DNA of 64,000 nt, taken from Candidatus Latescibacterota bacterium (GTDB lineage Bacteria > Latescibacterota > UBA2968 > GCA-2709665). A program made the translations under genes and the position numbers. The notes below the pieces were generated by a model that saw only the letters and a program-made list of their open reading frames with translations, searched no databases and had not been told where the DNA came from. The stretch spans positions 3,360,001-3,424,000 of the forward strand of contig OZ242180.1 of NCBI GenBank assembly GCA_965205485.1, given 5' to 3'. Positions 1 to 64,000 of the stretch are shown one piece after another (within the stretch, counting starts at the first letter, position 1; each line of letters starts with the position of its first letter).

Positions 1-64
1 GTTTGACGAGCAGTCCGGCGCAGCCGACGAAGAAGACGATTTTTCCTTCTAAGGAGTCCCGTTT

Positions 65-1855
65 ATGGCTGAGCACGAACACGGTGACCACGGACACCAC
101 GAGATGCCCTTCTGGCAAAAGTACGTATTCTCTACCGATCACAAGGTCATCGGGATCCAATACGCCGTCACGGCGCTGGTTTTCCTTTTCCTGGGCTTCT
201 GCCTGATGATGATGATGCGCTGGCAACTGGCCTATCCCGGACAGCCCATGCCGTGGATCGGGGGTTTGTTCGGCGAGATAAATATGCCGGAAGGCATCAT
301 GGTGCCCGAGTTCTACAACCAGCTGGGCGCCATGCACGGCACAATCATGGTCTTTATGGGCGTGGTCCCGCTGGCGGTCGGCGGCTTCGGAAACTACGTG
401 CTGCCGCTTCAGATCGGCGCGCCGGACATGGCGTTTCCGAAGCTGAATATGGCGAGTTACTGGGTGTTTGTCCTGGGCGGCATCATTATGCTGGCCAGCT
501 TTTTCGTGCCCGAGGGCGCGGCGCAGTCCGGCTGGACGTCCTATCCGCCCCTGGCCAACATCGCGCCGACGGGGCAGACATGGTGGCTGTGGGGCATGGT
601 CGCCCTGATCACGTCCTCGCTTCTGGGTTCTGTGAACTTCATCGTAACCACGGTGCAGATGAGGGCCGAGGGACTCTCGTTCTTCCGGTTGCCGTTCTTC
701 GTTTGGGCGCAGTTCGTCACGGCGTTTCTGCTGCTTCTGGCGTTTCCGCCGCTCGAGGCCGCCGGCGTTATGCAGCTGATGGATCGGATCGCGGGTACCA
801 GCTTTTTCATGCCGAGCGGACTGGTCGTAACCGGACAGCCGCTGGAGGTGAGCGGCGGCGGCAGCCCGCTGTTGTGGCAGCACCTGTTCTGGTTTCTCGC
901 GCATCCGGAAGTCTACGTGCTGATTCTTCCGGCGATGGGAATTGTCGGCGAGATCGTGGCCAACAACACGCGCCGGCCGCTGTGGGGATATCGCACGCTG
1001 GTCTACTCCATTGTCTTCCTCGGGTTCATGTCGTTTATCGTCTGGGCGCACCACATGTTCATGACCGGGATGGGGACGACAATCAGTACCTTCTTCCAGG
1101 CCACGACCATGATCATCTCCATTCCCTCGGTCATTATCCTGACGGCGTTCGCGTTGAGCCTGCACGGCGGGTCCATCCGGTTTACGGTACCCATGCTGTT
1201 CTGTCTGGCGTTCATTCCTATGTTCGCCATCGGCGGGTTGACCGGGCTGCCGCTGGGCCTCACGGCCTCGGACCTGCATCTTCACGATACCTATTACGTG
1301 ATCGGCCACTTCCACTACGTGGTGGCGCCGGGGACGATTTTCGCGCTGTTCGCGGGGATCTATTACTGGTTCCCCAAAGCCACGGGCCGCATGATGAACG
1401 ATGCGCTGGGCAAGCTGCATTTCTGGACCAGCCTGATCTTCATGAACGGTGTGTTCATGCCGATGTTGTTCGTGGGGATGGCCGGGGTTTCCAGACGCCT
1501 GTACGACCAGACGCAGTACGCTTACGGGGCGCAGGTGCAGGGCCTGACTGCGATGAGTTCCTGGTCTGCATGGCTGCTGGGGCTGGCGCAGATCTTCTTC
1601 ATCGTCAACTTCATCATGAGTATCCGGAAGGGCAAAAAGGTGGAGTCGGACAATCCATGGCAGGCCACCACGCTCGAGTGGGCGACGCCCACGCCCCCGC
1701 CACACGGGAATTTCGCGGTGACGCCCAGAGTCTACCGGGGGCCCTACGAATACAGTGTGCCCGGTGCTTCAAGCGATTTCACGCCGCAGCACGCTTCTGA
1801 AAACGGGCAGGTTGCCCAACCCGAACCGGCGCCCACGCCCGCCCACGACGATTGA
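65..1855 (+). CDS. ctaD: cytochrome c oxidase subunit I (A1-type heme-copper oxidase)
   Basis: STDHKVIG, MHGTIM, PDMAFP, GWTSYPP, HPEVY, VWAHHM and HDTYYVIGHFHY motifs. Confidence 0.97.
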   Translation: MAEHEHGDHGHHEMPFWQKYVFSTDHKVIGIQYAVTALVFLFLGFCLMMMMRWQLAYPGQPMPWIGGLFGEINMPEGIMVPEFYNQLGAMHGTIMVFMGVVPLAVGGFGNYVLPLQIGAPDMAFPKLNMASYWVFVLGGIIMLASFFVPEGAAQSGWTSYPPLANIAPTGQTWWLWGMVALITSSLLGSVNFIVTTVQMRAEGLSFFRLPFFVWAQFVTAFLLLLAFPPLEAAGVMQLMDRIAGTSFFMPSGLVVTGQPLEVSGGGSPLLWQHLFWFLAHPEVYVLILPAMGIVGEIVANNTRRPLWGYRTLVYSIVFLGFMSFIVWAHHMFMTGMGTTISTFFQATTMIISIPSVIILTAFALSLHGGSIRFTVPMLFCLAFIPMFAIGGLTGLPLGLTASDLHLHDTYYVIGHFHYVVAPGTIFALFAGIYYWFPKATGRMMNDALGKLHFWTSLIFMNGVFMPMLFVGMAGVSRRLYDQTQYAYGAQVQGLTAMSSWSAWLLGLAQIFFIVNFIMSIRKGKKVESDNPWQATTLEWATPTPPPHGNFAVTPRVYRGPYEYSVPGASSDFTPQHASENGQVAQPEPAPTPAHDD

Positions 1856-1930
1856 CCCCGTCGCCCGGCACGTTGGAACCCGGGCATCGGTCCGAGAAAA
1901 CATACGAATCCTGGTCAAAGGAGATAAACG

Positions 1931-2530
1931 GTGTCTGTTGAAGAAATCCCACACACGGTGGAGCCGCATCCGATAACCGGGGTGTACAACGGGAAATTCG
2001 GGATCTGGCTGTTCCTGGCTTCCGAGGTCATGTTGTTTGGCGCGCTGTTTTCAACGCTGGTCCTGCTCAGGGTGGGCGCGCCAAGCTGGCCGCATGGCTG
2101 GGAGTTGCTGAACGTCCCGCTGGCCACGCTGAATACGTTCGTACTCATTGCCTCGAGTGTGACGATGGTGATGTCCTGGGCATCCCTGAAACTGGACAAT
2201 TTCGGCAGGTTCAAGCTCTACTTAGGACTGACGGTCCTGCTGGCGTTCGTGTTCCTGGTTGTGAAGTACTTCGAATACACCCACAAATTCCATCTTGGCA
2301 TCTATCCGTCCACGAGTACGTTCTACGCCACGTACTTTACGATGACCGGCCTGCACGGGTTGCACGTGGTTGGCGGCATCGTGGTGAATCTCTACCTGCT
2401 TTTCCCCGGAAGCAAGCTCTGGCATACGGCGCCGGAGCAGTTTGCCAACCGGATCGAATGCGCCGGGCTCTACTGGCACTTTGTGGATCTGGTCTGGATC
2501 TTCCTGTTCCCGATTCTATATTTGCTGTAA
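1931..2530 (+). CDS. ctaE: cytochrome c oxidase subunit III
   Basis: WLFLASEVMLFG, TGLHGLHV, YWHFVDLVW; SD GGAG upstream. Confidence 0.95.
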   Translation: MSVEEIPHTVEPHPITGVYNGKFGIWLFLASEVMLFGALFSTLVLLRVGAPSWPHGWELLNVPLATLNTFVLIASSVTMVMSWASLKLDNFGRFKLYLGLTVLLAFVFLVVKYFEYTHKFHLGIYPSTSTFYATYFTMTGLHGLHVVGGIVVNLYLLFPGSKLWHTAPEQFANRIECAGLYWHFVDLVWIFLFPILYLL

Positions 2531-2540
2531 GGAGCGTGGT

Positions 2541-2858
2541 ATGGCTGAGAGCGCTGAAGAGATCAGAAAACACGTGCGGGTCTACATTCTGGTGTTTGCC
2601 GCGCTGGCCGTGCTGACGGTTGTAACGGTCGGCGTCTCCTATCTCCAGATCGAGTCGATCGCGGCTACGGTCCTGATCGCGCTGTTCATCGCGAGTATCA
2701 AAGGCGGGCTGGTCGCCGGTTATTTCATGCACCTGGTATCTGAAAAACAGATCATCTACTGGGTGCTGGCGCTGACGGTCGCCTTTTTTGTGGTCCTGAT
2801 GTTGCTGCCGTCCTTTACGGAATTCACTGGCGTGGGCGAAATGGACGGGCAGTCGTGA
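2541..2858 (+). CDS. cytochrome c oxidase subunit IV family protein
   Basis: Three hydrophobic helices with KGGLVAGYFMHL motif; ATG 2541 after AAGGAG. Confidence 0.85.
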   Translation: MAESAEEIRKHVRVYILVFAALAVLTVVTVGVSYLQIESIAATVLIALFIASIKGGLVAGYFMHLVSEKQIIYWVLALTVAFFVVLMLLPSFTEFTGVGEMDGQS

Positions 2859-2871
2859 TTCGGAGGACGCA

Positions 2872-3078
2872 ATGTCTCTGAAGGCATTCCACGTGGTCTT
2901 TGTCACCGTTTCCATTCTCTGCTGTATGGGATTCGGCGTCTGGGCGATTCAGGACTGGGTCGCAACGGGCAACGGAACGAACCTCGCACTGGGCGTGGCC
3001 TCGTTCGCGGGGTGCGGCGTCCTGGTCTGGTACGGCCTCTGGTTCCTTAAAAAGCTCAAGGGATGGAGTTATCTGTGA
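2872..3078 (+). CDS. small two-helix membrane protein in cox operon
   Basis: 68 aa hydrophobic ORF with SD GGAGG, inside the operon. Confidence 0.75.
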   Translation: MSLKAFHVVFVTVSILCCMGFGVWAIQDWVATGNGTNLALGVASFAGCGVLVWYGLWFLKKLKGWSYL

Positions 3079-3365
3079 GACGCGCCTGTGTTGCCGCGGC
3101 CGTGTCCGTTGGCGTCATGCTTCCCGAGATGGTTCGGGCCTGCGCCGTATGTTACGGGGATCCGGAATCCGATATGGCGAAAGGCGCTGCCGCGGGGGTT
3201 CTGGTGCTGATGGGCATCGTCGTGTCCGTGCTGGGCGGAATTGTGGGCGTGACGATCTTCTGGGTGCGCCGGGCGCGACGTTTCGGGAACGTGGGGAGTC
3301 TTTCCCGGGGCCGACCGGGAATGCTCGGTTTGAACGGCAAATGGCTTGCCGCCGACGCGGAATAG
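3075..3365 (+). CDS. small membrane protein with CxxC (CAVCYG) motif
   Basis: GTG overlapping the upstream stop; signal-like N-terminus, CAVCYGDP, one TM helix; start uncertain. Confidence 0.65.
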   Translation: MRRACVAAAVSVGVMLPEMVRACAVCYGDPESDMAKGAAAGVLVLMGIVVSVLGGIVGVTIFWVRRARRFGNVGSLSRGRPGMLGLNGKWLAADAE

Positions 3366-3405
3366 GCGGGGTTGGCGGGTGAGCCTGACGGAAATGGAAT
3401 TCGCA

Positions 3406-4398
3406 ATGTCGAAGGGGTATCGCTGGCTGCACCGGTTCTCCGTGTTCACGGCTGGCGCGACCCTTTTTTTAATTTTCGCCGGGGCGATGGTCAGCAGTAC
3501 GGGTTCGGGGCTGGCGGTCCCGGACTGGCCGCTTTCGTATGGGATGTTATTTCCGCCCATGGTCGGCGGTATCTTCTACGAACACGGCCACCGGATGGTG
3601 GCGGCGTTCGTGGGAATCCTGACGACCGCGCTTGCCATCTGGTTGTGGCGGCGGGAAGAGCGGCGCTGGTTGCGTAACCTGGGTGTGGCCGCCCTGGCTG
3701 CGATTGTCCTGCAGGGTCTGCTCGGCGGGTTGACGGTACTCTATCTCCTGCCCACGTGGATTTCCGTGAGTCACGCCTGCCTGGCGCAGGCCTTTTTCTG
3801 TCTAACCGTGGGCATTGCGCTGTTTACGTCGGCCGGCTGGCGGGCTGAGGCGGAACCGATGCCGGAGACGGGGGGGACGCCGCTGAAATGGCTGGCCTCG
3901 GCCGGCACGTTGGTGGTCTTCATCCAGCTTGTACTCGGCGCGCTGATGCGGCATACCGAATCCGGCCTGGCCATTCCCGATTTCCCGCTTTCCTTCGGTC
4001 GTCTGGTTCCGCCGTTCTCCGAATTGACCGTGGATGTGACGGACCCGTTTCCCATTTCAATCGAGACGTTTCGGACCCGTGTTGCCATTCACTTTGCCCA
4101 TCGGGCGTGGGCGGTCGTCGTGTCCGGTGTTCTGGTCTGGACGGCGTACCGCGTCCTGCGCACGCAGGGGACCCGGCCCGATCTGACGAGGCCCTCCGTG
4201 GTTTTGCTGGCGCTGCTTTTTGTTCAATTGGCGCTGGGGGCCCTTGTAATCTGGACGGGCAAGGCGGTCGCTATAACAACGTCGCACGTGGTCGTGGGAG
4301 CGATGGCGCTTGCCACCAGCCTGGTACTGACGCTGCGTGTATGGCGGATTTGCGTTGTTGTAAACCCCGAGGTCGTCTCTGTGTCTACAGGTCGCTGA
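3406..4398 (+). CDS. ctaA: heme A synthase (COX15/CtaA family)
   Basis: GSGLAVPDWP, YEHGHR, LQGLLGGLTV, HFAHR motifs. Confidence 0.9.
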   Translation: MSKGYRWLHRFSVFTAGATLFLIFAGAMVSSTGSGLAVPDWPLSYGMLFPPMVGGIFYEHGHRMVAAFVGILTTALAIWLWRREERRWLRNLGVAALAAIVLQGLLGGLTVLYLLPTWISVSHACLAQAFFCLTVGIALFTSAGWRAEAEPMPETGGTPLKWLASAGTLVVFIQLVLGALMRHTESGLAIPDFPLSFGRLVPPFSELTVDVTDPFPISIETFRTRVAIHFAHRAWAVVVSGVLVWTAYRVLRTQGTRPDLTRPSVVLLALLFVQLALGALVIWTGKAVAITTSHVVVGAMALATSLVLTLRVWRICVVVNPEVVSVSTGR

Positions 4399-4419
4399 TC
4401 TCTGGAGGTCTTTTGTTCC

Positions 4420-5322
4420 ATGAAACCGCGTGTTGAGGCCGGGACGGCGGATGCGGCACTGTCGTGGGCGCGCTTGATGGACTATCTGGCCCTCACCAAG
4501 CCCAAAATAACCATATTTGTCGTCCTGAGTACAACGGTTGGATTCGTTCTGGGTGCGGCCGGTGTCTTCGAGTCCGCTCGACTCCTTCATACGCTGCTGG
4601 CGACGGTCCTGGTCGCGAGCGGATCGGCCGTTCTGAACCAGTTTCTGGAACGTAAAACGGACGCCCGGATGGAACGTACGGCGAGCCGCCCGTTGCCTGC
4701 CGGGCGCCTGTATACTGAGGAAGCTTATCTGTTCGGGCTGCTGCTGTCCGGAACCGGCATCCTATATATGGGGCTGCAGATCAACTGGCTCGCCGGCTCT
4801 CTGGCAGGGCTGACAACGGTCATCTATCTGTTCATGTATACGCCGTTGAAGCGGATATCGACGCACAACACGTTTGTCGGCGCCGTTGCGGGCGCCTTGC
4901 CGCCAATGGGAGGCTGGGCCGCGGCGCAGGGGGAGATCGGCGGCGGCGCGTGGCTGTTGTTCGGCATCCTGTTCCTCTGGCAGTTTCCACACTTTTACTC
5001 TATCGCATGGATTTACAGGGACGACTACGCCAGCGGCGGATTCAAGATGATTTCCATCGACGATCCGGCCGGCCGCCGGACAGCAACGCAGATCGGCCTC
5101 TACAGCGCCATCCTGCTGGCTTTTTCCTTCCTGCCGTGGCTCGCGGAATTGACCGGTCTGCTCTACGCGGCCGTGGCGGCGGCAGTGGGGATCTGCCTCG
5201 CCTATTCTGTTGTTGTATTTTCCAGAACCCGGTCGGAGAAGAACGCGAGACGGCTGCTGCGCACGACGCTGGTCTATCTGCCTCTGCTCTGGTTCGCCCT
5301 ATTGTTCGATACGTTGCTGTAG
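4420..5322 (+). CDS. ctaB: protoheme IX farnesyltransferase (heme O synthase)
   Basis: LTKPKI, DARMERTASRPLP, YTPLKR, WQFPHF, YRDDY. Confidence 0.95.
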   Translation: MKPRVEAGTADAALSWARLMDYLALTKPKITIFVVLSTTVGFVLGAAGVFESARLLHTLLATVLVASGSAVLNQFLERKTDARMERTASRPLPAGRLYTEEAYLFGLLLSGTGILYMGLQINWLAGSLAGLTTVIYLFMYTPLKRISTHNTFVGAVAGALPPMGGWAAAQGEIGGGAWLLFGILFLWQFPHFYSIAWIYRDDYASGGFKMISIDDPAGRRTATQIGLYSAILLAFSFLPWLAELTGLLYAAVAAAVGICLAYSVVVFSRTRSEKNARRLLRTTLVYLPLLWFALLFDTLL

Positions 5323-5493
5323 TTTAGTCGGGCGCCGCGAACCAGGTTATTGCCGGGTGATAGGGATTGCCTATCACCTTTCTCTTTTCGGATGGTGTCG
5401 CTTTCCTTTGTCTGGCTGACCTGATATTTCCGCGGGCCTCGCGCCGCCGTTACGTCAGCCAGGCGGTCTCAAGACAGCTTTCGCGGAGTTCTT

Positions 5494-6435
5494 TTGTCGC
5501 TTGCCATCGCAGTTGCCGGATTGCGCCATTGTTACGGAAACCGGAGCGCGCTTGACGGAATCGACCTTCGAATCGAGAGGGGCGAGGTCTACGGCCTGCT
5601 GGGCCCTAACGGCGGCGGGAAGACGACCCTTTTTCGCATCCTGAGCACGCTTCTCGAACCCTCCGAAGGAACGGTTCGCATTTTGGACCGTGACCTGCTT
5701 CGGGATGCCGCGGATATTCGCGCCCGAATCGGTGTGGTGTTTCAGCATGCCAGCCTGGACCTCAAACTGACGGTTCTTGAAAACCTGCGCCATCAGGGCC
5801 ATCTGTACGGTCTGCGCGGGCGCGGCTTGATGGAGCGGATCGAATCGGTTCTCCGGAGCGCCGGCCTCACGGATCGCGAGAACGACAGGACGGAGGAGCT
5901 TTCCGGCGGACTTCGGAGGCGCGTGGACCTGGCGAGAGGACTCCTGCACCGGCCGGAACTTTTGTTGTTCGACGAACCCTCCAGCGGATTGGACCCGCTC
6001 GCGCGCAGAACGCTGTGGGATGACTTGCGGAAGCTTCGGGAGGAAGAGGGCGCCACCGTCCTGCTGACCACGCATTTCATCGAAGAGGCGGAGCGATGCG
6101 ACCGCGTGGGCATACTGGACCGGGGGCGGCTTGTCGCGCAGGGTGCGCCGGACGCGCTGAAGCGTTCGATGAACAAAGACGTTCTGGTGATCGAAGCCGA
6201 ACATACGGAGGCACTGAGAGCCGAAATCAAAGCGCAGGTGAGCGTAACATCGGCGCTTGTGGACGGAACCCTGCGCATCGAGTGCGACGACGGGCAGGCG
6301 ATGATGGCTTCACTGTACGCCGGTTTCCGGGAACGGATCTCTGCAATCAGACTGGGACGGCCCACATTGGAGGATGTGTTCATCCGGGAGACGGGGCGTC
6401 CGTTCGAGACGGCGGAGGGCGGGAATGCCGGATAG
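5494..6435 (+). CDS. ABC transporter ATP-binding protein
   Basis: Walker A GPNGGGKT, LSGG signature, Walker B LLFDEP, C-terminal PTLEDVF. Confidence 0.95.
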   Translation: MSLAIAVAGLRHCYGNRSALDGIDLRIERGEVYGLLGPNGGGKTTLFRILSTLLEPSEGTVRILDRDLLRDAADIRARIGVVFQHASLDLKLTVLENLRHQGHLYGLRGRGLMERIESVLRSAGLTDRENDRTEELSGGLRRRVDLARGLLHRPELLLFDEPSSGLDPLARRTLWDDLRKLREEEGATVLLTTHFIEEAERCDRVGILDRGRLVAQGAPDALKRSMNKDVLVIEAEHTEALRAEIKAQVSVTSALVDGTLRIECDDGQAMMASLYAGFRERISAIRLGRPTLEDVFIRETGRPFETAEGGNAG

Positions 6436-7234
6436 CCCGCGCCACGGCGAAGGGTTTTTCCTCCCGGCGGCGACGCTGTGGAAGCGGGAGCTCGTGCGAT
6501 TCGCGAGAGACCGGCACCGGCTGCTTGGCGCGATCCTGCAGCCGTTCGTATTCTGGCTGCTGCTGGGCATCGGAATGAGCGCGTCTTTCGCACCCGCGGG
6601 CATTGCGGGGACGATGAGTTACCTGGAATATATCTATCCCGGCGTCCTCCTGATGGTCCTGCTCTTCACGGCCATTTTCTCCACGATTTCGGTGGTTGAG
6701 GACCGCAGAGAGGGGTTTATGCAATCCGTACTGGTCGCTCCGGTTTCCCGGAGCGGTGTGGTGATCGGCAAGGTGCTGGGCGGTACGACGCTGGCCGTGT
6801 TGGAAGGGGCGGTTTTCCTGTTGTTCGTATATCAACTGGATATTCCGGTCAACCCGGCTTCTCTCGCCGCAACCGTGGCGTTTCTGTTTCTGGTGGGCCT
6901 GGCGCTCACAGGCCTGGGTTTCGCAATCGCGTGGCGAATGGCGTCCACGGCGGGGTTCCATGCCATCATGAACCTCTTCCTGCTGCCGATGTGGGCGCTC
7001 TCGGGGGCATTGTTCCCGCTTTCCGGCGTGCCGGACTGGCTCGCGTGGGTGATGCGGATCAATCCGTTGACCTATGGCGTTGCAGGCGTTCGGCATACGC
7101 TGTACATGGAGGCGCCCGAACTGGCGGGAAGGGTGCCGTCGTTCGAGGCGTGTCTTCTTGTGACGAGCCTGTTCGTTGTCCTGACGTTGGGTATTTCCAT
7201 GTTTTTGATCAGGCGGCAGGAAGGAGTGAGATAG
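6425..7234 (+). CDS. ABC-2 type transporter permease
   Basis: DRREGF..LVAPVSR, LSGALFP..P.WL, NPLTY. Confidence 0.92.
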   Translation: MPDSPRHGEGFFLPAATLWKRELVRFARDRHRLLGAILQPFVFWLLLGIGMSASFAPAGIAGTMSYLEYIYPGVLLMVLLFTAIFSTISVVEDRREGFMQSVLVAPVSRSGVVIGKVLGGTTLAVLEGAVFLLFVYQLDIPVNPASLAATVAFLFLVGLALTGLGFAIAWRMASTAGFHAIMNLFLLPMWALSGALFPLSGVPDWLAWVMRINPLTYGVAGVRHTLYMEAPELAGRVPSFEACLLVTSLFVVLTLGISMFLIRRQEGVR

Positions 7235-7239
7235 ATACG

Positions 7240-7872
7240 ATGGGCGCACCCAGGCAGGTTCGTGTATTCTGGTTGGTGCTGACAGGCGCGACGCTATTGA
7301 TGCTGACGGTGGGCGCGTTCCTGTTCCTGCGCGAAGTCAAGGCCATACGGGCCCATTCGCAGCGGTTGCCGGTTCTGAGCGAGGTCCCGGAGTTCGTGCT
7401 CCTGGAACGCAGCGGCGATGAGATGGGTCTGTCGGAACTGCTCGGCAATGTCTGGGTTGCGGACTTTATCTTCACGCATTGCGCCGGCCCCTGTCCGCTG
7501 CTTTCAGCGCAGATGCAGGCGCTTCAGGCTCCTCTAAGGAAGTATCCGGACGCGCGGCTGGTGTCTTTTTCGGTGGATCCGGAGCGGGATACTCCCGCGG
7601 TGCTTTCCGGGTATGCGGACCGCTATCTGGCGGATGAAGATCGCTGGCTGTTTCTGACAGGTGAGAAGACCGAGGTTTACAGCGTCATTCGTAACGGCTT
7701 TCAACTGGGTGTGGGGGGTGTGGAAGAAGGCACGGACCAGATTATGCACAGCCTGCGCTTTGCGCTGGTGGACAGGCAGGGGCGGGTCAGGGCCTATTAC
7801 GATGGGACCGATCCCGGCCTCGCGAAGAAGCTGTTGCCCGACATGAAGATGCTGTTGAAGGAAAGCGAGTGA
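7240..7872 (+). CDS. SCO1/SenC copper chaperone
   Basis: FIFTHCAGPCP (CxxxC), SVDPERDT, conserved His; N-terminal TM anchor. Confidence 0.93.
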   Translation: MGAPRQVRVFWLVLTGATLLMLTVGAFLFLREVKAIRAHSQRLPVLSEVPEFVLLERSGDEMGLSELLGNVWVADFIFTHCAGPCPLLSAQMQALQAPLRKYPDARLVSFSVDPERDTPAVLSGYADRYLADEDRWLFLTGEKTEVYSVIRNGFQLGVGGVEEGTDQIMHSLRFALVDRQGRVRAYYDGTDPGLAKKLLPDMKMLLKESE

Positions 7873-8080
7873 GTTTCCCTGCGCTATGCCGGACGGCACA
7901 AGCTCCCATTCAGTTGATGTCCGGCGGCCGCCTCACGGATTCTGTGGCGGCGTTCGCCGGCAATCCCGTCTGTTTGATGGAACTCGATAGCCGCCAGAGA
8001 GTTAGAACGGGTGTTCGGATCCGGCTCCGTTTATGGTGCAGCGAGGCAAGGAGTCTATCCACGGGGTTTTCCCGCCTGTC

Positions 8081-8800
8081 ATGTTTTTTCCAAGGAATAT
8101 CGTGCGCTGGACACCGGTGTTGTTCTGCCTGGCTACCCTTGCTGGCTGTGGTCTGCTGGACAGACAGGAACAGCCGCAGATTGTGGAGCTTTCCACGGAC
8201 CAGGATGACTATCCATCCGTAGGCCGCGGAAGCAAGGTCCAGATTACGCTCTTCACTGAAGACGCGGACAACGACGAACTGGACTATCTGTGGACCGACC
8301 TCAGGAGGGAAGAGGGCGGGCAGTTCGCTGCGAGCAACCAGGATTCCCTGAGAGGGCTTTTTCAGGACTCGGTGACCGTCGTCTGGATCGCGCCCATCGT
8401 AACGGGCGTCTATACGCTCAAGGTTCAAGTTGACGACGGGAAATCAGGCACCATTACAGAGGGAATGGTCGAGATTCACGTCACCCAGGGAGCGCCCGTG
8501 GCGGATGCGGGGATTGATCGTACCGTCCCATACGCGAGCGGACTCCGCGTGACGCTGGACGGCACGGGAAGTTCGGACCCGGACCGGGACCCCCTCCGGT
8601 ATACCTGGACGCAGCTCGACGGACCCGGGGTCGATTTCGACGCCGAGAACAGCATGCCGGTCTTCCGGGCCGTTGCGCCGGCCGACTTTATCTTCGAGCT
8701 GAGCGTCCGAGACGATATTGTCGTTGCCGAAGGTGCGATTACAAGCGAACCCGACACCGTGACCGTACGCGTGGACGACCGTCTGGGGTTTGATTTCTGA
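8081..8800 (+). CDS. putative lipoprotein with PKD/Ig-like domains
   Basis: Lipobox LAGC; PVADAG..VTLDGTGSSDPD..YTWTQ PKD-like repeat; start uncertain. Confidence 0.75.
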   Translation: MFFPRNIVRWTPVLFCLATLAGCGLLDRQEQPQIVELSTDQDDYPSVGRGSKVQITLFTEDADNDELDYLWTDLRREEGGQFAASNQDSLRGLFQDSVTVVWIAPIVTGVYTLKVQVDDGKSGTITEGMVEIHVTQGAPVADAGIDRTVPYASGLRVTLDGTGSSDPDRDPLRYTWTQLDGPGVDFDAENSMPVFRAVAPADFIFELSVRDDIVVAEGAITSEPDTVTVRVDDRLGFDF

Positions 8801-8828
8801 AAGCTTTTCACGCTGGGCAATGAATCAG

Positions 8829-8858
8829 AAAGCAGGCGTTGACCTGCTTTTCTTTTTT
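8829..8858 (+). terminator. putative intrinsic terminator
   Basis: AAGCAGG-cgttga-CCTGCTT hairpin followed by a T-rich tract. Confidence 0.6.
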
Positions 8859-8873
8859 GCGGTATCGGAGGGA

Positions 8874-10130
8874 ATGTTGGCGCGGGTTTCAGAGAATTCG
8901 GTCTTCATCACGGTGGAGAAGGGCGCCCACCTCCTTGGGGGGATGCTGCTTCTGGTGGGTGTGGCGCGTCTTCTCGGGGAAAGCGGACTGGCCGATTACG
9001 CCTTTGTCATTGGCCTGACCGCTTTTTTCGTTCCAATTCTGGATGCGGGAACGAACAACAGGATCATCAAAGCCGCGGCTTCGAGTCCGGCGGAGGGCCG
9101 CGTCGCGTGCCTGGAGGCCCTGTCGTTCAAGCTGGTCCTGGCCCTGCCCGCACTGGTGGTGATGGCAGGGGTTGCGTGGGCGATAGGCGCCGGGCCGGAT
9201 GTGACGCTGGCCGTGCTGCTCGTGGGCGTTTCCACGGTTTCGATGAGTATGGGGGACGGGCTCAATGCGGTTTTCAAAGGCCTCCAGCGCTCGGGAACCT
9301 GCGCCCTGCTGATGCTGGGACTTAACGTCCTCCTGCTGGCAAGCGGGGTTGGCGCGATGATTGCCGGCTGGGGTCTTGTCGGCGTCGCATCGTGCTATCT
9401 GGTCTGCCGGGCGGGCTATCTCGCGGCCGGGTTCGTCCTGGTCCGGAGGGCGGCGGGTGAACTTGGCCCTGTTCTTCGAGCGGAATTCAACCGGCATCGG
9501 ATCGTAGACGGGTTGAAGCATCTGCCCGCGGTGTATTACCTGATCAACCTGTTGAGTCTGAATTACCTTGCGATCTATCATCAGACCGGAGGCGGCGCCG
9601 AAGCCGGATTTCTGGCCGTCGGGTTCCGTCTGGCGGCGGCGCTGCTCATTCTGATCGGTGCGAGTTTCGAGGCCGTCCTGCCCGCGCTCAGCACACGGCT
9701 GACCGATGGGCAGGCGTTCATGAAACTCGTCGTCCGGTCTGCGGTTACGCTGACGGGAATTGCCCTTGCGGCTTCGGTGGCCGTGCAACTGATGCTTGGA
9801 CCGGCGGTAACGTGGCTTCTGGGGCAGGCATATCTTCCCGCGTTGCCGTTCGCAATGCAACTGGTCTGGTGTGTGCCGCCTTTTGTGTTGTGCGGCGTGG
9901 CACACACAACGCTGCTCGCTGCCCACGAGCAGGGTCGCGCGGCAGGGTGGATGGCGGTGCTGGTTGTCGTTGGCGCGGTCGCGAGTGTCTTCGCGTACCA
10001 ATACCATGGCCCCGTATTGACGGCGTTTGTTCCCGCGGTCTCCGCATGTGCGCTGGGTGTTGTACTATGGTGGCTTGTGGGAAGCCGTAGAGAGGTGATC
10101 CATGGGTCCGCGGCCGGGCAGGGTTCATAG
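8874..10130 (+). CDS. polysaccharide flippase-like MOP family membrane protein
   Basis: About 12 TM helices, ARLLG...DYAF...DAG pattern typical of Wzx-like exporters; SD GGAGG. Confidence 0.7.
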   Translation: MLARVSENSVFITVEKGAHLLGGMLLLVGVARLLGESGLADYAFVIGLTAFFVPILDAGTNNRIIKAAASSPAEGRVACLEALSFKLVLALPALVVMAGVAWAIGAGPDVTLAVLLVGVSTVSMSMGDGLNAVFKGLQRSGTCALLMLGLNVLLLASGVGAMIAGWGLVGVASCYLVCRAGYLAAGFVLVRRAAGELGPVLRAEFNRHRIVDGLKHLPAVYYLINLLSLNYLAIYHQTGGGAEAGFLAVGFRLAAALLILIGASFEAVLPALSTRLTDGQAFMKLVVRSAVTLTGIALAASVAVQLMLGPAVTWLLGQAYLPALPFAMQLVWCVPPFVLCGVAHTTLLAAHEQGRAAGWMAVLVVVGAVASVFAYQYHGPVLTAFVPAVSACALGVVLWWLVGSRREVIHGSAAGQGS

Positions 10131-10294
10131 TGTCCTGTCCCAAAAATTCCTCACCATTCGACCGACGATTCATCCCGTCTCGCTACGTTGCCCTCGCTCG
10201 CCGACCATACGCAGGTCGCCTGCGCTCAGGCGCCTTGCGAGCCGGGCGACTCGGCGGTCGAATTTAGGCAACTTATTTCCGGGACAGAACACTA
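10128..10294. mobile_element. ~165-bp MITE with TA ends (IS630-like termini)
   Basis: TIR TAGTGTCCTGTCCC / GGGACAGAACACTA (13/14) plus internal inverted repeat; no ORF. Confidence 0.7.
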
Positions 10295-12418
10295 GAAAAG
10301 GCTGAGTTGTATGCCCGCGGGTTGTTTCCGGAGTGGAAAAAGTCGATCGAATTCAATTTCGCCGAAGACGCCACGGAAGCGTCCCGCCATATCGTGCAGT
10401 CTTCGCAACAGATATCCCCTGTCTTCGTCGTTGTCGTAGTTTTCGATTCGTGCCAGGCTGCCGTCGTTTCTCTGGTACACCGCAATCCTGTCTCCCGCCT
10501 TACTTCCCTCTGCGGCGACGGCCAGTCGCCTCAGGTTCGGATTCGAGAACGTTTTCTCGGTGACGGTCTCCCTGCGGCAGATGTCTGCCCGATCGAATTG
10601 ACCGGCCCCCAGACCGTCCGCATACTGCATGTACAGGGCCGACGCGGCATCGGACTGCCGGTTGATCAGCAGCGGGGCGAGCTTCCGGACGAACTCACGG
10701 AAGACCCGTTCGTCGCGGCGGCTGCGCAGGCTGCTGCCCTTGACGATGAGGCGTTCGTCGTAGTCGACCAGAACGTAGTTCTTGGCTTTGAGGCTGAGCA
10801 TGCCCCGGAACCTGCCGTCGTGGGAAAGGCGGATGCCGTCGGGCAGTTCCCGGGACAGCGCTTCAACGAAATCGTACTCTTCACTCTCCGATCGGACTCC
10901 GGGGGGCACCACGAAATACACACCGTCGGTATCCGCTTCGATGAGGCGTGCGCCCCGCTCCCGCAGCATTGTCACAACCTGCCGGGCGATCTGCTGGCCG
11001 AGGCTCGTGACGCGTGCCGCCGCCCTGTAGTCGTTGAAATTCGCCCTTCCGTACGCCAGGTATCCGTAGAACGAGTTGATCAGGAGTTTGTAACTTCCCT
11101 GCAGGCCGTCCCAGTAGGAACGGTCCGCGTCGGTATCGGCTTTTTTCAGGCTGGCTTTCGCCTTGAGGCGTCGTCCGGTCAGGCGCCTCAGCATCGGCAG
11201 GAACACGTTTTCTGTGTCGGAAACGGGTCGAATGCCGTAGTTTAACATAATTGACGGGTAGAGGCTCTCCACGTCCGCCTTGACAACCCGGTTGAAGACG
11301 CCCGAGGCGAAGAGTTCGGTATATCCTCCCCCGAAAGGCTCGGAGTGCCGAGGCCTCGGCACGGCGAGGCCACGCCGGAGATAGGCGCCGATCATCAGGG
11401 CGTTGATCTTCTCGCCCGGTCCGGTAATTGCTGCATCCTGAAGCCGGTAAGGCAACACCTGGGTCTGGTAGAACTCGGTGGTGGCGACCATTTCGCTCAG
11501 TGCTCGCACGTCACGGACGTCGTCCAGCGCGTAGTCCGCGACCCGGCCCGGGTCGTCTCGCCAGGTCTTGTGGATATCGGCCCCCTCGATGAAGACGCGG
11601 TCCCCACGCTCCAGGCCAAGCGAACGGACGGCGTTCTTCAGGCCGTAGCTCTCCAGGCGACCGCCGATGTCGTATCGCTGGACCTGGTGAAGGGTGTCGA
11701 TAATGTGACGGCCGTGGATGGTTGCGGGGCGAAACGTGGGACTTCGGGCGCCCACCCTGTACCGGCGCATGCCGTTCCCGGCCTTCAGTTCGGAGCCGTC
11801 GCGGCCCCAGGGCAGGCTGACGTTTAACGCGCGGGCGCGCACCTGGATGTAATTGAGGTCGAAGTCAAAGATGTTGTGGCCTTCGATGATGTCCGGGTCG
11901 CGGCTCCGGATGCGGTGATTCAGCGCCTCTAGCAGTGCGCCTTCGGACATCCCGCCGGCGCCGAGTACTTCCTCGTAATTCCTGTTGTCGGAAAGCGCGG
12001 CCAGGATGATGCGTGCGTCCCGCGCTTGGGGATTCAGCCCTGTGGTTTCGATATCCAGCTGAAGGCGATGGGCGTCATTGTAACGCAGGCCGCGATAAAG
12101 CGTGTTTCCGGAAAGCATCAGGTGCTGTTTGACCGGGTTGTTGAAGTCGAAATGGACGATGCCGTCGGCGGACAGGCGTCCGCGGGCATCCAGAAAATCG
12201 CTCCAGGAGTGGAAGTGAACCAGAAACCGGAACTGGCCGCCGCCTTTGAGATGGCTTATCTTCCTTACGCCGGCGAGGCCGGCCCTGTCGCACTCCTCGG
12301 GCGCCTCGACCAGCAGCCACGGTGAAAAAAGATGGGTCTCGCGTCCGGCCCGGGTATAGTACGCCATCTTGTTGCCGTCAACCAGTTCGACAGCCAGGAT
12401 TTCGGATTGTGGACGCAT
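10292..12418 (-). CDS. polB: family B DNA polymerase with 3'-5' exonuclease domain
   Basis: Exo motifs LDIET, GHNIFDFD, YALDD; Pol motifs DVESLYPS, KLLINSFYG, ADTDG; C-terminal QLSLF clamp motif. Confidence 0.92.
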   Translation of the reverse strand: MRPQSEILAVELVDGNKMAYYTRAGRETHLFSPWLLVEAPEECDRAGLAGVRKISHLKGGGQFRFLVHFHSWSDFLDARGRLSADGIVHFDFNNPVKQHLMLSGNTLYRGLRYNDAHRLQLDIETTGLNPQARDARIILAALSDNRNYEEVLGAGGMSEGALLEALNHRIRSRDPDIIEGHNIFDFDLNYIQVRARALNVSLPWGRDGSELKAGNGMRRYRVGARSPTFRPATIHGRHIIDTLHQVQRYDIGGRLESYGLKNAVRSLGLERGDRVFIEGADIHKTWRDDPGRVADYALDDVRDVRALSEMVATTEFYQTQVLPYRLQDAAITGPGEKINALMIGAYLRRGLAVPRPRHSEPFGGGYTELFASGVFNRVVKADVESLYPSIMLNYGIRPVSDTENVFLPMLRRLTGRRLKAKASLKKADTDADRSYWDGLQGSYKLLINSFYGYLAYGRANFNDYRAAARVTSLGQQIARQVVTMLRERGARLIEADTDGVYFVVPPGVRSESEEYDFVEALSRELPDGIRLSHDGRFRGMLSLKAKNYVLVDYDERLIVKGSSLRSRRDERVFREFVRKLAPLLINRQSDAASALYMQYADGLGAGQFDRADICRRETVTEKTFSNPNLRRLAVAAEGSKAGDRIAVYQRNDGSLARIENYDNDEDRGYLLRRLHDMAGRFRGVFGEIEFDRLFPLRKQPAGIQLSLF

Positions 12419-12534
12419 GGTTCGCAGCCCGGTTGAATTCTGGACGGGATCGGGTCTCGTACAATACAATATAGCCAAGTGACGCGCGTCCCGGAAGGGC
12501 AATGCGGAAGAACGCCCCCGGCGGAGTTACGAAA

Positions 12535-13281
12535 ATGAACCGACTACAGCCTGAGACCGGATCCGCCCCTCCCGCGACTGAGCGGTCGCGAACGGCGCTG
12601 CTGCTTCGCGCTGGCACGTGGGTCGTGCTGGCGGTATCGTTGTCGGGGCCGGCGTGGTGGGCCTGGACGCAGGAGCCCGATGCCGCCGGCCGGGCGGTCG
12701 GTTTCCTCGCGGCGTTTCCCCTGTTTCTGATTCTCGTCGATCTCTGGACCCTCGCAATCGCCCGATTCTGGCGTCCTTCGCGTTCGCCTCTGAGGGTGCC
12801 GGCCCGAACTCCGATCGTCCTCGCGATCCTGCATACGGGGCTCTGGCTGTGCATGCGCTATCTGCTCGCGCCCGAAGTCCTCGATCGCTCCGGTGTGTCG
12901 GCCGGCGGGGAAGGGGACCTGGCGATACGATGGGGGATGGCGCTGTTGTTCGGCGTGCTATGGATGGTGGGAACCGTCGCCGTCCTCCTTGAAATCAGGC
13001 TCTTGCGCTGGGTGCTGATCTCGGAGGATACGGCGGTTGTTGAAGAGAAACCTGAAGAAGCCGAAGAACCGTCCGACATGCCCGCCGGGCCGGAGCACAA
13101 CTACGAGGTGCAGACGATCCTGAATGGACTGGGATACGAAACCGGACCGGTAGACGGGGAACTGAACGACGCCACCCGGGAGGCGTTGAGAAAGTTCCAG
13201 GCCGATGCCGGATTGGAACCGACCGGGGAGGTGACCATGCTGACCGTCATCGAATTGCGGAACCGGTGGGGGGAGAGGTGA
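12535..13281 (+). CDS. membrane protein with C-terminal peptidoglycan-binding domain
   Basis: Four TM segments then VQTILNGLGY..GPVDG...TREALRKFQ...GL.PTG. Confidence 0.8.
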   Translation: MNRLQPETGSAPPATERSRTALLLRAGTWVVLAVSLSGPAWWAWTQEPDAAGRAVGFLAAFPLFLILVDLWTLAIARFWRPSRSPLRVPARTPIVLAILHTGLWLCMRYLLAPEVLDRSGVSAGGEGDLAIRWGMALLFGVLWMVGTVAVLLEIRLLRWVLISEDTAVVEEKPEEAEEPSDMPAGPEHNYEVQTILNGLGYETGPVDGELNDATREALRKFQADAGLEPTGEVTMLTVIELRNRWGER

Positions 13282-13411
13282 CGCTTGTTTTGAGAGCGAC
13301 CTTCCAGAGGCCGCTCGATGCATTGATGGGAGAATGGGAGACAGTTTTTAATTAGAGACGATGCCACCATAGGAAGCATTCCTGAACATGTTCGGGCTAC
13401 AAGCTTCAGCG

Positions 13412-13490
13412 TGGATTATTCCCCGAACGTTCGCAGATCTTCGGATCAGGTACGTATTGCCGTGACTGTTCGGTAATACCGTAGTTAGCC
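13412..13490 (+). repeat. degenerate attC-like site (family B)
   Basis: GGATTA...CCGAAC pairs with GTTCGG-TAATACC, ending in core GTTAGCC (13484); right half recurs at 14721 and 58781. Confidence 0.45.
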
Positions 13491-13498
13491 GCAATTGA

Positions 13499-13689
13499 CC
13501 TTGATTCGTCAGTCTTCGGGGACGTTAATTCGAATATGTGCGAGTTAATAAAGGCGATTAGACTGCTGATTACCAGGATACATCAGGTCACTGGACGTGA
13601 AGGGAAAAAATGTCCTTCTATACGTCGATATTGCCCCGTTTCGGAGGGTTTTATCGCGTCGCCGCGTTGCTGTTTATTTCCGATTGAGG
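13499..13689 (+). mobile_element. ~190-bp MITE-like element, copy 1
   Basis: CCTTGATTCG...GATTGAGG ends; flanks TTGA/TTAA; homologous to five other copies. Confidence 0.85.
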
Positions 13690-13796
13690 TTAACAGAGCA
13701 TTGATTTCCAAAGGTAGTTAGACAGCACGAGACAGCCTGTCCGTACTTTTACTGTCCAATTACGACGCAATTCTTACAGCAACACAAGAGGATATA

Positions 13797-14716
13797 ATGG
13801 ACATTTCTACTGAACCGTGCCCTGGGCAGCTACGCCAACACTCTTACGCCGTGGTGCGCGGTTTGTTCGACGCAGCGACGACAGAAAGGCTGCGCGAGAT
13901 CTGTGAGCGAGTGCTGGAACAGTGGCGGCGCGCTCCTCGCTGTGACAATCCACCGGTGGGGCCCCAGGCCAATTACATGAGGCACCTGAACGACCCGGAA
14001 TATCACCGCGATCACCCCGACGATCTTGCCTTTCTGCTCAATGCCATGGGGTCGCCCCAGGTTGTCGAATCGCTGAGCGCAGCCCTGGATGAAGAATTCC
14101 TCTTCGCCTTGAGCAGTCTCTACTTTAATCCGACCGGAGAAAGCCAGGACGGATTTTGGCACAAGGACAAGATCGGTGCAGAAGCAGACGTATCCCGGAG
14201 ACCGGAGACCGGAGCCGGGTTGCAGATGCAAATCGCATTGGTCCCTACGGACGATCTCGAAGTGGTGCCGGGGTCTCACCTGCGTGACTACTCCCCGAAG
14301 AGCACGCGATCTGCGTCGCCGATGATGGGATCCACAACCGCTCGAACGATATGCCAGGCGCCGTTCGTCTCCACCAGGAACCCGGTGACGCGGTGCTGTT
14401 TACCCAGTTGTGCATTCATCGGGGCCGCTATCACACCGACAAGCTCAGGCGCTCGTTGATGATCTCGGTAAAAAAACGGGCCGCCGCAGAGTTCACGATG
14501 CGCCAGCGGGGGCTGAACTACGCCAGTGACCAGCCATGGTTTTTGCTGCCGCAATACTTCGATGGCGTCAGTGAGGATGCGCGAGCGTTCTTCCAGGAAT
14601 TCGTCGGCTTCTACGCCCCGCATTGGCGTGCCCGGCTGACGGAGGTGTTGAAGTACTCGAGTCTGGTACAAAGGCTGGTGGAAGCCGGCGAGCCGTACCC
14701 GTTTTTTGGTGAGTGA
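13797..14716 (+). pseudogene. phytanoyl-CoA dioxygenase (PhyH)-like, frameshifted
   Basis: WHKD and VVPGSH in one frame, PGDAVLF..IHRG in the next; shift at C-run 14293-14296. Confidence 0.75.
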
Positions 14717-14820
14717 GAAGTCTGTCGGTAATTCCGGAGTTATGGGCCATGCGTCCCCAGGCATCGTAGCTGCCGGAAGGGTGCGAAACACCGGAAGCCG
14801 TCCAGAATCAGCAGGAGACT

Positions 14821-15504
14821 ATGACTTCCTTGAATTCCAACCAGGATGGCGCCCGATACGACGGCTGGGCGACGTGGTACGATGAATATCTCAAGATGCC
14901 ATTCTACGAGAACATCCCGGCTCATCTATCGCGTTTGGTTGGACCCGGCTCAGGACTCTGTGTGGACATTGGTTGCGGAACAGGTGTGCATCTCCAGCTA
15001 CTGCAATCGCTTGGCTGGTCCGTGATTGGAGTCGACCTTTCAGCCGACCAGCTTCGACTGGCAAGTGATCGCTCTCCGAGGGTTGTCCAGGCCAATGCGT
15101 GTAGTCTGCCTTTCTCGTCAGCCACGTTTCGACGCGTCGTGTCGGTATTGACACTTACTGATTTCGATGATGTAGGGCCATTCTTCTCGGAAGCACACCG
15201 CGTCCTGGATCGTCACGGGCGTTTCGTTATCCTGGGCACACATCCCTGTTTTCTGGGACCATTTGCGACCATCGAGAGAGACACGGGAATTGCCAGGATC
15301 CATCCGGGTTACCGGGAAACAGCACGAGTTTTCGAAGGTCCTGGATTGGGTGAGGGCATTCGGTCGAAGGTGGGTGTCCGGCACGTTCCTCTTGCCGAAC
15401 TCTTCAACAAACTGCTCGCTGCTGACTTGCGGCTCGAATCAGTTGCCGAATTGGATGGTGACACGCTCCCATCTCTGCTGGCGTTCGTTGCAACCAAAGC
15501 CTGA
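14821..15504 (+). CDS. class I SAM-dependent methyltransferase
   Basis: VDIGCGTG, GVDLS, LPF motifs; SD AGGAG. Confidence 0.9.
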   Translation: MTSLNSNQDGARYDGWATWYDEYLKMPFYENIPAHLSRLVGPGSGLCVDIGCGTGVHLQLLQSLGWSVIGVDLSADQLRLASDRSPRVVQANACSLPFSSATFRRVVSVLTLTDFDDVGPFFSEAHRVLDRHGRFVILGTHPCFLGPFATIERDTGIARIHPGYRETARVFEGPGLGEGIRSKVGVRHVPLAELFNKLLAADLRLESVAELDGDTLPSLLAFVATKA

Positions 15505-15696
15505 CCTTGATTCGTAAGTTTTCAGATGACGTTAATTCGAATATGTGCTTGTAAATAAAGGCGATTAGACTGCGGATTACCAGGATACACCAGGACACTG
15601 TACGTGAACTGAAAAAATGTCCTTCATGACGACCATTTCGTCCTGTTTCGAAGGGTTTCGTCGAGGTACCGCGTTGCGGCTTTTGCGGAATTGAGG
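15505..15696 (+). mobile_element. ~190-bp MITE-like element, copy 2, with 4-bp target duplication CTGA
   Basis: CTGA on both sides (15501-15504, 15697-15700). Confidence 0.88.
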
Positions 15697-15794
15697 CTGA
15701 TTGCTCAATAGATCGACACATCGGGGGAAATCTGAAGGCTTGCGCGCAATCTCTGCACGTTCGTTATTGACTGGCTCAGGATCTCGGAACTGAT

Positions 15795-16592
15795 ATGAAC
15801 CGCATACACGAAGCCAACCGTCAGCTGTGGAATGATCAGGTCGCTATCTGGGAAGAAAGGAGCAACCGAGAAGGTCGGTGGCACCGATGCCACGAAGATC
15901 CTGATCTGGCGTTCGAAGGTGGAGCTCTTCAACTGATTCAGACGTTTACTGGCGGGTTGAGCAACAAGAAGGCATGCGTTATCGGCAGCGGTGACAATAT
16001 GGCAGCGTTCGCTCTTGCAGGCCTGGGTGCGCAAGTTACGTCGACGGACATTTCGGAAGAGCGATTAGCGATGGGGTCACGTAGAGCTGAGCAACTCGGT
16101 CTATCAATCTCATTCGTTCGATCGGATGCCGCTTATCTGGAATCGTTGGCCGATTCGAGCTTTGACCTCGTATGCTCCACAAATGGGTTTTTTGTGTGGA
16201 TCGCCGATCTCGAAGCGGTTTTCTGGGAGGTCGCTCGAATTCTAAAACCCGGTGGCTCTTTCGTGTATTTTGATATCCACCCATTTCAGCGACCATGGAA
16301 GGACCAGGGGATCCCAATTGAGATGGAAAAGTCGTATTGATCCACAGGTCCATTTCAGCCGCGAGATAGAGACTCTTATGAATTCCACTGGACTTTGGCT
16401 GACCTTTTGAACCCAATGGCTACGGGGGGACTGATGTTGGTCAAGGTCCTGGAGCGTCCGGCTCGCGACACACGGTATTGGAAGGAGTCCTCTCAATGCG
16501 ATGTTGAGGACGAAACCATCATGGATTGGAGTGAGAATCCCCGAGCTGGACTCCCCGTATGGCTGACCGTTGCGGCGCGTAAGACAGTTTAG
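15795..16592 (+). pseudogene. SAM-dependent methyltransferase with in-frame TGA
   Basis: ORFs 15795-16340 and 16395-16592 share a frame; TGA at 16338-16340 probably replaces TGG. Confidence 0.8.
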
Positions 16593-16612
16593 CGGGAGAG
16601 TCGAGAAACGTC

Positions 16613-16711
16613 GTGCAACAGCACGGTTTTCGCTACGGCGCTGGACGCGCCTGGGTCCTGTCGGACAACCCCTCGCCAAGCTCGGGTTCGCAAACCGGCG
16701 AAACGTTATAT
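16613..16711 (+). repeat. attC-like site (family A)
   Basis: GTGCAAC ... CGGTTT/AAACCG stem ... GTTATAT. Confidence 0.7.
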
Positions 16712-16783
16712 GCCATGGCAGTTTTGACACTGTTGTGAGAAGCAAGAGGGACAGACCGTACCTGGAACCTCCTGAGATGGTCA

Positions 16784-17074
16784 ATGTCCGAGATAATTGA
16801 GCCGCTCAGCGCAGATCGGGTGAACTGGTTGGCGGAGGAGTTTGCCAAGCGCGCCTGTTCGAAATCGGATGGATACTTCGCACAATGCTTTGACGCGCAG
16901 GAACGCGGGGAGATGATCGTCCTCGTTTCCCGAAACGGCGAAAAGCTCTTGGGATTCCTGAAAGTAGTCTGGAGTCAGACGTACGAGCCGTTTCGTGATC
17001 AAGGCATCCCAGAAATTCAAGATCTCAATGTTGTGTCAGAGGCAAAACCATCCCCACACCAGTGGGCTATCTAA
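16784..17074 (+). pseudogene. GNAT acetyltransferase, C-terminally truncated
   Basis: IPEIQDLNV followed by an abrupt loss of the expected RxxG motif A. Confidence 0.65.
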
Positions 17075-17190
17075 TAAGGCTGGGCGCAAAAAGCGCTTTG
17101 GTTTCCGCCCGATTCAAGTTATATTTTGGGAAATAGTTGTATTTGTTTGGCTTAATGGATATTTTCGAGCGAAGGATCGGAGGCCATTAC

Positions 17191-17493
17191 ATGTCTGCAA
17201 AGACGCTAGACCAGCATATTGAGACAACTCCTGGCGTTTCAGGAGGAAAACCGCGCATTGCCGGGCATCGTATTACCGTGCAAAATATCGTGATCTGGCA
17301 TGAGCGGATGGGAAAAAGCGCGGACGAAATTGCGACAGAATATGACCTGACCTTGGCGGACATTTATGCGGCATTGAGTTACTATTTTGATCACCGTGAT
17401 GAGTTGGACCGGGATATAGAAGAAAGTGAGGAATTCGGTGAAACATTACGCCGACAAAGCCTTTCCCGACTGAAATCAAAGCTCCAGGAATAG
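17191..17493 (+). CDS. DUF433-type antitoxin
   Basis: PGVSGGKPRIAGHRITV...EIATEYDLTLADIYAALSYY; SD GGAGG. Confidence 0.88.
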   Translation: MSAKTLDQHIETTPGVSGGKPRIAGHRITVQNIVIWHERMGKSADEIATEYDLTLADIYAALSYYFDHRDELDRDIEESEEFGETLRRQSLSRLKSKLQE

Positions 17494-17500
17494 GAGCCAC

Positions 17501-17830
17501 ATGGCTAAGGTCAGATTCTATACCGATGAACACGTCTCGAAGGCTGTGGTGATGGGATTGCGCCAAAGGGGAGCAGATGTTCTCACCGTTAGTGAAGCAG
17601 GTCTACTGGGCGCCTCAGACGAGGAACATTTGAGGAAGGCACGGGCAGAAGGACGGATTATTTTCACTCAAGATATCGATTTCTTACGCCTGTCTGCGGC
17701 AGGCATCGAGCACACAGGGATCGTCTACACATCTCAGGTCACTACGACAGGCGGTATTATCCGCGGTCTTATGTTGATTTATCAGGTCTTGGAAGCGGAA
17801 GAAATGGAAGGTCACATTGAGTATTTGTGA
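17501..17830 (+). CDS. DUF5615-type PIN-like toxin
   Basis: FYTDEHV, GASDEEHL, GRIIFTQDIDF, HTGIV; paired with DUF433. Confidence 0.85.
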   Translation: MAKVRFYTDEHVSKAVVMGLRQRGADVLTVSEAGLLGASDEEHLRKARAEGRIIFTQDIDFLRLSAAGIEHTGIVYTSQVTTTGGIIRGLMLIYQVLEAEEMEGHIEYL

Positions 17831-17926
17831 CGACTTAATGCAGAGGTCTGAGAGAGAAAAAAAAGGGAAAACAGAGGGGTGATGGTCGCCCCTTCTTTAT
17901 TTTTCTAATGACAAAAACGGCACTCC

Positions 17927-18023
17927 GTCTAACACCAAACTCCCGGCTGCGGTCGCTGCGCTCCCTCCGACCCAACCATTCCTCGTTCCTCGGTCGGGTT
18001 CGGGAAGCGGCAAGACGTTATGT
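17927..18023 (+). repeat. attC site
   Basis: R'' GTCTAAC, TCCCG/CGGGA stem, R' GTTATGT. Confidence 0.8.
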
Positions 18024-18055
18024 GAAATGCATTTTGGACAATTCTCGAACGCAGG

Positions 18056-18850
18056 TTGACGTTGATAGTCCAAGATCTACCATACCCGGTCCAAGCCCAT
18101 CTGAAGGGTTTCGTCTCAAATGGCGACAATCTCAGGACTGAATCGTGCGCCGATGTATTTTCATTTGCGCACCCGAGCAAGCAGGGTTTGTTCCTCAAAA
18201 TCAGAGATACGCTCGCTGCGCCACAAGAATCAGATCTTCGTGCCGAAAAAGCGGCCATATCCTGGTTGCACGACAAACTGAGTGTGCCTGGCATGGTCTG
18301 CTTCCACGAGGAAGACAATACTCAGTATCTGCTGATGACCCGAATCGCTGGCGTCTCTGGTGTCCACGAAGACGCCACGACAGATATCCCTGGTCTGATA
18401 CGTCTGTTCGCTCATGGACTTCGCGAGATTCACGCAGTTCCAGTCGATTCGTGTCCATTGAATTGGCGCTTTGAACGCTATTTTGCGTGGGCGACAGACC
18501 TGATTGATTCAGGAGTGCTGGATGGTCAGATCCCCGAAGGCGGCACCAGAAATGTCCTGCGGGATGAACTGGCAGGCATACAAGCCGACCTGCCGCCAGA
18601 AGACGTGGTGTTCACCCACGGGGATTATTGCCTTCCCAACATCATAATCCTCAATGGCCACCTGAGTGGCTACATTGATTGGGGTTATGCAGGTATGGGA
18701 GATCGATATCTCGACTTTGTCGCCGCGTACAATACCATTCGCAGAAATCTGGGTGGGAGGTGGGTTTCCTTGTTTTTTCGAGAGTATGGACAAGAATTGG
18801 ATCCGGCCAAGTTGAGCGTGTATCAAAGGATCCATGACTTTGTAGACTAA
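18056..18850 (+). CDS. aminoglycoside 3'-phosphotransferase-like protein (gene cassette)
   Basis: LFLK, LREIHAVP..CP, FTHGDYCLPNI, YIDWG..G.GDRYLD; start uncertain. Confidence 0.8.
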   Translation: MTLIVQDLPYPVQAHLKGFVSNGDNLRTESCADVFSFAHPSKQGLFLKIRDTLAAPQESDLRAEKAAISWLHDKLSVPGMVCFHEEDNTQYLLMTRIAGVSGVHEDATTDIPGLIRLFAHGLREIHAVPVDSCPLNWRFERYFAWATDLIDSGVLDGQIPEGGTRNVLRDELAGIQADLPPEDVVFTHGDYCLPNIIILNGHLSGYIDWGYAGMGDRYLDFVAAYNTIRRNLGGRWVSLFFREYGQELDPAKLSVYQRIHDFVD

Positions 18851-18866
18851 GAGGGAAATAGCGCAC

Positions 18867-18942
18867 TTCACATAACCCGTCCGTCCCCGGCTTCGGGCAT
18901 ACTCCCTTCGCGCAACCTCTATTCCTGAACTTTAAGTTAGCC
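18867..18942 (+). repeat. attC site (left half intact, right half altered)
   Basis: TTCACATAAC is the exact reverse complement of GTTATGTGAA at 18017; next core GTTAGCC at 18936. Confidence 0.75.
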
Positions 18943-19044
18943 GCAGTCTCTCCCACCAATTAAGCCTCATACATCAAAGGCTGTGAATTTTACGTTGCCT
19001 TTCTACAGGTTTCGTTAACAGGATCATTACATAAAGAGGACTAA

Positions 19045-19428
19045 ATGTCGAACCCGGAAAATTGGAAAATAACAGCTACAAGACCAGTCTTAATCGTCTC
19101 TGATATTGACCGTGCGGTTGATTATTACACCGGTATTGGCTTTGAGGAGATATTTAGAAATGATGTCGTTTACTCCGTTTTGAGTATGGATGAACATATC
19201 ATCCACTTGGGAACGAAGATGGGTACCGGTGCAGGTTTGTCGGCAGCAGTAGTCGAAATGAGCGGTGTTAATGAATATTTCGCTTTCCTTAGCCGACGAA
19301 ACGTCAGAATCCACCGGGAACCAGCAGATCAATTCTACGGAATGAGAGACTTCCAGGTGATGGACCCGGATGGCAATATTATCACTTTTGGGGAGCCATT
19401 GAAAGACAGCAACACGGTTTCTGAGTGA
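19045..19428 (+). CDS. VOC/glyoxalase (bleomycin-resistance-like) protein
   Basis: PVLIVSDIDRAVDYY, YGMRDFQVMDPDGN. Confidence 0.88.
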   Translation: MSNPENWKITATRPVLIVSDIDRAVDYYTGIGFEEIFRNDVVYSVLSMDEHIIHLGTKMGTGAGLSAAVVEMSGVNEYFAFLSRRNVRIHREPADQFYGMRDFQVMDPDGNIITFGEPLKDSNTVSE

Positions 19429-19584
19429 TGTCTTCAGATATCGGGATCTTGTCAACTTGCGGTCAATTTACAAGCCCGAAAGCTGTTTTTTGCTTGACGG
19501 CCAGTCAATCGTCAAGAAACGGCCCTGAATTCTGTTTCTGTACCAGGTCCAGTACAAGTACATCCTAACCGAACATGCGATTAA

Positions 19585-19775
19585 CCTTGATTCGTAAGTC
19601 TTCGGGGGCGATAATTCGAATATGTGCTTGTAAATAAAGGCGATTAGACGGAGAAAACCCAGGATACACCAGGTCACTGGACGTGTAGGGAAAAAACGTC
19701 CTTCTATACGTCGATAGCGCCCCGTTTCGGAAGGTTTTATCGCGTCGCCGCGTCGCTTCTTTTTTCGGATTGAGG
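19585..19775 (+). mobile_element. ~190-bp MITE-like element, copy 3
   Basis: Same ends and core as copies 1-2; flanks TTAA/CTGA. Confidence 0.85.
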
Positions 19776-19781
19776 CTGATC

Positions 19782-20730
19782 ATGCGGTATCGCCGCCTGG
19801 GAAGAACAGAACTGCAGGTCTCGGAACTCAGTTACGGTGCGGCACGGGGCGCGTCGCAGGACCGGGCGAAGTTCATTGCCACAGTACACGCAGCGATCGA
19901 GAGCGGCGTCAACTTCGTCGACACCGCCGCCGACTACGGCAACGGTGACAGCGAGAGCGCGCTTGGGCGAAGCGTTGCGGGGCCACGACCCTATCATTGT
20001 CGAGACCAAGTATCAGCCTTACGATGGCTGGGGCGGCGATGCGGCATACACGGGTTCAGCGGCGGCATTGACCTCCTCTGCCGAGGAGAGCCTGCGCCGC
20101 TTGCGCCGTGATCGTCTTGATATTCTTCTCGGCCACGGCATACGCACGCTCGAATCTCTGGACCGTTTTATGAACGATGGCTGCTACGAGGCCATGTCCA
20201 GGCTGCGTGAGCAGGGCAAGGTCCGGTTCATCGGTATCAGCGAGCTCTCCACGGTTGACGGAACACACGAGATCCTGAAGCGCGCGGTTCCCACCGGCGC
20301 CCTGGACGTGGTCATGCTCACGATCAATTTTCTGCTGCAAAACGCGGTGGAATCGGTACTGCCGCTGTGTGCCCGGCACGACGTCGGCACGGCGGTGATG
20401 ATGCCGCTGAACCAGGCGAGCCACGAGTCCGGTCTGGTCAGTGTGCCGGCGGCGCTGGAGTGCGTGCGGCGGCATGTCGCGGCCGGTTATCTGCCGTCCC
20501 GGCCGCCGTACACGGATCCGGACCTGTTTGATTTCCTGAAGCCCTACAGTGTGCCCGCTGCGGCGCTGCGCTTCGTGCTCGCGCAGGACGTGAGCACATG
20601 CTGTGTCGGGACCCGCAGGCCGGAACGGTTTCGCGAGAACCTGCCAGTGGTTGACCCGCCGTACCTCGATACACCGCGGGTGGAGAAGCTGCGCGAACGC
20701 TTCGGGCGAATTCATGGCCACGTAAGATAG
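19782..20730 (+). pseudogene. aldo/keto reductase, frameshifted
   Basis: YRRLGRTELQVS, DTAADYG..SE in one frame; TK, GKVRFIGIS in the next; extra G at 19965-19967. Confidence 0.8.
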
Positions 20731-20782
20731 GCGGAATGATGAAGACTTCTGCACCTTCATGGGCATGCCGGGAGCGCGGACA

Positions 20783-21757
20783 ATGAAGATCCTGCAAGTC
20801 ACATCGCCGCGCGAGTTCGAGATTCTCGACGTCCCGGTTCCCCAGCCCGGTCCGGACGAGGTGCTGATGCGTGTCACGGCGGTCACGACCTGCCCGCAGT
20901 GGGACCTGCACCTGCGTCACAACGACCCGATGTTTGTCGGCCGTGCATTCCACTACCCGTACACGCCGGGCAAGCCCGGCCACGAAGCCGTCGGCCGGAT
21001 CGAGGCTGTTGGGGAACGTGTGGCAGGTTTGAAGGCAGGTGACCGCGTGTGCGCCTGGCGCGATAGCGGCGATGGGCATCACGGTTGCTATGCGCAATAC
21101 GTCGCGATCGACGCGGCAAGAGTCATACGCGTCCCCGGAGAATTGCCCGACGAGGCGCTGGCTCCACTCGAACTGGCTATGTGCGTAGGCGCCTGCTTCC
21201 GGATGCTGCGCGATATGGACGCAATCCTGGGCCGTTGTTTCGGCGTCTGCGGCCTGGGCCCGGCCGGACTGGTGGCGCTGCAGATGGCCAGAGCCGAGGG
21301 CGCCAGGGAAGTATACGGGTTCGACTTCATATCTGACCGCCGCGCCATGGCCGAGCGTCTCGGCGCGGCAGGTTGCTACGACCCGCGGGCCGACTTGTCG
21401 GGGAAGTTCCCGGCGCGGCCGGAACGGCCAAAGCTCGAGTCGGCCGTGGACTGCGTCGGCGCGAAGGCGTCGGTGGAGTTCCTCATGGACCGGACTCAGG
21501 ACGCCCTGGCCCTGTTCGGCGTGCAGCGCGAAGACTACACGTTCAGCCCGCGGCATTATCGCGGGCTGCGGCTGTGCGGGTACAAGGGCCACTCGCGCGA
21601 ATCGGCCGAGTATGCGCTCGACCTCATCCGCCGCGGCAAGCTCAACCTGGCCGCGCTGGTCACGCACAAGCTTCCGCTCGAACGCTACGCTGAAGGCGTA
21701 GACCTTTTGGAGAACCTTAAGGCCGTCAAAGTCTGTTTCCTGCCGTGGGAGGAATGA
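20783..21757 (+). CDS. zinc-binding alcohol dehydrogenase family protein
   Basis: PGHEAVG, GLGPAGL, THKLPLE. Confidence 0.9.
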   Translation: MKILQVTSPREFEILDVPVPQPGPDEVLMRVTAVTTCPQWDLHLRHNDPMFVGRAFHYPYTPGKPGHEAVGRIEAVGERVAGLKAGDRVCAWRDSGDGHHGCYAQYVAIDAARVIRVPGELPDEALAPLELAMCVGACFRMLRDMDAILGRCFGVCGLGPAGLVALQMARAEGAREVYGFDFISDRRAMAERLGAAGCYDPRADLSGKFPARPERPKLESAVDCVGAKASVEFLMDRTQDALALFGVQREDYTFSPRHYRGLRLCGYKGHSRESAEYALDLIRRGKLNLAALVTHKLPLERYAEGVDLLENLKAVKVCFLPWEE

Positions 21758-21792
21758 AACTGATGGGAAATTGGCGATAGAACCCGGTATCG

Positions 21793-21890
21793 TTCTGACA
21801 GTCCACGGGGCATCAAGCTTCTTCGATTCTTGCGGAAATGTGCTGAATGCTTTCTATTGCGAGCGTCTCCCGCGGGCTTGCAGGTTGGGC
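21793..21890 (+). repeat. degenerate attC-like site
   Basis: TTCTGAC, AGTCCACGGG/CCCGCGGGCT stem, GTTGGGC directly before the next gene. Confidence 0.5.
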
Positions 21891-21899
21891 GAGGGAATA

Positions 21900-22643
21900 A
21901 TGGACGTAGACTACGACCGACTGGCGGAACACTACAGGAACCACAGAAGACCCGATCCAAGGATAGCTGCGCGGATCCAGTTCCATATTGAGGGTGCCAG
22001 GCGCGTGCTGAATGTCGGCGCCGGCATTGGATCTTACGAGCCGGATGACTGTGAGGTCGTGGCTATAGAACCGTCCCAAGAGATGCTCATGAAGCGAGAG
22101 AACGCCAAGGTTGCATTGGCTCAGGGCGTTGCAGAAGCGTTGCCGTTCAGAGACAATGTATTTGATGTCGCAATGGGGATTCTAACCGTACATCATTGGT
22201 CAGACACTGTGTTGGGTCTGCGGGAAATGGTCAGAGTGTCGAGAGACAAAGTCATACTCTTCACCTGGATAGGCTACGGCAATGATTTCTGGCTCGAGGA
22301 CTATATCCCTGAAATAGCTGGAGTCGACTGTGAGCTGTTTCCAACATTGGCAGAATTGTATGAAATACTTGGTGGGATTTCAGTGGAGACAATTGAGATA
22401 CCATATGATTGCTCCGATGGGTTCATGTGTGCGTATTGGCGAAGACCCGAGGCATACCTGGACCCGGGGGTAAGGAATGCCATATCGACGTTTTCGCGCG
22501 TATCCGGTATTCAAGAGGGATTAACCCAACTGCGAAATGATATTGATGACGGCATTTGGTGCAAGAAGCATAAGCACCTGCTTGAGAGGGAGAGTCTGGA
22601 TCTGGGGTATAGGCTGGTCGTGTGTAGAGTTCAATGCGCCTGA
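21900..22643 (+). CDS. class I SAM-dependent methyltransferase
   Basis: RRPDPRIA, LNVGAGIGSYE, AEALPF, AYWRRPEAYLD. Confidence 0.9.
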   Translation: MDVDYDRLAEHYRNHRRPDPRIAARIQFHIEGARRVLNVGAGIGSYEPDDCEVVAIEPSQEMLMKRENAKVALAQGVAEALPFRDNVFDVAMGILTVHHWSDTVLGLREMVRVSRDKVILFTWIGYGNDFWLEDYIPEIAGVDCELFPTLAELYEILGGISVETIEIPYDCSDGFMCAYWRRPEAYLDPGVRNAISTFSRVSGIQEGLTQLRNDIDDGIWCKKHKHLLERESLDLGYRLVVCRVQCA

Positions 22644-22694
22644 CCCATTCACCGGTGCAGATTCAAGAAGCTGCGCTTCCATAGGACAGATATC

Positions 22695-23504
22695 ATGAAG
22701 TCTGTTGCCCAAATCTACGACGAGAACGCGACACGTGAATGGAGGCGTTTGGAGAATGCCCCCTTTCGGTCCATTGAGTTCCTCGTTGCCATGGACCGTA
22801 TTCTCAAATACCTTCCCAAAACGGGTAAAGTGTTGGATGCTGGAGGGGGGCCAGGACGATATGCCATCGAATTATGTCGTCGGGGATACCAGGTTGTTCT
22901 CCTGGATCTTTCGGAAGAATGCTTGAATCTGGCCAAGAAGAAGATCCTGGGGGAGCCGAAGGGTGTTCAGGAGCGACTGATGGACCTGGTCGCAGGCGAC
23001 ATCCGAAACCTTTCTGGCTTCGTAGACGATTCATTTGAGGCCGTCATGTGTCTTGATCCTCTCTCTTACTTGTGTGAGGTTCAAGAGAGGAGAAAGGCGG
23101 CCTCAGAGCTGTTTCGGGTTACAAAGCCGGGTGGCGTGGTATGTATCGCCGTTCGGGGATATCTGGCTGTTCTTCGTCATATATTGAAGCGGTTTCCGCA
23201 GGAAATTCTGGATGATTCTTTCAACGATCTGGTCAGGACCGGAGACACCCTTGTGCAGGGAGTGCCAGTTCATTTTTTTCGAGCTCAAGAGGTGTGCCGT
23301 CTCACCGAGTCCATAGGATTGGTGACGCTTGAAATGTGTGGATGTGAGGGGTTATCCACCGGGCTCGAAGAAGCGACTGACGCTCTGGCAGAAGATACTG
23401 CTCGATGGGACTGTTGGATGGATTTGGTTCTGAAGACGGCGTCTGAACCAGCGGTAGTGGATATGGCCCCTCACATGCTCTACATAGGTAGAAAACCAGA
23501 TTAA
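22695..23504 (+). CDS. class I SAM-dependent methyltransferase
   Basis: VLDAGGGPGRY, LLDLS, RVTKPGG. Confidence 0.9.
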   Translation: MKSVAQIYDENATREWRRLENAPFRSIEFLVAMDRILKYLPKTGKVLDAGGGPGRYAIELCRRGYQVVLLDLSEECLNLAKKKILGEPKGVQERLMDLVAGDIRNLSGFVDDSFEAVMCLDPLSYLCEVQERRKAASELFRVTKPGGVVCIAVRGYLAVLRHILKRFPQEILDDSFNDLVRTGDTLVQGVPVHFFRAQEVCRLTESIGLVTLEMCGCEGLSTGLEEATDALAEDTARWDCWMDLVLKTASEPAVVDMAPHMLYIGRKPD

Positions 23505-23636
23505 AGCCTTATGGTGCGCGCAATATGGTTTCCCTTGATCGGCATCGCCTTGATGGGACCGCCAGCGGGTAACAGCCATTTGCGGAGACCCCACCCAACC
23601 GCAACCCGAATTCACGAAAGGATAGGAGTCAAATCG

Positions 23637-24755
23637 GTGAACCGTCTGTTCCTGTCAATGTTCCTCACTCTGTGCAGCACAGGTCATGCTGATGCATCCG
23701 ATGATTGGAGGATTGGAACTCCGGCCGGGCAAGGTCTGAATGCGGATACGATAGCGGAGGGTCTGGCCAGGATCCGGGATGGGGAGTACAAGAATCTCCA
23801 CAGCTTTCTGATTGCTCGGCGAGGCACTCTCGTACTGGAGGAGTACTTTGCGGGCACCGACGGGTGGAGGGGGCATGTCGTATTCGACAAGGACCGGCTG
23901 CATGACACACGCTCAGTTTCAAAGAGTGTAACGTCCGCGCTCGTTGGAATCGCCATTGACAAGGGCTTTATCGATTCTGTTGATGTGCCGATGCATCAAT
24001 TCTTCCCGGATCACTCAGCGCACATAACAGAAGGGAAAAAACAGATCACTTTGAGACATCTGCTGACGATGACATCCGGGTTCAGGTGGGACCAATCGGG
24101 AGCGCATCAATCTGAGCCTGGTTCTCCAAACTCGGAAGCTCAGATGGAGAACAGTGACGACTTCATTGGATATGTACTGTCATCTGACATGTCTGACGAA
24201 CCCGGCAGGCGTTTCAACTACAATAGCGGATGCGCAATTCTTCTTGCGGGGGTGATCAAGAAGGTTTCCGGCCTGCACGCAGATGCTTTCGCTGACGAAT
24301 ATCTCTTTGGACCTGTGGGCATCCGTCGGAGTGATTGGTGGCGGACAAAGACAGGATTGCCGCAAACCCATGCTGGTCTTCGTCTCAGACCCCGTGATCT
24401 GGCCAGGATCGGTCAGCTGTACCTGGACCGTGGGGTGTGGAACGGAGTCGAGGTACTGCCTGCGGATTGGATCGAAGAATCTGTTCGCTCTCAGTTTGGA
24501 AATGAACGATATGGGTTCGGCTGGTGGCTGGATCGCTTCAGTGTTGCCGGACATCCTGTCAAGACCTTCGTTGCGGAAGGAAATGGCGGTCAGTTCCTGT
24601 TCGTGATTCCCGACGTTGAGATGGTGATTGTCTTCACAGGCGGGAATTACGGATCCGCAGTCGCCAACCAGGTCTTTCGCATCGTAACAAGGCATGTCTT
24701 GCCTGCGGTGACAGACCACCCCGCAGAAAGCAAAGGAGAGACCGATGGTGAGTGA
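23637..24755 (+). CDS. secreted serine hydrolase, beta-lactamase-like family
   Basis: SVSK (SxxK), ITLRHLLTMTSG, FNYNS, GNGGQ; signal peptide after GTG 23637. Confidence 0.88.
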   Translation: MNRLFLSMFLTLCSTGHADASDDWRIGTPAGQGLNADTIAEGLARIRDGEYKNLHSFLIARRGTLVLEEYFAGTDGWRGHVVFDKDRLHDTRSVSKSVTSALVGIAIDKGFIDSVDVPMHQFFPDHSAHITEGKKQITLRHLLTMTSGFRWDQSGAHQSEPGSPNSEAQMENSDDFIGYVLSSDMSDEPGRRFNYNSGCAILLAGVIKKVSGLHADAFADEYLFGPVGIRRSDWWRTKTGLPQTHAGLRLRPRDLARIGQLYLDRGVWNGVEVLPADWIEESVRSQFGNERYGFGWWLDRFSVAGHPVKTFVAEGNGGQFLFVIPDVEMVIVFTGGNYGSAVANQVFRIVTRHVLPAVTDHPAESKGETDGE

Positions 24756-25397
24756 CTACTCGTCCTTGATGGAGGAGCTGGACAGAAATTCGCGTACGGC
24801 AGACTGGTTTTCGGACGGGTGGGAAACGCGACTGGACACGTTTCCTGAGAAGGTTTTTTCGGTGAGTTCCCGAGCGCGAGCGAAAAAGTGCGGTCAAAAT
24901 CGCCCATATTTGTCTATACGGGTGGGTTTGACCAACGCCGACCGGCGCTTTTGCAGCCGCGCGAAGACCGCTGGGAATTTTAAGACAGCTTCTAGAGTGG
25001 GGGATCAGGGCTTCAACTGTTCAGGGACCTGTGGTTCAATCAAGACGGAATGGGTATCCATTTCGAGACCTGGATTACGGACCGTGAAATGCAACAGAAG
25101 AAGACACGTCTTGTCATGCACGTGCTTCATCAAGACACATTCCCGGGAACTCGATTGAAGCGCGCGGCTTTCAGCCGGCCTTTTGTGAAAGAAGCACGCG
25201 GTATGATTGAGACATGGAAGGGATACAAGGTGTCGAACAGCACGATGAAGGTTTTCAGTCGTGACGTTCGCTTCGGCGACGATGACCTCATTGAGAAACT
25301 CTCTGCGGAATTTGCGAAAGTGCAGCAACTTGGCTGCATCGTCGATCAGATTCTACACGATGAGATCGGAGTCCAGCGTTTGAACCTTGATTCGTAG
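24745..25397 (+). pseudogene. hypothetical gene disrupted by a ~150-bp insert and truncated by MITE copy 4
   Basis: Coding-like N-terminus to ~24848, non-coding insert to ~24995, coding resumes (LFRDLWFNQDGMGIHFETW) and stops inside the MITE. Confidence 0.5.
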
Positions 25398-25565
25398 GGA
25401 CGTTAATTCGAATATGTGCTTGTAAATCAAGGCGATTAGACGGCGGATTACCAGGATACACCAGGTCACTGGACGTGTAGGAAAAAAGTCCTTCTATACG
25501 ACGATAACGCCGATTTTCGGAGGTTTTTATCGCGTCGCCGCGTTGCTGTTTTTTTCGGGTTGAGG
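25385..25565 (+). mobile_element. MITE-like element, copy 4 (small internal deletion)
   Basis: CCTTGATTCG...GGTTGAGG; flanks TGAA/TTAA. Confidence 0.85.
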
Positions 25566-25570
25566 TTAAT

Positions 25571-26543
25571 TTGGTGGATAAGGGATCCCTCAAGGTTCTA
25601 TCAAAGGACGAAAGAACAGCAGCATTGCACGCGCTGGCCGAAGCCAGTCTTGCTGACTTCGGTTTGACCGGCGGCTCGCCCGTGTTGCTGCAGGATCTCG
25701 TGAACAGCTCATTCCGGGTTCAACATGACAGGGGGCAGTGGTATCTTCGTATTTACAATAGCGACAGGCATGATACATCAGTTATCGAGTCTGAACTCCT
25801 GTTCCTGGAAGCGCTCGCCAAAGGGGGCTTTCCAGCGCCTCAGCCGTTGCGTAAGCACAGTGATGGGATGCTTTGGGTGGCGTCGCAGAGACGCAATTCG
25901 AATATCGATATGCTCTTGGCTACCGGGAGAGATATTGCAACATGACAAGACGTCACAGCACTATGCCAACTTAGGTGCCATGTTAGCAGAACTCCACGAG
26001 TTTTCCGGAAAATGGAATCCGCCCGAGGGGTTCGTACGTCCACGTTGCGACAGTGAAGGTGTATACGGCAGTCACGGTGCTTCAGGAGAGCAAGTCATGC
26101 GAGGCTGGGACAACATTGACGATCCGCTTCGCTCGGATCTTGAAGATGCGAAAAAAGCACTTGAACAAGCCGAGAAAGCCATTGGAACGGATCGCGGTCG
26201 CTACGGCTTGATCCACGCTGATCCAAGTTTCAGCAACGTCCTGTTTGATGGGGAAATACCATACCTGATCGATTTCGATGATTTAGGGTACGGCCACTAT
26301 GTCTTCGATCTCGCCGTTGTCCTTGCTGGCGCATGGGGCAAGCCTGATTTCGAAGGGAATCGCGCGGCTTTGTTCGAAGGATATGGGCAAAGACGAAAAT
26401 TGTCGCAGGCAGAAATAGGCGCATTGCCCGCAGCCATGGCAGCACGAGCGGCCTCGCTCATTTTCTGGGCTGCGGCTCAGTCATCGCAGCATCCATGGAT
26501 TGAAGGTCAGTGGCAACGCCTCAAGAAATACATGGAATCATGA
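25571..26543 (+). pseudogene. APH/homoserine-kinase-II-like phosphotransferase, frameshifted
   Basis: N-lobe (YLRIY, SELLFL) and C-lobe (GLIHAD..N, IDFDD.G.G.Y.FD) in different frames; shift at ~25880-25910. Confidence 0.78.
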
Positions 26544-26664
26544 TCGAAGGAAGGCATCGAAAAGCCAGACGCACTCGACGGGCTTACGCCCGCGCGGGGC
26601 CTGCGGCCTCAGGAGCCAGTAGGAGAGATACTCCCGGCCCGAAGTAGAGTTAGAAACCCACATC

Positions 26665-26759
26665 GCTTAATACCTCGGTTGCCTCTGCGGCGGATTGGCG
26701 CGTTGGCCCGCGGCAACCCCTCGACGGGCTCGGGGTTCGGCAACCGGAAAACGTCAGGT
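26665..26759 (+). repeat. attC-like site with GTC core
   Basis: GCTTAAT, perfect CGGTTGCC/GGCAACCG stem, R' GTCAGGT. Confidence 0.7.
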
Positions 26760-26830
26760 GACACTGGCGCAAAGACAGAATCCAACTGCCCCAAAGCTCC
26801 ATATAGCGGTCAAAAACAGAAGAAAGACAC

Positions 26831-27454
26831 ATGAACCAATCCCCGGTTTTGCCTCAATGGGCACCCCGTGTATCGCGTCATAGCATTGCTGAATTATACG
26901 CAAAGGACGCAAAAGGGATAAGAGACGAGGAACTCGCAGATGATGTTGGTATTGCCCTGTTTGCGCGAGTCGAAAGTTGCCTTATTGCGACAGGGGCGAT
27001 GCGCGGGGAAGTCAAGTGTCCCAGTTGCGGAAGTTTCATCCATCGCGACTTGAAGCCTTGCCGCCGGGATGACCCAATCGAAATGCTTCAATGTAATTCT
27101 TGTGAGTGGCAACTGTCCTGGCCTGAGTATCACAAGACGTATCGTAGGAAGCGTCTCGGATCTGCCAGGCTTGATGTACCGTTTCGTGAGTTTCTCAGAG
27201 GGTTTGCAAAAGCTCAATCATATCAGCAAAGGATGATCCTGATTGATACTTTGCTCCATATCTACCACGGCGAATTGGAAGGGCCGTTAGGGGGGCCAGG
27301 AACCGCTAATCTGATCGGCGGCAAAATGTCCGATGTTGCGATTTTCTTGAACCAGCTTACCTATGGAGATCAGAGCACGCCAGGATTGGTCGATCAGTTG
27401 GAGGAATGGCGGAAACTTGCCAGGCGAGCACCTTATGGGACTGAGGATGTGTGA
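26831..27454 (+). CDS. hypothetical protein with two CxxC motifs (cassette; paralog of 37859-38578)
   Basis: CPSC and CNSC; WAPRV..I..LY..DA.GI.DEEL..DVGI.LFAR shared with the paralog. Confidence 0.8.
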   Translation: MNQSPVLPQWAPRVSRHSIAELYAKDAKGIRDEELADDVGIALFARVESCLIATGAMRGEVKCPSCGSFIHRDLKPCRRDDPIEMLQCNSCEWQLSWPEYHKTYRRKRLGSARLDVPFREFLRGFAKAQSYQQRMILIDTLLHIYHGELEGPLGGPGTANLIGGKMSDVAIFLNQLTYGDQSTPGLVDQLEEWRKLARRAPYGTEDV

Positions 27455-27543
27455 CTGAAAGCAAGGCAAACACCAGGACGCTTAATGCGCCTGCCCTATT
27501 ACTGCTCCTGTATTTCATGGACTTGGAGGAGTGCGACAGCATC

Positions 27544-27657
27544 ACCTGACATGTTGCTCCCGGCTCGCTACTCTCGGCCCAAAGGGTTGTGGCTGATTGT
27601 AAAACCACTGATTGACTTCCCGCACACAGCCCGTTCGGGAGCCACTGAACGTTACAC
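27544..27657 (+). repeat. attC site with GAC inverse core
   Basis: TCACCTGAC (27542-27550) is the reverse complement of GTCAGGTGA (26753-26761); GCTCCCG/CGGGAGC stem; R' GTTACAC. Confidence 0.78.
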
Positions 27658-27922
27658 GCAGGCGGCGCTGAGTTGCCCAACAACCCCACCCTGGCAAATC
27701 GTGCACAGACCCAAGAAACCATCCCATCCGCAGCGAACACACATACATCGGGCTTCTTCGATCTGTCTTCCTGGCAACAGAGAATACGATCCGCCGGGGT
27801 TTGTTCTTACGCGGGTCGAGTGCGTATCGGAAAAAAGGCCCCAGTTCGAACCGACCGCACCCCAAAGCTCAGACGCAAGTAAAGGGCGCGGAGAGAGGTA
27901 CGTTCGGAAAGGATGAAATGAA

Positions 27923-29224
27923 ATGGAAGAGCGACAACTTTTCGGAGGCTTCGCTCGAACCGACGTCACGCCCGAACTCGGCATTCTACTGATGGGCTAC
28001 CCCGATCCGGACCGGAAAGCGGAGTCTGTCCGCGACCCATTGCAGGCAAACGCCCTTGTTTTGAAGCAAGGAGAGACGACAGCGGTCCTGATCAGTCTGA
28101 CGATCTGCATTCTTGATGACGCAGGTGTAGAAGCGATTCGGCGGGGTATCCAGGAACAGACCGGCATACCTGCGGACAGTATCGTCGTCTGTACTGCGCA
28201 GACGCATTCCGCCCCCTGCACCATGACGTGTTGGGGATGGTGCGATAGGGACGAGACCTATGTCGATCTGCTCGTGAGCGAGAGCATCAAAGCGGCTGTG
28301 AAAGCCAGTCAGAATTTGAAGAAAATCCAGGTCGGCATTGGTACGACTGAAAGCGATGTGGGCGTAAATCGCAGGGCGATCAAGGCTGACCACTCGGTTG
28401 GGCTGGGATACAACCCCTGGGGAATCTACGACCCGGAAATGACGGTTGTCTGCTTTCAAAGCGCAGACGGTCCTCTGGCGACCCTGATTCACTACGGCGC
28501 ACACCCCACCGTTCTTTCAAGCAAGAGCAGAGCGATCTCGCGCGATTGGCCTGGGGTGATGATCGATCGGGTCGAAGACCTTACTGGCGCTCCGGCGCTT
28601 TTTGTCAACGGTGCGGTGGGCGATATAGCTCCCCGGAGCAATATCCTTGGTTCTGTCGGAGACGGAGAGGCCGCGTTGCTGGAGGTCGGCACGCGGGCGG
28701 GGATGGATGCCATGCGGGCCATTCGCGCCATCAAGGAATTCCGTAACGTGGAGCTGGGCGTCACGACCGGTGCATACCAATTACCCTACAGGCCTTTGCC
28801 CCCGGAGGATGAAGCCAGCCGCAATCTTGCAGAGGCTGAGCTTCATCGGAACGAATACGGTAGAGGCATGTGTGAATACAAATATTGGCAGGCCGTTGTC
28901 AGATCTCAGCAGGCCGCGCCAGTTTCCGGCAAGAACTATCTCCAGGTCATTCTGCGCCTCGGTCCGATCGCGATCGTGCCGTTTCCGGGAGAACCATTTG
29001 CTGAAATCGTCCTTCGCCTTCGTGATTTCAGTCCTGCGCAATACACGCTCTGCGCCAGTACATCCTGTGGGAGCAACGGGTACTTCGTTACGCGTGAGTC
29101 CCTGGACCGGGGCGGGTATGAGGTCTGGGTAGCGAGAGCGATGGGAGCGTATATCCTGGCGGAGAATATTGATGATGTGCTCGTAGAGAAAAACTTGAGG
29201 CTTCTTACGGAAGCCTACGCATAA
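27923..29224 (+). CDS. neutral/alkaline ceramidase-like hydrolase
   Basis: GFARTDVTP..LMGY, VRDPL, THSAP, GVNRR, HYGAHP, ISRDWPG, FPGEPF. Confidence 0.75.
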   Translation: MEERQLFGGFARTDVTPELGILLMGYPDPDRKAESVRDPLQANALVLKQGETTAVLISLTICILDDAGVEAIRRGIQEQTGIPADSIVVCTAQTHSAPCTMTCWGWCDRDETYVDLLVSESIKAAVKASQNLKKIQVGIGTTESDVGVNRRAIKADHSVGLGYNPWGIYDPEMTVVCFQSADGPLATLIHYGAHPTVLSSKSRAISRDWPGVMIDRVEDLTGAPALFVNGAVGDIAPRSNILGSVGDGEAALLEVGTRAGMDAMRAIRAIKEFRNVELGVTTGAYQLPYRPLPPEDEASRNLAEAELHRNEYGRGMCEYKYWQAVVRSQQAAPVSGKNYLQVILRLGPIAIVPFPGEPFAEIVLRLRDFSPAQYTLCASTSCGSNGYFVTRESLDRGGYEVWVARAMGAYILAENIDDVLVEKNLRLLTEAYA

Positions 29225-29533
29225 GGAAACGCATAACGCGGGATGAGGAGACGGACGCGACGGCGCCCTGGATCCTGGACGAGGCGTCGGGTCGGTGAAA
29301 AGGGGGGCTTCCTGCCCAATCCACGTTCGAGCCGGTTTTCCTTGCTCTGAGCGGACACACAATGTATCTTAAACACAGTAACAAGCCGACTGGTTTTTGC
29401 TACGCCCATGTACTCCCCCCACATGGTATCCCCGACCTGACGACGATCCACTTCCGAAAGCCAGCCTCTACGACGATCGCTGTTCCCTTGAGTGTCTCCC
29501 CCCAGAGGCCTTCACCTGAACAGGACCATACCC

Positions 29534-30586
29534 ATGCTAAATGAATCCCAGATCAGAGAACTGGTGGCCGACAGCGGGGCACGCGTCAACGAAGGGCGTC
29601 CGATCAAGCAGATTATCGCCGATGGTGATCTTCCGCGACTCGATGGCTGCACCATCCTGGAGGGGAAGGTATCGGACTCGGTGTTTGGCGAGAACCTCGC
29701 GACCAACGAAGGCCAGCCGATCCGGCTGATGTTCCGGAACAACCGGATATCGACGCACGATGTGAATCGCGGGGCCATCCCGTTCAAAGATCAGGTGCTG
29801 GCTGCCAATCATGACCACATGTTGCGTCTGGTGGAACACGTATTGGGCAGTTCTCAGTTCAAGGTGCCTGGTCTTCAGGCCAGTTCGACGGTGATTCCGT
29901 CAGAGAATCTGAAGCTGATCATGGTGGAGAACGTCCTTCGGATGTATAACGCCGAGAGTAGCACCTCGACGTCCCTCTTTCAACACTGGCTGCAGGCCAG
30001 GGAGGCGGGTGAGGCGACGCTCGACTATGCGGGCCATCAGATCGACGTGGATCAGTTGTCCGCCAATGGCGTGCTGCCATACCTGATGGATACGCCGAGC
30101 ACCAAGGACAAGGTGGATCGTACGATCGATCCACAGTATCTCTTTGACAACAATGTCTGCACGCCCGGCCAATACAACGAGCTCCGCAACGCATCCATCA
30201 TGGCTTTCGGGATGGTCTCCCAGTATCTCGCCGAGCGCGGAATGATCCTCGTGGACACGAAGACGGAACACGGGGTCAACACAGAAGGTCGGATCGTGGC
30301 GGCAGACGAATTGTACACGATGGACTCAAGCCGCTTCTGGCGTATGGACGGCGGCGGACAGCCGCTGACGCGGAATGGCAAACCGGTTTCGTTTTCGAAA
30401 GAATTCGCGCGAGGAATGGTTACGGAGAAGGACCAGCAGTTCACGGAAGAGCAGGCGGGAGAAATCGCTGTCCGCTACATTCAGGGTCTGCAGCATCTAA
30501 CGAGCGAGGCATTCGAGCCGGATCTGCGGCCTCGCGATCAACGCATCGTTGAATCGACCAATCTCATTCTGGACCATCTGCTATAG
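29534..30586 (+). CDS. purC: phosphoribosylaminoimidazole-succinocarboxamide synthase
   Basis: GKVSD, RISTHD...IPFK, TPSTK, GMILVDTKTEHG, DELYTMDSSRFW, SKEF. Confidence 0.85.
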   Translation: MLNESQIRELVADSGARVNEGRPIKQIIADGDLPRLDGCTILEGKVSDSVFGENLATNEGQPIRLMFRNNRISTHDVNRGAIPFKDQVLAANHDHMLRLVEHVLGSSQFKVPGLQASSTVIPSENLKLIMVENVLRMYNAESSTSTSLFQHWLQAREAGEATLDYAGHQIDVDQLSANGVLPYLMDTPSTKDKVDRTIDPQYLFDNNVCTPGQYNELRNASIMAFGMVSQYLAERGMILVDTKTEHGVNTEGRIVAADELYTMDSSRFWRMDGGGQPLTRNGKPVSFSKEFARGMVTEKDQQFTEEQAGEIAVRYIQGLQHLTSEAFEPDLRPRDQRIVESTNLILDHLL

Positions 30587-30813
30587 ACCGAAACGGGCGC
30601 AGGTCGACACTGCCCTTCTCCTCGACCTTCCGGGTGATGGCGTGCCGGAAGGGGTAAGGCCGGTGAAGGTGGCGTGGGTTGGACCTCATCGAGGAGGTGA
30701 AACGAACGGGGCTTACGTCGTGCGACGTAAGCCCCGCTGCGTTATACGGAGCAGAAACAGCCCGGACGTTCTGCGGAACGCAAGTCAGACCTTTCGGAGA
30801 TACGAGTGTCAAT

Positions 30814-32949
30814 ATGGGAACGAAGATAGGGCTGATCCTCCTCTCCCTCGCCGTCGGCGCCGCGGCGGCGGAGGAGGGCCTCGTGGCGCACTACATGTTC
30901 GATGAGGGGGCCGGCTCCGTGGCCGGCGATGCCTCGGGCCACGGCCTCCAGGGCGCCATTCACGGGGCCGAGTACGTGGAACTGGATCAGGGCTACGCCC
31001 TCCGCTTCGACGGGGTGGATGACTACGTGGAGATCCCGGACTCGGAGATGCTGAGACTCTCCGATGCGGTCACGGTGACCTGCTGGGTGAACACGTCCGT
31101 CAGATCCGGGCAGACCGTACTGTCGAAGAACGGCTGCAGCACGCTGCGCCAGAACTACCGGCTCAGCCTCGGCCAGAACGCGGTCCGGTTCTCCCTGGTG
31201 GAGTGTCCCGAGCACGGCAAGAGCGCCGCCGGCGGAGGCGTCCGGCAGGACAGCTGGTTTCACCTGGCCGGCAGGTACGACGGCGACGGGATCAGGGTTT
31301 ACGTGAACGGCGGCCTGAGAGGGCGGTACGGTGAGCCCTTCGCGACCGGCACCCTGGAGGCGCCGATGTACATCGGCGCCAGCTTCTACGGCTCCGGCCT
31401 GGGCGGCCACTTCACGGGTCAGATCGACGACGTCCGGGTGTACAACCGCGCCCTGTCAGACCGGGAGATCGTCACTCAATACGAGGCGGAAAAGGACCTG
31501 AGGATATCGATGCGGGATCGCCTGATGGCGCAGACCACGCCGGTGGTGGAGAGGGACACCAGGCCGCCGGCGCTCGTGCTCCCCAGCCCCGCGCCGGACA
31601 CGAGGGTCGACGGTTCGCCGGTCATCTCGGCTGTCTTCGATGACGAGGGCTCGGGCATCGACGTCGCCTCCGTGCGGGTCCTGCTGGACGGCGAGGACGT
31701 CACCGCCGGCGCCGCCGTAGCGGAGGGCGGATTCACCTTCTCGGAGACCGGAGCCCTGGAGGACGGCATCCACCAGGTGGAGGTGGTCGTCAACGACCGC
31801 GCCGGCAACGCCGGCAATCGACTGCGCTGGCGCTTCGGCGTCAACGAGCCGGTTTCATTGGAGTCGCGTTTCGACGGGGACGTGTTTCGCGTCAACGGCG
31901 AGCCCTTTTTTCCGGTGGGAATCTACTCGTCGAACGTCTCACCCACGAGCAGGATGCCCTATATCGCCCAGGCGGCCGAGGCCGGGATCAACTACAAGCT
32001 GATCGGCGAAGGCGCCGGGGAGATGCTGGACGATCTGCTGGATCTCGGGATGAAGGGGCTGGTGCACGTGTACTACGCCTCGCTGGCCCTGGGCAGAGGC
32101 GAGCCCGGGCAACTCACGGAGGTGGTGCAGCAGGCGAAGGACCACCCGGCCATGCTGGGGTGGTGGAACGAGTACGCCAGCGACAACCAGTCTCCCCTGG
32201 CGACCGAGACCTACGAGCTCATCCGGCAGCACGACACGGACCACCCGGTCATCTTCATGCTCACATGGGGTGGGAGACTCAGCGACGCTTACTTCGTTTA
32301 CGGCTACCCAATTCTGAACCCGCTGCTGCCCGACGACTCGATCACCTCGATCTACGAGCTGGTCCTCGACGATGCCTTCGAGGCTGCGCGGGTGGAGGGC
32401 AAGGGCAAGCATGTTTGGTTCATCTCCCAGGCCTTCGACTATCGTCTCGACAGCAAGCGCGGCGAGGTCGTAACCCTCGAAGGGGGTTTCCGGCCCAGTC
32501 GCGAGGAGATTCGGTCCATGAACTACCTCGCCCTGACGAGGGGTGTCAAAGGGCTGCTGTTCTACGCGCCCGGGGGCGAGATTCCCGGCACGGAGTACAC
32601 CGACGACGTGGCCATCTATCCGCGGCAATGGACCGAGGTGCTCAAGGTCGCCAGCGAGGTGCGACATCTGGCCCCCATACTGGCGGCGGGCACCCAGGTA
32701 CAAGGCGTGCGGCTCGAGCAGGAGGGCGACGCCATTCACTTCATCGAGCGGCTGCACGACGGCGTCCACACCCTGATCGCCGTCAACGTGGAACCGGCCC
32801 TGGTCCTGGGCACGTGGCGGTTCGACGGACCAGTTCAGCCCAGGGTGCTGTTCGAGGATCGCATGGCGCAGAGCGAGTCCCGTGAGTTCATCGATCTGTT
32901 CCTGCCGCTGGAGGTCCACGTGTACCAGTGGGCGGACGCGGGAGACTGA
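30814..32949 (+). CDS. secreted LamG/Ig-like domain protein with glycoside-hydrolase-like C-terminus
   Basis: Signal peptide; GLVAHYMFDEG, FDGVDDYV, FTGQIDDVRVYNRALS; NGEPFFPVGIY. Confidence 0.82.
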   Translation: MGTKIGLILLSLAVGAAAAEEGLVAHYMFDEGAGSVAGDASGHGLQGAIHGAEYVELDQGYALRFDGVDDYVEIPDSEMLRLSDAVTVTCWVNTSVRSGQTVLSKNGCSTLRQNYRLSLGQNAVRFSLVECPEHGKSAAGGGVRQDSWFHLAGRYDGDGIRVYVNGGLRGRYGEPFATGTLEAPMYIGASFYGSGLGGHFTGQIDDVRVYNRALSDREIVTQYEAEKDLRISMRDRLMAQTTPVVERDTRPPALVLPSPAPDTRVDGSPVISAVFDDEGSGIDVASVRVLLDGEDVTAGAAVAEGGFTFSETGALEDGIHQVEVVVNDRAGNAGNRLRWRFGVNEPVSLESRFDGDVFRVNGEPFFPVGIYSSNVSPTSRMPYIAQAAEAGINYKLIGEGAGEMLDDLLDLGMKGLVHVYYASLALGRGEPGQLTEVVQQAKDHPAMLGWWNEYASDNQSPLATETYELIRQHDTDHPVIFMLTWGGRLSDAYFVYGYPILNPLLPDDSITSIYELVLDDAFEAARVEGKGKHVWFISQAFDYRLDSKRGEVVTLEGGFRPSREEIRSMNYLALTRGVKGLLFYAPGGEIPGTEYTDDVAIYPRQWTEVLKVASEVRHLAPILAAGTQVQGVRLEQEGDAIHFIERLHDGVHTLIAVNVEPALVLGTWRFDGPVQPRVLFEDRMAQSESREFIDLFLPLEVHVYQWADAGD

Positions 32950-32966
32950 ACCAGGCAGAGATTTGA

Positions 32967-33136
32967 CCTTGATTCGTCACTTTTCCGGGACGTTTATTCG
33001 AATATACGCAAGTTGATAAAGGCGATTTAACGTCGGATTTCCAAGATACTTCAGGTCACTGGACGTGAACGGAAGAAATGTGCTTCCGGACGACCTTTTC
33101 GGTCCGTTGAGGAAATAACTGCAGGGTCACCGCGTT
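32967..33136 (+). mobile_element. MITE-like element, copy 5 (divergent, right end missing)
   Basis: CCTTGATTCG start and core CAGGTCACTGGACGTG; similarity ends at CCGCGTT. Confidence 0.75.
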
Positions 33137-33166
33137 ACGACACACGCGGCTCTGCACGGATGCTTT

Positions 33167-33469
33167 TTGTGCCTTTCGTGCTTTTTGTGGCCAGGACATG
33201 ATGGCGGCACCGCATTCATCAGCCTGATTAACGTATTGTGTGAGCACCAGAGAAAGGATGTTGGAAAGGCTATGTTGGCGTTCGTAGAAGGTGATCTGCG
33301 GCGCCGAGGCCACAGGATCCTGTTGAGTTCGTGCGTTGTAGATGAATACGAGCCGCAGACATGGCATAGACACATGGGTTTTTCCGAGTGCGGGTTTCTG
33401 GCAGGTTTCCCGTTTGAGGACGACCGGGGGGAGCTCTTCCTGTTCAAAGAGTTAGCCCCAATACGATAA
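33167..33469 (+). pseudogene. GNAT acetyltransferase C-terminal fragment
   Basis: FISLINV...QRKDVGKAML...WHRHMGF; N-terminus lost next to MITE copy 5. Confidence 0.65.
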
Positions 33470-33530
33470 AGACGGCAACCGGGCGTCGTGATAAAACCTC
33501 CCGAAACAGGGCGTAAACGTCGGAGGACAG

Positions 33531-34103
33531 ATGGGACCCGAAGGTATGGAGCTGCGACCGTTCAAGACCCTCTCCCGTCGCACTATCATAGAGAAGGGTC
33601 CGTACCTGACCGTTGAGAGTCATACAGTGGAATGGCCGGATGGGCAGGTCATCTCTGACTGGCCATGGATTGTTGGTCCCGACGCTGCGATTGTCCTCGC
33701 CACGACTTGCGATGGCAAGTTCCTCTGTTTTCGACAGACGAAGTATGCAGTGGAGGGAACATCCCTGGCTCCAGTAGGAGGAATGATCGAACCTGGTGAG
33801 GATCCTCTAGACGCCGCTAAGCGTGAACTACTGGAGGAGACCGGATTTCAATCGCCCGAATGGATTGATCTCGGCAGCTACAAGGTCGATCCCAATCGAG
33901 GCGTTGGTATTCGGTACCTATTTCTGGCCCGTGATGCTGTACCGGTAGCGGAACCTTCGAACGATGATATTGAGGACCAACAGCTATTGCATCTTGCTCG
34001 GGAGGAGCTAGAGGATGCGCTCAGGACCGGGGAGTTCAAAGTCCTGTCGTGGGCTGCGGCAGTTTCATTGGCGCTGCAGTTCTTAGTTCACACGGGTAAA
34101 TAA
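33531..34103 (+). CDS. NUDIX hydrolase
   Basis: Nudix box GMIEPGEDPLDAAKRELLEETG. Confidence 0.93.
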   Translation: MGPEGMELRPFKTLSRRTIIEKGPYLTVESHTVEWPDGQVISDWPWIVGPDAAIVLATTCDGKFLCFRQTKYAVEGTSLAPVGGMIEPGEDPLDAAKRELLEETGFQSPEWIDLGSYKVDPNRGVGIRYLFLARDAVPVAEPSNDDIEDQQLLHLAREELEDALRTGEFKVLSWAAAVSLALQFLVHTGK

Positions 34104-34349
34104 GACTGAAAAACAAGAACGGGAAGACCCTATATAAGGTGCCCCTTATGCCCCTGCACCTCCGAAAACCTGTGCAGACGCATAACAGGTCCGCGTGCGC
34201 GCCGGTCGCGTTCGCTCCATCGGCCTCCGGCAACACGCCTGGGTGTCAGCAATGACAATGTCGTGCAACGAGTCCAGAATATTCACTCTAAATCCAAAGC
34301 CCGAGATAATTATCAACTATTCGATTGACCGAAAACGAGGGAGGCGAGA

Positions 34350-34472
34350 ATGTTCGGCATGGTTCTTTGGGAAATCCAGCTTGTCCTCCTCTTGGGCATG
34401 ATGGGTTTCTGGCTGTGGATGCTCATTGAATGTGCAGTTAAGGAACCGACCATCATGCAGAGAGAGAGGTGA
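34350..34472 (+). pseudogene. 40-codon remnant of a PLDc N-terminal-like small membrane protein
   Basis: SD GGGAGG; MFGMVLWEIQLVLLLGMMGFWLWMLIECAVKEP; not in the ORF track. Confidence 0.45.
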
Positions 34473-34476
34473 CGCG

Positions 34477-35853
34477 ATGGTACCCTGGATCTTCGTGCAC
34501 AATCCCCTGGAGCGCTGGCTGGACGACTACCCGCGCATCTTCGACGCGTGGGAGGCGGGAGGGGTGGGCGGCATCGTGGTGGGACGGATGTGGCTCAGGA
34601 ACGAGGCCGGCATGCCGTTGTGGGGGGACACCCTCACCCCCTCGTTTGCGGCGGACCCAAAGGTGTACGCCGCGTTCGGCATCAAGCCGCCCCCGGAAAC
34701 GGCCCGCACCCCCGAGAGGGAGAAGCAGCTCCACGCGCTCCTCGACAACGCCGCCTCCCGGGGCTGGCACATCATGATCTTCGACTCCAGAGACGGGCTC
34801 CGGCTGCTCTACCAGCGGGGCCAGGGTACCACCAGCGGCCTAGCCGAGGAGGAGGACCCTTTTGGGGCCATCGAGGTGGCCGCCGGGGTGCACGACCTGG
34901 CCAGTGCCTATCCCCAGGCCCACGGCGTCATCCTGGACCAGCCCGGTGAGACCTTCTACGAACTTGCCTTCCATCGGGGTCAGGCCCTACTGGAATTGGA
35001 CGGTCGCATGCGGCACCGCCTGGAAGCCATCGGCGCCGATGTGGAGCGCGTCGCCCGCGGCATGGCGCACCTGAACGAGCGTTTCCACAACCTGACTCCG
35101 GATCTGGTGCGCTACCACGCGTCCGGCGGCATGCTGGGGGCACTGAACCTGTTCGACCTGAACGAGGATGCCCTGTACTGGCTGCGCGCCCGCCGCGAAG
35201 CGGCGCGGGGGTTCATGCGCGCCGTGCATACGCAGATGCAGAGATTGGGAGGGAAGGTGGAGCTGGGGGGCATTCCGCGCACCGCTGCTTTCTCGTCACT
35301 GACCGGGCACGAATTTGGCGAGATGGCGGAGTACTTCGACTACGTCTGCCCCAAGCACTACTTCTGGCACCGCGGGAATGACGGCCTCTACGGCACCATG
35401 GCCCGCTGGGTGCAGCAGGTCCTGGACTGGAACCCGACCCTGTTGGAGGCAGACGGCTTCGCCGTGGTCAAGGCCTTCCTGGGGCTGGAGCTTCCCGGGG
35501 TGCAGACCCTGGCGGACATGGAACTGGGGTTCCCCGAGGAGTTCTACTCGGAGCTGGTGTACAACGAGACGCGCCGAGCGCTGGAGGCCATCGGGGATGT
35601 GAACAAGGTGATCGCCTGGGTGTCGACGGGGCGCCGTCCGCACGGGGGCGAGCCCATGACCGCCCGCGACCTGCACGGCATCCTGACCGCCTCCGAGCGG
35701 GCCGGCCTGCAGCGCTTCCTGTTCCAGCCGGACCCTGATCTGAGCGCCCCCGAATGGAGCGTGATCTCCGACCTGTGCGGCAAGCGCTGGCACCCGAGCC
35801 GCGACGGGTACTGGCCCTCGGACTCCAGCAGGCCCGACGCGTTCAGCAGGTAG
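34477..35853 (+). CDS. conserved hypothetical protein (paralog of 39117-40430)
   Basis: Strong GC3 bias; shares YELAFH, PKHYFWHRG, WVSTGRRPHGG with the paralog. Confidence 0.85.
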   Translation: MVPWIFVHNPLERWLDDYPRIFDAWEAGGVGGIVVGRMWLRNEAGMPLWGDTLTPSFAADPKVYAAFGIKPPPETARTPEREKQLHALLDNAASRGWHIMIFDSRDGLRLLYQRGQGTTSGLAEEEDPFGAIEVAAGVHDLASAYPQAHGVILDQPGETFYELAFHRGQALLELDGRMRHRLEAIGADVERVARGMAHLNERFHNLTPDLVRYHASGGMLGALNLFDLNEDALYWLRARREAARGFMRAVHTQMQRLGGKVELGGIPRTAAFSSLTGHEFGEMAEYFDYVCPKHYFWHRGNDGLYGTMARWVQQVLDWNPTLLEADGFAVVKAFLGLELPGVQTLADMELGFPEEFYSELVYNETRRALEAIGDVNKVIAWVSTGRRPHGGEPMTARDLHGILTASERAGLQRFLFQPDPDLSAPEWSVISDLCGKRWHPSRDGYWPSDSSRPDAFSR

Positions 35854-35945
35854 GCATGCGCCCGTTGCGGGAGTTATCTGCGGGTTCGTCGCTGCGGCGC
35901 CAGCTAAGTCGAGTCTCCATCAATAGAAAGTTTAGCGGCGTCACT

Positions 35946-36444
35946 TCAGTCGGCTGTTTTCCTGGCCGCGATCACGGCACACTTGCCAGGTTCGTTGTCT
36001 CGTATCAGATTGACCAATTTGAAACCCGCCTCCCTGAGCAAGACCGTGTTGGTGTCTGGGCTAAGTGTGATATCATAGTTCCATCGAGCACGATCAGCCT
36101 CGTCTGGCGACTTCGCGTCGAAAGCGATCAAGGCCTCGCTCTCCTTCTTTTGAGGTTGTTTGATCGCCCTCGATATAGGATCCATGTGGCTTCAAGGCAT
36201 TGAATATCTTAATCAATGACCTTGTTTTCCGGCGGCAGGTGATGTGTGGTGAGACTCGAATCGCGTAGTCGTATTCATCTTTTCCAAACGGAACATCAAG
36301 GTAGTTATTCACCCATTGCGCCGGAAGGCCCGATCCGCCGCGACCCCTTGGCAACGGACGCCACAGGCCCTGATCCCCGGCCGGCGTTTCCTTGCCGATT
36401 TGTTCCCATCGAGCTTCTACTTGACTCCTCCGATCTTCCTCGGA
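35946..36444 (-). pseudogene. degraded methyltransferase remnant
   Basis: KIFNALKPHGSYIEGD and WNYDITLS..LLREAGF in different frames. Confidence 0.55.
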
Positions 36445-36479
36445 CATCTGGCCTCCTTCAAAGTTGAATGGCGTAGTAC

Positions 36480-37322
36480 GTGAAGAAGCGGATTCAGAGT
36501 ACCCGGGAAATAGATGCACTTTTGAATTACGAGATGGAAAACCCTCCGGAAAAAACCGTCATCTTTGCACATGCGCGAAGCGGAAGTACGACGCTCTACC
36601 GCATTTTGCAACTGCATCCCCTGATGAACGTCGCGCTGGAACCGTTCTGGCACGGATATGCAAAGGAAAACCCGGGTGAGAGGAACTACGTAGACTTCAT
36701 TGAGGACGTTCCGTCGCTTGAGAAAGCCCTTGACGATCTCTTCGCGAAGTACAACGGGATAAAGATCCTCAGCTACCAACTTCCAGAAAAGCTGTACACT
36801 CATCTGTTGCTTTCTCCAGACGTCACCGTCATCTTCCTGCAAAGGGCGAATCTGCTGCGAGCCGAAGTCTCGGGATGCATAGCCGAACAAACGAAAGTCT
36901 GGCAGATTTCGGACTTGAATGAGGAAACCGGGCACATCTACCGGAATCTGAAGCCAGTTTCCCTGAAGAAAATCGAAAACGGTCTCGAATACGCGAAAGA
37001 ACTCAGGGGATACTACAACAGTGTGATTGAACGGCGCGCAACCGGTACTTACATGAAGGTCGACTACGAAAATCTCTACACGGGGGACCTCGGGGCGAAT
37101 CGTGCTGCCGCCAGGGAGATCTTCGATTTCCTGGGACTCGAGCTACCCAGGTGTGATGAGCTGGACAACCACCTCGATCCTCGGACTTCAAAGATAAATA
37201 CTCCTGAATCCTACGCGTTGTTGCCCAATGCCATCGAGATAAATGAACGATTCGGCAACGATGGCACCGGCTGGCTGTTTGGTGACGACGATGTTGGAGC
37301 GCTCGTGGAGACCAGAGTTTGA
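36480..37322 (+). CDS. sulfotransferase-like (Stf0-like) protein
   Basis: PAPS loop AHARSGSTTL, VIFLQRANLL..VS, VDYENL. Confidence 0.78.
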   Translation: MKKRIQSTREIDALLNYEMENPPEKTVIFAHARSGSTTLYRILQLHPLMNVALEPFWHGYAKENPGERNYVDFIEDVPSLEKALDDLFAKYNGIKILSYQLPEKLYTHLLLSPDVTVIFLQRANLLRAEVSGCIAEQTKVWQISDLNEETGHIYRNLKPVSLKKIENGLEYAKELRGYYNSVIERRATGTYMKVDYENLYTGDLGANRAAAREIFDFLGLELPRCDELDNHLDPRTSKINTPESYALLPNAIEINERFGNDGTGWLFGDDDVGALVETRV

Positions 37323-37367
37323 TACCGCGGTGGTGGAAACGAGTCCCCACCACCCTGGCAGACAAAT

Positions 37368-37451
37368 CATATACCACGTCGGGCTGCGCCTTTGGGCCTT
37401 GTGGCCTTTCGCGCAACCGCAGTGCGGTTCGGGGGCACCTCGACGTTACAA
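37368..37451 (+). repeat. degenerate attC site (family A)
   Basis: CAACCGC..GCGGTTCGGG core shared with 46364-46437; R' GTTACAA at 37445. Confidence 0.62.
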
Positions 37452-37488
37452 GAGAAAGCGGGAAGGGGTTTGTGCAGGGGAACGTCGT

Positions 37489-37803
37489 CTACGGGATCGC
37501 GAGCGGTTGGATATCCGCAAGCTCGCCTTGATGTCGCTGCTCTGTTTCCCAAAGATCTCGTTTGTGTTGGGCCTTCATCCAAAATTCTGGAGAGTTTCCA
37601 AATAAGCGGGCAAGTTTCAATGCCATGATGGGTGAGATGGCGCGCCGCTCCCGCAGAAGCTCATTTACCGTTTGACGGGATACATCCAATGCCTCCGCCG
37701 CGGCAGTCACTGTTAGCGCATAATCCGGCAAGAAATCCTCACGCAGCATCTCACCAGGATGAGTTGGCGGGATGGTGCGTTCTTGTGTATTCGTGATGGC
37801 CAT
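37489..37803 (-). CDS. higA: HigA-family antitoxin (HTH)
   Basis: PTHPGEMLREDFL, A.ALDVSRQTVNEL, MALKLARLFGNSPEFWM..Q. Confidence 0.92.
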   Translation of the reverse strand: MAITNTQERTIPPTHPGEMLREDFLPDYALTVTAAAEALDVSRQTVNELLRERRAISPIMALKLARLFGNSPEFWMKAQHKRDLWETEQRHQGELADIQPLAIP

Positions 37804-37815
37804 GGAATGTTCCTT

Positions 37816-37836
37816 TCAATGATAGTCCGTGATTTC
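37816..37836 (-). pseudogene. higB: last six codons of a deleted HigB toxin
   Basis: Minus strand reads GAA ATC ACG GAC TAT CAT TGA = EITDYH*, the typical HigB C-terminus, 12 bp before higA. Confidence 0.7.
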
Positions 37837-37858
37837 CTGAAAAATCTCCAGCGAATAT

Positions 37859-38578
37859 ATGAGCAACCCCAAATCAAGAGACGACAGGCCAACCTGGGCA
37901 GGTCGAGTTCCAAGAGAAAAGATAGCCCGACTTTATGCAACTGATGCACAGGGCATAGTAGACGAAGAGCTTATCGAAGACGTGGGGATTGGACTCTTCG
38001 CTCGTATCGAAAGCATTTTCAAAGCACGAGAGGCCAGTGCCGGACGAGCAAGATGCCCATTGTGTGATCGCCAGATAGACCACGACGGTATGAAGGATAC
38101 GATTCTGAGATGCGAATCGTGCAACTGGGAACTCACCTGGGGCGAGTATCATAAAGCCAGACAAGGTAAGCATCTTGCTGCCGCCGGTCTCACGGTCTTT
38201 CTCCAGGAGTTCCTCCGGAAATACCAGACTGCGAGAACTCCAAAAGAGAAGATGGTTCTCATAGACACCTTGATTCACAGGTATCATTGGGAACTTGAGG
38301 GAGGACTGACTCGGCCTGGAGCAACAGATTTAATTGGAGGAAGGCAGCATGAAATTATAGATTTTCTCAACGACCTTTCATATGGCGAAAAGAGCAGCCC
38401 GGAAATCCTGGCCAACAGAGCGGCATGGATCCAGAAGGTCGAAAAAAGCCAACAGCATCGCAAAACAAAAAGAGAGGAACGGCAGAAAAAAAAGGAAGAG
38501 CGGGAGAGAAAGAGGAACTTGAAGAGAAAAGTCAGACAACAGATGTTGGCGCAGAGAGACAGATCGAGTGAGTCATGA
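37859..38578 (+). CDS. hypothetical protein with two CxxC motifs and basic tail (paralog of 26831-27454)
   Basis: CPLC, CESC; LIDTLIHRYH, LIGG...FLNDLSYG. Confidence 0.8.
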   Translation: MSNPKSRDDRPTWAGRVPREKIARLYATDAQGIVDEELIEDVGIGLFARIESIFKAREASAGRARCPLCDRQIDHDGMKDTILRCESCNWELTWGEYHKARQGKHLAAAGLTVFLQEFLRKYQTARTPKEKMVLIDTLIHRYHWELEGGLTRPGATDLIGGRQHEIIDFLNDLSYGEKSSPEILANRAAWIQKVEKSQQHRKTKREERQKKKEERERKRNLKRKVRQQMLAQRDRSSES

Positions 38579-38608
38579 TTTTCCATTTGGAAGGAATGTA
38601 CTGAAGAG

Positions 38609-39028
38609 GTGAGTGGCGTGAAAATCAGAGGATTCGCTTTCGTCGGCCACCCGGTAACGAGTCTCAAGCGTGCGCGTGAATTCTACGAGTCGGTTCTGCG
38701 CCTGCCTGAACCCGAAGTCATCGACCCTCCGCGCGGCCCCGATGGGGATGACGGATTCATTGAGTACGCCGTCGGCCCCCACGATACGCTCGCAGTCACC
38801 ACAACCTGGTTTCGTGGGGAACCGCCGGCCGTACTCAGCGCGGGACTCACGTTGGAAGTGGAGGATTTCGATGAGGCCGTCGCGCACATTGAAAGGTGTG
38901 GCGTATCGTTTGAACTGGGACCCTTCGTAGGCGCCCGCTGCAGCATAGCCGTCATCAAGGACCCGGACGGGAATCAGATCGGTATCCATAAGCTACGAGA
39001 GAAGTCTGATGTGTCTAAGCCGAGTTGA
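38609..39028 (+). CDS. VOC/glyoxalase family protein
   Basis: PVTSLKRAREFYE, LEVEDFD, DPDGNQIGIH. Confidence 0.88.
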   Translation: MSGVKIRGFAFVGHPVTSLKRAREFYESVLRLPEPEVIDPPRGPDGDDGFIEYAVGPHDTLAVTTTWFRGEPPAVLSAGLTLEVEDFDEAVAHIERCGVSFELGPFVGARCSIAVIKDPDGNQIGIHKLREKSDVSKPS

Positions 39029-39116
39029 TCAGTCCGAATGAGTTAGTGGCGGTTCGCCGCAAGGGTTGGCCGAAGCCCGGATGGGCTCTTTCAACGGGCC
39101 CCAAAGGAGGCAGAAA

Positions 39117-40430
39117 ATGAAACTCTGGGTATTCACCTGCAGTGACAGCCCGTTCGAACACTGGCTCGACGGGTTCGAGGAGCGGTTCGATGCCTGGGAG
39201 GACGGCGGCGTGCGCGGTCTGGCCGTCGGCCGCATGACATTCCTCCAGGACGACGGCACCACCATTCCGGCGTGGGCTCCCGACCCGAAGGTGTACGGGG
39301 CCCTGGGGGCGGAAGTCCCGGAGCAGCGTCCGCGCGACCTCACAAAAGAGAAGAAGCTGCACGCCATGCTGGACAACGCCGCGAAGCGGGGCTGGCGACT
39401 GCTGATTTTCGCCGGAGGCGGCCCGACCGCCCACGTGCAGGACCAGATGAACGCCTTTCCACAGGTGCACGGCGTCATTGTCGACGGTCCGGGCGAAAAC
39501 CACTACGAGCTGGCCTTCCACCACGGGGGCGAGCTCCTGGAGGTCCGTCCGGGTGAGGAGGCCCGTTTCGCCCAGGTCGGCGCCGACATTGATCGAATAC
39601 AACGCGGCATCACCCACTTTCGGGAGCGGTTGCACAATCTGACACCGGAAATGGTGAGGTACCACGCCGACGGAGGAATGCTGGGGGCGATGCTCCTGTT
39701 CGACGTCAATGAGGACGTGCTCTACTGGCTGCGCAAGCGCCAGGAGCGCTCTCGCTTTGACTGGCAGTACATGCGGCAACAGGTCGACGCCGTCGATCGC
39801 ATGGTGGAGCTGGGCGGAATCCCGAGGGCCGCGGCGTGGTCATCGCTCACCGGACAGAACTACTGTCAGATGGCGGAGTATTTCGACTATATCTTTCCGA
39901 AACACTACTTCTGGCACCGCGGCATGGACGGCATGTACGGGACCATATCCCGCTGGGTAAAACGGTTGCGAAAGTGGAATCCGTCCCTGAGCGAGGCGGA
40001 GTGTTTCGCGGTCGTGAAGGCGCTGTTGGGCATCGATCTGCCCGGCGTCAACTCGCTTATGGACATGGAGATGGGTTTCCCCGACGAATTCTTCTCCAGG
40101 GTGGTCTACAACGAGACCCGGCGGGCCCTGGCGGCCATAGGCGATCCGGACAAGGTGATCGCCTGGGTGTCCACCGGGCGCCGCCCCCACGGCGGCGACC
40201 CGATGCAGGCGCGCGATCTCTACGGCATCCTGAATGCTTCACGGGAGGCGGGGTTGAAGCGATTCCTGTACCATCCCGAGCCGGATTTCGGGGCGGCGGA
40301 ATGGACCATCATCTCGTCGATGTGCGGAAACCAATGGGATGAAGACGCCGGCGGGTACTGGCCGACGGAGACCGACAAGCCGGGCTTCTGGGACGGCAGT
40401 CGCGAGGTACCCGAAGAGGGGCGAATTTGA
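39117..40430 (+). CDS. conserved hypothetical protein (paralog of 34477-35853)
   Basis: SD AGGAGG; extensive similarity to 34477-35853. Confidence 0.85.
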   Translation: MKLWVFTCSDSPFEHWLDGFEERFDAWEDGGVRGLAVGRMTFLQDDGTTIPAWAPDPKVYGALGAEVPEQRPRDLTKEKKLHAMLDNAAKRGWRLLIFAGGGPTAHVQDQMNAFPQVHGVIVDGPGENHYELAFHHGGELLEVRPGEEARFAQVGADIDRIQRGITHFRERLHNLTPEMVRYHADGGMLGAMLLFDVNEDVLYWLRKRQERSRFDWQYMRQQVDAVDRMVELGGIPRAAAWSSLTGQNYCQMAEYFDYIFPKHYFWHRGMDGMYGTISRWVKRLRKWNPSLSEAECFAVVKALLGIDLPGVNSLMDMEMGFPDEFFSRVVYNETRRALAAIGDPDKVIAWVSTGRRPHGGDPMQARDLYGILNASREAGLKRFLYHPEPDFGAAEWTIISSMCGNQWDEDAGGYWPTETDKPGFWDGSREVPEEGRI

Positions 40431-40576
40431 GCGAGATTTCTTTCTTGATGGATCAGCTCTACAGCGAATGAGCCAAACGGGGTTTTTCGACCGAATTCTT
40501 CCGCACAATCGAGAGTTGGCGGCGAAAAGACCAACATGAGCGCATTATACGTGAAAGGCTGTCCGGTGACTGTCAA

Positions 40577-41452
40577 ATGAAGCTACACATTCTCGGTAAC
40601 GGTGGTCCGCGTCCCAGCCGCATGGGTGAACGCTACGGGTGTTCCTGCATTCTCGAGATCGGTGACGATCGTATCATGGTTGATTGCGGCCCCGGCACAA
40701 CCTACAAGATGGCACGCATGGGAATGAGCCCTTCACAGGTGAATTCGGTTTTCCTGACTCACCATCATTCGGATCACATCGTTGATTTCCCGTGCTTTGC
40801 CCTGCTGCGGTTCGATCTCGACCCCGGCGATCTTCCTCCACTCAAAGTCTTTGGTCCGCCTCCGACAGTCGAATTCGTGGATCGCCTCTTTGGCAAGGAC
40901 GGCGCCTTCCTTCCTGATATCGTTGCGCGTCGGGAACACCACATCAGCCACCACGGGCACGTGGGGAGAGGCGGAACGCTTCCCCGCCCGGGCATGAAGG
41001 TCGATGTATCCGACATCAGTTCAGGAGCCGTTGTCGAGGGGAAGCGTTGGAAGACGACGGCTGTACAGGTTCCTCATGTCGAGCCCTACCTGACCGAGCT
41101 GGCGTACCGGATCGATACCGATAGTGGCAGCGTGCTCTTCCTGTGCGATGGCGCGGACTGTCCCGAACTGAGGCCATTGGCCAGGGGGGTCGATACATTC
41201 GTTACTGGGCTCTCTATGCGCAATTTCAAAGAGAGTGACGAAGATGCTTCGCATCCGATCCGGGGCGTCAGCGCGGACATCTCAGAGGTCGTTGACATCG
41301 CTAATGAAGCCGGCATATCGAGGGTTGTGGTCATCCACTGCGGTTCTCCGCACAGTGAGGAGGTCGTCGGCAGGCTGCGTCGAGGCTACCGAGGAAATGG
41401 ATATAGCGGTTGTATCGTGTGTCCTGACGAGCTTACGACGGTTGAGATATAG
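40577..41452 (+). CDS. MBL-fold metallo-hydrolase (RNase Z/arylsulfatase-like)
   Basis: ILGNGGP, VDCGPG, FLTHHHSDH. Confidence 0.88.
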   Translation: MKLHILGNGGPRPSRMGERYGCSCILEIGDDRIMVDCGPGTTYKMARMGMSPSQVNSVFLTHHHSDHIVDFPCFALLRFDLDPGDLPPLKVFGPPPTVEFVDRLFGKDGAFLPDIVARREHHISHHGHVGRGGTLPRPGMKVDVSDISSGAVVEGKRWKTTAVQVPHVEPYLTELAYRIDTDSGSVLFLCDGADCPELRPLARGVDTFVTGLSMRNFKESDEDASHPIRGVSADISEVVDIANEAGISRVVVIHCGSPHSEEVVGRLRRGYRGNGYSGCIVCPDELTTVEI

Positions 41453-41549
41453 GTTGTGTAAGAGCAGAGGATCGGCCTGAACCCGGCACGGACGGTTGAT
41501 CTTCGACATTCTACCGTTCACCGCCACAGCCAGATTCTTGAGATGTGAA

Positions 41550-42320
41550 ATGAATGATACCCTGCCATACTCAGTTGCGGTAATTTCAGATATTCACGGG
41601 AACGTGGCTGCGCTCAACGCTGTTCTTGAGGATCTGCGAAACCGACCCTATGACAGTCTGGTGGTCGCCGGTGACCTGGTGCTTAGCGGACCCCGTCCGG
41701 CCGAGAGTCTTGACGCAATACGGAATCTGGGGGTCCCCACGATTTACGGGAACACAGACCTGTTGGTCTTCGATGAACAGCATTCCGAGGAAAGACTGGT
41801 ATGGGTGAGAGAAAAGCTGGAAACGGATGGTGTGGACTATCTGAAGGGTCTGCCCATTGAGCACAGGATAACGCCGCCAGGTGGGCGATCTCCGGAGGAC
41901 GATCTTCTCATTGTGCACGCAACGCCTGCTGACGTGAATGGTATGTTGGTTCTTCAACCCGTTCCGTTCAGTCAGCGGCCGGTTACTCCGGAAGCCGAGG
42001 CCAGGACACTGCTGGGGGATGCGAAGGCCAATCTGATCGTGGCCGGACACCTTCACTATGCGTCCTGTGGCGTTCCGTGCGGTCAGCGATACAGCATTAT
42101 CGATTCGGTCGGGTTTCCGTATGACGGGGATCATCGAGCGGGATATGCCAGAGTGTGGTGGGACGGGCATGAATGGCACGTGGAAAATCACAGATTGAGT
42201 TACGATTACCGCAAGGTTGCGGAGGATCTCATGGGTTGTGGTGCGCAGTTTGGTGAGTTGTCAGCCCAAAGAATCCTTCAAGCCAGATTCAGGCCGGTCA
42301 CGCAGAATCCAGAAGCCTGA
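41550..42320 (+). CDS. metallophosphoesterase
   Basis: ISDIHGN, AGDLV, GNTD, VHA, GHLH. Confidence 0.9.
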   Translation: MNDTLPYSVAVISDIHGNVAALNAVLEDLRNRPYDSLVVAGDLVLSGPRPAESLDAIRNLGVPTIYGNTDLLVFDEQHSEERLVWVREKLETDGVDYLKGLPIEHRITPPGGRSPEDDLLIVHATPADVNGMLVLQPVPFSQRPVTPEAEARTLLGDAKANLIVAGHLHYASCGVPCGQRYSIIDSVGFPYDGDHRAGYARVWWDGHEWHVENHRLSYDYRKVAEDLMGCGAQFGELSAQRILQARFRPVTQNPEA

Positions 42321-42416
42321 TGGTGCGTGCAGGCGGTCTGCCCGTGACAGGCTTTGCCTGCAGAGCGACTTCATCAAAGGATTGTTAAACCGCGCGGCGA
42401 AAGGATATAAAGCACC

Positions 42417-43067
42417 ATGCTGAGAGCCATTCTCTGGGACAACGACGGCGTCCTGGTCGACACCGAAGGCCTGTACCTCCAGGCCTGCCGCGAAACCCTG
42501 GAACCCCTTGGCGTACGGCTGAGCGATGACCGTTTCGTCGAGCTCTTCCTCAAGGCCGGCGAAGGCCTTAGCAGGATCGGTGCCGAACACGGTATAGACG
42601 AACAGACGCTGGAGGCCGCCCGCGTCCGGCGCAATGCCCGCTACACCGAATTCTTGCACGCCGGCGTACCTGTCATCGACGGCGCCCGCCAGGTGCTGCG
42701 CCAGCTCCTCGGCACGGTGCGCATGGGCATCGTCACCAGTTCCCAGCGGGAGCACTTTGAGATCATCCACGCCACAACCGGCCTGCTGGACTTTTTCGAT
42801 TTCACGCTCGTTCGCGAAGACTACCGGCATTCCAAGCCCGCCCCCGAGCCCTACCTGACGGCCATGAGGCAAAACGGCCTCAGCGCCGCGGAATGTGTCG
42901 TTATCGAAGACTCGGACCGGGGGCTGCGCTCCGCAATGGCGGCCGGACTGCGCTGCATCGTCATACCACAGGGCCTGACGCGCGGCCTGGATTTCACCGG
43001 CGCCCTGCGGCAACTGACCGACATCCGTCAGGTCCCGCCGCTGATCGATGAGCTGATTCAAACTTAG
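42417..43067 (+). CDS. HAD-family phosphatase
   Basis: WDNDGVLVDTE, KPAPEPY, IEDSDRG. Confidence 0.92.
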   Translation: MLRAILWDNDGVLVDTEGLYLQACRETLEPLGVRLSDDRFVELFLKAGEGLSRIGAEHGIDEQTLEAARVRRNARYTEFLHAGVPVIDGARQVLRQLLGTVRMGIVTSSQREHFEIIHATTGLLDFFDFTLVREDYRHSKPAPEPYLTAMRQNGLSAAECVVIEDSDRGLRSAMAAGLRCIVIPQGLTRGLDFTGALRQLTDIRQVPPLIDELIQT

Positions 43068-43093
43068 TACTGTTTCAATTCCAGGAGAAAACA

Positions 43094-44551
43094 ATGACGG
43101 ACGAGAAAACGGCCTTCCTGTTTATTGACAATACGTTTGTCGAGAATCTCGACGGCGTCGTGCAAGGGGTCGTACCCGCAAAGAAGGTTTCGCACCAGCC
43201 GCTGATTGAGAAGGATCGGGCGTGGGAGGAGGAGTGGCTGATCGGGGGTTACGTCAACGTGCTGTACGACGACGACGAAGACATCTTCAAGATGTGGTAC
43301 GGCGTGAGCCGGAGATTGAGCGAAGCGCGTGGCGAAAGTGCGGACGGACTGGCCTACGTCGTGTCGCAGGACGGGATCCACTGGGAAAAACCCGTCCTCA
43401 ACCTCGTCGAGGACGCCGGCAGCAAAGAGAATAACCTGGTCTTTCCCTTCCTGAGGTGGGGGGCCGGAACGGGAGTCATGAAAGACCCCATCGAAACGGA
43501 CCCCGCCAAACGCTACAAGATGCTCTTTATGTTCCAGAGCGGAGACATGATATTCGCCGGTATCGTCCAGCCGGTCTGTGTGGCGTATTCTGCCGACGGG
43601 ATTCATTGGGACGTGCCCCAGCGCTGGCTCAATCCGGTCATTCCACAGGGCTCGGATACCCACCTGGTCGCCTATTGGGATACAAGAATCCACCGCTACG
43701 TCGTCTATCTGCGGGGCCGGCCTAACGTGCGCATCATCTGCATGGCCGAAAGCGATGATTTCGAAAACTGGACCCCGCGCAAGATCATCGTCGCACCCGA
43801 TGAGCACGATCCCCCGCAGGACCACGAGTTTTACGGAATGAGTTCGCTGGCGTATCGCGGCTTTCGCATCGGCTTCCTGTCCGTGTTTCACACGCTCAAC
43901 GAGGGGTGGATCGCCCGGAACCGGATCGAAGACTGGATGCCGGAATGGATGAACCGGATGGACATTCAGTTGACCTGTTCGAAGAACGGCCGGACCTGGC
44001 ATCGGGCGGGCAACCGCGAACCCATTCTGGAATGCGGCCCCCGCGGCAGCCACGACAGCGGAAGTGTCTATCCGTCTCATTCCCCCTTTGTCCGAGGCGA
44101 CGAGATCTGGGTCTATCACAGCTGCTCAAACGAACTGCACGGCGAGGGGACGCGCTACGGCGAAGAATCCCGGCGGGGAATCAATCTGGCAAAGATCGAA
44201 AAGGACCGGCTGGTCTGTCTGAAGACGGAGGCGCAGGGGGTCGTGACCACGGTCCCGCTGAGTATCCAGCCCAATGCATTGTGGATCAACGCCGATGCGA
44301 CCGGCGGTTCAATTCGAGTGGAGATCGTCGATCCGTTTGACCGGGTCGTGCCGGGTTTCGGCAAAGAAGACTGCATCCCTTTCTCGGCGAATGAAACAGA
44401 ATACCGGGTACAATGGAAAAGCGATCCGCAAGGCGCAGTCGGGGATAACGAAGGTGGACTCGAAGAGAAGATGGTCTCACAGGCTCGCGGCGGGGTCAAG
44501 GTCAAAGTGTACCTGGACCGCGCCAGGCTGTTTGCTCTTTACGCGTCCTGA
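43094..44551 (+). CDS. five-bladed beta-propeller glycoside hydrolase-like protein
   Basis: FKMWY, SQDGIHWEKP.L, SADGIHW, SDDFENW, SKNGRTW Asp-box-like repeats. Confidence 0.75.
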   Translation: MTDEKTAFLFIDNTFVENLDGVVQGVVPAKKVSHQPLIEKDRAWEEEWLIGGYVNVLYDDDEDIFKMWYGVSRRLSEARGESADGLAYVVSQDGIHWEKPVLNLVEDAGSKENNLVFPFLRWGAGTGVMKDPIETDPAKRYKMLFMFQSGDMIFAGIVQPVCVAYSADGIHWDVPQRWLNPVIPQGSDTHLVAYWDTRIHRYVVYLRGRPNVRIICMAESDDFENWTPRKIIVAPDEHDPPQDHEFYGMSSLAYRGFRIGFLSVFHTLNEGWIARNRIEDWMPEWMNRMDIQLTCSKNGRTWHRAGNREPILECGPRGSHDSGSVYPSHSPFVRGDEIWVYHSCSNELHGEGTRYGEESRRGINLAKIEKDRLVCLKTEAQGVVTTVPLSIQPNALWINADATGGSIRVEIVDPFDRVVPGFGKEDCIPFSANETEYRVQWKSDPQGAVGDNEGGLEEKMVSQARGGVKVKVYLDRARLFALYAS

Positions 44552-44595
44552 AGCCATTTCGCAGAATCACATGTCAGGCCGTGCGGAGGACCGCC

Positions 44596-45723
44596 ATGAT
44601 GTGGGAACTGCTGCATCCAGACCAGGACCAGGCCGAGGATGTGCCCTGCAGACGGGCGGCCTTTGGCGGGATGTTGAGCTACAATGGATGCGTCTACCTG
44701 TTCGGGGGGATAAAAGTGATGTACGGCCGGCCGAAAGGGCCCGGAGATCTCTCCGTCCAGGGTTCATTGAACGACCTGTGGCGCTACGACCCGGGTCCAG
44801 GCCTGTGGACGCGACTGGAAGACCATGATGGGCGCATCGGGTTCAGACCGTCCGACACCAGACCTTGTACCCGGAAGCTCACGACCTGGCTGCCGGCGAA
44901 CGGCAGGCTCTATCTTTTTGGCGGGTCCTCAGTACAGGGCCCCGGCGATCGGGGGATCAAACTGAACGATCTCTGGGCCTACGATCCGAAGACTGCCTCG
45001 TGGGAGCTGATAGAGCCCGACGACGGGCGCGCATCGGGAATTATGGCGGATGGGCATCGTCCCGCCGGTTACGGCGGGATGGGGGCGGCCGTCCTGGGTG
45101 ATTGCCTGTATCTGATGGGGGGACATGGCGCGATGACGCACGCACAGCTGTGGACCTACAGGGCGACGGCCGGGAAATGGGAGCACCTTGGGCCTTCATC
45201 GACAGGGTGTGACGGTTGGCCGCCGAAACGATACTGCCCCGCGTTTGCCGGCTGGAACGGCAGGCTCTACCTGTGGGGCGGTCGGGACAGCCAGGATCGA
45301 ACGCCGGAGTTCTACAACGATCTGTGGGAATACGATCCCGGCGGAGGCGCCTGGACCTGCATTGAGGAGAACCGGCCGGATGACGTTGCACGGCCTTCCC
45401 CCCGGTACGGGCTGGGATACGCTGTGATCGGAGATCACCTGTATCTGTTCGGAGGATTTGCAGGAGGGGAAGGGGAGCACCCACAGTTGAACGATCTGTG
45501 GCAGTACGATCTTCGAGCCGGCCGGTGGGACTGTCTGTATCCACACAACGGCGCGAAGGATTACTCTGCCGGCGCCGAACGTCCCGGTGTGAAGCGAATC
45601 CCCGTTATGACAGTGGGGGGCGGGTCCGCCTATCTCTTCGGGGGGCTCGACCTGGCTACCGGGCCGCAGGGTGAAGGGCCGCTGGCGGCGTACAACGATT
45701 TCTGGCGCGGAACCCCGGCCTGA
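44596..45723 (+). CDS. Kelch-repeat protein
   Basis: Repeated LYLFGG...NDLW.YD....W motifs. Confidence 0.88.
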   Translation: MMWELLHPDQDQAEDVPCRRAAFGGMLSYNGCVYLFGGIKVMYGRPKGPGDLSVQGSLNDLWRYDPGPGLWTRLEDHDGRIGFRPSDTRPCTRKLTTWLPANGRLYLFGGSSVQGPGDRGIKLNDLWAYDPKTASWELIEPDDGRASGIMADGHRPAGYGGMGAAVLGDCLYLMGGHGAMTHAQLWTYRATAGKWEHLGPSSTGCDGWPPKRYCPAFAGWNGRLYLWGGRDSQDRTPEFYNDLWEYDPGGGAWTCIEENRPDDVARPSPRYGLGYAVIGDHLYLFGGFAGGEGEHPQLNDLWQYDLRAGRWDCLYPHNGAKDYSAGAERPGVKRIPVMTVGGGSAYLFGGLDLATGPQGEGPLAAYNDFWRGTPA

Positions 45724-45795
45724 AGGGCAAACCCTTCGGAGTTCATCAACCCGCACAACGTTATGTGAAATCACTATAAGGCATGGGGAGTCATA

Positions 45796-46347
45796 ATGAT
45801 CGAACAAAATCACCTGGACCTCTTACTCGACCTGAACACCGACGAAAATCCTCACACCGGCGGATATCTTATGGATCATCTTCGGGGAACACACGACCTC
45901 CTCCAGGCTTGGGGCAACGACCAAACCGTGTGTCTTGGAGGTTTATTTCATAGCATCTACGGCACGCAATCCTACAAGACAGAGTCAGCATCGCTTGAAG
46001 ATCGCCAACGCATCCGCCAAGTGATTGGCGAGAGGGCCGAGCGATTGGCTTTTCTCTTCAGTGTTTCGATCCGCAGTGGGTTCTTCGAAGGATTAGGAAA
46101 GGAAGGGGCAACTGTGTGGAACCGTGTTCACGAGGAGAACATACCCGTCACGCAAGCGGATCTTAGCGACCTCATTGAAATGGAGGTTGCCAACTACTTG
46201 GAATTCATGCCGAGATCCCATTTCACGGTTGAGGAACTTGACAGGTTCGAGGCCAAAGTGGAGCGAGGGAAGCCCTTACTCTCACCCCTGGCCTACAAAG
46301 CGATCAAGGCAGGAATAGGATCGAAACGCCTTACCATAGCCTCGTAG
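45796..46347 (+). CDS. DUF6817-like (HD-related) protein, gene cassette
   Basis: HLRGT..LL..WG...CLGGLFHSIYGT...IGERAERL. Confidence 0.7.
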   Translation: MIEQNHLDLLLDLNTDENPHTGGYLMDHLRGTHDLLQAWGNDQTVCLGGLFHSIYGTQSYKTESASLEDRQRIRQVIGERAERLAFLFSVSIRSGFFEGLGKEGATVWNRVHEENIPVTQADLSDLIEMEVANYLEFMPRSHFTVEELDRFEAKVERGKPLLSPLAYKAIKAGIGSKRLTIAS

Positions 46348-46363
46348 GGAGAGAGGTGACTTC

Positions 46364-46437
46364 ACATAACGTATCCGTGCCCGGCTACGCCCTGCGCCCA
46401 ACCGCTTCGCGGTTCGGGAACGGGGAGAACGTTACAC
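46364..46437 (+). repeat. attC site
   Basis: TTCACATAAC (46361) complements GTTATGTGAA (45760); CCGTGCCCG/CGGGAACGG stem; R' GTTACAC. Confidence 0.85.
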
Positions 46438-46494
46438 GAACAATGAGGGCCTGGTCAATGAATTGGCCAACACTCTTCACAGATTGCCTGCAAT

Positions 46495-47262
46495 ATGGGT
46501 TTAGGCAAGCTTGTCGATAGTTGGAGAGGTGAAGAGGAACAGCTCTTCTCGGGATGGGACTTTTCCTGTCTGGATGGCAGGATGTTTGAAGAGCAAGCTC
46601 CATGGTCTTATTCTTTACGGGCTGCCGAGCTCATGCGTCGAGGCTCATCTGTTGTTGACCTGGGAACAGGTGGGGGTGAGCGGTTCCTGGACTTACAGGA
46701 ATACTGGCCTGAAGTGGTTGTGGCGACGGAGGAATATGCGCCAAACCTCAAGTTGGCAACAGAGCGACTCGTTCCATTGGGAGCGAAAGTTGTGGATGTG
46801 CGATTAACCGATCGCGATCCAGTGCCTTTTTCCGACAGTGAGTTTGATCTCGTTCTGAACCGCCATTCCGCATTCAATCCCAATGAAGTTGCCCGTATTC
46901 TCGCGCCTGGCGGCACGTTCCTGACACAACAGATCCATGGGCTGTGGGCCTATGACTTGCTGGCTGCATTCGACGTGAAACCGCAATGGCCCGGATCCAC
47001 CCTTGAAAGGTACGTGGCTCAATTGAGAAAGACGGGCCTGACCATTCTCAATGCCGATGAATGGTCTGGCCGGCTGGCTTTCGCCGACGTAGGCGCCGTG
47101 GTCTACTACTTGAAGGCGGTTCCCTGGCTGGTACCCGGGTTTACAGTCGAAACGCACGTGGAGCACCTGTTAAGGCTGCAACACCGGCTTGACAGCGGTG
47201 ATGAGCTGGCGTTCACGGCAAGGAAGTTCTTGATTGAAGCGCAAAAAGATGAGCTATCTTGA
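46495..47262 (+). CDS. class I SAM-dependent methyltransferase (cassette)
   Basis: FSGWDFS, VDLGTGGGE, FDLVLNRH, LAPGGTFLTQQ. Confidence 0.9.
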   Translation: MGLGKLVDSWRGEEEQLFSGWDFSCLDGRMFEEQAPWSYSLRAAELMRRGSSVVDLGTGGGERFLDLQEYWPEVVVATEEYAPNLKLATERLVPLGAKVVDVRLTDRDPVPFSDSEFDLVLNRHSAFNPNEVARILAPGGTFLTQQIHGLWAYDLLAAFDVKPQWPGSTLERYVAQLRKTGLTILNADEWSGRLAFADVGAVVYYLKAVPWLVPGFTVETHVEHLLRLQHRLDSGDELAFTARKFLIEAQKDELS

Positions 47263-47296
47263 ACCGCGCCATCTGGCATCGACGTCGACCATCTAC

Positions 47297-47399
47297 GTGT
47301 GACAACACGTTGGCGCGCTGCGGTGGCTAAAGCCGGCTTGGCGAGATGGCAACCCGACCATAGAGCCGTGTGGGTTGGCAATTGGCGGGATCGTTGGCC
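47297..47399 (+). repeat. attC-like site (family A, GAC inverse core)
   Basis: CGTGTGAC matches upstream core GTTACACG at 7/8; layout like 16613-16711; R' GTTGGCC. Confidence 0.65.
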
Positions 47400-47578
47400 G
47401 AAATTGTCCCACCCAATGAACAACGACATATAGCAGAAAAGGACAGGAATCCCCAACAAACCAGCCACTTAGAGTCCTCCCTCCATTCCTTTCCGTCTAC
47501 TCGTCTCGAATACTCCACAGGCAGTTCGGATCCCATCGAACGGCACGGTCTCGCACTCTCGCGTTTGTTCCTATACAT

Positions 47579-48002
47579 GTCATTCTGAGCGAAGTCGAAG
47601 CGTCTGTCGCCGCTTCGGTCTCGCGCTGCAGGCAAACGTGCTGCCTCTCAGGTATCGACACGTGCAAATCACACGGGGAGGAACCGATGCTGCAGTAGAT
47701 CCTTCGTCTGCCAGGGGGGCCTCCTCAGGGCTCTGGATGACAACGGGAAGCCACGTGCATGACAATCTTAAGACATGTCATTCTGAGCGCGCTGGCCTCC
47801 TCAGGATGGCATGTTCTGCAAAGGTGTGGGCTCTGCGTTTCGCCAAGGGCAATCGCAAAGCGCGTCAATCACAGCGCAGCGAAGAATCTCCCGTATTCTC
47901 GATTGTACGTGTCTCATATGGTCTTTGAAGACGACCTTGTGCGCGGACGCATCGATTGCCTGATGACCCTTCGACAGGCTCGGGGCAAGTCCTCAACATG
48001 AC
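47579..48002. repeat. REP-like repeat cluster (GTCATTCTGAGCG...GATGACA family)
   Basis: Two GTCATTCTGAGCG starts, GAAGAATCT and CCCTTCGACAGGCTC units; first ~140 bp homologous to 61917-62055. Confidence 0.7.
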
Positions 48003-48193
48003 AGTCTTCTCAAAGGTAGGATCGACTCGTTTCGCCAATGGTCTTGGACAATTTTTCCAGCCGTTTATTTCGCGATTTTCGTAGTTAATCAAATCCGTTC
48101 TTGGACAGGTGTGAGAAAAACACAGAATAAGTACACCCAATGCAATCCAAATGGGATATTATCGGTGAAGGCCTTCATAATCAGAGGATCGAG

Positions 48194-50008
48194 ATGGAAA
48201 CACTGAAGCCGATATTTGAACGCGCAAAGCAAGGAGACCTGACGGCCTACGAGCAGATTGTGGCACACTTTCAAGATCTCGCCGTGGGATACGGGTTCGC
48301 GTTGTTGAGGGATTTTCACCTGGCACAGGACGCGGCGCAGGAGGCGTTTACAGAGGCGTGGGTGAATCTGGAGCGGGTGTACGACGTCTTCGCCTTTCCT
48401 GCTTTGTTACGCAAGATCGTGTTCAAACATTGCGATCGGATGACGCGCCGGGGTAAGAAGGTCGAGATTGTATCGATGGAGCAACTCGTCGAGATCGCAT
48501 CGGAAGAGCAGCATCCGGATCGAACAACAGAAGTAAGAGAGATGCGTTGCCTTGTGCGAGAAGCGATCAACACGTTGCACGAAAACGAGCGTCAGGCCGT
48601 GTCTTTGTTCTACATCTCGGATTATTCACAGCGGGAAGTGGCCGCTTTTCTGGGTGTGTCAGTCGCCGTCGTGAAGAACCGTCTGCGGTCTGCGCGGAAA
48701 CGGCTCAAGGAAAGGCTATTCGATATGGTGAAGGACAATATGCATGAGAACCGGCCTTCGCGGGACGATCGGTTCATTGACCGTGTTCGAGAAATCCTGG
48801 CGCCTGATCAAACGAACCATAGCGAAGGTATCTATGAGTTGCTGGACAGGCGCTGGAACGCCATAGGCCGTCAGTGTCGCGCCGGACGCATTGCGCACAG
48901 TCACTACGACTGGCAGACGTCGCGGATCGGAACGATGGATGGTGATGTGGTCACGCACGCGGGCATTTATGATCTGTCGATGCGCATCGGCAGCGCAACG
49001 GTCCGGACCGGGGGCATCAATCTGCCGACCGTGCATCCCGACTATCGCGATGAGGGGATCTACGCGGAGACAATTCAGGCAGCGCTGGACGCCATGTATG
49101 CCCATGGTTATGATATGTCGTGTACACGTACCGAACCGCTCGATCGCTTTGCGAATTTCGGCTACGTGCTTGCCTGGCCCGATCAGGAGACGTATTTTAT
49201 AGACACCGAGCACCTGCCCGAAGCAGCCCCGGACATAGAGCTGGAGGAAGTACATGTCAACGTGATTCACGGGCGCAGAGACCTGGCTGAACTTCACAAT
49301 CGATGGCACGACGGGTTGACCGGCACGACCGTCCGTCCAACGTACCGAAGAGGCAAGTGCCCGCCGGAAGACGACGATCCGTGGACAGCGTACATTTTCA
49401 ACGATAGAACCGGACGTGCGGTCGGTTATCTCTACGATGGCCCCAATACAGAGAAAGATCACGAGGGGCGCGACCTGCGTCATACGGATTCAGCCGGTGA
49501 TCCGGAACAGATCCTGCGCGTTTTAGGGCAACTTGCCCGGCAATACCGGGGACCCAGGGTGCAATTCGTCCGACTCCCCTGGCGCAGCGCGCTGGCACGA
49601 CGCGTGCGACAGTTGCCTCATCTTTATTCAGCCAGAAACCACAATGGTCGGACGGGGAACCAGATTCGCATCATCAACCTTGAGACGACGTTGTGCAAGA
49701 TCGCACCGGAACTATCTCGACGTTTACGAAAATCGCATCTCAGATATTTCATGGGTACATTACAGATTTCCATCCCGGATCAGTCTGCAATTCTATCCAT
49801 CGACAACGGTGAAGTCTCTGTGCAACCTGGTGGCAAGGCAGACAACACCATTGAAGGCGGTTATGAGTTTGCACAATTCATCATTGGAAAAGAAGCGCCA
49901 ATTGAGATTGCCGATCGGTCGGATATGTTGCTTGCTGGCGATGCGGCAGAGCTCCTGGATGCGCTCTTTCCTGCCCAACATCCGCAGATGCCGAATGAAG
50001 ATCTATAA
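48194..50008 (+). CDS. ECF sigma-70 factor fused to Eis-like GNAT/SCP2 domains
   Basis: Region 2 AQDAAQEAF, region 4 YSQREVAAFLGVS..VKNRL..ARKRL; then GGI...VHPDYR..G GNAT and LDALFP C-terminus. Confidence 0.85.
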   Translation: METLKPIFERAKQGDLTAYEQIVAHFQDLAVGYGFALLRDFHLAQDAAQEAFTEAWVNLERVYDVFAFPALLRKIVFKHCDRMTRRGKKVEIVSMEQLVEIASEEQHPDRTTEVREMRCLVREAINTLHENERQAVSLFYISDYSQREVAAFLGVSVAVVKNRLRSARKRLKERLFDMVKDNMHENRPSRDDRFIDRVREILAPDQTNHSEGIYELLDRRWNAIGRQCRAGRIAHSHYDWQTSRIGTMDGDVVTHAGIYDLSMRIGSATVRTGGINLPTVHPDYRDEGIYAETIQAALDAMYAHGYDMSCTRTEPLDRFANFGYVLAWPDQETYFIDTEHLPEAAPDIELEEVHVNVIHGRRDLAELHNRWHDGLTGTTVRPTYRRGKCPPEDDDPWTAYIFNDRTGRAVGYLYDGPNTEKDHEGRDLRHTDSAGDPEQILRVLGQLARQYRGPRVQFVRLPWRSALARRVRQLPHLYSARNHNGRTGNQIRIINLETTLCKIAPELSRRLRKSHLRYFMGTLQISIPDQSAILSIDNGEVSVQPGGKADNTIEGGYEFAQFIIGKEAPIEIADRSDMLLAGDAAELLDALFPAQHPQMPNEDL

Positions 50009-50155
50009 GATTCTCCGCTCCTTCGTCGCTTCACCCAAACGGCCCTGCGTGAGTCACTGACAGAGTGCCAGAAACCCCTCACACTGGTTGATGAAGTGCC
50101 GATTCTGCGATGCTTGCGCGTTTGCGGACTTCTTTAAGCGCAGAATGCGAACTGT

Positions 50156-50764
50156 ATGACCACTCCTGAGATTCCCTTCAGCCAATGGCAACCCTTGTCA
50201 GTCTAGGAATTGACGCAATTGTTCGCTGGCGCTCCTTTCATGTGGGGACTCGCCGGCGGTTATGCGGTTGAGCAGTTCGCGGGAAAGCGCGTCAGAGACC
50301 ACGGCGATATAGACGTCATCGTGTACCGGGATCAGCAACTCGAAGTACAGAGCTGGCTCTCGAATTGGCATCTGCACGCGGCTGATCCGGCTGGTTCATT
50401 GCGACCCTGGGCGAAATCGGAGTACTTGCCTTACGGGATATTTGACATCTGGGGCCATACCGGCATAAAGGCATGGCAGCTTCAGATCATGTTAACGGAA
50501 AGCGAAGGCGACAGGTGGTTCAGCAAGCGCAGCAGACTGATTGGCGGGCAACGAGGAGACTTGATCGTCACATACAGGAATGTACCCTGCATACGGATCG
50601 AGGTTCAACTGCTGTACAAAGCCAGGAATCCTCGTTCGAAAGACGATCTGGACTTTGAGACGTGCCTGCCGCTGATGTCCGCCGAGGCAAAGAGATGGTT
50701 GGGAGCCGGGTTGGAGGTCTTGTATCCTGAAGGGCATCGCTGGCAAGGGTTACTAACGGAATAG
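50156..50764 (+). pseudogene. nucleotidyltransferase-like (ANT(2'')/Lnu-related) protein with in-frame TAG
   Basis: AGGYAVE...RDHGDIDV, LLYKA...KD..DF; ATG 50156 in frame but TAG at 50204-50206. Confidence 0.7.
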
Positions 50765-50826
50765 CGGCCTGCATAGTAAGGCGCGGCCGAGATACGACAG
50801 CGTAACGCGAGCGCGAAGGAGGTGTC

Positions 50827-51603
50827 GTGGCCAGAAAAGTTCTCGACAGGTTTGTCAATCTCGACTCCATCGCGGATGGCTTCTTCAGAGACGCCGTCGT
50901 GGACCACGTCTCGGTGTATTGCGAAGTATTCGATGAACGGCTTGTCGCAGTCTACGTGTGGGGAAGTGTTCATCGGAATGAAGCTGTACCCGAAGTTTCC
51001 GATCTTGACTTGCATCCATTTGTAATTGACGCCGTCACCGATGCGGACAGGTTCCGGCTACGAGAATCCGAGGCATCCCTTCGTAGGGAGTTCCTCTCAC
51101 TTCATGGGCTTGTCACACCGCGATCTGTAGACAGGGTTTCCGAGGTCGCAACGCGACTCTGCCACGATGCCACGCTTGTCTGGGGAGAGGATCTGATCAA
51201 AGGGATGGAGATTCCACAACCGGATCCCGTTGAGGCATTCCGCGACCCCAGGGAACTGGTCCGATTTGCAGCGGGATTGCTGGAGGAGAACACGACCGAT
51301 TTCTCCCTTCCTGAAGAGCCGTCATTGCGCCTCCGCAAGCTCGGACGCCTGGCCGTGCTGGGTGGCGGGTATCTCCTCATGGCAAGCGGAAGCAGGTATT
51401 CCCTCAAGGGGACCGAGGTTCTTCCGCTGCTGGAAGAGGTTGCTCCGGATTGGCGAGGTTTTCTGAGAAGAACTTCTGAAATCTACGTTCATCCCGTACA
51501 GCCGAGCGAGAGCGAAGTAGACGAATATCTGTCTGAACTGGTTGAGTGGATAGAATGGATCAAAGATCAAATGCAGGAAAAGTCAGCTGCGGCAGGCACT
51601 TGA
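50827..51603 (+). CDS. nucleotidyltransferase domain protein
   Basis: VYVWGSVHR.EA....SDLDL; SD AAGGAGG. Confidence 0.78.
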   Translation: MARKVLDRFVNLDSIADGFFRDAVVDHVSVYCEVFDERLVAVYVWGSVHRNEAVPEVSDLDLHPFVIDAVTDADRFRLRESEASLRREFLSLHGLVTPRSVDRVSEVATRLCHDATLVWGEDLIKGMEIPQPDPVEAFRDPRELVRFAAGLLEENTTDFSLPEEPSLRLRKLGRLAVLGGGYLLMASGSRYSLKGTEVLPLLEEVAPDWRGFLRRTSEIYVHPVQPSESEVDEYLSELVEWIEWIKDQMQEKSAAAGT

Positions 51604-51760
51604 TCCGCGCCAACATCGCGTAGCGAAGGAGGCGGCAGGAAGCGGCTACCGATGACACGCCGGACTGCGGCTCCCGCGCGTTCGGGCTTCCGATCTAACT
51701 CGCCTTCGGCAAGTTCAATGCCCGTGGGGACGTTTTCGGGAATAGACTCATTCGAGGGAG

Positions 51761-52537
51761 TTGCCGACGTTGAGCGAAGACGTCAGACGATTTTACGATG
51801 ACCTGGCTGCTGACTACCATCACGTCTACGCGGAGTGGGAGTCGGCAATCGAACGGCAGTCGTGCGTACTGGATCGGTTGATTCAACGTGAATCGTCGGT
51901 AAATGCATCGGTTGTCCTGGACTGTTCGTGTGGAATCGGCACCCAGGCGATTGGCCTGGCGCGGCAGGGATACGAAGTCTTCGCGTCCGATCTCAGCCCG
52001 AAGGCGATTGCCAAGGCGGAATCAGAAGCAGCTGACCGGGGGCTGAAGATTGAGTTCGCCGTTTCCGATGTTCGCGAGGTGGAACGTGCCTTCGCCCGCA
52101 AGTTCGACGTTGTGATCAGTTGCGATAACTCACTGCCTCATCTCCTAACCCAGGAAGACCTGACTCTCGCTCTCCGAAGTATCAGGCGCACGCTGAAGCC
52201 TGACGGACTGTTGGTTGCCAGTATTCGAGATTACGATCGGTTGCTCGCGGAGAGACCGTCGTTTATGGGCGCGAACGTTCAGGGTGCATCGGAGCGTGAG
52301 GTCATTACGTTTCAGGTCTGGGACTGGTCAAAGGAATCAGATACCTGTCTGATTCGGCTATTCATAATGACACGGGCACCGAATCGATGGCAAATAAGAG
52401 AGCTAAGGACCCGCTACCGGGCAATCCGGCGCAAGGAGCTCACTCTGGCCCTGGAGTCCGCCGGATTCTCGAAAGTCGCCTGGCATACGCCTGAACAGTC
52501 CGGTTACTTTCAGCCGGTCGTTACGGCGCATGCCTGA
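51761..52537 (+). CDS. class I SAM-dependent methyltransferase
   Basis: FYDDLA..YH, VLDCSCGIGTQ, FDVVISCDNSLPHL. Confidence 0.9.
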   Translation: MPTLSEDVRRFYDDLAADYHHVYAEWESAIERQSCVLDRLIQRESSVNASVVLDCSCGIGTQAIGLARQGYEVFASDLSPKAIAKAESEAADRGLKIEFAVSDVREVERAFARKFDVVISCDNSLPHLLTQEDLTLALRSIRRTLKPDGLLVASIRDYDRLLAERPSFMGANVQGASEREVITFQVWDWSKESDTCLIRLFIMTRAPNRWQIRELRTRYRAIRRKELTLALESAGFSKVAWHTPEQSGYFQPVVTAHA

Positions 52538-52611
52538 TTGAGACTACTTTCGAAACCAGCGCCTTGTTGTCCAGTGGCGTGGCCTGCACCGCTGCCGACG
52601 GAGATCCCTTG

Positions 52612-53238
52612 ATGCACGCATACATTGTCTTCGCGCATCCGACGAGGAGGTCTTTTACCGGGGAGGTATTGGCCGAATTGTGTCGAGGATTGGACGAAGG
52701 AGGACATTCCTACGAGATCGGGGACCTGTACGAAATGGACTTCAAATGCGAAATGACTCCGGATGAGTACACTCGCGAGATGAACGTCCAGGGCAATCGC
52801 CCCACCCTCGCCATACCGCCGGATGTGGAAGCCGAACACAGGAAGATCAGCAGGGCAGACGGTCTGGCCTTTGTCTTTCCGGTCTGGTGGAGCGACTGTC
52901 CGGCGAAGTTGAAGGGATGGTTCGACCGGGTCTGGGTCTGCGGATACGCCTACGAGTACCAATTCGCCAGGGAGACTTATCCGTTTCCACGCCTCTCCGT
53001 GGAGAGAGCGCTCGTTCTCTGTCCTGCTGGAAATACTCTGGAGGGATTGGTAGAGTCCGGAATTGCTGAAGCCATGAGACGGTTATACACCCATGATCGC
53101 CTCCGCCCTGACGCGGGTGTGAAGCATTGTGAGTTTGCATTTCTTCCTGGGATGGCGGATCACTTTGCAACATCGTGCAACACGGCGAGGAATCTTGAGA
53201 TCGCGTATCGGTATGGCAGAGACTTCCTGATGAAATGA
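52612..53238 (+). CDS. NAD(P)H-dependent flavodoxin-like oxidoreductase
   Basis: AHPTRRSF, DLYEMDF, FPVWW..PAKLKGWFDRV. Confidence 0.9.
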   Translation: MHAYIVFAHPTRRSFTGEVLAELCRGLDEGGHSYEIGDLYEMDFKCEMTPDEYTREMNVQGNRPTLAIPPDVEAEHRKISRADGLAFVFPVWWSDCPAKLKGWFDRVWVCGYAYEYQFARETYPFPRLSVERALVLCPAGNTLEGLVESGIAEAMRRLYTHDRLRPDAGVKHCEFAFLPGMADHFATSCNTARNLEIAYRYGRDFLMK

Positions 53239-53282
53239 AGCGCGGGCATTTGACATTTCGACAAGCCACTTCGGCCCTTCGC

Positions 53283-53329
53283 CCCTTCGACAGGCTCAGG
53301 GACCACAGGCTCAGGGACCACAGGCTCAG
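53283..53329 (+). repeat. CCCTTCGACAGGCTCAGGG REP-like unit with 15-bp tandem expansion
   Basis: CAGGCTCAGGGACCA x2.6 (53291-53329). Confidence 0.7.
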
Positions 53330-53346
53330 CGCAGGCAGCACATTCA

Positions 53347-54279
53347 ATGACCACGTTTCAGCCGGACGTGATGAATCGGTGGGAGAATGGCGAGGTATAT
53401 TTGGGACGGGACACCTGCTGCGAGGGACTTGAATCACGAATTGCGGACCTGACCGGACGAAAAGTGTACGGGCTGCACCCGGTACAGGGAGGTTACACGA
53501 ACGCCTGCCGGAGAATCGTAAGATTCCGGGACGGAGACACGGCATTTGCAAAGTGCGCTGCGGACCGGCGCACCAGCGCGTGGCTGTATTCCGAGATTTC
53601 GGTCTATCGCCAGCTTTCCGGCGACTTCATGGCGGCCGTATTGGCCTGGGATGAGGAGGAACCTCCGTTATTGATATTGGAGGACCTGACCGGGAACGCG
53701 TGGCCTCCGCCCTGGACGGCTTCTCGCGTCGATATGGTTCTCGACAGTCTGGCAACGATACATGGGAGCCAGGCGAGTGTGCCCGAATATCAGGAGATCT
53801 TCACACATCGCGGTTGGCACGAAGTTGCGGCGCACCCGGAGACCTTCCTTTCGATACGCGTCGCAAGCGAATCGTGGTTGACAAAGTGTCTGCCCACCCT
53901 CCTGGAGGCGCATGATAGAGTTGAACCTGAAGGCAAAGCGCTTGTCCACCTTGACGTGAGAAGCGACAACATCTGCTTTCGTGCCGGCCGGGCCGTTCTG
54001 ATCGACTGGAACAACGCCTGCTTCGGCAATCCCGATCTCGACATTGCCTTCTGGCTGCCCGGTCTTCGCCACGAGGGTGGGCCGCCTCCACAGGATATTC
54101 TTGCGGACGCCGGTCACCTGGCGGCGTATGTTACGGGGTATTTCGCTTCGCGTGCAGGGTTGCCGGACCTGCCCCATGCACCGTTGGTTCGCAAACTGCA
54201 GCGGGCGCAGCTCATTACAGGTCTTCAGTGGACGGTTCAGGAACTTGGACTCCCTCAACCGGACCTGATGGAAAGTTGA
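53347..54279 (+). CDS. APH-family phosphotransferase
   Basis: GGYT, FAK, LVHLDVRSDN, LIDW; start uncertain. Confidence 0.82.
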   Translation: MTTFQPDVMNRWENGEVYLGRDTCCEGLESRIADLTGRKVYGLHPVQGGYTNACRRIVRFRDGDTAFAKCAADRRTSAWLYSEISVYRQLSGDFMAAVLAWDEEEPPLLILEDLTGNAWPPPWTASRVDMVLDSLATIHGSQASVPEYQEIFTHRGWHEVAAHPETFLSIRVASESWLTKCLPTLLEAHDRVEPEGKALVHLDVRSDNICFRAGRAVLIDWNNACFGNPDLDIAFWLPGLRHEGGPPPQDILADAGHLAAYVTGYFASRAGLPDLPHAPLVRKLQRAQLITGLQWTVQELGLPQPDLMES

Positions 54280-54296
54280 ATGTTCCTGGCGACAGC

Positions 54297-54394
54297 CGAT
54301 AACAGCACGTCTTGTGCTGCGGCGCCGTTGCCATTAAGGCTTTCGGCAGCCACCTTGGCGGTTCGCAAACTTGCAAATCGTAGCGAGACATGCG
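54297..54394 (+). repeat. degenerate attC-like site (family A)
   Basis: GATAAC-AGCACG..GCTGCGGCG and GGTTCGCAAAC match 16613-16711; R' eroded. Confidence 0.55.
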
Positions 54395-54422
54395 GCCAGA
54401 CAAGAGGGCAATCCCGAATTTG

Positions 54423-54614
54423 CCCCATTCGATAAAAAACAGCAACGCGGCGACGCGACGAAATCCCCTTGAAAAGGGGCGTAAATGTCGTCCAAAAGGA
54501 CGTTTTTTCAGTCCACGTCCAGTGACCTGGTGTATCCTGAAAATCCGCAGTCTAATCGCCTTTATCAGTTTGCACATATACGATTTTACGTCCCCGAAAA
54601 ATTGCGAATCAAGG
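54423..54614 (-). mobile_element. MITE-like element, copy 6 (inverted)
   Basis: Reverse complement begins CCTTGATTCG and contains CAGGATACACCAGGTCACTGGACGT. Confidence 0.85.
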
Positions 54615-54636
54615 TTAGGCTTGGGAGAATCTGACG

Positions 54637-55407
54637 ATGCTGCAAGAGGGTGAGTCCGACCGGGGTTGTGTCAATCCTGTTGTGCGGATTGGAGACACTG
54701 TGCGCAGACCTGTACACAGGTGGACGCCGGCCGTGCACGCCCTGCTGCGCTACCTGGAGGCGGTCGGCTTTTCAGGAGTTCCTCGTGTCTTCGGACTCGA
54801 CGAACTCGGACGCGAGGTGCTTTCGTTTATCCCTGGAGAGGTTGCCCGGCGACCATGGCCGGAGGTGCTGCTAGAGGAAAAGGGCCTTGCCGAGGTCGCG
54901 CGATTCCTGTCCCGATATCACAATGCAGTAAGGGGTTTCGAGCCACCCGAGGATGCCGAATGGTATCTTCCCAATGTAACCTGGGGACCGGGAATGATCA
55001 TCCGACACGGGGACCTTGGACCCTGGAATACTGTCTGGGAAGGGCGAACCTTGAAAGGAATAATCGACTGGGATTTTGCCGAGCCAGGTGATCCCCTCTG
55101 CGATGTCAGTCAGTTTGCCTGGTACGCGGTGCCTCTCCGAGGCGTAGCGCACTGGAGAAAAGCCGGGTTTTCCGATAAGCCTGATCTCAGGTCCAGGTTA
55201 GCAGTACTTTCCGACACATACGGTACGGATACCAGCGCAATCCTGGACACCTTGAGCGATCTGCAACTGGAAGAGTACCGCAGGACCGAGACTCTGGGCA
55301 GCCAGGGACTCCTCCCATGGTCCATCTTCTACCAACGTGGGGATCTTGCGGAACTGAAAGAAGAAAACACGTGGCTGAACGAGAATTACGATTCGCTTGC
55401 CGCATAA
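54637..55407 (+). CDS. APH-family phosphotransferase
   Basis: VVRIGDTVRRP, VHALLRYLE..GF, HGDLGPWN, IDWD. Confidence 0.85.
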   Translation: MLQEGESDRGCVNPVVRIGDTVRRPVHRWTPAVHALLRYLEAVGFSGVPRVFGLDELGREVLSFIPGEVARRPWPEVLLEEKGLAEVARFLSRYHNAVRGFEPPEDAEWYLPNVTWGPGMIIRHGDLGPWNTVWEGRTLKGIIDWDFAEPGDPLCDVSQFAWYAVPLRGVAHWRKAGFSDKPDLRSRLAVLSDTYGTDTSAILDTLSDLQLEEYRRTETLGSQGLLPWSIFYQRGDLAELKEENTWLNENYDSLAA

Positions 55408-55462
55408 ATGTGGTCCGCAGGTCTCGCGCTGCTCGCAGATTGACTACCAACGGGGTCATGTG

Positions 55463-56215
55463 ATGGGAAGCATTGTCGCAATAGGTGGCGGAGACATCAC
55501 CAGCCTGGCAACCCGGCTCATCGACGTGGAAATCATCAAGCTGTCGGGATCATCGAATCCAAACGCCCTGTTCATCCCGACGGCAAGCAGCGATTCGGTC
55601 GAGTACTGGGAAGCATTCGACAGAGCGTATCGAGAGAGCTACGGGTGCGACACCGACGTGCTCTACCTGCTTGGCAAAACGCCATCGCCGGGGTTCATCG
55701 CCGAGAAGATCGACCGGGCCGACATCGTCTACGTCGGAGGTGGAAACACGCTCAAGATGATGCGCCGATGGCGGCGGCTAGGTGTCGACGCCTTGCTCAG
55801 GGCGGCTCATACGGACGGCGCGGTCCTCTGCGGCGTGAGCGCAGGAGCGATCTGCTGGTTCGACCGTGGGCACAGCGACTCAATATCCTTCTATAGCCCC
55901 GACGATTGGCGCTACATAGCCGTCACCGGCATGGGACTGCTGAGCGGGCTGGCGTGTCCTCACTACAACAGTGATACCGCTGGCGTACCCAGAAGGCAGG
56001 ACTTCCACGATATGCTGAAGCGAAAGGGTGGAAACGGCCTCGCCATCGATAATGACTGCGCCGTCGCGTTCACGCCGGACGGGTACAGGGTCATCTCCGC
56101 CGATGCCGAATCCGGAGCCTGGTCGCTCCAGGTTCAGCGAGGCCGGATCGTCGAGCGCGCTCTGCCGGTTTCTCCAGTCTATCTCTCAATTGATTCCCTT
56201 TACGAAAGGCAGTAG
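55463..56215 (+). CDS. peptidase E (S51) family protein
   Basis: AIGGG, FIPTAS.D, YVGGGNT, GVSAGA, CPHY. Confidence 0.9.
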   Translation: MGSIVAIGGGDITSLATRLIDVEIIKLSGSSNPNALFIPTASSDSVEYWEAFDRAYRESYGCDTDVLYLLGKTPSPGFIAEKIDRADIVYVGGGNTLKMMRRWRRLGVDALLRAAHTDGAVLCGVSAGAICWFDRGHSDSISFYSPDDWRYIAVTGMGLLSGLACPHYNSDTAGVPRRQDFHDMLKRKGGNGLAIDNDCAVAFTPDGYRVISADAESGAWSLQVQRGRIVERALPVSPVYLSIDSLYERQ

Positions 56216-56319
56216 CCTACGTCCCGCGGACTCGTTATCAATAAGAATCTGTTGCAAGATGCGACGGAAATCCATTTGGGAGTTGCCTGACTGACGCCGT
56301 CAAGACGTGGAGAAGATAT

Positions 56320-57270
56320 ATGGCGGTTGGACCTGAGTATCTGGAAAAGGGGTTGTTGGGACTGAGCCGAGCTCACCTTGTGGATACCATGACAGGACAT
56401 TTGGGCGCAACCCTCGTCGCCGGCTATCTCTTCAGTGAGGAACACGGTGAACTGGACAGGAAGGTTCATGCAGGCATAGAGAAAGAACTGGATCGTGTCC
56501 TCAATGGAGAGTCGGTATTCGACCCCGGCGAAGGTGGATCCATCACAACGTCGGAACTGTTTGTGCCGTACCCGGACGAAGCCATGCAGGTAGATCAGAT
56601 TGACCGCATCGCAGAGGTCCTCTCCAGGAACATTGGAGAAACACGCTCCTCGGGTCACAACGTGATTTTCGCCTCTCTGTCCATTCGGGCGCTTCAGGAG
56701 TACCCCCAACACGCAACATCGTCCATCATCGATGGCATATGCAGATTGATCGGGGGCTTTGACCGGGCATCGGCTGGCAGCGGTTACTACGGGAGGGAAA
56801 AGGGTCGGATCGACGGAGACATGATCGTGTTGCCGGAACAGTCGGATTTTCTGCCGTATTCCAATCTGGAGGGCATGATCGAAGCGGTGTTGGATGAGCT
56901 CCTTGAGACAGCTGCCGAACGGAGACAGGGATTCGGGGGATTGTGGCACATTATCAACCATGCCGCTTCGCTGATCGATCTTTCTGAGTGTGGCTACGTT
57001 GACCTGGCGCAGGAAGGACTTGAGGCTCACCATCGTCATGTTCGTCTGTGGAGATCCCTGCCGAATGTCGAGGACGAACTCGGGACGGAAGCGCCGGCTG
57101 AAGAAGATCCTTGCACCCCGATCTATTGGGAATCCGGCGCCCTGAGAAGAGATCGCGCCAGGCTTACTCATCGGATTAAAACGCTCTATGGTTTCCACAG
57201 GTTTGCCCGTCTGGTTGATGATACAACCAGGCTCCAGCGTGCCAGGGATGCGTTTCGCTATCTCATGTAG
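56320..57270 (+). CDS. hypothetical protein (His-rich motifs)
   Basis: 316-aa ORF with SD GGAG; GHLGA, SGHNVIF, WHIINH, THRIK. Confidence 0.75.
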   Translation: MAVGPEYLEKGLLGLSRAHLVDTMTGHLGATLVAGYLFSEEHGELDRKVHAGIEKELDRVLNGESVFDPGEGGSITTSELFVPYPDEAMQVDQIDRIAEVLSRNIGETRSSGHNVIFASLSIRALQEYPQHATSSIIDGICRLIGGFDRASAGSGYYGREKGRIDGDMIVLPEQSDFLPYSNLEGMIEAVLDELLETAAERRQGFGGLWHIINHAASLIDLSECGYVDLAQEGLEAHHRHVRLWRSLPNVEDELGTEAPAEEDPCTPIYWESGALRRDRARLTHRIKTLYGFHRFARLVDDTTRLQRARDAFRYLM

Positions 57271-57285
57271 GAGACAGAAATACCG

Positions 57286-58728
57286 ATGCCCGCTCCTGAG
57301 TTGAAGAGGGCTGTAGAAGCAGCCGTAAAGGCCATCGACGCCAACGATACCGCTCGCCTGGAGAGTCTCGTTGCGGAGTACCCGGGTCTGCTCACGTGGT
57401 ACAATCCGGACGACGAGTGCGGCGTTCTGCTTTACGCCGCCATTTCGTATGCCAACTTTCCCGGCGCCGAGAATGAAGGCGTCTACAACCGGCCCGACTG
57501 TGCCCGCCTTCTGCTTGACGCTGGCGCGGTTATGCATCCCCGGGTGTACTTGAGGGCGATCGACACCGGCGCCCACGGCATGCTGGCATTGTTTGACGAG
57601 AAGGGCGTACTGCCGGAAAGCCTTCGAACATTGACCGCGAGGGGCGATCTCGAAAGCGTGCGGGGATGTTTCGACCCTGGCGGTGTCCTGTCCGACGTCG
57701 GACGACCACAGGCGGAACTGCGCACCGGGTACTCCGGCGCCGAGGCGGACTGGCCCGATCCCGCGGATGATCGGCTGATCGTTGCCGACGCGTTTCTCTA
57801 CGCCTGCCGGCTGGGTCATCGCGACGTCGCGCACTTCCTGATGAGTTGTTGCCTTCAGCTCGACGACGATCTCAGGACAAGGGTGGAGGCATGGCAGGGG
57901 AAGACGGCCTTTGTCGACTTCCTTCTGGAACAGCGGCCGGAGGGGGGAAGACAGGCGTGCTCGTACCGGGAGGTGGACGACGAACCCGGCCTGATCTGGC
58001 GTAGGGCCGTGGAACTGCGCCTGCTTGCTGCCCTGGACGAGGGAGACGCGGAATCCATCCGAGATCTGCTCGCGACCGAACCCTTTCTCCTGGGACCCCG
58101 CTATCTCGAGACCCAGGAAATGCTGCTTGCAGTTGCGGCCTGCACCGAAGGAAAACTGCCGGTGATCGAAGCCGTGATCACGAGCGGAGCGGCCATCACC
58201 ACTGCGCCTGAACCGCCGGCGTCTCGCGCCATCCTCTATGCTCTCGAATACGGGAATGCTGACTATGTTCCGGCCCTTTCTCAAATCTGGTCCGTGCCTG
58301 ATGATCTGCCCCACGCCGCCGGTCTTGGCGACGTGGAAGCTGTCGCAAAGAGGTTCGCGAACGGCTATCCGAGGTTGGGCGATCCATCCCTGTATGTCTG
58401 TCCTCCCGGAGAAACACCATTGGCCGGCGTTCAGGAGATCGTCGACAGGGCCTTCGCCTGGGCGGTGCAGAACGGGAACTACCCAATCGCGGACTATCTC
58501 CTGGATCACGGCGCGAATATCAACACCAGATGGAGTACCCACGAGCCAGCCAGCATCCTGCACGAATGCGCGTTCGCCGGCCGCATGGAACAGGTGGTAT
58601 ATCTCGTTCGCAAAGGGATCGACGTGACCATCAGAGATCATCGACACAACGCCACGCCGGAAGACTGGGCAAGGTACGCTGGACATGAAGAAATCGCCGA
58701 ATATCTGGCAGGATTGAAGGGTAGGTGA
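57286..58728 (+). CDS. ankyrin-repeat protein
   Basis: AVQNG...ADYLLDHGANIN, LHECAFAG...LVRKGID...TP.DWA. Confidence 0.85.
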   Translation: MPAPELKRAVEAAVKAIDANDTARLESLVAEYPGLLTWYNPDDECGVLLYAAISYANFPGAENEGVYNRPDCARLLLDAGAVMHPRVYLRAIDTGAHGMLALFDEKGVLPESLRTLTARGDLESVRGCFDPGGVLSDVGRPQAELRTGYSGAEADWPDPADDRLIVADAFLYACRLGHRDVAHFLMSCCLQLDDDLRTRVEAWQGKTAFVDFLLEQRPEGGRQACSYREVDDEPGLIWRRAVELRLLAALDEGDAESIRDLLATEPFLLGPRYLETQEMLLAVAACTEGKLPVIEAVITSGAAITTAPEPPASRAILYALEYGNADYVPALSQIWSVPDDLPHAAGLGDVEAVAKRFANGYPRLGDPSLYVCPPGETPLAGVQEIVDRAFAWAVQNGNYPIADYLLDHGANINTRWSTHEPASILHECAFAGRMEQVVYLVRKGIDVTIRDHRHNATPEDWARYAGHEEIAEYLAGLKGR

Positions 58729-58857
58729 TGTATGGTGGGTTTGCCCAATTTTCCTGGTTCATCCAACCAGAAACGAATTTCCGTGGCTGTTCGGTAATGC
58801 CGCGGCTATGCCAATGCGCGCTGAGTGAGTTTGCCGCCCAGCCCCAAAGGAACATAT

Positions 58858-59871
58858 ATGACAGCAGAAGCAAGACCGGACGAGAGCACCGATGGAAAGA
58901 TAATGCATGCGGCAATTCAAAACGGTGACCGCGAGGCAATTGCGCGTTACCGTAACGCGTTCCCGATCCTCGAGCCCTTCAGCGATGCGGCTATTCAAGA
59001 AGGTGCGACGCCGCACAACTGTTCCATCGCTCTTGCCCGTGAACGTGGGTTTGAGGGGCCATTTCATCTTAGTCGATGCTTTTCGGAGAACATCCCTGTC
59101 GCACCCCGCGAGACGTTTGAAGCGCTTAAAGAAGCGGTAAAGGCGTTGGATCTCGACACTGTCGCCGGGATCCTCGATGCGTTTCCCTATCTGGCGAGGG
59201 CACGGGTCTACAAAAAGGAGCTTGGCGTCGAGCGTGGGGCGTCACTTCTGCATCTGGCGATGCCACGATGGGCAAAGGACGGCGGTGACCAGACGACCGA
59301 CCAGCACATTGCGATGGCGTCACTCCTGATCGATCGCGGTACCCCAATAAACACGATCGGGGATGGCGGCGAGACGCCACTCGGTTACGTTGGCTGGCTG
59401 GGTATGAAACGATTCGCCCGGTATCTGTTTGAACGCGGCGCCGACCCCACCGTGACTACCGAGTGGGGCTTCGACGCGCTCGGCACCATCGCCGACCACG
59501 GTCACGTCGAGCTCATGGAGATCTTCGCAGGGGCGGGCGTCTCGTTGACACCCAGGCATCTCGTCCAAGCGCAGATGACCGAACGCCTGGATGCGCTGGA
59601 GGACGCGGATCTACATGCGAGATGCAATATCGGCCACTTTGACGGAGAACGAGGCACGTTGATGCACGTTGCGGCAAACGAGAACCTCCCTGCGATGGTC
59701 GAGTACCTGCACATGCGGGGTGTTTCGCTTGACGACCTGGACAACTTCGGTCGCTCACCAGCACAGTTCGCCGTCGAACGAGACAGGCTCGAGGCGTTGC
59801 GCGCATTAGCGGACTGCGGTGCGACGCTCGATGCCGAGGCAATCCGGTTCCTCGATGATCGAACGTCTTGA
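58858..59871 (+). CDS. ankyrin-repeat protein
   Basis: SLLHLA, GETPL...LFERGADP, TLMHVAA, GRSPA..A. Confidence 0.85.
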   Translation: MTAEARPDESTDGKIMHAAIQNGDREAIARYRNAFPILEPFSDAAIQEGATPHNCSIALARERGFEGPFHLSRCFSENIPVAPRETFEALKEAVKALDLDTVAGILDAFPYLARARVYKKELGVERGASLLHLAMPRWAKDGGDQTTDQHIAMASLLIDRGTPINTIGDGGETPLGYVGWLGMKRFARYLFERGADPTVTTEWGFDALGTIADHGHVELMEIFAGAGVSLTPRHLVQAQMTERLDALEDADLHARCNIGHFDGERGTLMHVAANENLPAMVEYLHMRGVSLDDLDNFGRSPAQFAVERDRLEALRALADCGATLDAEAIRFLDDRTS

Positions 59872-60068
59872 GATGCCTTCACGCCATATCCGCGTGGATT
59901 GCAAAGCTTCCGGGAGGCAGACAGGGAGAATGGAACTATGATATCAGACTCAGTGTGGAAACCAATCTCAGGCTGATTCTGGATGCTGGCTTTTCTGACT
60001 GTACGATACAATTCGATCAATCAGACAACGGTTCTGACGCCCATGGCGTTCTTCAAGCCCATGTATGA
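59868..60068 (+). pseudogene. methyltransferase C-terminal remnant
   Basis: WNYDIRLSVETNLRLILDAGF resembles the fragment at 35946-36185 (-). Confidence 0.45.
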
Positions 60069-60244
60069 TCGAACCGACAGCGCTTGCGGCTCCTGGCGTC
60101 CCAGCCCTTTTCCAGCTTGCCTGCGGCAAGTTCTCCGGACGTTTCACGCAAGGGCTCTCTGGCGTGAATTGGTGCAAGACAATACCGTGGCAGCCCTGAA
60201 AAACCATATTGCAACCTGTAACCGCGTGGGCGAGATCCTATTCA

Positions 60245-60751
60245 ATGTCTCGTGAAATCGGACCGGGAACTCACCTGTATTGGTCGGCGAAGTCCGGCCT
60301 TTGCTCCGGAACCGTTGTAAGGCCCGGAGACTTCAAGAACTATCTGATGCGTCAGGTCCTGATCGAAGTCCAAACGGGCTCTCCCGCGGTAACGGTTCCA
60401 AATGCCGCCGAGACAGGTCGTGCGATGTTGGAACTCGCGTGGGAGACCGTTCGGCAACGGGGATTTCCAAATAGGCCAACTCGGTTTGAATGCCTCTTTC
60501 TCTGGCCGGAAGCGAGTGCGGCCAGACGATTCGACTCCCACAGGGAAGCGTGCGAACTGTATGATGTCGAGATTCTTGAATGCTCGCGCGCGTTCACTGC
60601 TGATATGAACCTGATAAGTTACTTCGAAGCGTCGGAAACCCTTGCATCGATGTTCGAGAGGGCGCGAAGATACTGGCAGGCCGAGCGGAAGGACGAGCAC
60701 GGAGAGATTCTGTTGGAAGGGACAATTCGGATTCAGGGGACGATCTTTTAG
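60245..60751 (+). CDS. DUF2441-like protein
   Basis: ELAWETVR...FPNRPTRFECLF, RYWQ, EILLEG. Confidence 0.65.
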   Translation: MSREIGPGTHLYWSAKSGLCSGTVVRPGDFKNYLMRQVLIEVQTGSPAVTVPNAAETGRAMLELAWETVRQRGFPNRPTRFECLFLWPEASAARRFDSHREACELYDVEILECSRAFTADMNLISYFEASETLASMFERARRYWQAERKDEHGEILLEGTIRIQGTIF

Positions 60752-60878
60752 ATGAAAACCGGGGTTGGCTGCCGGCTGCGCCGCCTTGTCCATCGGCGAC
60801 TCGCTCAGTGAGATCGAAGGGCGCGGCGACGATACAGGTAGTGGGAAGAGAGAATCTACAATACTTGAGGAAGTACCT

Positions 60879-61778
60879 ATGAATTACGAGTTCAGGCTCA
60901 ACTGCGGGCTCTTACGCTTGTTTGACGAGTTTGATTCCTCGCCGGATGAGTCGGCGCCTCGCTTCCAATATGAACTCTCGCATCCTGAGCTCGAACGTCT
61001 GCGCGAAGAATATAGCCTTGATCAGGTTGCGGGAGGAGGAGACGAGTGGTCAAAGGTCCTGAACTTGATGCAGTGGATGTCAGAAGGCGTATGCCACAGA
61101 GGCGACATAACCAAATCACGGCCCGAAGTCTGCGAATCGCTGCCCATGAACGCTTCGGGACTTTTGAAATATTCGTTCGGCAAAGGCGAGGACTGTGGCA
61201 TCAACTGCTACATGCTGTCTATCGTGTTGACAGAGGCCTGCCTGTCTCTGGGGTTGCCGACCCGAATCGTGTCACTGAATCCCTTGAATCCATACGACTA
61301 CGACAATCATCTGGTTACGGTGGTTTGGTGTGCTTCCCGCTCGAAGTGGGTGATGGCTGATCCTTCGTACAACGCGTATCTGCGTGACTCTGACGGACTT
61401 GTTCTGAGCCCATGGGAGACCAGGGATCGCCTTTGCCGACACGAGACCATTTTCTGCAACGACGAGCTGAGCCACAATGGAGCCAGGTACAGCTCAGAAG
61501 ACTATCTGACTTACCTGGCGAAGAACCTGCTCTACATGCACTCCCCATGCTTCAACGGCTTCGGAAGCGTTACTTCAGGGAAGACGTGGCTCACGCTGGC
61601 CCCGAAAGACCTGGACGTCTGCAAGCGTGAGACATACAACCTGAAATGGCGTGAAGAGGCCGAAAGCGGGAAATGGGAGAACGAGGAACTTCAGAGTCTT
61701 CTTGAGAGACGAAGGTTGGCGGGAGGCCACGCGGTCACGTCTTCTGTCGCGTCTTTTGCGCAAGCGCCTAAAGGATGA
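60879..61778 (+). CDS. transglutaminase-like domain protein
   Basis: GINC..LS..L.E, DNHLVT, KWVMADPS (C-H-D triad). Confidence 0.82.
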   Translation: MNYEFRLNCGLLRLFDEFDSSPDESAPRFQYELSHPELERLREEYSLDQVAGGGDEWSKVLNLMQWMSEGVCHRGDITKSRPEVCESLPMNASGLLKYSFGKGEDCGINCYMLSIVLTEACLSLGLPTRIVSLNPLNPYDYDNHLVTVVWCASRSKWVMADPSYNAYLRDSDGLVLSPWETRDRLCRHETIFCNDELSHNGARYSSEDYLTYLAKNLLYMHSPCFNGFGSVTSGKTWLTLAPKDLDVCKRETYNLKWREEAESGKWENEELQSLLERRRLAGGHAVTSSVASFAQAPKG

Positions 61779-61916
61779 TTCGGATCACTGCTGTCCAAGA
61801 ACCGTGGGAATCTTGCAGATAGGGTCCGAAGAGTGGATTCGATTCGTGATTTTGGACGTGTCTGATCAGGATAACGGAAACAAGGTTGCCATCGGTCGTT
61901 GTTTGCTGCAACGCAA

Positions 61917-62136
61917 GTCATTCTGAGCGCAGTCGAAGCATCGTTCGCGGCTTCAGTCCCGCGTTGGGGGCGGACGTGCTGCCTCTTGGGTATTGAAACG
62001 TGCAAAACGCGCGCGGATGCCCCGATGCTGCAGTAGATCCTTCGTCGGCCAGGGTACCGGCCCCGGATGGCAGTCTGATGTCGAATGAAACCGATGCATT
62101 TCGCGGACGTTGCACCCAGGCCTCCTCTGGATGACA
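61917..62136. repeat. REP-like element homologous to 47579-47742
   Basis: GTCATTCTGAGCG..GTCGAAGC...CCGATGCTGCAGTAGATCCTTCGTC...CTCTGGATGACA. Confidence 0.75.
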
Positions 62137-62207
62137 GTCCTTGCCAACGCCTGACCGACACATTTCGCCACCTGAATGTAAGCGGAAACAGCCAGTTGAG
62201 AGAGCAA

Positions 62208-62999
62208 ATGAGCCACCCGAAGGCATCCATAGCTACCTCCTTTGCATACGACTGCCCACTTGAGGATTTGCTTCCCTTGATAGCTGAGGCAGGATTCACG
62301 CATGTTTCGCTTGGAGCACAAGAGCCACATTCGAGCTACCTTGGAGACGCGAGGAGATCCGGTTTGCGGAATCTCCTGCTTGACTGCAACCTGCAAATGG
62401 ACACAATTCACGGCAAACCACTTCACCTTCCCCAGGCGCATTCGACCCTGGCCGCCACGGTAGAATCCGCGGCCTTTCTCGATGTGCCGACGGTCGTGGT
62501 ACACGCCGGGCCATTCGTCCTGGAGTCCAGGGAGATGCATGAACACCTCGAGGCGGCTCTCGCCACCTGCGAGGCTCTGACTTCAATCCTTCGGGATAAC
62601 GGAGTTAAATTGGCACTTGAGAATGTGCATCCCGGACCCGCCACGGATCTTGTACGACGTGTTCTTGACAGTCTGCCTGGTGACGTTTTCGGGTTTTGCT
62701 ACGATTCTTCACATGATCAAATAGGAGGTCCGAAGCCCTTCACATTGCTCGGGGATATGTCAGATCGGCTTCTGGCGCTTCACTTGTCAGATCGGGTCCG
62801 GGAGTATGTTGACCATGTCATTCCCGGCCATGGGTTCATTGACTGGGAGAATCTGTGCGGGCGTATCCGCAACACCGATTACGGTGGGCCAGTAACACTT
62901 GAGGTTCTGACCGAACATTCGAGGGTGAAGGAGAGGAAAGAGTTCGTGAGGTTGGCTTTCGAGCAAGCCGCGAGGCTGTACAATCTGGCCTTTGCGTAA
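62208..62999 (+). CDS. sugar phosphate isomerase/epimerase (xylose isomerase-like TIM barrel)
   Basis: LALEN, FCYDSSH, LHLSD, H..PG.G.IDW, YGGPVTLE. Confidence 0.88.
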   Translation: MSHPKASIATSFAYDCPLEDLLPLIAEAGFTHVSLGAQEPHSSYLGDARRSGLRNLLLDCNLQMDTIHGKPLHLPQAHSTLAATVESAAFLDVPTVVVHAGPFVLESREMHEHLEAALATCEALTSILRDNGVKLALENVHPGPATDLVRRVLDSLPGDVFGFCYDSSHDQIGGPKPFTLLGDMSDRLLALHLSDRVREYVDHVIPGHGFIDWENLCGRIRNTDYGGPVTLEVLTEHSRVKERKEFVRLAFEQAARLYNLAFA

Positions 63000-63081
63000 G
63001 GAAGAAGGCATGCGAAAGGGAACTTCGTGTCCAATTCGACGATGGGATCTGTTCTGCGCGCGCTGAAAGGCAGGCAAAACA

Positions 63082-63936
63082 ATGTCGCTAAACAAGCATG
63101 ACATATGGGCGGACCTGAGGTATGCCCTTGATGAACTGGATAGGCCCTCGCGCGACATACGTAACCGCTTGACTGATGCTGCAAACTTAGATGCACAATC
63201 TGAGAATGAGTTCTTCAATAGACTACTTCTGATTGCACAACTCTCCTCAGCATACTCAAAGGCAAGGGCAAGGGCAGACACGAGGAATGCTCACGAAGCA
63301 ATCGAGAAGGGCCTAAAGGCGATTCTGATAGACGGTGGCCTGTCAGAGAACCACGTTCGTTCTCGCGGGCACGAGCTACACCGACTGTTGGCGGATGTTC
63401 AACAACATAACCCAACGGCATTCAATGAATTAGAGCGGTGTTTTGACAGTACGATCCAATATCTGGAGAGCGTCACAACCATCCAGCACACCACAAACAT
63501 TGTTGACTATTTTCGGAAACACGGCAAAGCGGAAATATTCGTAGCAAATAGGTACGGGAGTATCGACGGAAATAACAACAAGCATGGGATGATTCACTTG
63601 GTCTATTGTGAAATTATCCATGTGCTATTGTCGCTCATATTCGGCTGGACTCCCAAGGACGTAAATTTCCGCATCGAGGAAGAGGCAAGAAAAGCAGTAT
63701 TGGCCGATAGCAAACTTGACCCGGCGTGGGACGCAACGGAGTGGTTGATTCGGGGGCCCGTTCGCCCGCGACTGGAAGCCATCGAAAACCTGGAGAACAA
63801 TAAAGTCCTCCGCGCTTCCGTGAGGAGGTGTGCGAGGGAATCTAAGGATAGCAGGATTAAGTATTGGGCTAAAGGGCTCAGGTACAAACTCTTCGAAGCG
63901 AGAAGTAAGGCGCGAGCTGAGCGCCGGGATGGGTAG
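63082..63936 (+). CDS. hypothetical protein with HEPN-like segment
   Basis: AHEAIEKGLKA...RGHEL..L resembles HEPN helices. Confidence 0.6.
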   Translation: MSLNKHDIWADLRYALDELDRPSRDIRNRLTDAANLDAQSENEFFNRLLLIAQLSSAYSKARARADTRNAHEAIEKGLKAILIDGGLSENHVRSRGHELHRLLADVQQHNPTAFNELERCFDSTIQYLESVTTIQHTTNIVDYFRKHGKAEIFVANRYGSIDGNNNKHGMIHLVYCEIIHVLLSLIFGWTPKDVNFRIEEEARKAVLADSKLDPAWDATEWLIRGPVRPRLEAIENLENNKVLRASVRRCARESKDSRIKYWAKGLRYKLFEARSKARAERRDG

Positions 63937-64000
63937 ACTTCGATATAAACGCGATCTCCGGCATCGGATTAAAACTCAAAGAAGCCTTGAAGCGGGACGG

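Follow-up and report, generated by a model that had tools for sequence, protein, structure and literature searches.

The window, i.e. the whole stretch of 64,000 nt analyzed here (positions 3,360,001 to 3,424,000 of contig OZ242180.1 from a Candidatus Latescibacterota bacterium), contains the first 50 kb of a long gene array, which starts at 13484, runs on the plus strand to the last nucleotide (64000) and extends further to approximately 3.55 Mb on the genome. The array and its left flank include the following features (relatives are designated by G numbers):

10292..12502, minus strand: DNA polymerase B-family gene (Pfam); conserved left neighbour of the array within the genus, adjoining it in congeners
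12502..13281, plus strand: membrane protein with a peptidoglycan-binding domain, the last core gene ahead of the platform
13303..13355, plus strand: 3'-terminal remnant of an insertion-less tyrosine recombinase gene (final 16 codons plus stop), the remainder deleted
13356..13486, plus strand: attI-like platform segment with the core GTT-CG-N11-GTT at 13468-13486
13484..14726, plus strand: first cassette, PhyH-family dioxygenase, joined at GTT, behind attI here
37489-37803, minus strand: higA (HTH_3), the sole minus-strand gene among the 48 genes of the array
58744..58805, plus strand: decayed second attI-like copy within the array, 71% identical to 13423-13481

The original prediction of about 50 short and unrelated plus-strand genes holds for their number and orientation, as 48 were counted between 13.8 and 63.9 kb, all but higA on the plus strand, but not all of them are short (the median length is 265 codons, and 7 of the 48 exceed 400 codons) or unrelated (34478/39118 and 26831/37859 are pairs of paralogues). 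The cargo is as proposed, with methyltransferases, APH-family kinases, VOC and GNAT proteins and a DUF433/DUF5615 pair, and PADLOC matched none of 13 cargo proteins. A scan of 13250-13800 for promoters of the sigma-70 type gave no match.

The absence of a tyrosine recombinase ORF at 13.3 kb, noted earlier, is correct for the window, but that position holds the remnant of a recombinase together with an attI-like site. The remnant is 85% identical in nucleotide sequence to the 3' end of a near-whole recombinase gene located in the same place in G011, with which it shares the reading frame and the C-terminal residues. The attI-like segment is kept in 12 of 14 congeners, every aligned copy diverges directly after the GTT at 13484, and different cassettes stand behind it in different genomes; the crossover would lie at G|TT (13484-13486), where the segment probably admits new cassettes. 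The same motif occurs beside 13 of 16 insertion-less recombinases and is conserved in four families, and the gene behind the decayed internal copy (58744..58805) stands after an attI copy in G014. Across the genus the recombinase gene has been cut back to differing end points, with attI spared every time, and such nested deletions, always sparing attI, are a new observation.

Cassette sites in the spacers were evaluated with a covariance model whose 62 training sequences came from other genomes, with none from the window. All of those retained lie on the plus strand:

16613..16711, plus strand: branched attC-like site, 37.4 bits; the minus strand folds better
17927..18023, plus strand: branched attC-like site after the DUF433/DUF5615 pair, 35.1 bits
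18870..18942, plus strand: decayed site, left half retained, 16.6 bits (profile positions 32-84)
21792..21890, plus strand: possible decayed site without a model match; stem offset 4 as in the family, homology with G003 begins at its GTT
26665..26759, plus strand: branched attC-like site, 30.6 bits
27544..27657, plus strand: branched attC-like site with a long interior, 28.0 bits
34182..34260, plus strand: possible left half-site after a NUDIX gene, found by eye, no model match
37369..37451, plus strand: branched attC-like site before the higA cassette, 36.6 bits
45695..45766, plus strand: site remnant, right core retained, 9.0 bits, near the background of 9.2
46364..46437, plus strand: best-kept branched attC-like site, 57.4 bits
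47300..47399, plus strand: decayed site, 14.8 bits, better preserved in G006
51650..51738, plus strand: branched attC-like site, 36.4 bits
54297..54386, plus strand: decayed site, 14.3 bits with the profile and 8.6 bits as a partial match of the covariance model
60070..60147, plus strand: decayed site before the DUF2441 cassette, no model match; homology with relatives at its GTT

Thirteen hairpin sites had been proposed, ten of which were recovered, seven strongly (28-57 bits, E-values from 2e-13 to 4e-5) and three weakly, all matched by the model on one strand, while those at 21793, 29231 and 60070 were missed. There is no support for the site at 29231; that at 60070 is still counted as decayed, because its cassette follows intact sites in G008 and G001. 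Orthologues of the NUDIX gene preceding the possible half-site at 34182 have a site behind them in G009, G010 and G012. With leave-one-out matrices, five of the eight window sites tested outscored every match in the reversed 5.1-Mb genome; the exceptions were 26666 (six background matches), 54297 (one) and 51650, which failed. Being circular, a profile derived from the sites of the window itself served as a lead only, a rule-based canonical attC scanner, which is noisy, found none of the window's sites, and an Rfam scan of the window gave no match.

These elements are not simple hairpins: members of the family stand behind genes and fold into a branched structure with R''/R' cores AAC...GTT and a bulge of 3 nt, in which 229 of 234 bases are pyrimidines. 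In an alignment of 62 sequences 16 of the 25 pairs have changed on both sides, 8 of the 9 stem pairs covary, and cells changed on both sides number 258, compared with 82 in shuffled alignments. In 66 of 78 sites the minus strand has the lower folding energy. The unbroken 9-bp stem can be formed by either strand (64 and 65 of the 78); next to the core, conserved A/C mismatches of the top strand correspond to G-T pairs on the minus strand alone. The stem offset is 3 in 55 of the 78 family sites vs. -1 to 1 in 8 of 13 canonical ones, a difference partly built in by site selection, as the relatives' sites were picked by a pattern with fixed arm lengths and hairpin ends. The GTTCG motif is conserved in the sites and present also in attI, and once the bulge is looped out, the distance from the inner GTTCG to the crossover GTT is 12-13 nt, as in attI-like sites; this equality of spacing between attI and the folded site is a new observation.

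The rest of the assembly was searched for intI, as had been recommended, with the IntI family model and tblastn, which revealed neither intI nor an intI remnant; the only tyrosine recombinases of the genome are two Xer-like proteins, both below the integron-integrase cut-off. Neither IntI nor an intact insertion-less recombinase was found in the 15 genomes of the genus that were searched, so the link between recombinase and array rests on other genera; intact genes do occur elsewhere in the order. All aligned array-head recombinases lack the IntI insertion (I2 helix) and conserve the catalytic residues, and the insertion-less recombinase scores below the cut-off of TIGR02249. Its nearest solved relatives include XerA, and the recombinase tree gives no resolved order for its deepest branches. 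Sites were found within approximately 5 kb of 14 of the 16 insertion-less recombinases examined, and near five of seven that were fetched without prior knowledge of site positions; the recombinases of G021 and G043 have no sites nearby. Most copies carry an extra N-terminal domain that resembles HARP: its Pfam match is 22 bits (below the cut-off of 25), 32 of 103 homologues match at E<=0.01, and PDB 4o66 (HARP of the SMARCAL1 type) is hit with E=0.11, while fold searches with a model of pLDDT 69 did not list HARP, and neither these nor a protein atlas gave the domain a name. The intact recombinase of G049 has this N-terminal domain, and that of G107 lacks it. The same site family is headed also by a clade of HARP-less, divergently placed recombinases, which is a new observation; therefore HARP is not required. 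The 283-aa recombinases that occur in several copies near arrays in G020 and G017 are not regarded as array enzymes, as an IS91-type transposase, which is absent behind the array-head recombinases, stands behind each of these IS copies.

The family model yielded 229 matches (training sites included) in 884 kb around such arrays (45 loci), compared with none in 841 kb of 80 IntI-type loci and none at two further ones, i.e. 82 in total. A canonical attC profile, which is a weak, sequence-only control built from 16 sites, gave 16 matches in IntI loci (7 held out) but no match in the window. The IntI locus of G017 is broken up by IS elements and could hardly serve for training. Of the phylum's 168 genomes, 17 have IntI and 60 show the strict family-site pattern; the two co-occur in two genomes of the class (G017 and G097), not side by side. 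A pattern scan of metagenomes identified true family sites at 7 of 79 loci, and no recombinase was found at these seven.

In relatives, five cassettes of the window (PhyH, APH, higA, methyltransferase and DUF2441) stand behind different sites, with the junction at GTT. The PhyH cassette stands behind attI in G001, G002 and G010 and behind two different cassette sites in G013, the higA cassette follows other sites in G006, G012 and G014, and the cassettes behind the 17927 and 51650 sites follow another site in G016 and an intact site in G015, respectively. An equivalence of the first cassette of G011 with that at 27651 was withdrawn, with only a 57-nt leader in common, and no excised circle was seen in public contigs, which cannot show the absence of circles. 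The gene order of the array differs between congeners and many block boundaries are not at GTT; only 6 of the 48 genes are bounded on both sides by a site or attI (orthologues examined), and hence much of the reshuffling is attributed to deletions, duplications and MITEs. In 20 of the 48 cases no site or attI stands beside any examined orthologue, and a site is still kept in only about one quarter of the array spacers. Repeats are scattered throughout:

13499..13689, plus strand: MITE of 191 nt that interrupts the first cassette's leader; G001, G002, G010 and G013 have the empty site
15505..15696, plus strand: MITE copy
19585..19775, plus strand: MITE copy
24848..24993, unstranded: another short repeat element of 146 nt, with 44 near-full copies genome-wide
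25385..25565, plus strand: MITE copy with an internal deletion
32967..33090, plus strand: partial MITE copy
47563..47716, plus strand: repeat that we take to be REP-like, second copy at 61901-62054; not a cassette site
54423..54615, minus strand: MITE copy, inverted

That the 191-nt repeat is a long attC or attI was considered but dismissed: the empty sites and 4-nt duplications (matching 4-nt flanks in 10 of 18 full copies) identify it as a MITE, the full-length parent element of which was not found. The array region holds 9 of the 46 MITE loci, compared with 1.6 expected. Together with these insertions, the fading of sites with distance from the array head agrees with the original view of an old, eroding cassette array on the chromosome that has a site family of its own and no working integrase, and the array itself is borne out by matches far above background, a common and covarying fold, and a gene order that differs among congeners. 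Public contigs lack several of the window's frame breaks, and assembly error may account for some of the apparent gene decay.

We consider it probable that the window shows the head of a decaying cassette array, built by an insertion-less recombinase that joined cassettes at G|TT, probably via the folded minus strand. On folding of that strand AAC would pair with GTT, with about three pyrimidines looped out, a 9-bp stem and two hairpins on top, and the looped-out bulge would place the inner GTTCG 12-13 nt from the crossover GTT, as in the double-stranded attI-like sites; with this matching spacing, one recombinase dimer could read both the site and attI. New cassettes would enter at attI, pushing older ones outward, where their sites are lost; in this genus the recombinase has been cut back with attI spared, and MITEs and deletions are eroding the array. 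It is likely to be frozen now, because the genome has neither IntI nor an intact copy of this recombinase.

The same enzyme might have used double-stranded or cruciform sites, or a host factor, with an ordinary Xer-like second exchange. It lacks the helix with which IntI docks extrahelical bases and prevents a second exchange (PMC7790495), XerA is among its nearest solved relatives, and the 9-bp stem forms on either strand; nevertheless, the stem sequence varies freely while pairing is kept, the core-side mismatches turn into G-T pairs only on the minus strand, and the spacing equals that of attI only with the bulge looped out, all of which make this chemistry unlikely. We regard as still less probable that IntI, adjacent or in trans, built the array with divergent attC sites and that the insertion-less recombinase is a passenger. 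The cores (RYYYAAC, GTTRRRY) resemble those of integrons, as do the layout of the cassettes and their cargo, the phylum does have IntI, twice in genomes with family sites, and Cury et al. concluded (PMC4889954) that recombinases near attC without the IntI domain are not IntI. However, family sites are absent from the 82 IntI-type loci, tblastn reveals no intI remnant in the genome, right at the array head is the insertion-less gene, accompanied by an attI-like motif conserved in four families, and the stem offset is 3, not about 0-1 as in canonical sites. The classification as a CALIN left by a lost IntI is not the one preferred here: the lost enzyme is probably an insertion-less relative, the 3' end of which persists beside its attI-like site, and the sites fail the canonical geometry and profile. 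Very improbable is an ordinary variable island with REP-like or terminator-like repeats, reshuffled by MITEs and homologous recombination; MITEs in excess, REP-like repeats and many breakpoints off GTT are indeed present, but the sites lie on one strand, one per gene in relatives, with fixed cores, they cluster behind a recombinase, and homology between genomes begins exactly at GTT.

The array resembles IntI-type integrons in its long co-oriented cassettes, AAC/GTT cores, entry site beside the recombinase, G|TT crossover, better-folding bottom strand, toxin-antitoxin cargo and oldest cassettes farthest out. It differs in the recombinase without the IntI insertion, several attI copies per array, GTTCG common to sites and attI, and branched sites with a 3-nt bulge on the R' arm, which lack the near-symmetric central spacer and the L-box extrahelical base geometry of canonical attC. 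In layout it is like CALINs (PMC4889954), with at least two cassette sites, no integrase gene nearby and an origin by recombinase loss (route iii), but its sites miss the canonical profile, and the lost gene is not intI and would escape the intI_Cterm pseudogene search described there. The "Integron-like" subgroup of tyrosine recombinases (bioRxiv 10.1101/542381, PMC8138268) shares the Phage_int_SAM_4 and Phage_integrase domains, the lack of the insertion and the proximity to IntI; it has IS91- and IS3-linked members without the insertion, and the accessible text of these sources gives its proteins no cassette role. IS91-linked recombinases of the same order are 43-50% identical to the insertion-less recombinase, but the array-head genes have an attI-like site and cassettes behind them instead of an IS91 transposase, and most bear the extra HARP-like domain. 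The intact protein of G017 scores 225.6 bits against the 220-bit cut-off of NCBIfam NF040815 (recomb_XerA_Arch, "site-specific tyrosine recombinase/integron integrase"), a naming model only, which does not separate the groups, because an IS91-linked protein reaches 219 bits.

The I2 insertion is regarded as the step that enabled integron chemistry and serves as a marker for calling integrons. Our literature searches found no description of the present cassette system, and with somewhat better than even odds it is a second class of integrons, in which I2-less recombinases shuffle cassettes via branched single-strand sites whose 3-nt bulge gives the geometry of double-stranded attI, with the HARP-like domain optional. 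Such a class would be present in one third of the phylum's genomes and may represent the state from which IntI arose, with orphan arrays invisible to or misfiled by IntI-based tools. If so, an insertion-less relative has found another solution to folded single-strand recombination, the origin of integrons can be tested on living intermediates, and whole phyla have more cassette arrays than are being counted (60 of 168 genomes by the strict pattern, compared with 17 for IntI).

The present copy documents the death of a platform, with the enzyme lost and the entry site remaining, and is thus a relic. Intact loci of this system in relatives (G049 and G107) offer better experimental material.

From 13.3 kb onwards the window carries an array that works like an integron, as its layout and its swaps of cassettes show, and whose chemistry we infer from sequence. 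It falls outside the IntI family, since two defining features were tested and neither was found, and the window copy is an orphaned, eroding example of an integron-like system. The window corresponds to G000:C1:3,360,001-3,424,000 in a closed genome (G000, 5.13 Mb), and among the public runs that contain this stretch and name a habitat, the majority are sponge metagenomes. The genes to the left of 13.3 kb belong to the core (a cytochrome oxidase operon, DNA polymerase B and a peptidoglycan-binding protein); at this point the G+C content drops from 61.0% to 56.5%. Nearly all genes of the array had been assigned to the + strand, which is borne out by 47 of the 48 genes from 13.3 kb, and the array-type region extends past the window to genome position ~3.55 Mb.

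The cassette sites of the window have a common layout, which leads from a ..YAAC core through 12-13 nt and an interior to an inner AACC..GGTT hairpin, followed by CG with 13-14 nt and a GTT core. A strict pattern describing the right-hand half was matched, in strand-coherent clusters, by 26 of 41 related genomes (reversed control: one match), and across the phylum by 60 of 168 genomes (control: eight single matches). Seventy-eight distinct sites were taken from the fetched arrays of relatives, and 62 of them, 79-95 nt long (16 shorter or longer sites were excluded), were aligned to build a covariance model, R1, which contains no sequence from G000. Of the 13 sites listed in the original prediction, R1 detected seven strongly and three weakly, on one strand, but missed those at 21793, 29231 and 60070. 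The genome rescan that had been proposed (150 of 3,434 candidates scored with R1) returned six sites within the window and another at 1,782,437. The latter, the best-kept site of this family in G000 (75 bits), belongs to a one-gene unit distant from the array (G000:C1:1782437-1783320), composed of a copy of the attI-like segment, a small gene and the site. Past the window R1 gave weak matches only (≤19 bits over 100 kb), and farther out the background level; thus, the sites decay progressively with distance from the head of the array.

At 45 loci with such arrays (884 kb) R1 had 229 matches, a count that includes the training sites and four G000 loci, as against none in 841 kb from the 80 loci of an IntI search (a few of which are not IntI) and none at two additional IntI loci. 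Conversely, a sequence-only profile of 16 canonical attC sites had 16 matches in IntI loci, of which 7 were held-out sites; it matched nothing in the window and nothing in the family arrays. This mutual absence indicates that the branched sites are a family distinct from canonical attC. When the minus strand folds, AAC and GTT form a paired segment that a G-T pair extends in 60 of 62 sites, and about three looped-out pyrimidines, a 9-bp stem and two hairpins follow. Lack of a shared fold had been named as grounds for rejecting the array; in the 62-site alignment 16 of 25 pairs vary on both sides, with 258 covariation cells observed versus 82 in shuffles, and the signal is lost when the pairing partners are slid. 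The sites were chosen for pairing and arm length, so that the evidence lies in the variety of pair types and not in the pairing rate. Folding is of lower energy on the minus strand in 66 of 78 sites, and the stem offset is 3 nt in 55 of 78; among 13 canonical attC sites from IntI loci, it ranges from -1 to 1 in 8.

The absence of an integrase was confirmed genome-wide: neither IntI nor an intI remnant was found in G000, whose two tyrosine recombinases both fall in the Xer group, and IntI was absent from all 15 genomes of the genus searched. The statement that no tyrosine recombinase ORF lies at 13.3 kb holds, but the last 16 codons and the stop of such a gene (13303-13355) are present, and the 130 nt behind them have also been retained. 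In the orthologous place in G011, a near-whole, frameshifted recombinase gene, oriented as the cassettes, separates the peptidoglycan-binding gene from the array. At this place in other genomes of the genus the gene has been truncated, always from the 5' side, to at least six distinct end points (in G013, G003, G008, G010, G006, and one common to the window, G014 and G002); in one public contig the truncation is deeper still, with the core spared. The attI-like segment is present in 12 of 14 congeners, in up to eight copies per genome, and the aligned copies lose similarity immediately past TA-GTT (13484), which is the pattern expected for an entry site. Further copies occur within arrays (58744-58805 in the window, two to four in those of relatives) with recombinase tails of varied length, in some up to 270 codons; together with the unit at 1.783 Mb they suggest that entire platforms arrived or were duplicated more than once.

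No intact copy of the recombinase was found in the genus. The nearest intact orthologue (G049, 376 aa, clade support 100/99) has this attI-like motif behind it, as well as family sites. According to alignment, array-head recombinases keep the catalytic residues and lack the IntI insertion (the I2 helix); they score below the integron-integrase cut-off, and their nearest solved structures are VchIntIA and then XerA. Of 16 insertion-less recombinases, 14 have family sites within ~5 kb; nine of the 16 were noticed through nearby sites, and of the seven fetched blind, five have sites. Cury et al. (PMC4889954) take the extra domain as the defining feature of IntI, give the definition of CALIN, and found that recombinases without this domain rarely adjoin canonical attC. 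Escudero et al. (PMC7790495) describe I2 as docking extrahelical bases and stopping the second exchange. Insertion-less proteins linked to IS91 and IS3 were placed in an integron-like subgroup, with no cassette role given in the passages concerned (Smyshlyaev et al., bioRxiv 10.1101/542381, PMC8138268). Our literature search, with subscription journals outside its scope, retrieved no publication that describes insertion-less recombinases as operating cassette arrays.

Most of these recombinases carry at the N terminus a domain whose HARP signal is weak and which fold searches did not name; they point in the direction of the cassettes. The copies in G016, G101, G106 and G107 (the last apparently intact) have no HARP-like domain and, as is usual for classical intI, face away from their arrays. 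They form one clade (FastTree support 1.0, with the G106 row a 72-residue piece), nested among the others at 0.875 only. This clade (L132, L376, L377, L378) heads dense, well-kept arrays of the same sites; hence the HARP-like domain is not required for the recombinase/site pairing, and the idea that it simply replaces I2 is weakened. IntI and the insertion-less system coexist in G017 (L007, L018, L170, L365) and G097 (L379, L380); in G017, canonical-looking attC lies near IntI, and branched sites behind the insertion-less recombinase.

The motif (G/C)TT-C(G/A)-N-GTT adjoins 13 of the 16 recombinases, with its triplets 12 (seven cases), 13 (four) or 14 nt (two) apart. The corresponding spacing is 15-16 nt in cassette sites, where the opposite paired arm measures 12-13 nt; of the surplus bases, read on the minus strand, 229 of 234 are pyrimidines. 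GTTCG is conserved in both kinds of site, and folding would bring the cassette site to the spacing of double-stranded attI.

A comparison of gene order with related genomes had been proposed; the fetched arrays of relatives contain orthologues of 45 of the 48 genes, in changed order. The first cassette lies behind attI in the window, G001, G002 and G010, whereas in G013 it lies behind two cassette sites that differ from each other; the APH (18017), higA, methyltransferase (51732) and DUF2441 cassettes are found elsewhere behind other sites, with homology beginning at GTT. However, when scored with a profile of lower sensitivity, no more than 6 genes have a site or attI at both ends in at least one relative (22 at one end, 20 at neither), and many breakpoints between relatives are not at GTT, which counts against a purely cassette-based story. 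In G020 a 363-aa transposase-like ORF lies directly behind the GTT of family sites at two places (L148:15646-15690, L157:10518-10616), suggesting an IS that targets them.

A MITE with six copies in the window contributes to the erosion of the array.

Repeats in the window
13499-13689, 191-nt MITE
15505-15696, 191-nt MITE
19585-19775, 191-nt MITE
24848-24993, 146-nt element
25385-25565, 191-nt MITE
32967-33090, 191-nt MITE
47563-47716, presumed REP-like repeat
53271-53335, presumed REP-like repeat
54423-54615, 191-nt MITE
61901-62054, presumed REP-like repeat

The 191-nt repeat, enriched in the array region (9 of 46 genome loci versus 1.6 expected), is identified as a MITE by empty sites and 4-nt YTRA target duplications; it has imperfect inverted ends, which resemble those of the IS1380 family, and is frequent at stop codons. 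Its parent element was not found in the G000 genome. The 146-nt element has 44 near-full genome copies, and other strains lack it here; the first type of REP-like repeat has ~20. Three genes, for PhyH (13797-14716), the second methyltransferase (15795-16592) and an aldo-keto reductase (19783-20730), have frame breaks that are absent from most or all covering public contigs, so that errors of assembly or differences between strains may account for some of them instead of decay.

Three genes of the array have the following predicted domains.

Predicted domains of three array genes
18056-18850, aminoglycoside phosphotransferase-like
23600-24755, beta-lactamase-like
50210-50764, aminoglycoside adenylyltransferase-like

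The array also includes a gene resembling SAICAR synthetase (29534-30586), which as a rule is one of the core purine genes; in congeners it travels with the array. Two paralogue pairs belong to no Pfam family, 34478-35853 with 39118-40430, and 26831-27454 with 37859-38578, the latter with more members at genome positions 3,466,714 and 3,524,899. A 57-nt leader (27651-27707), which may be promoter-bearing or derived from a toxin-antitoxin module, is common to otherwise unlike cassettes of several genomes.
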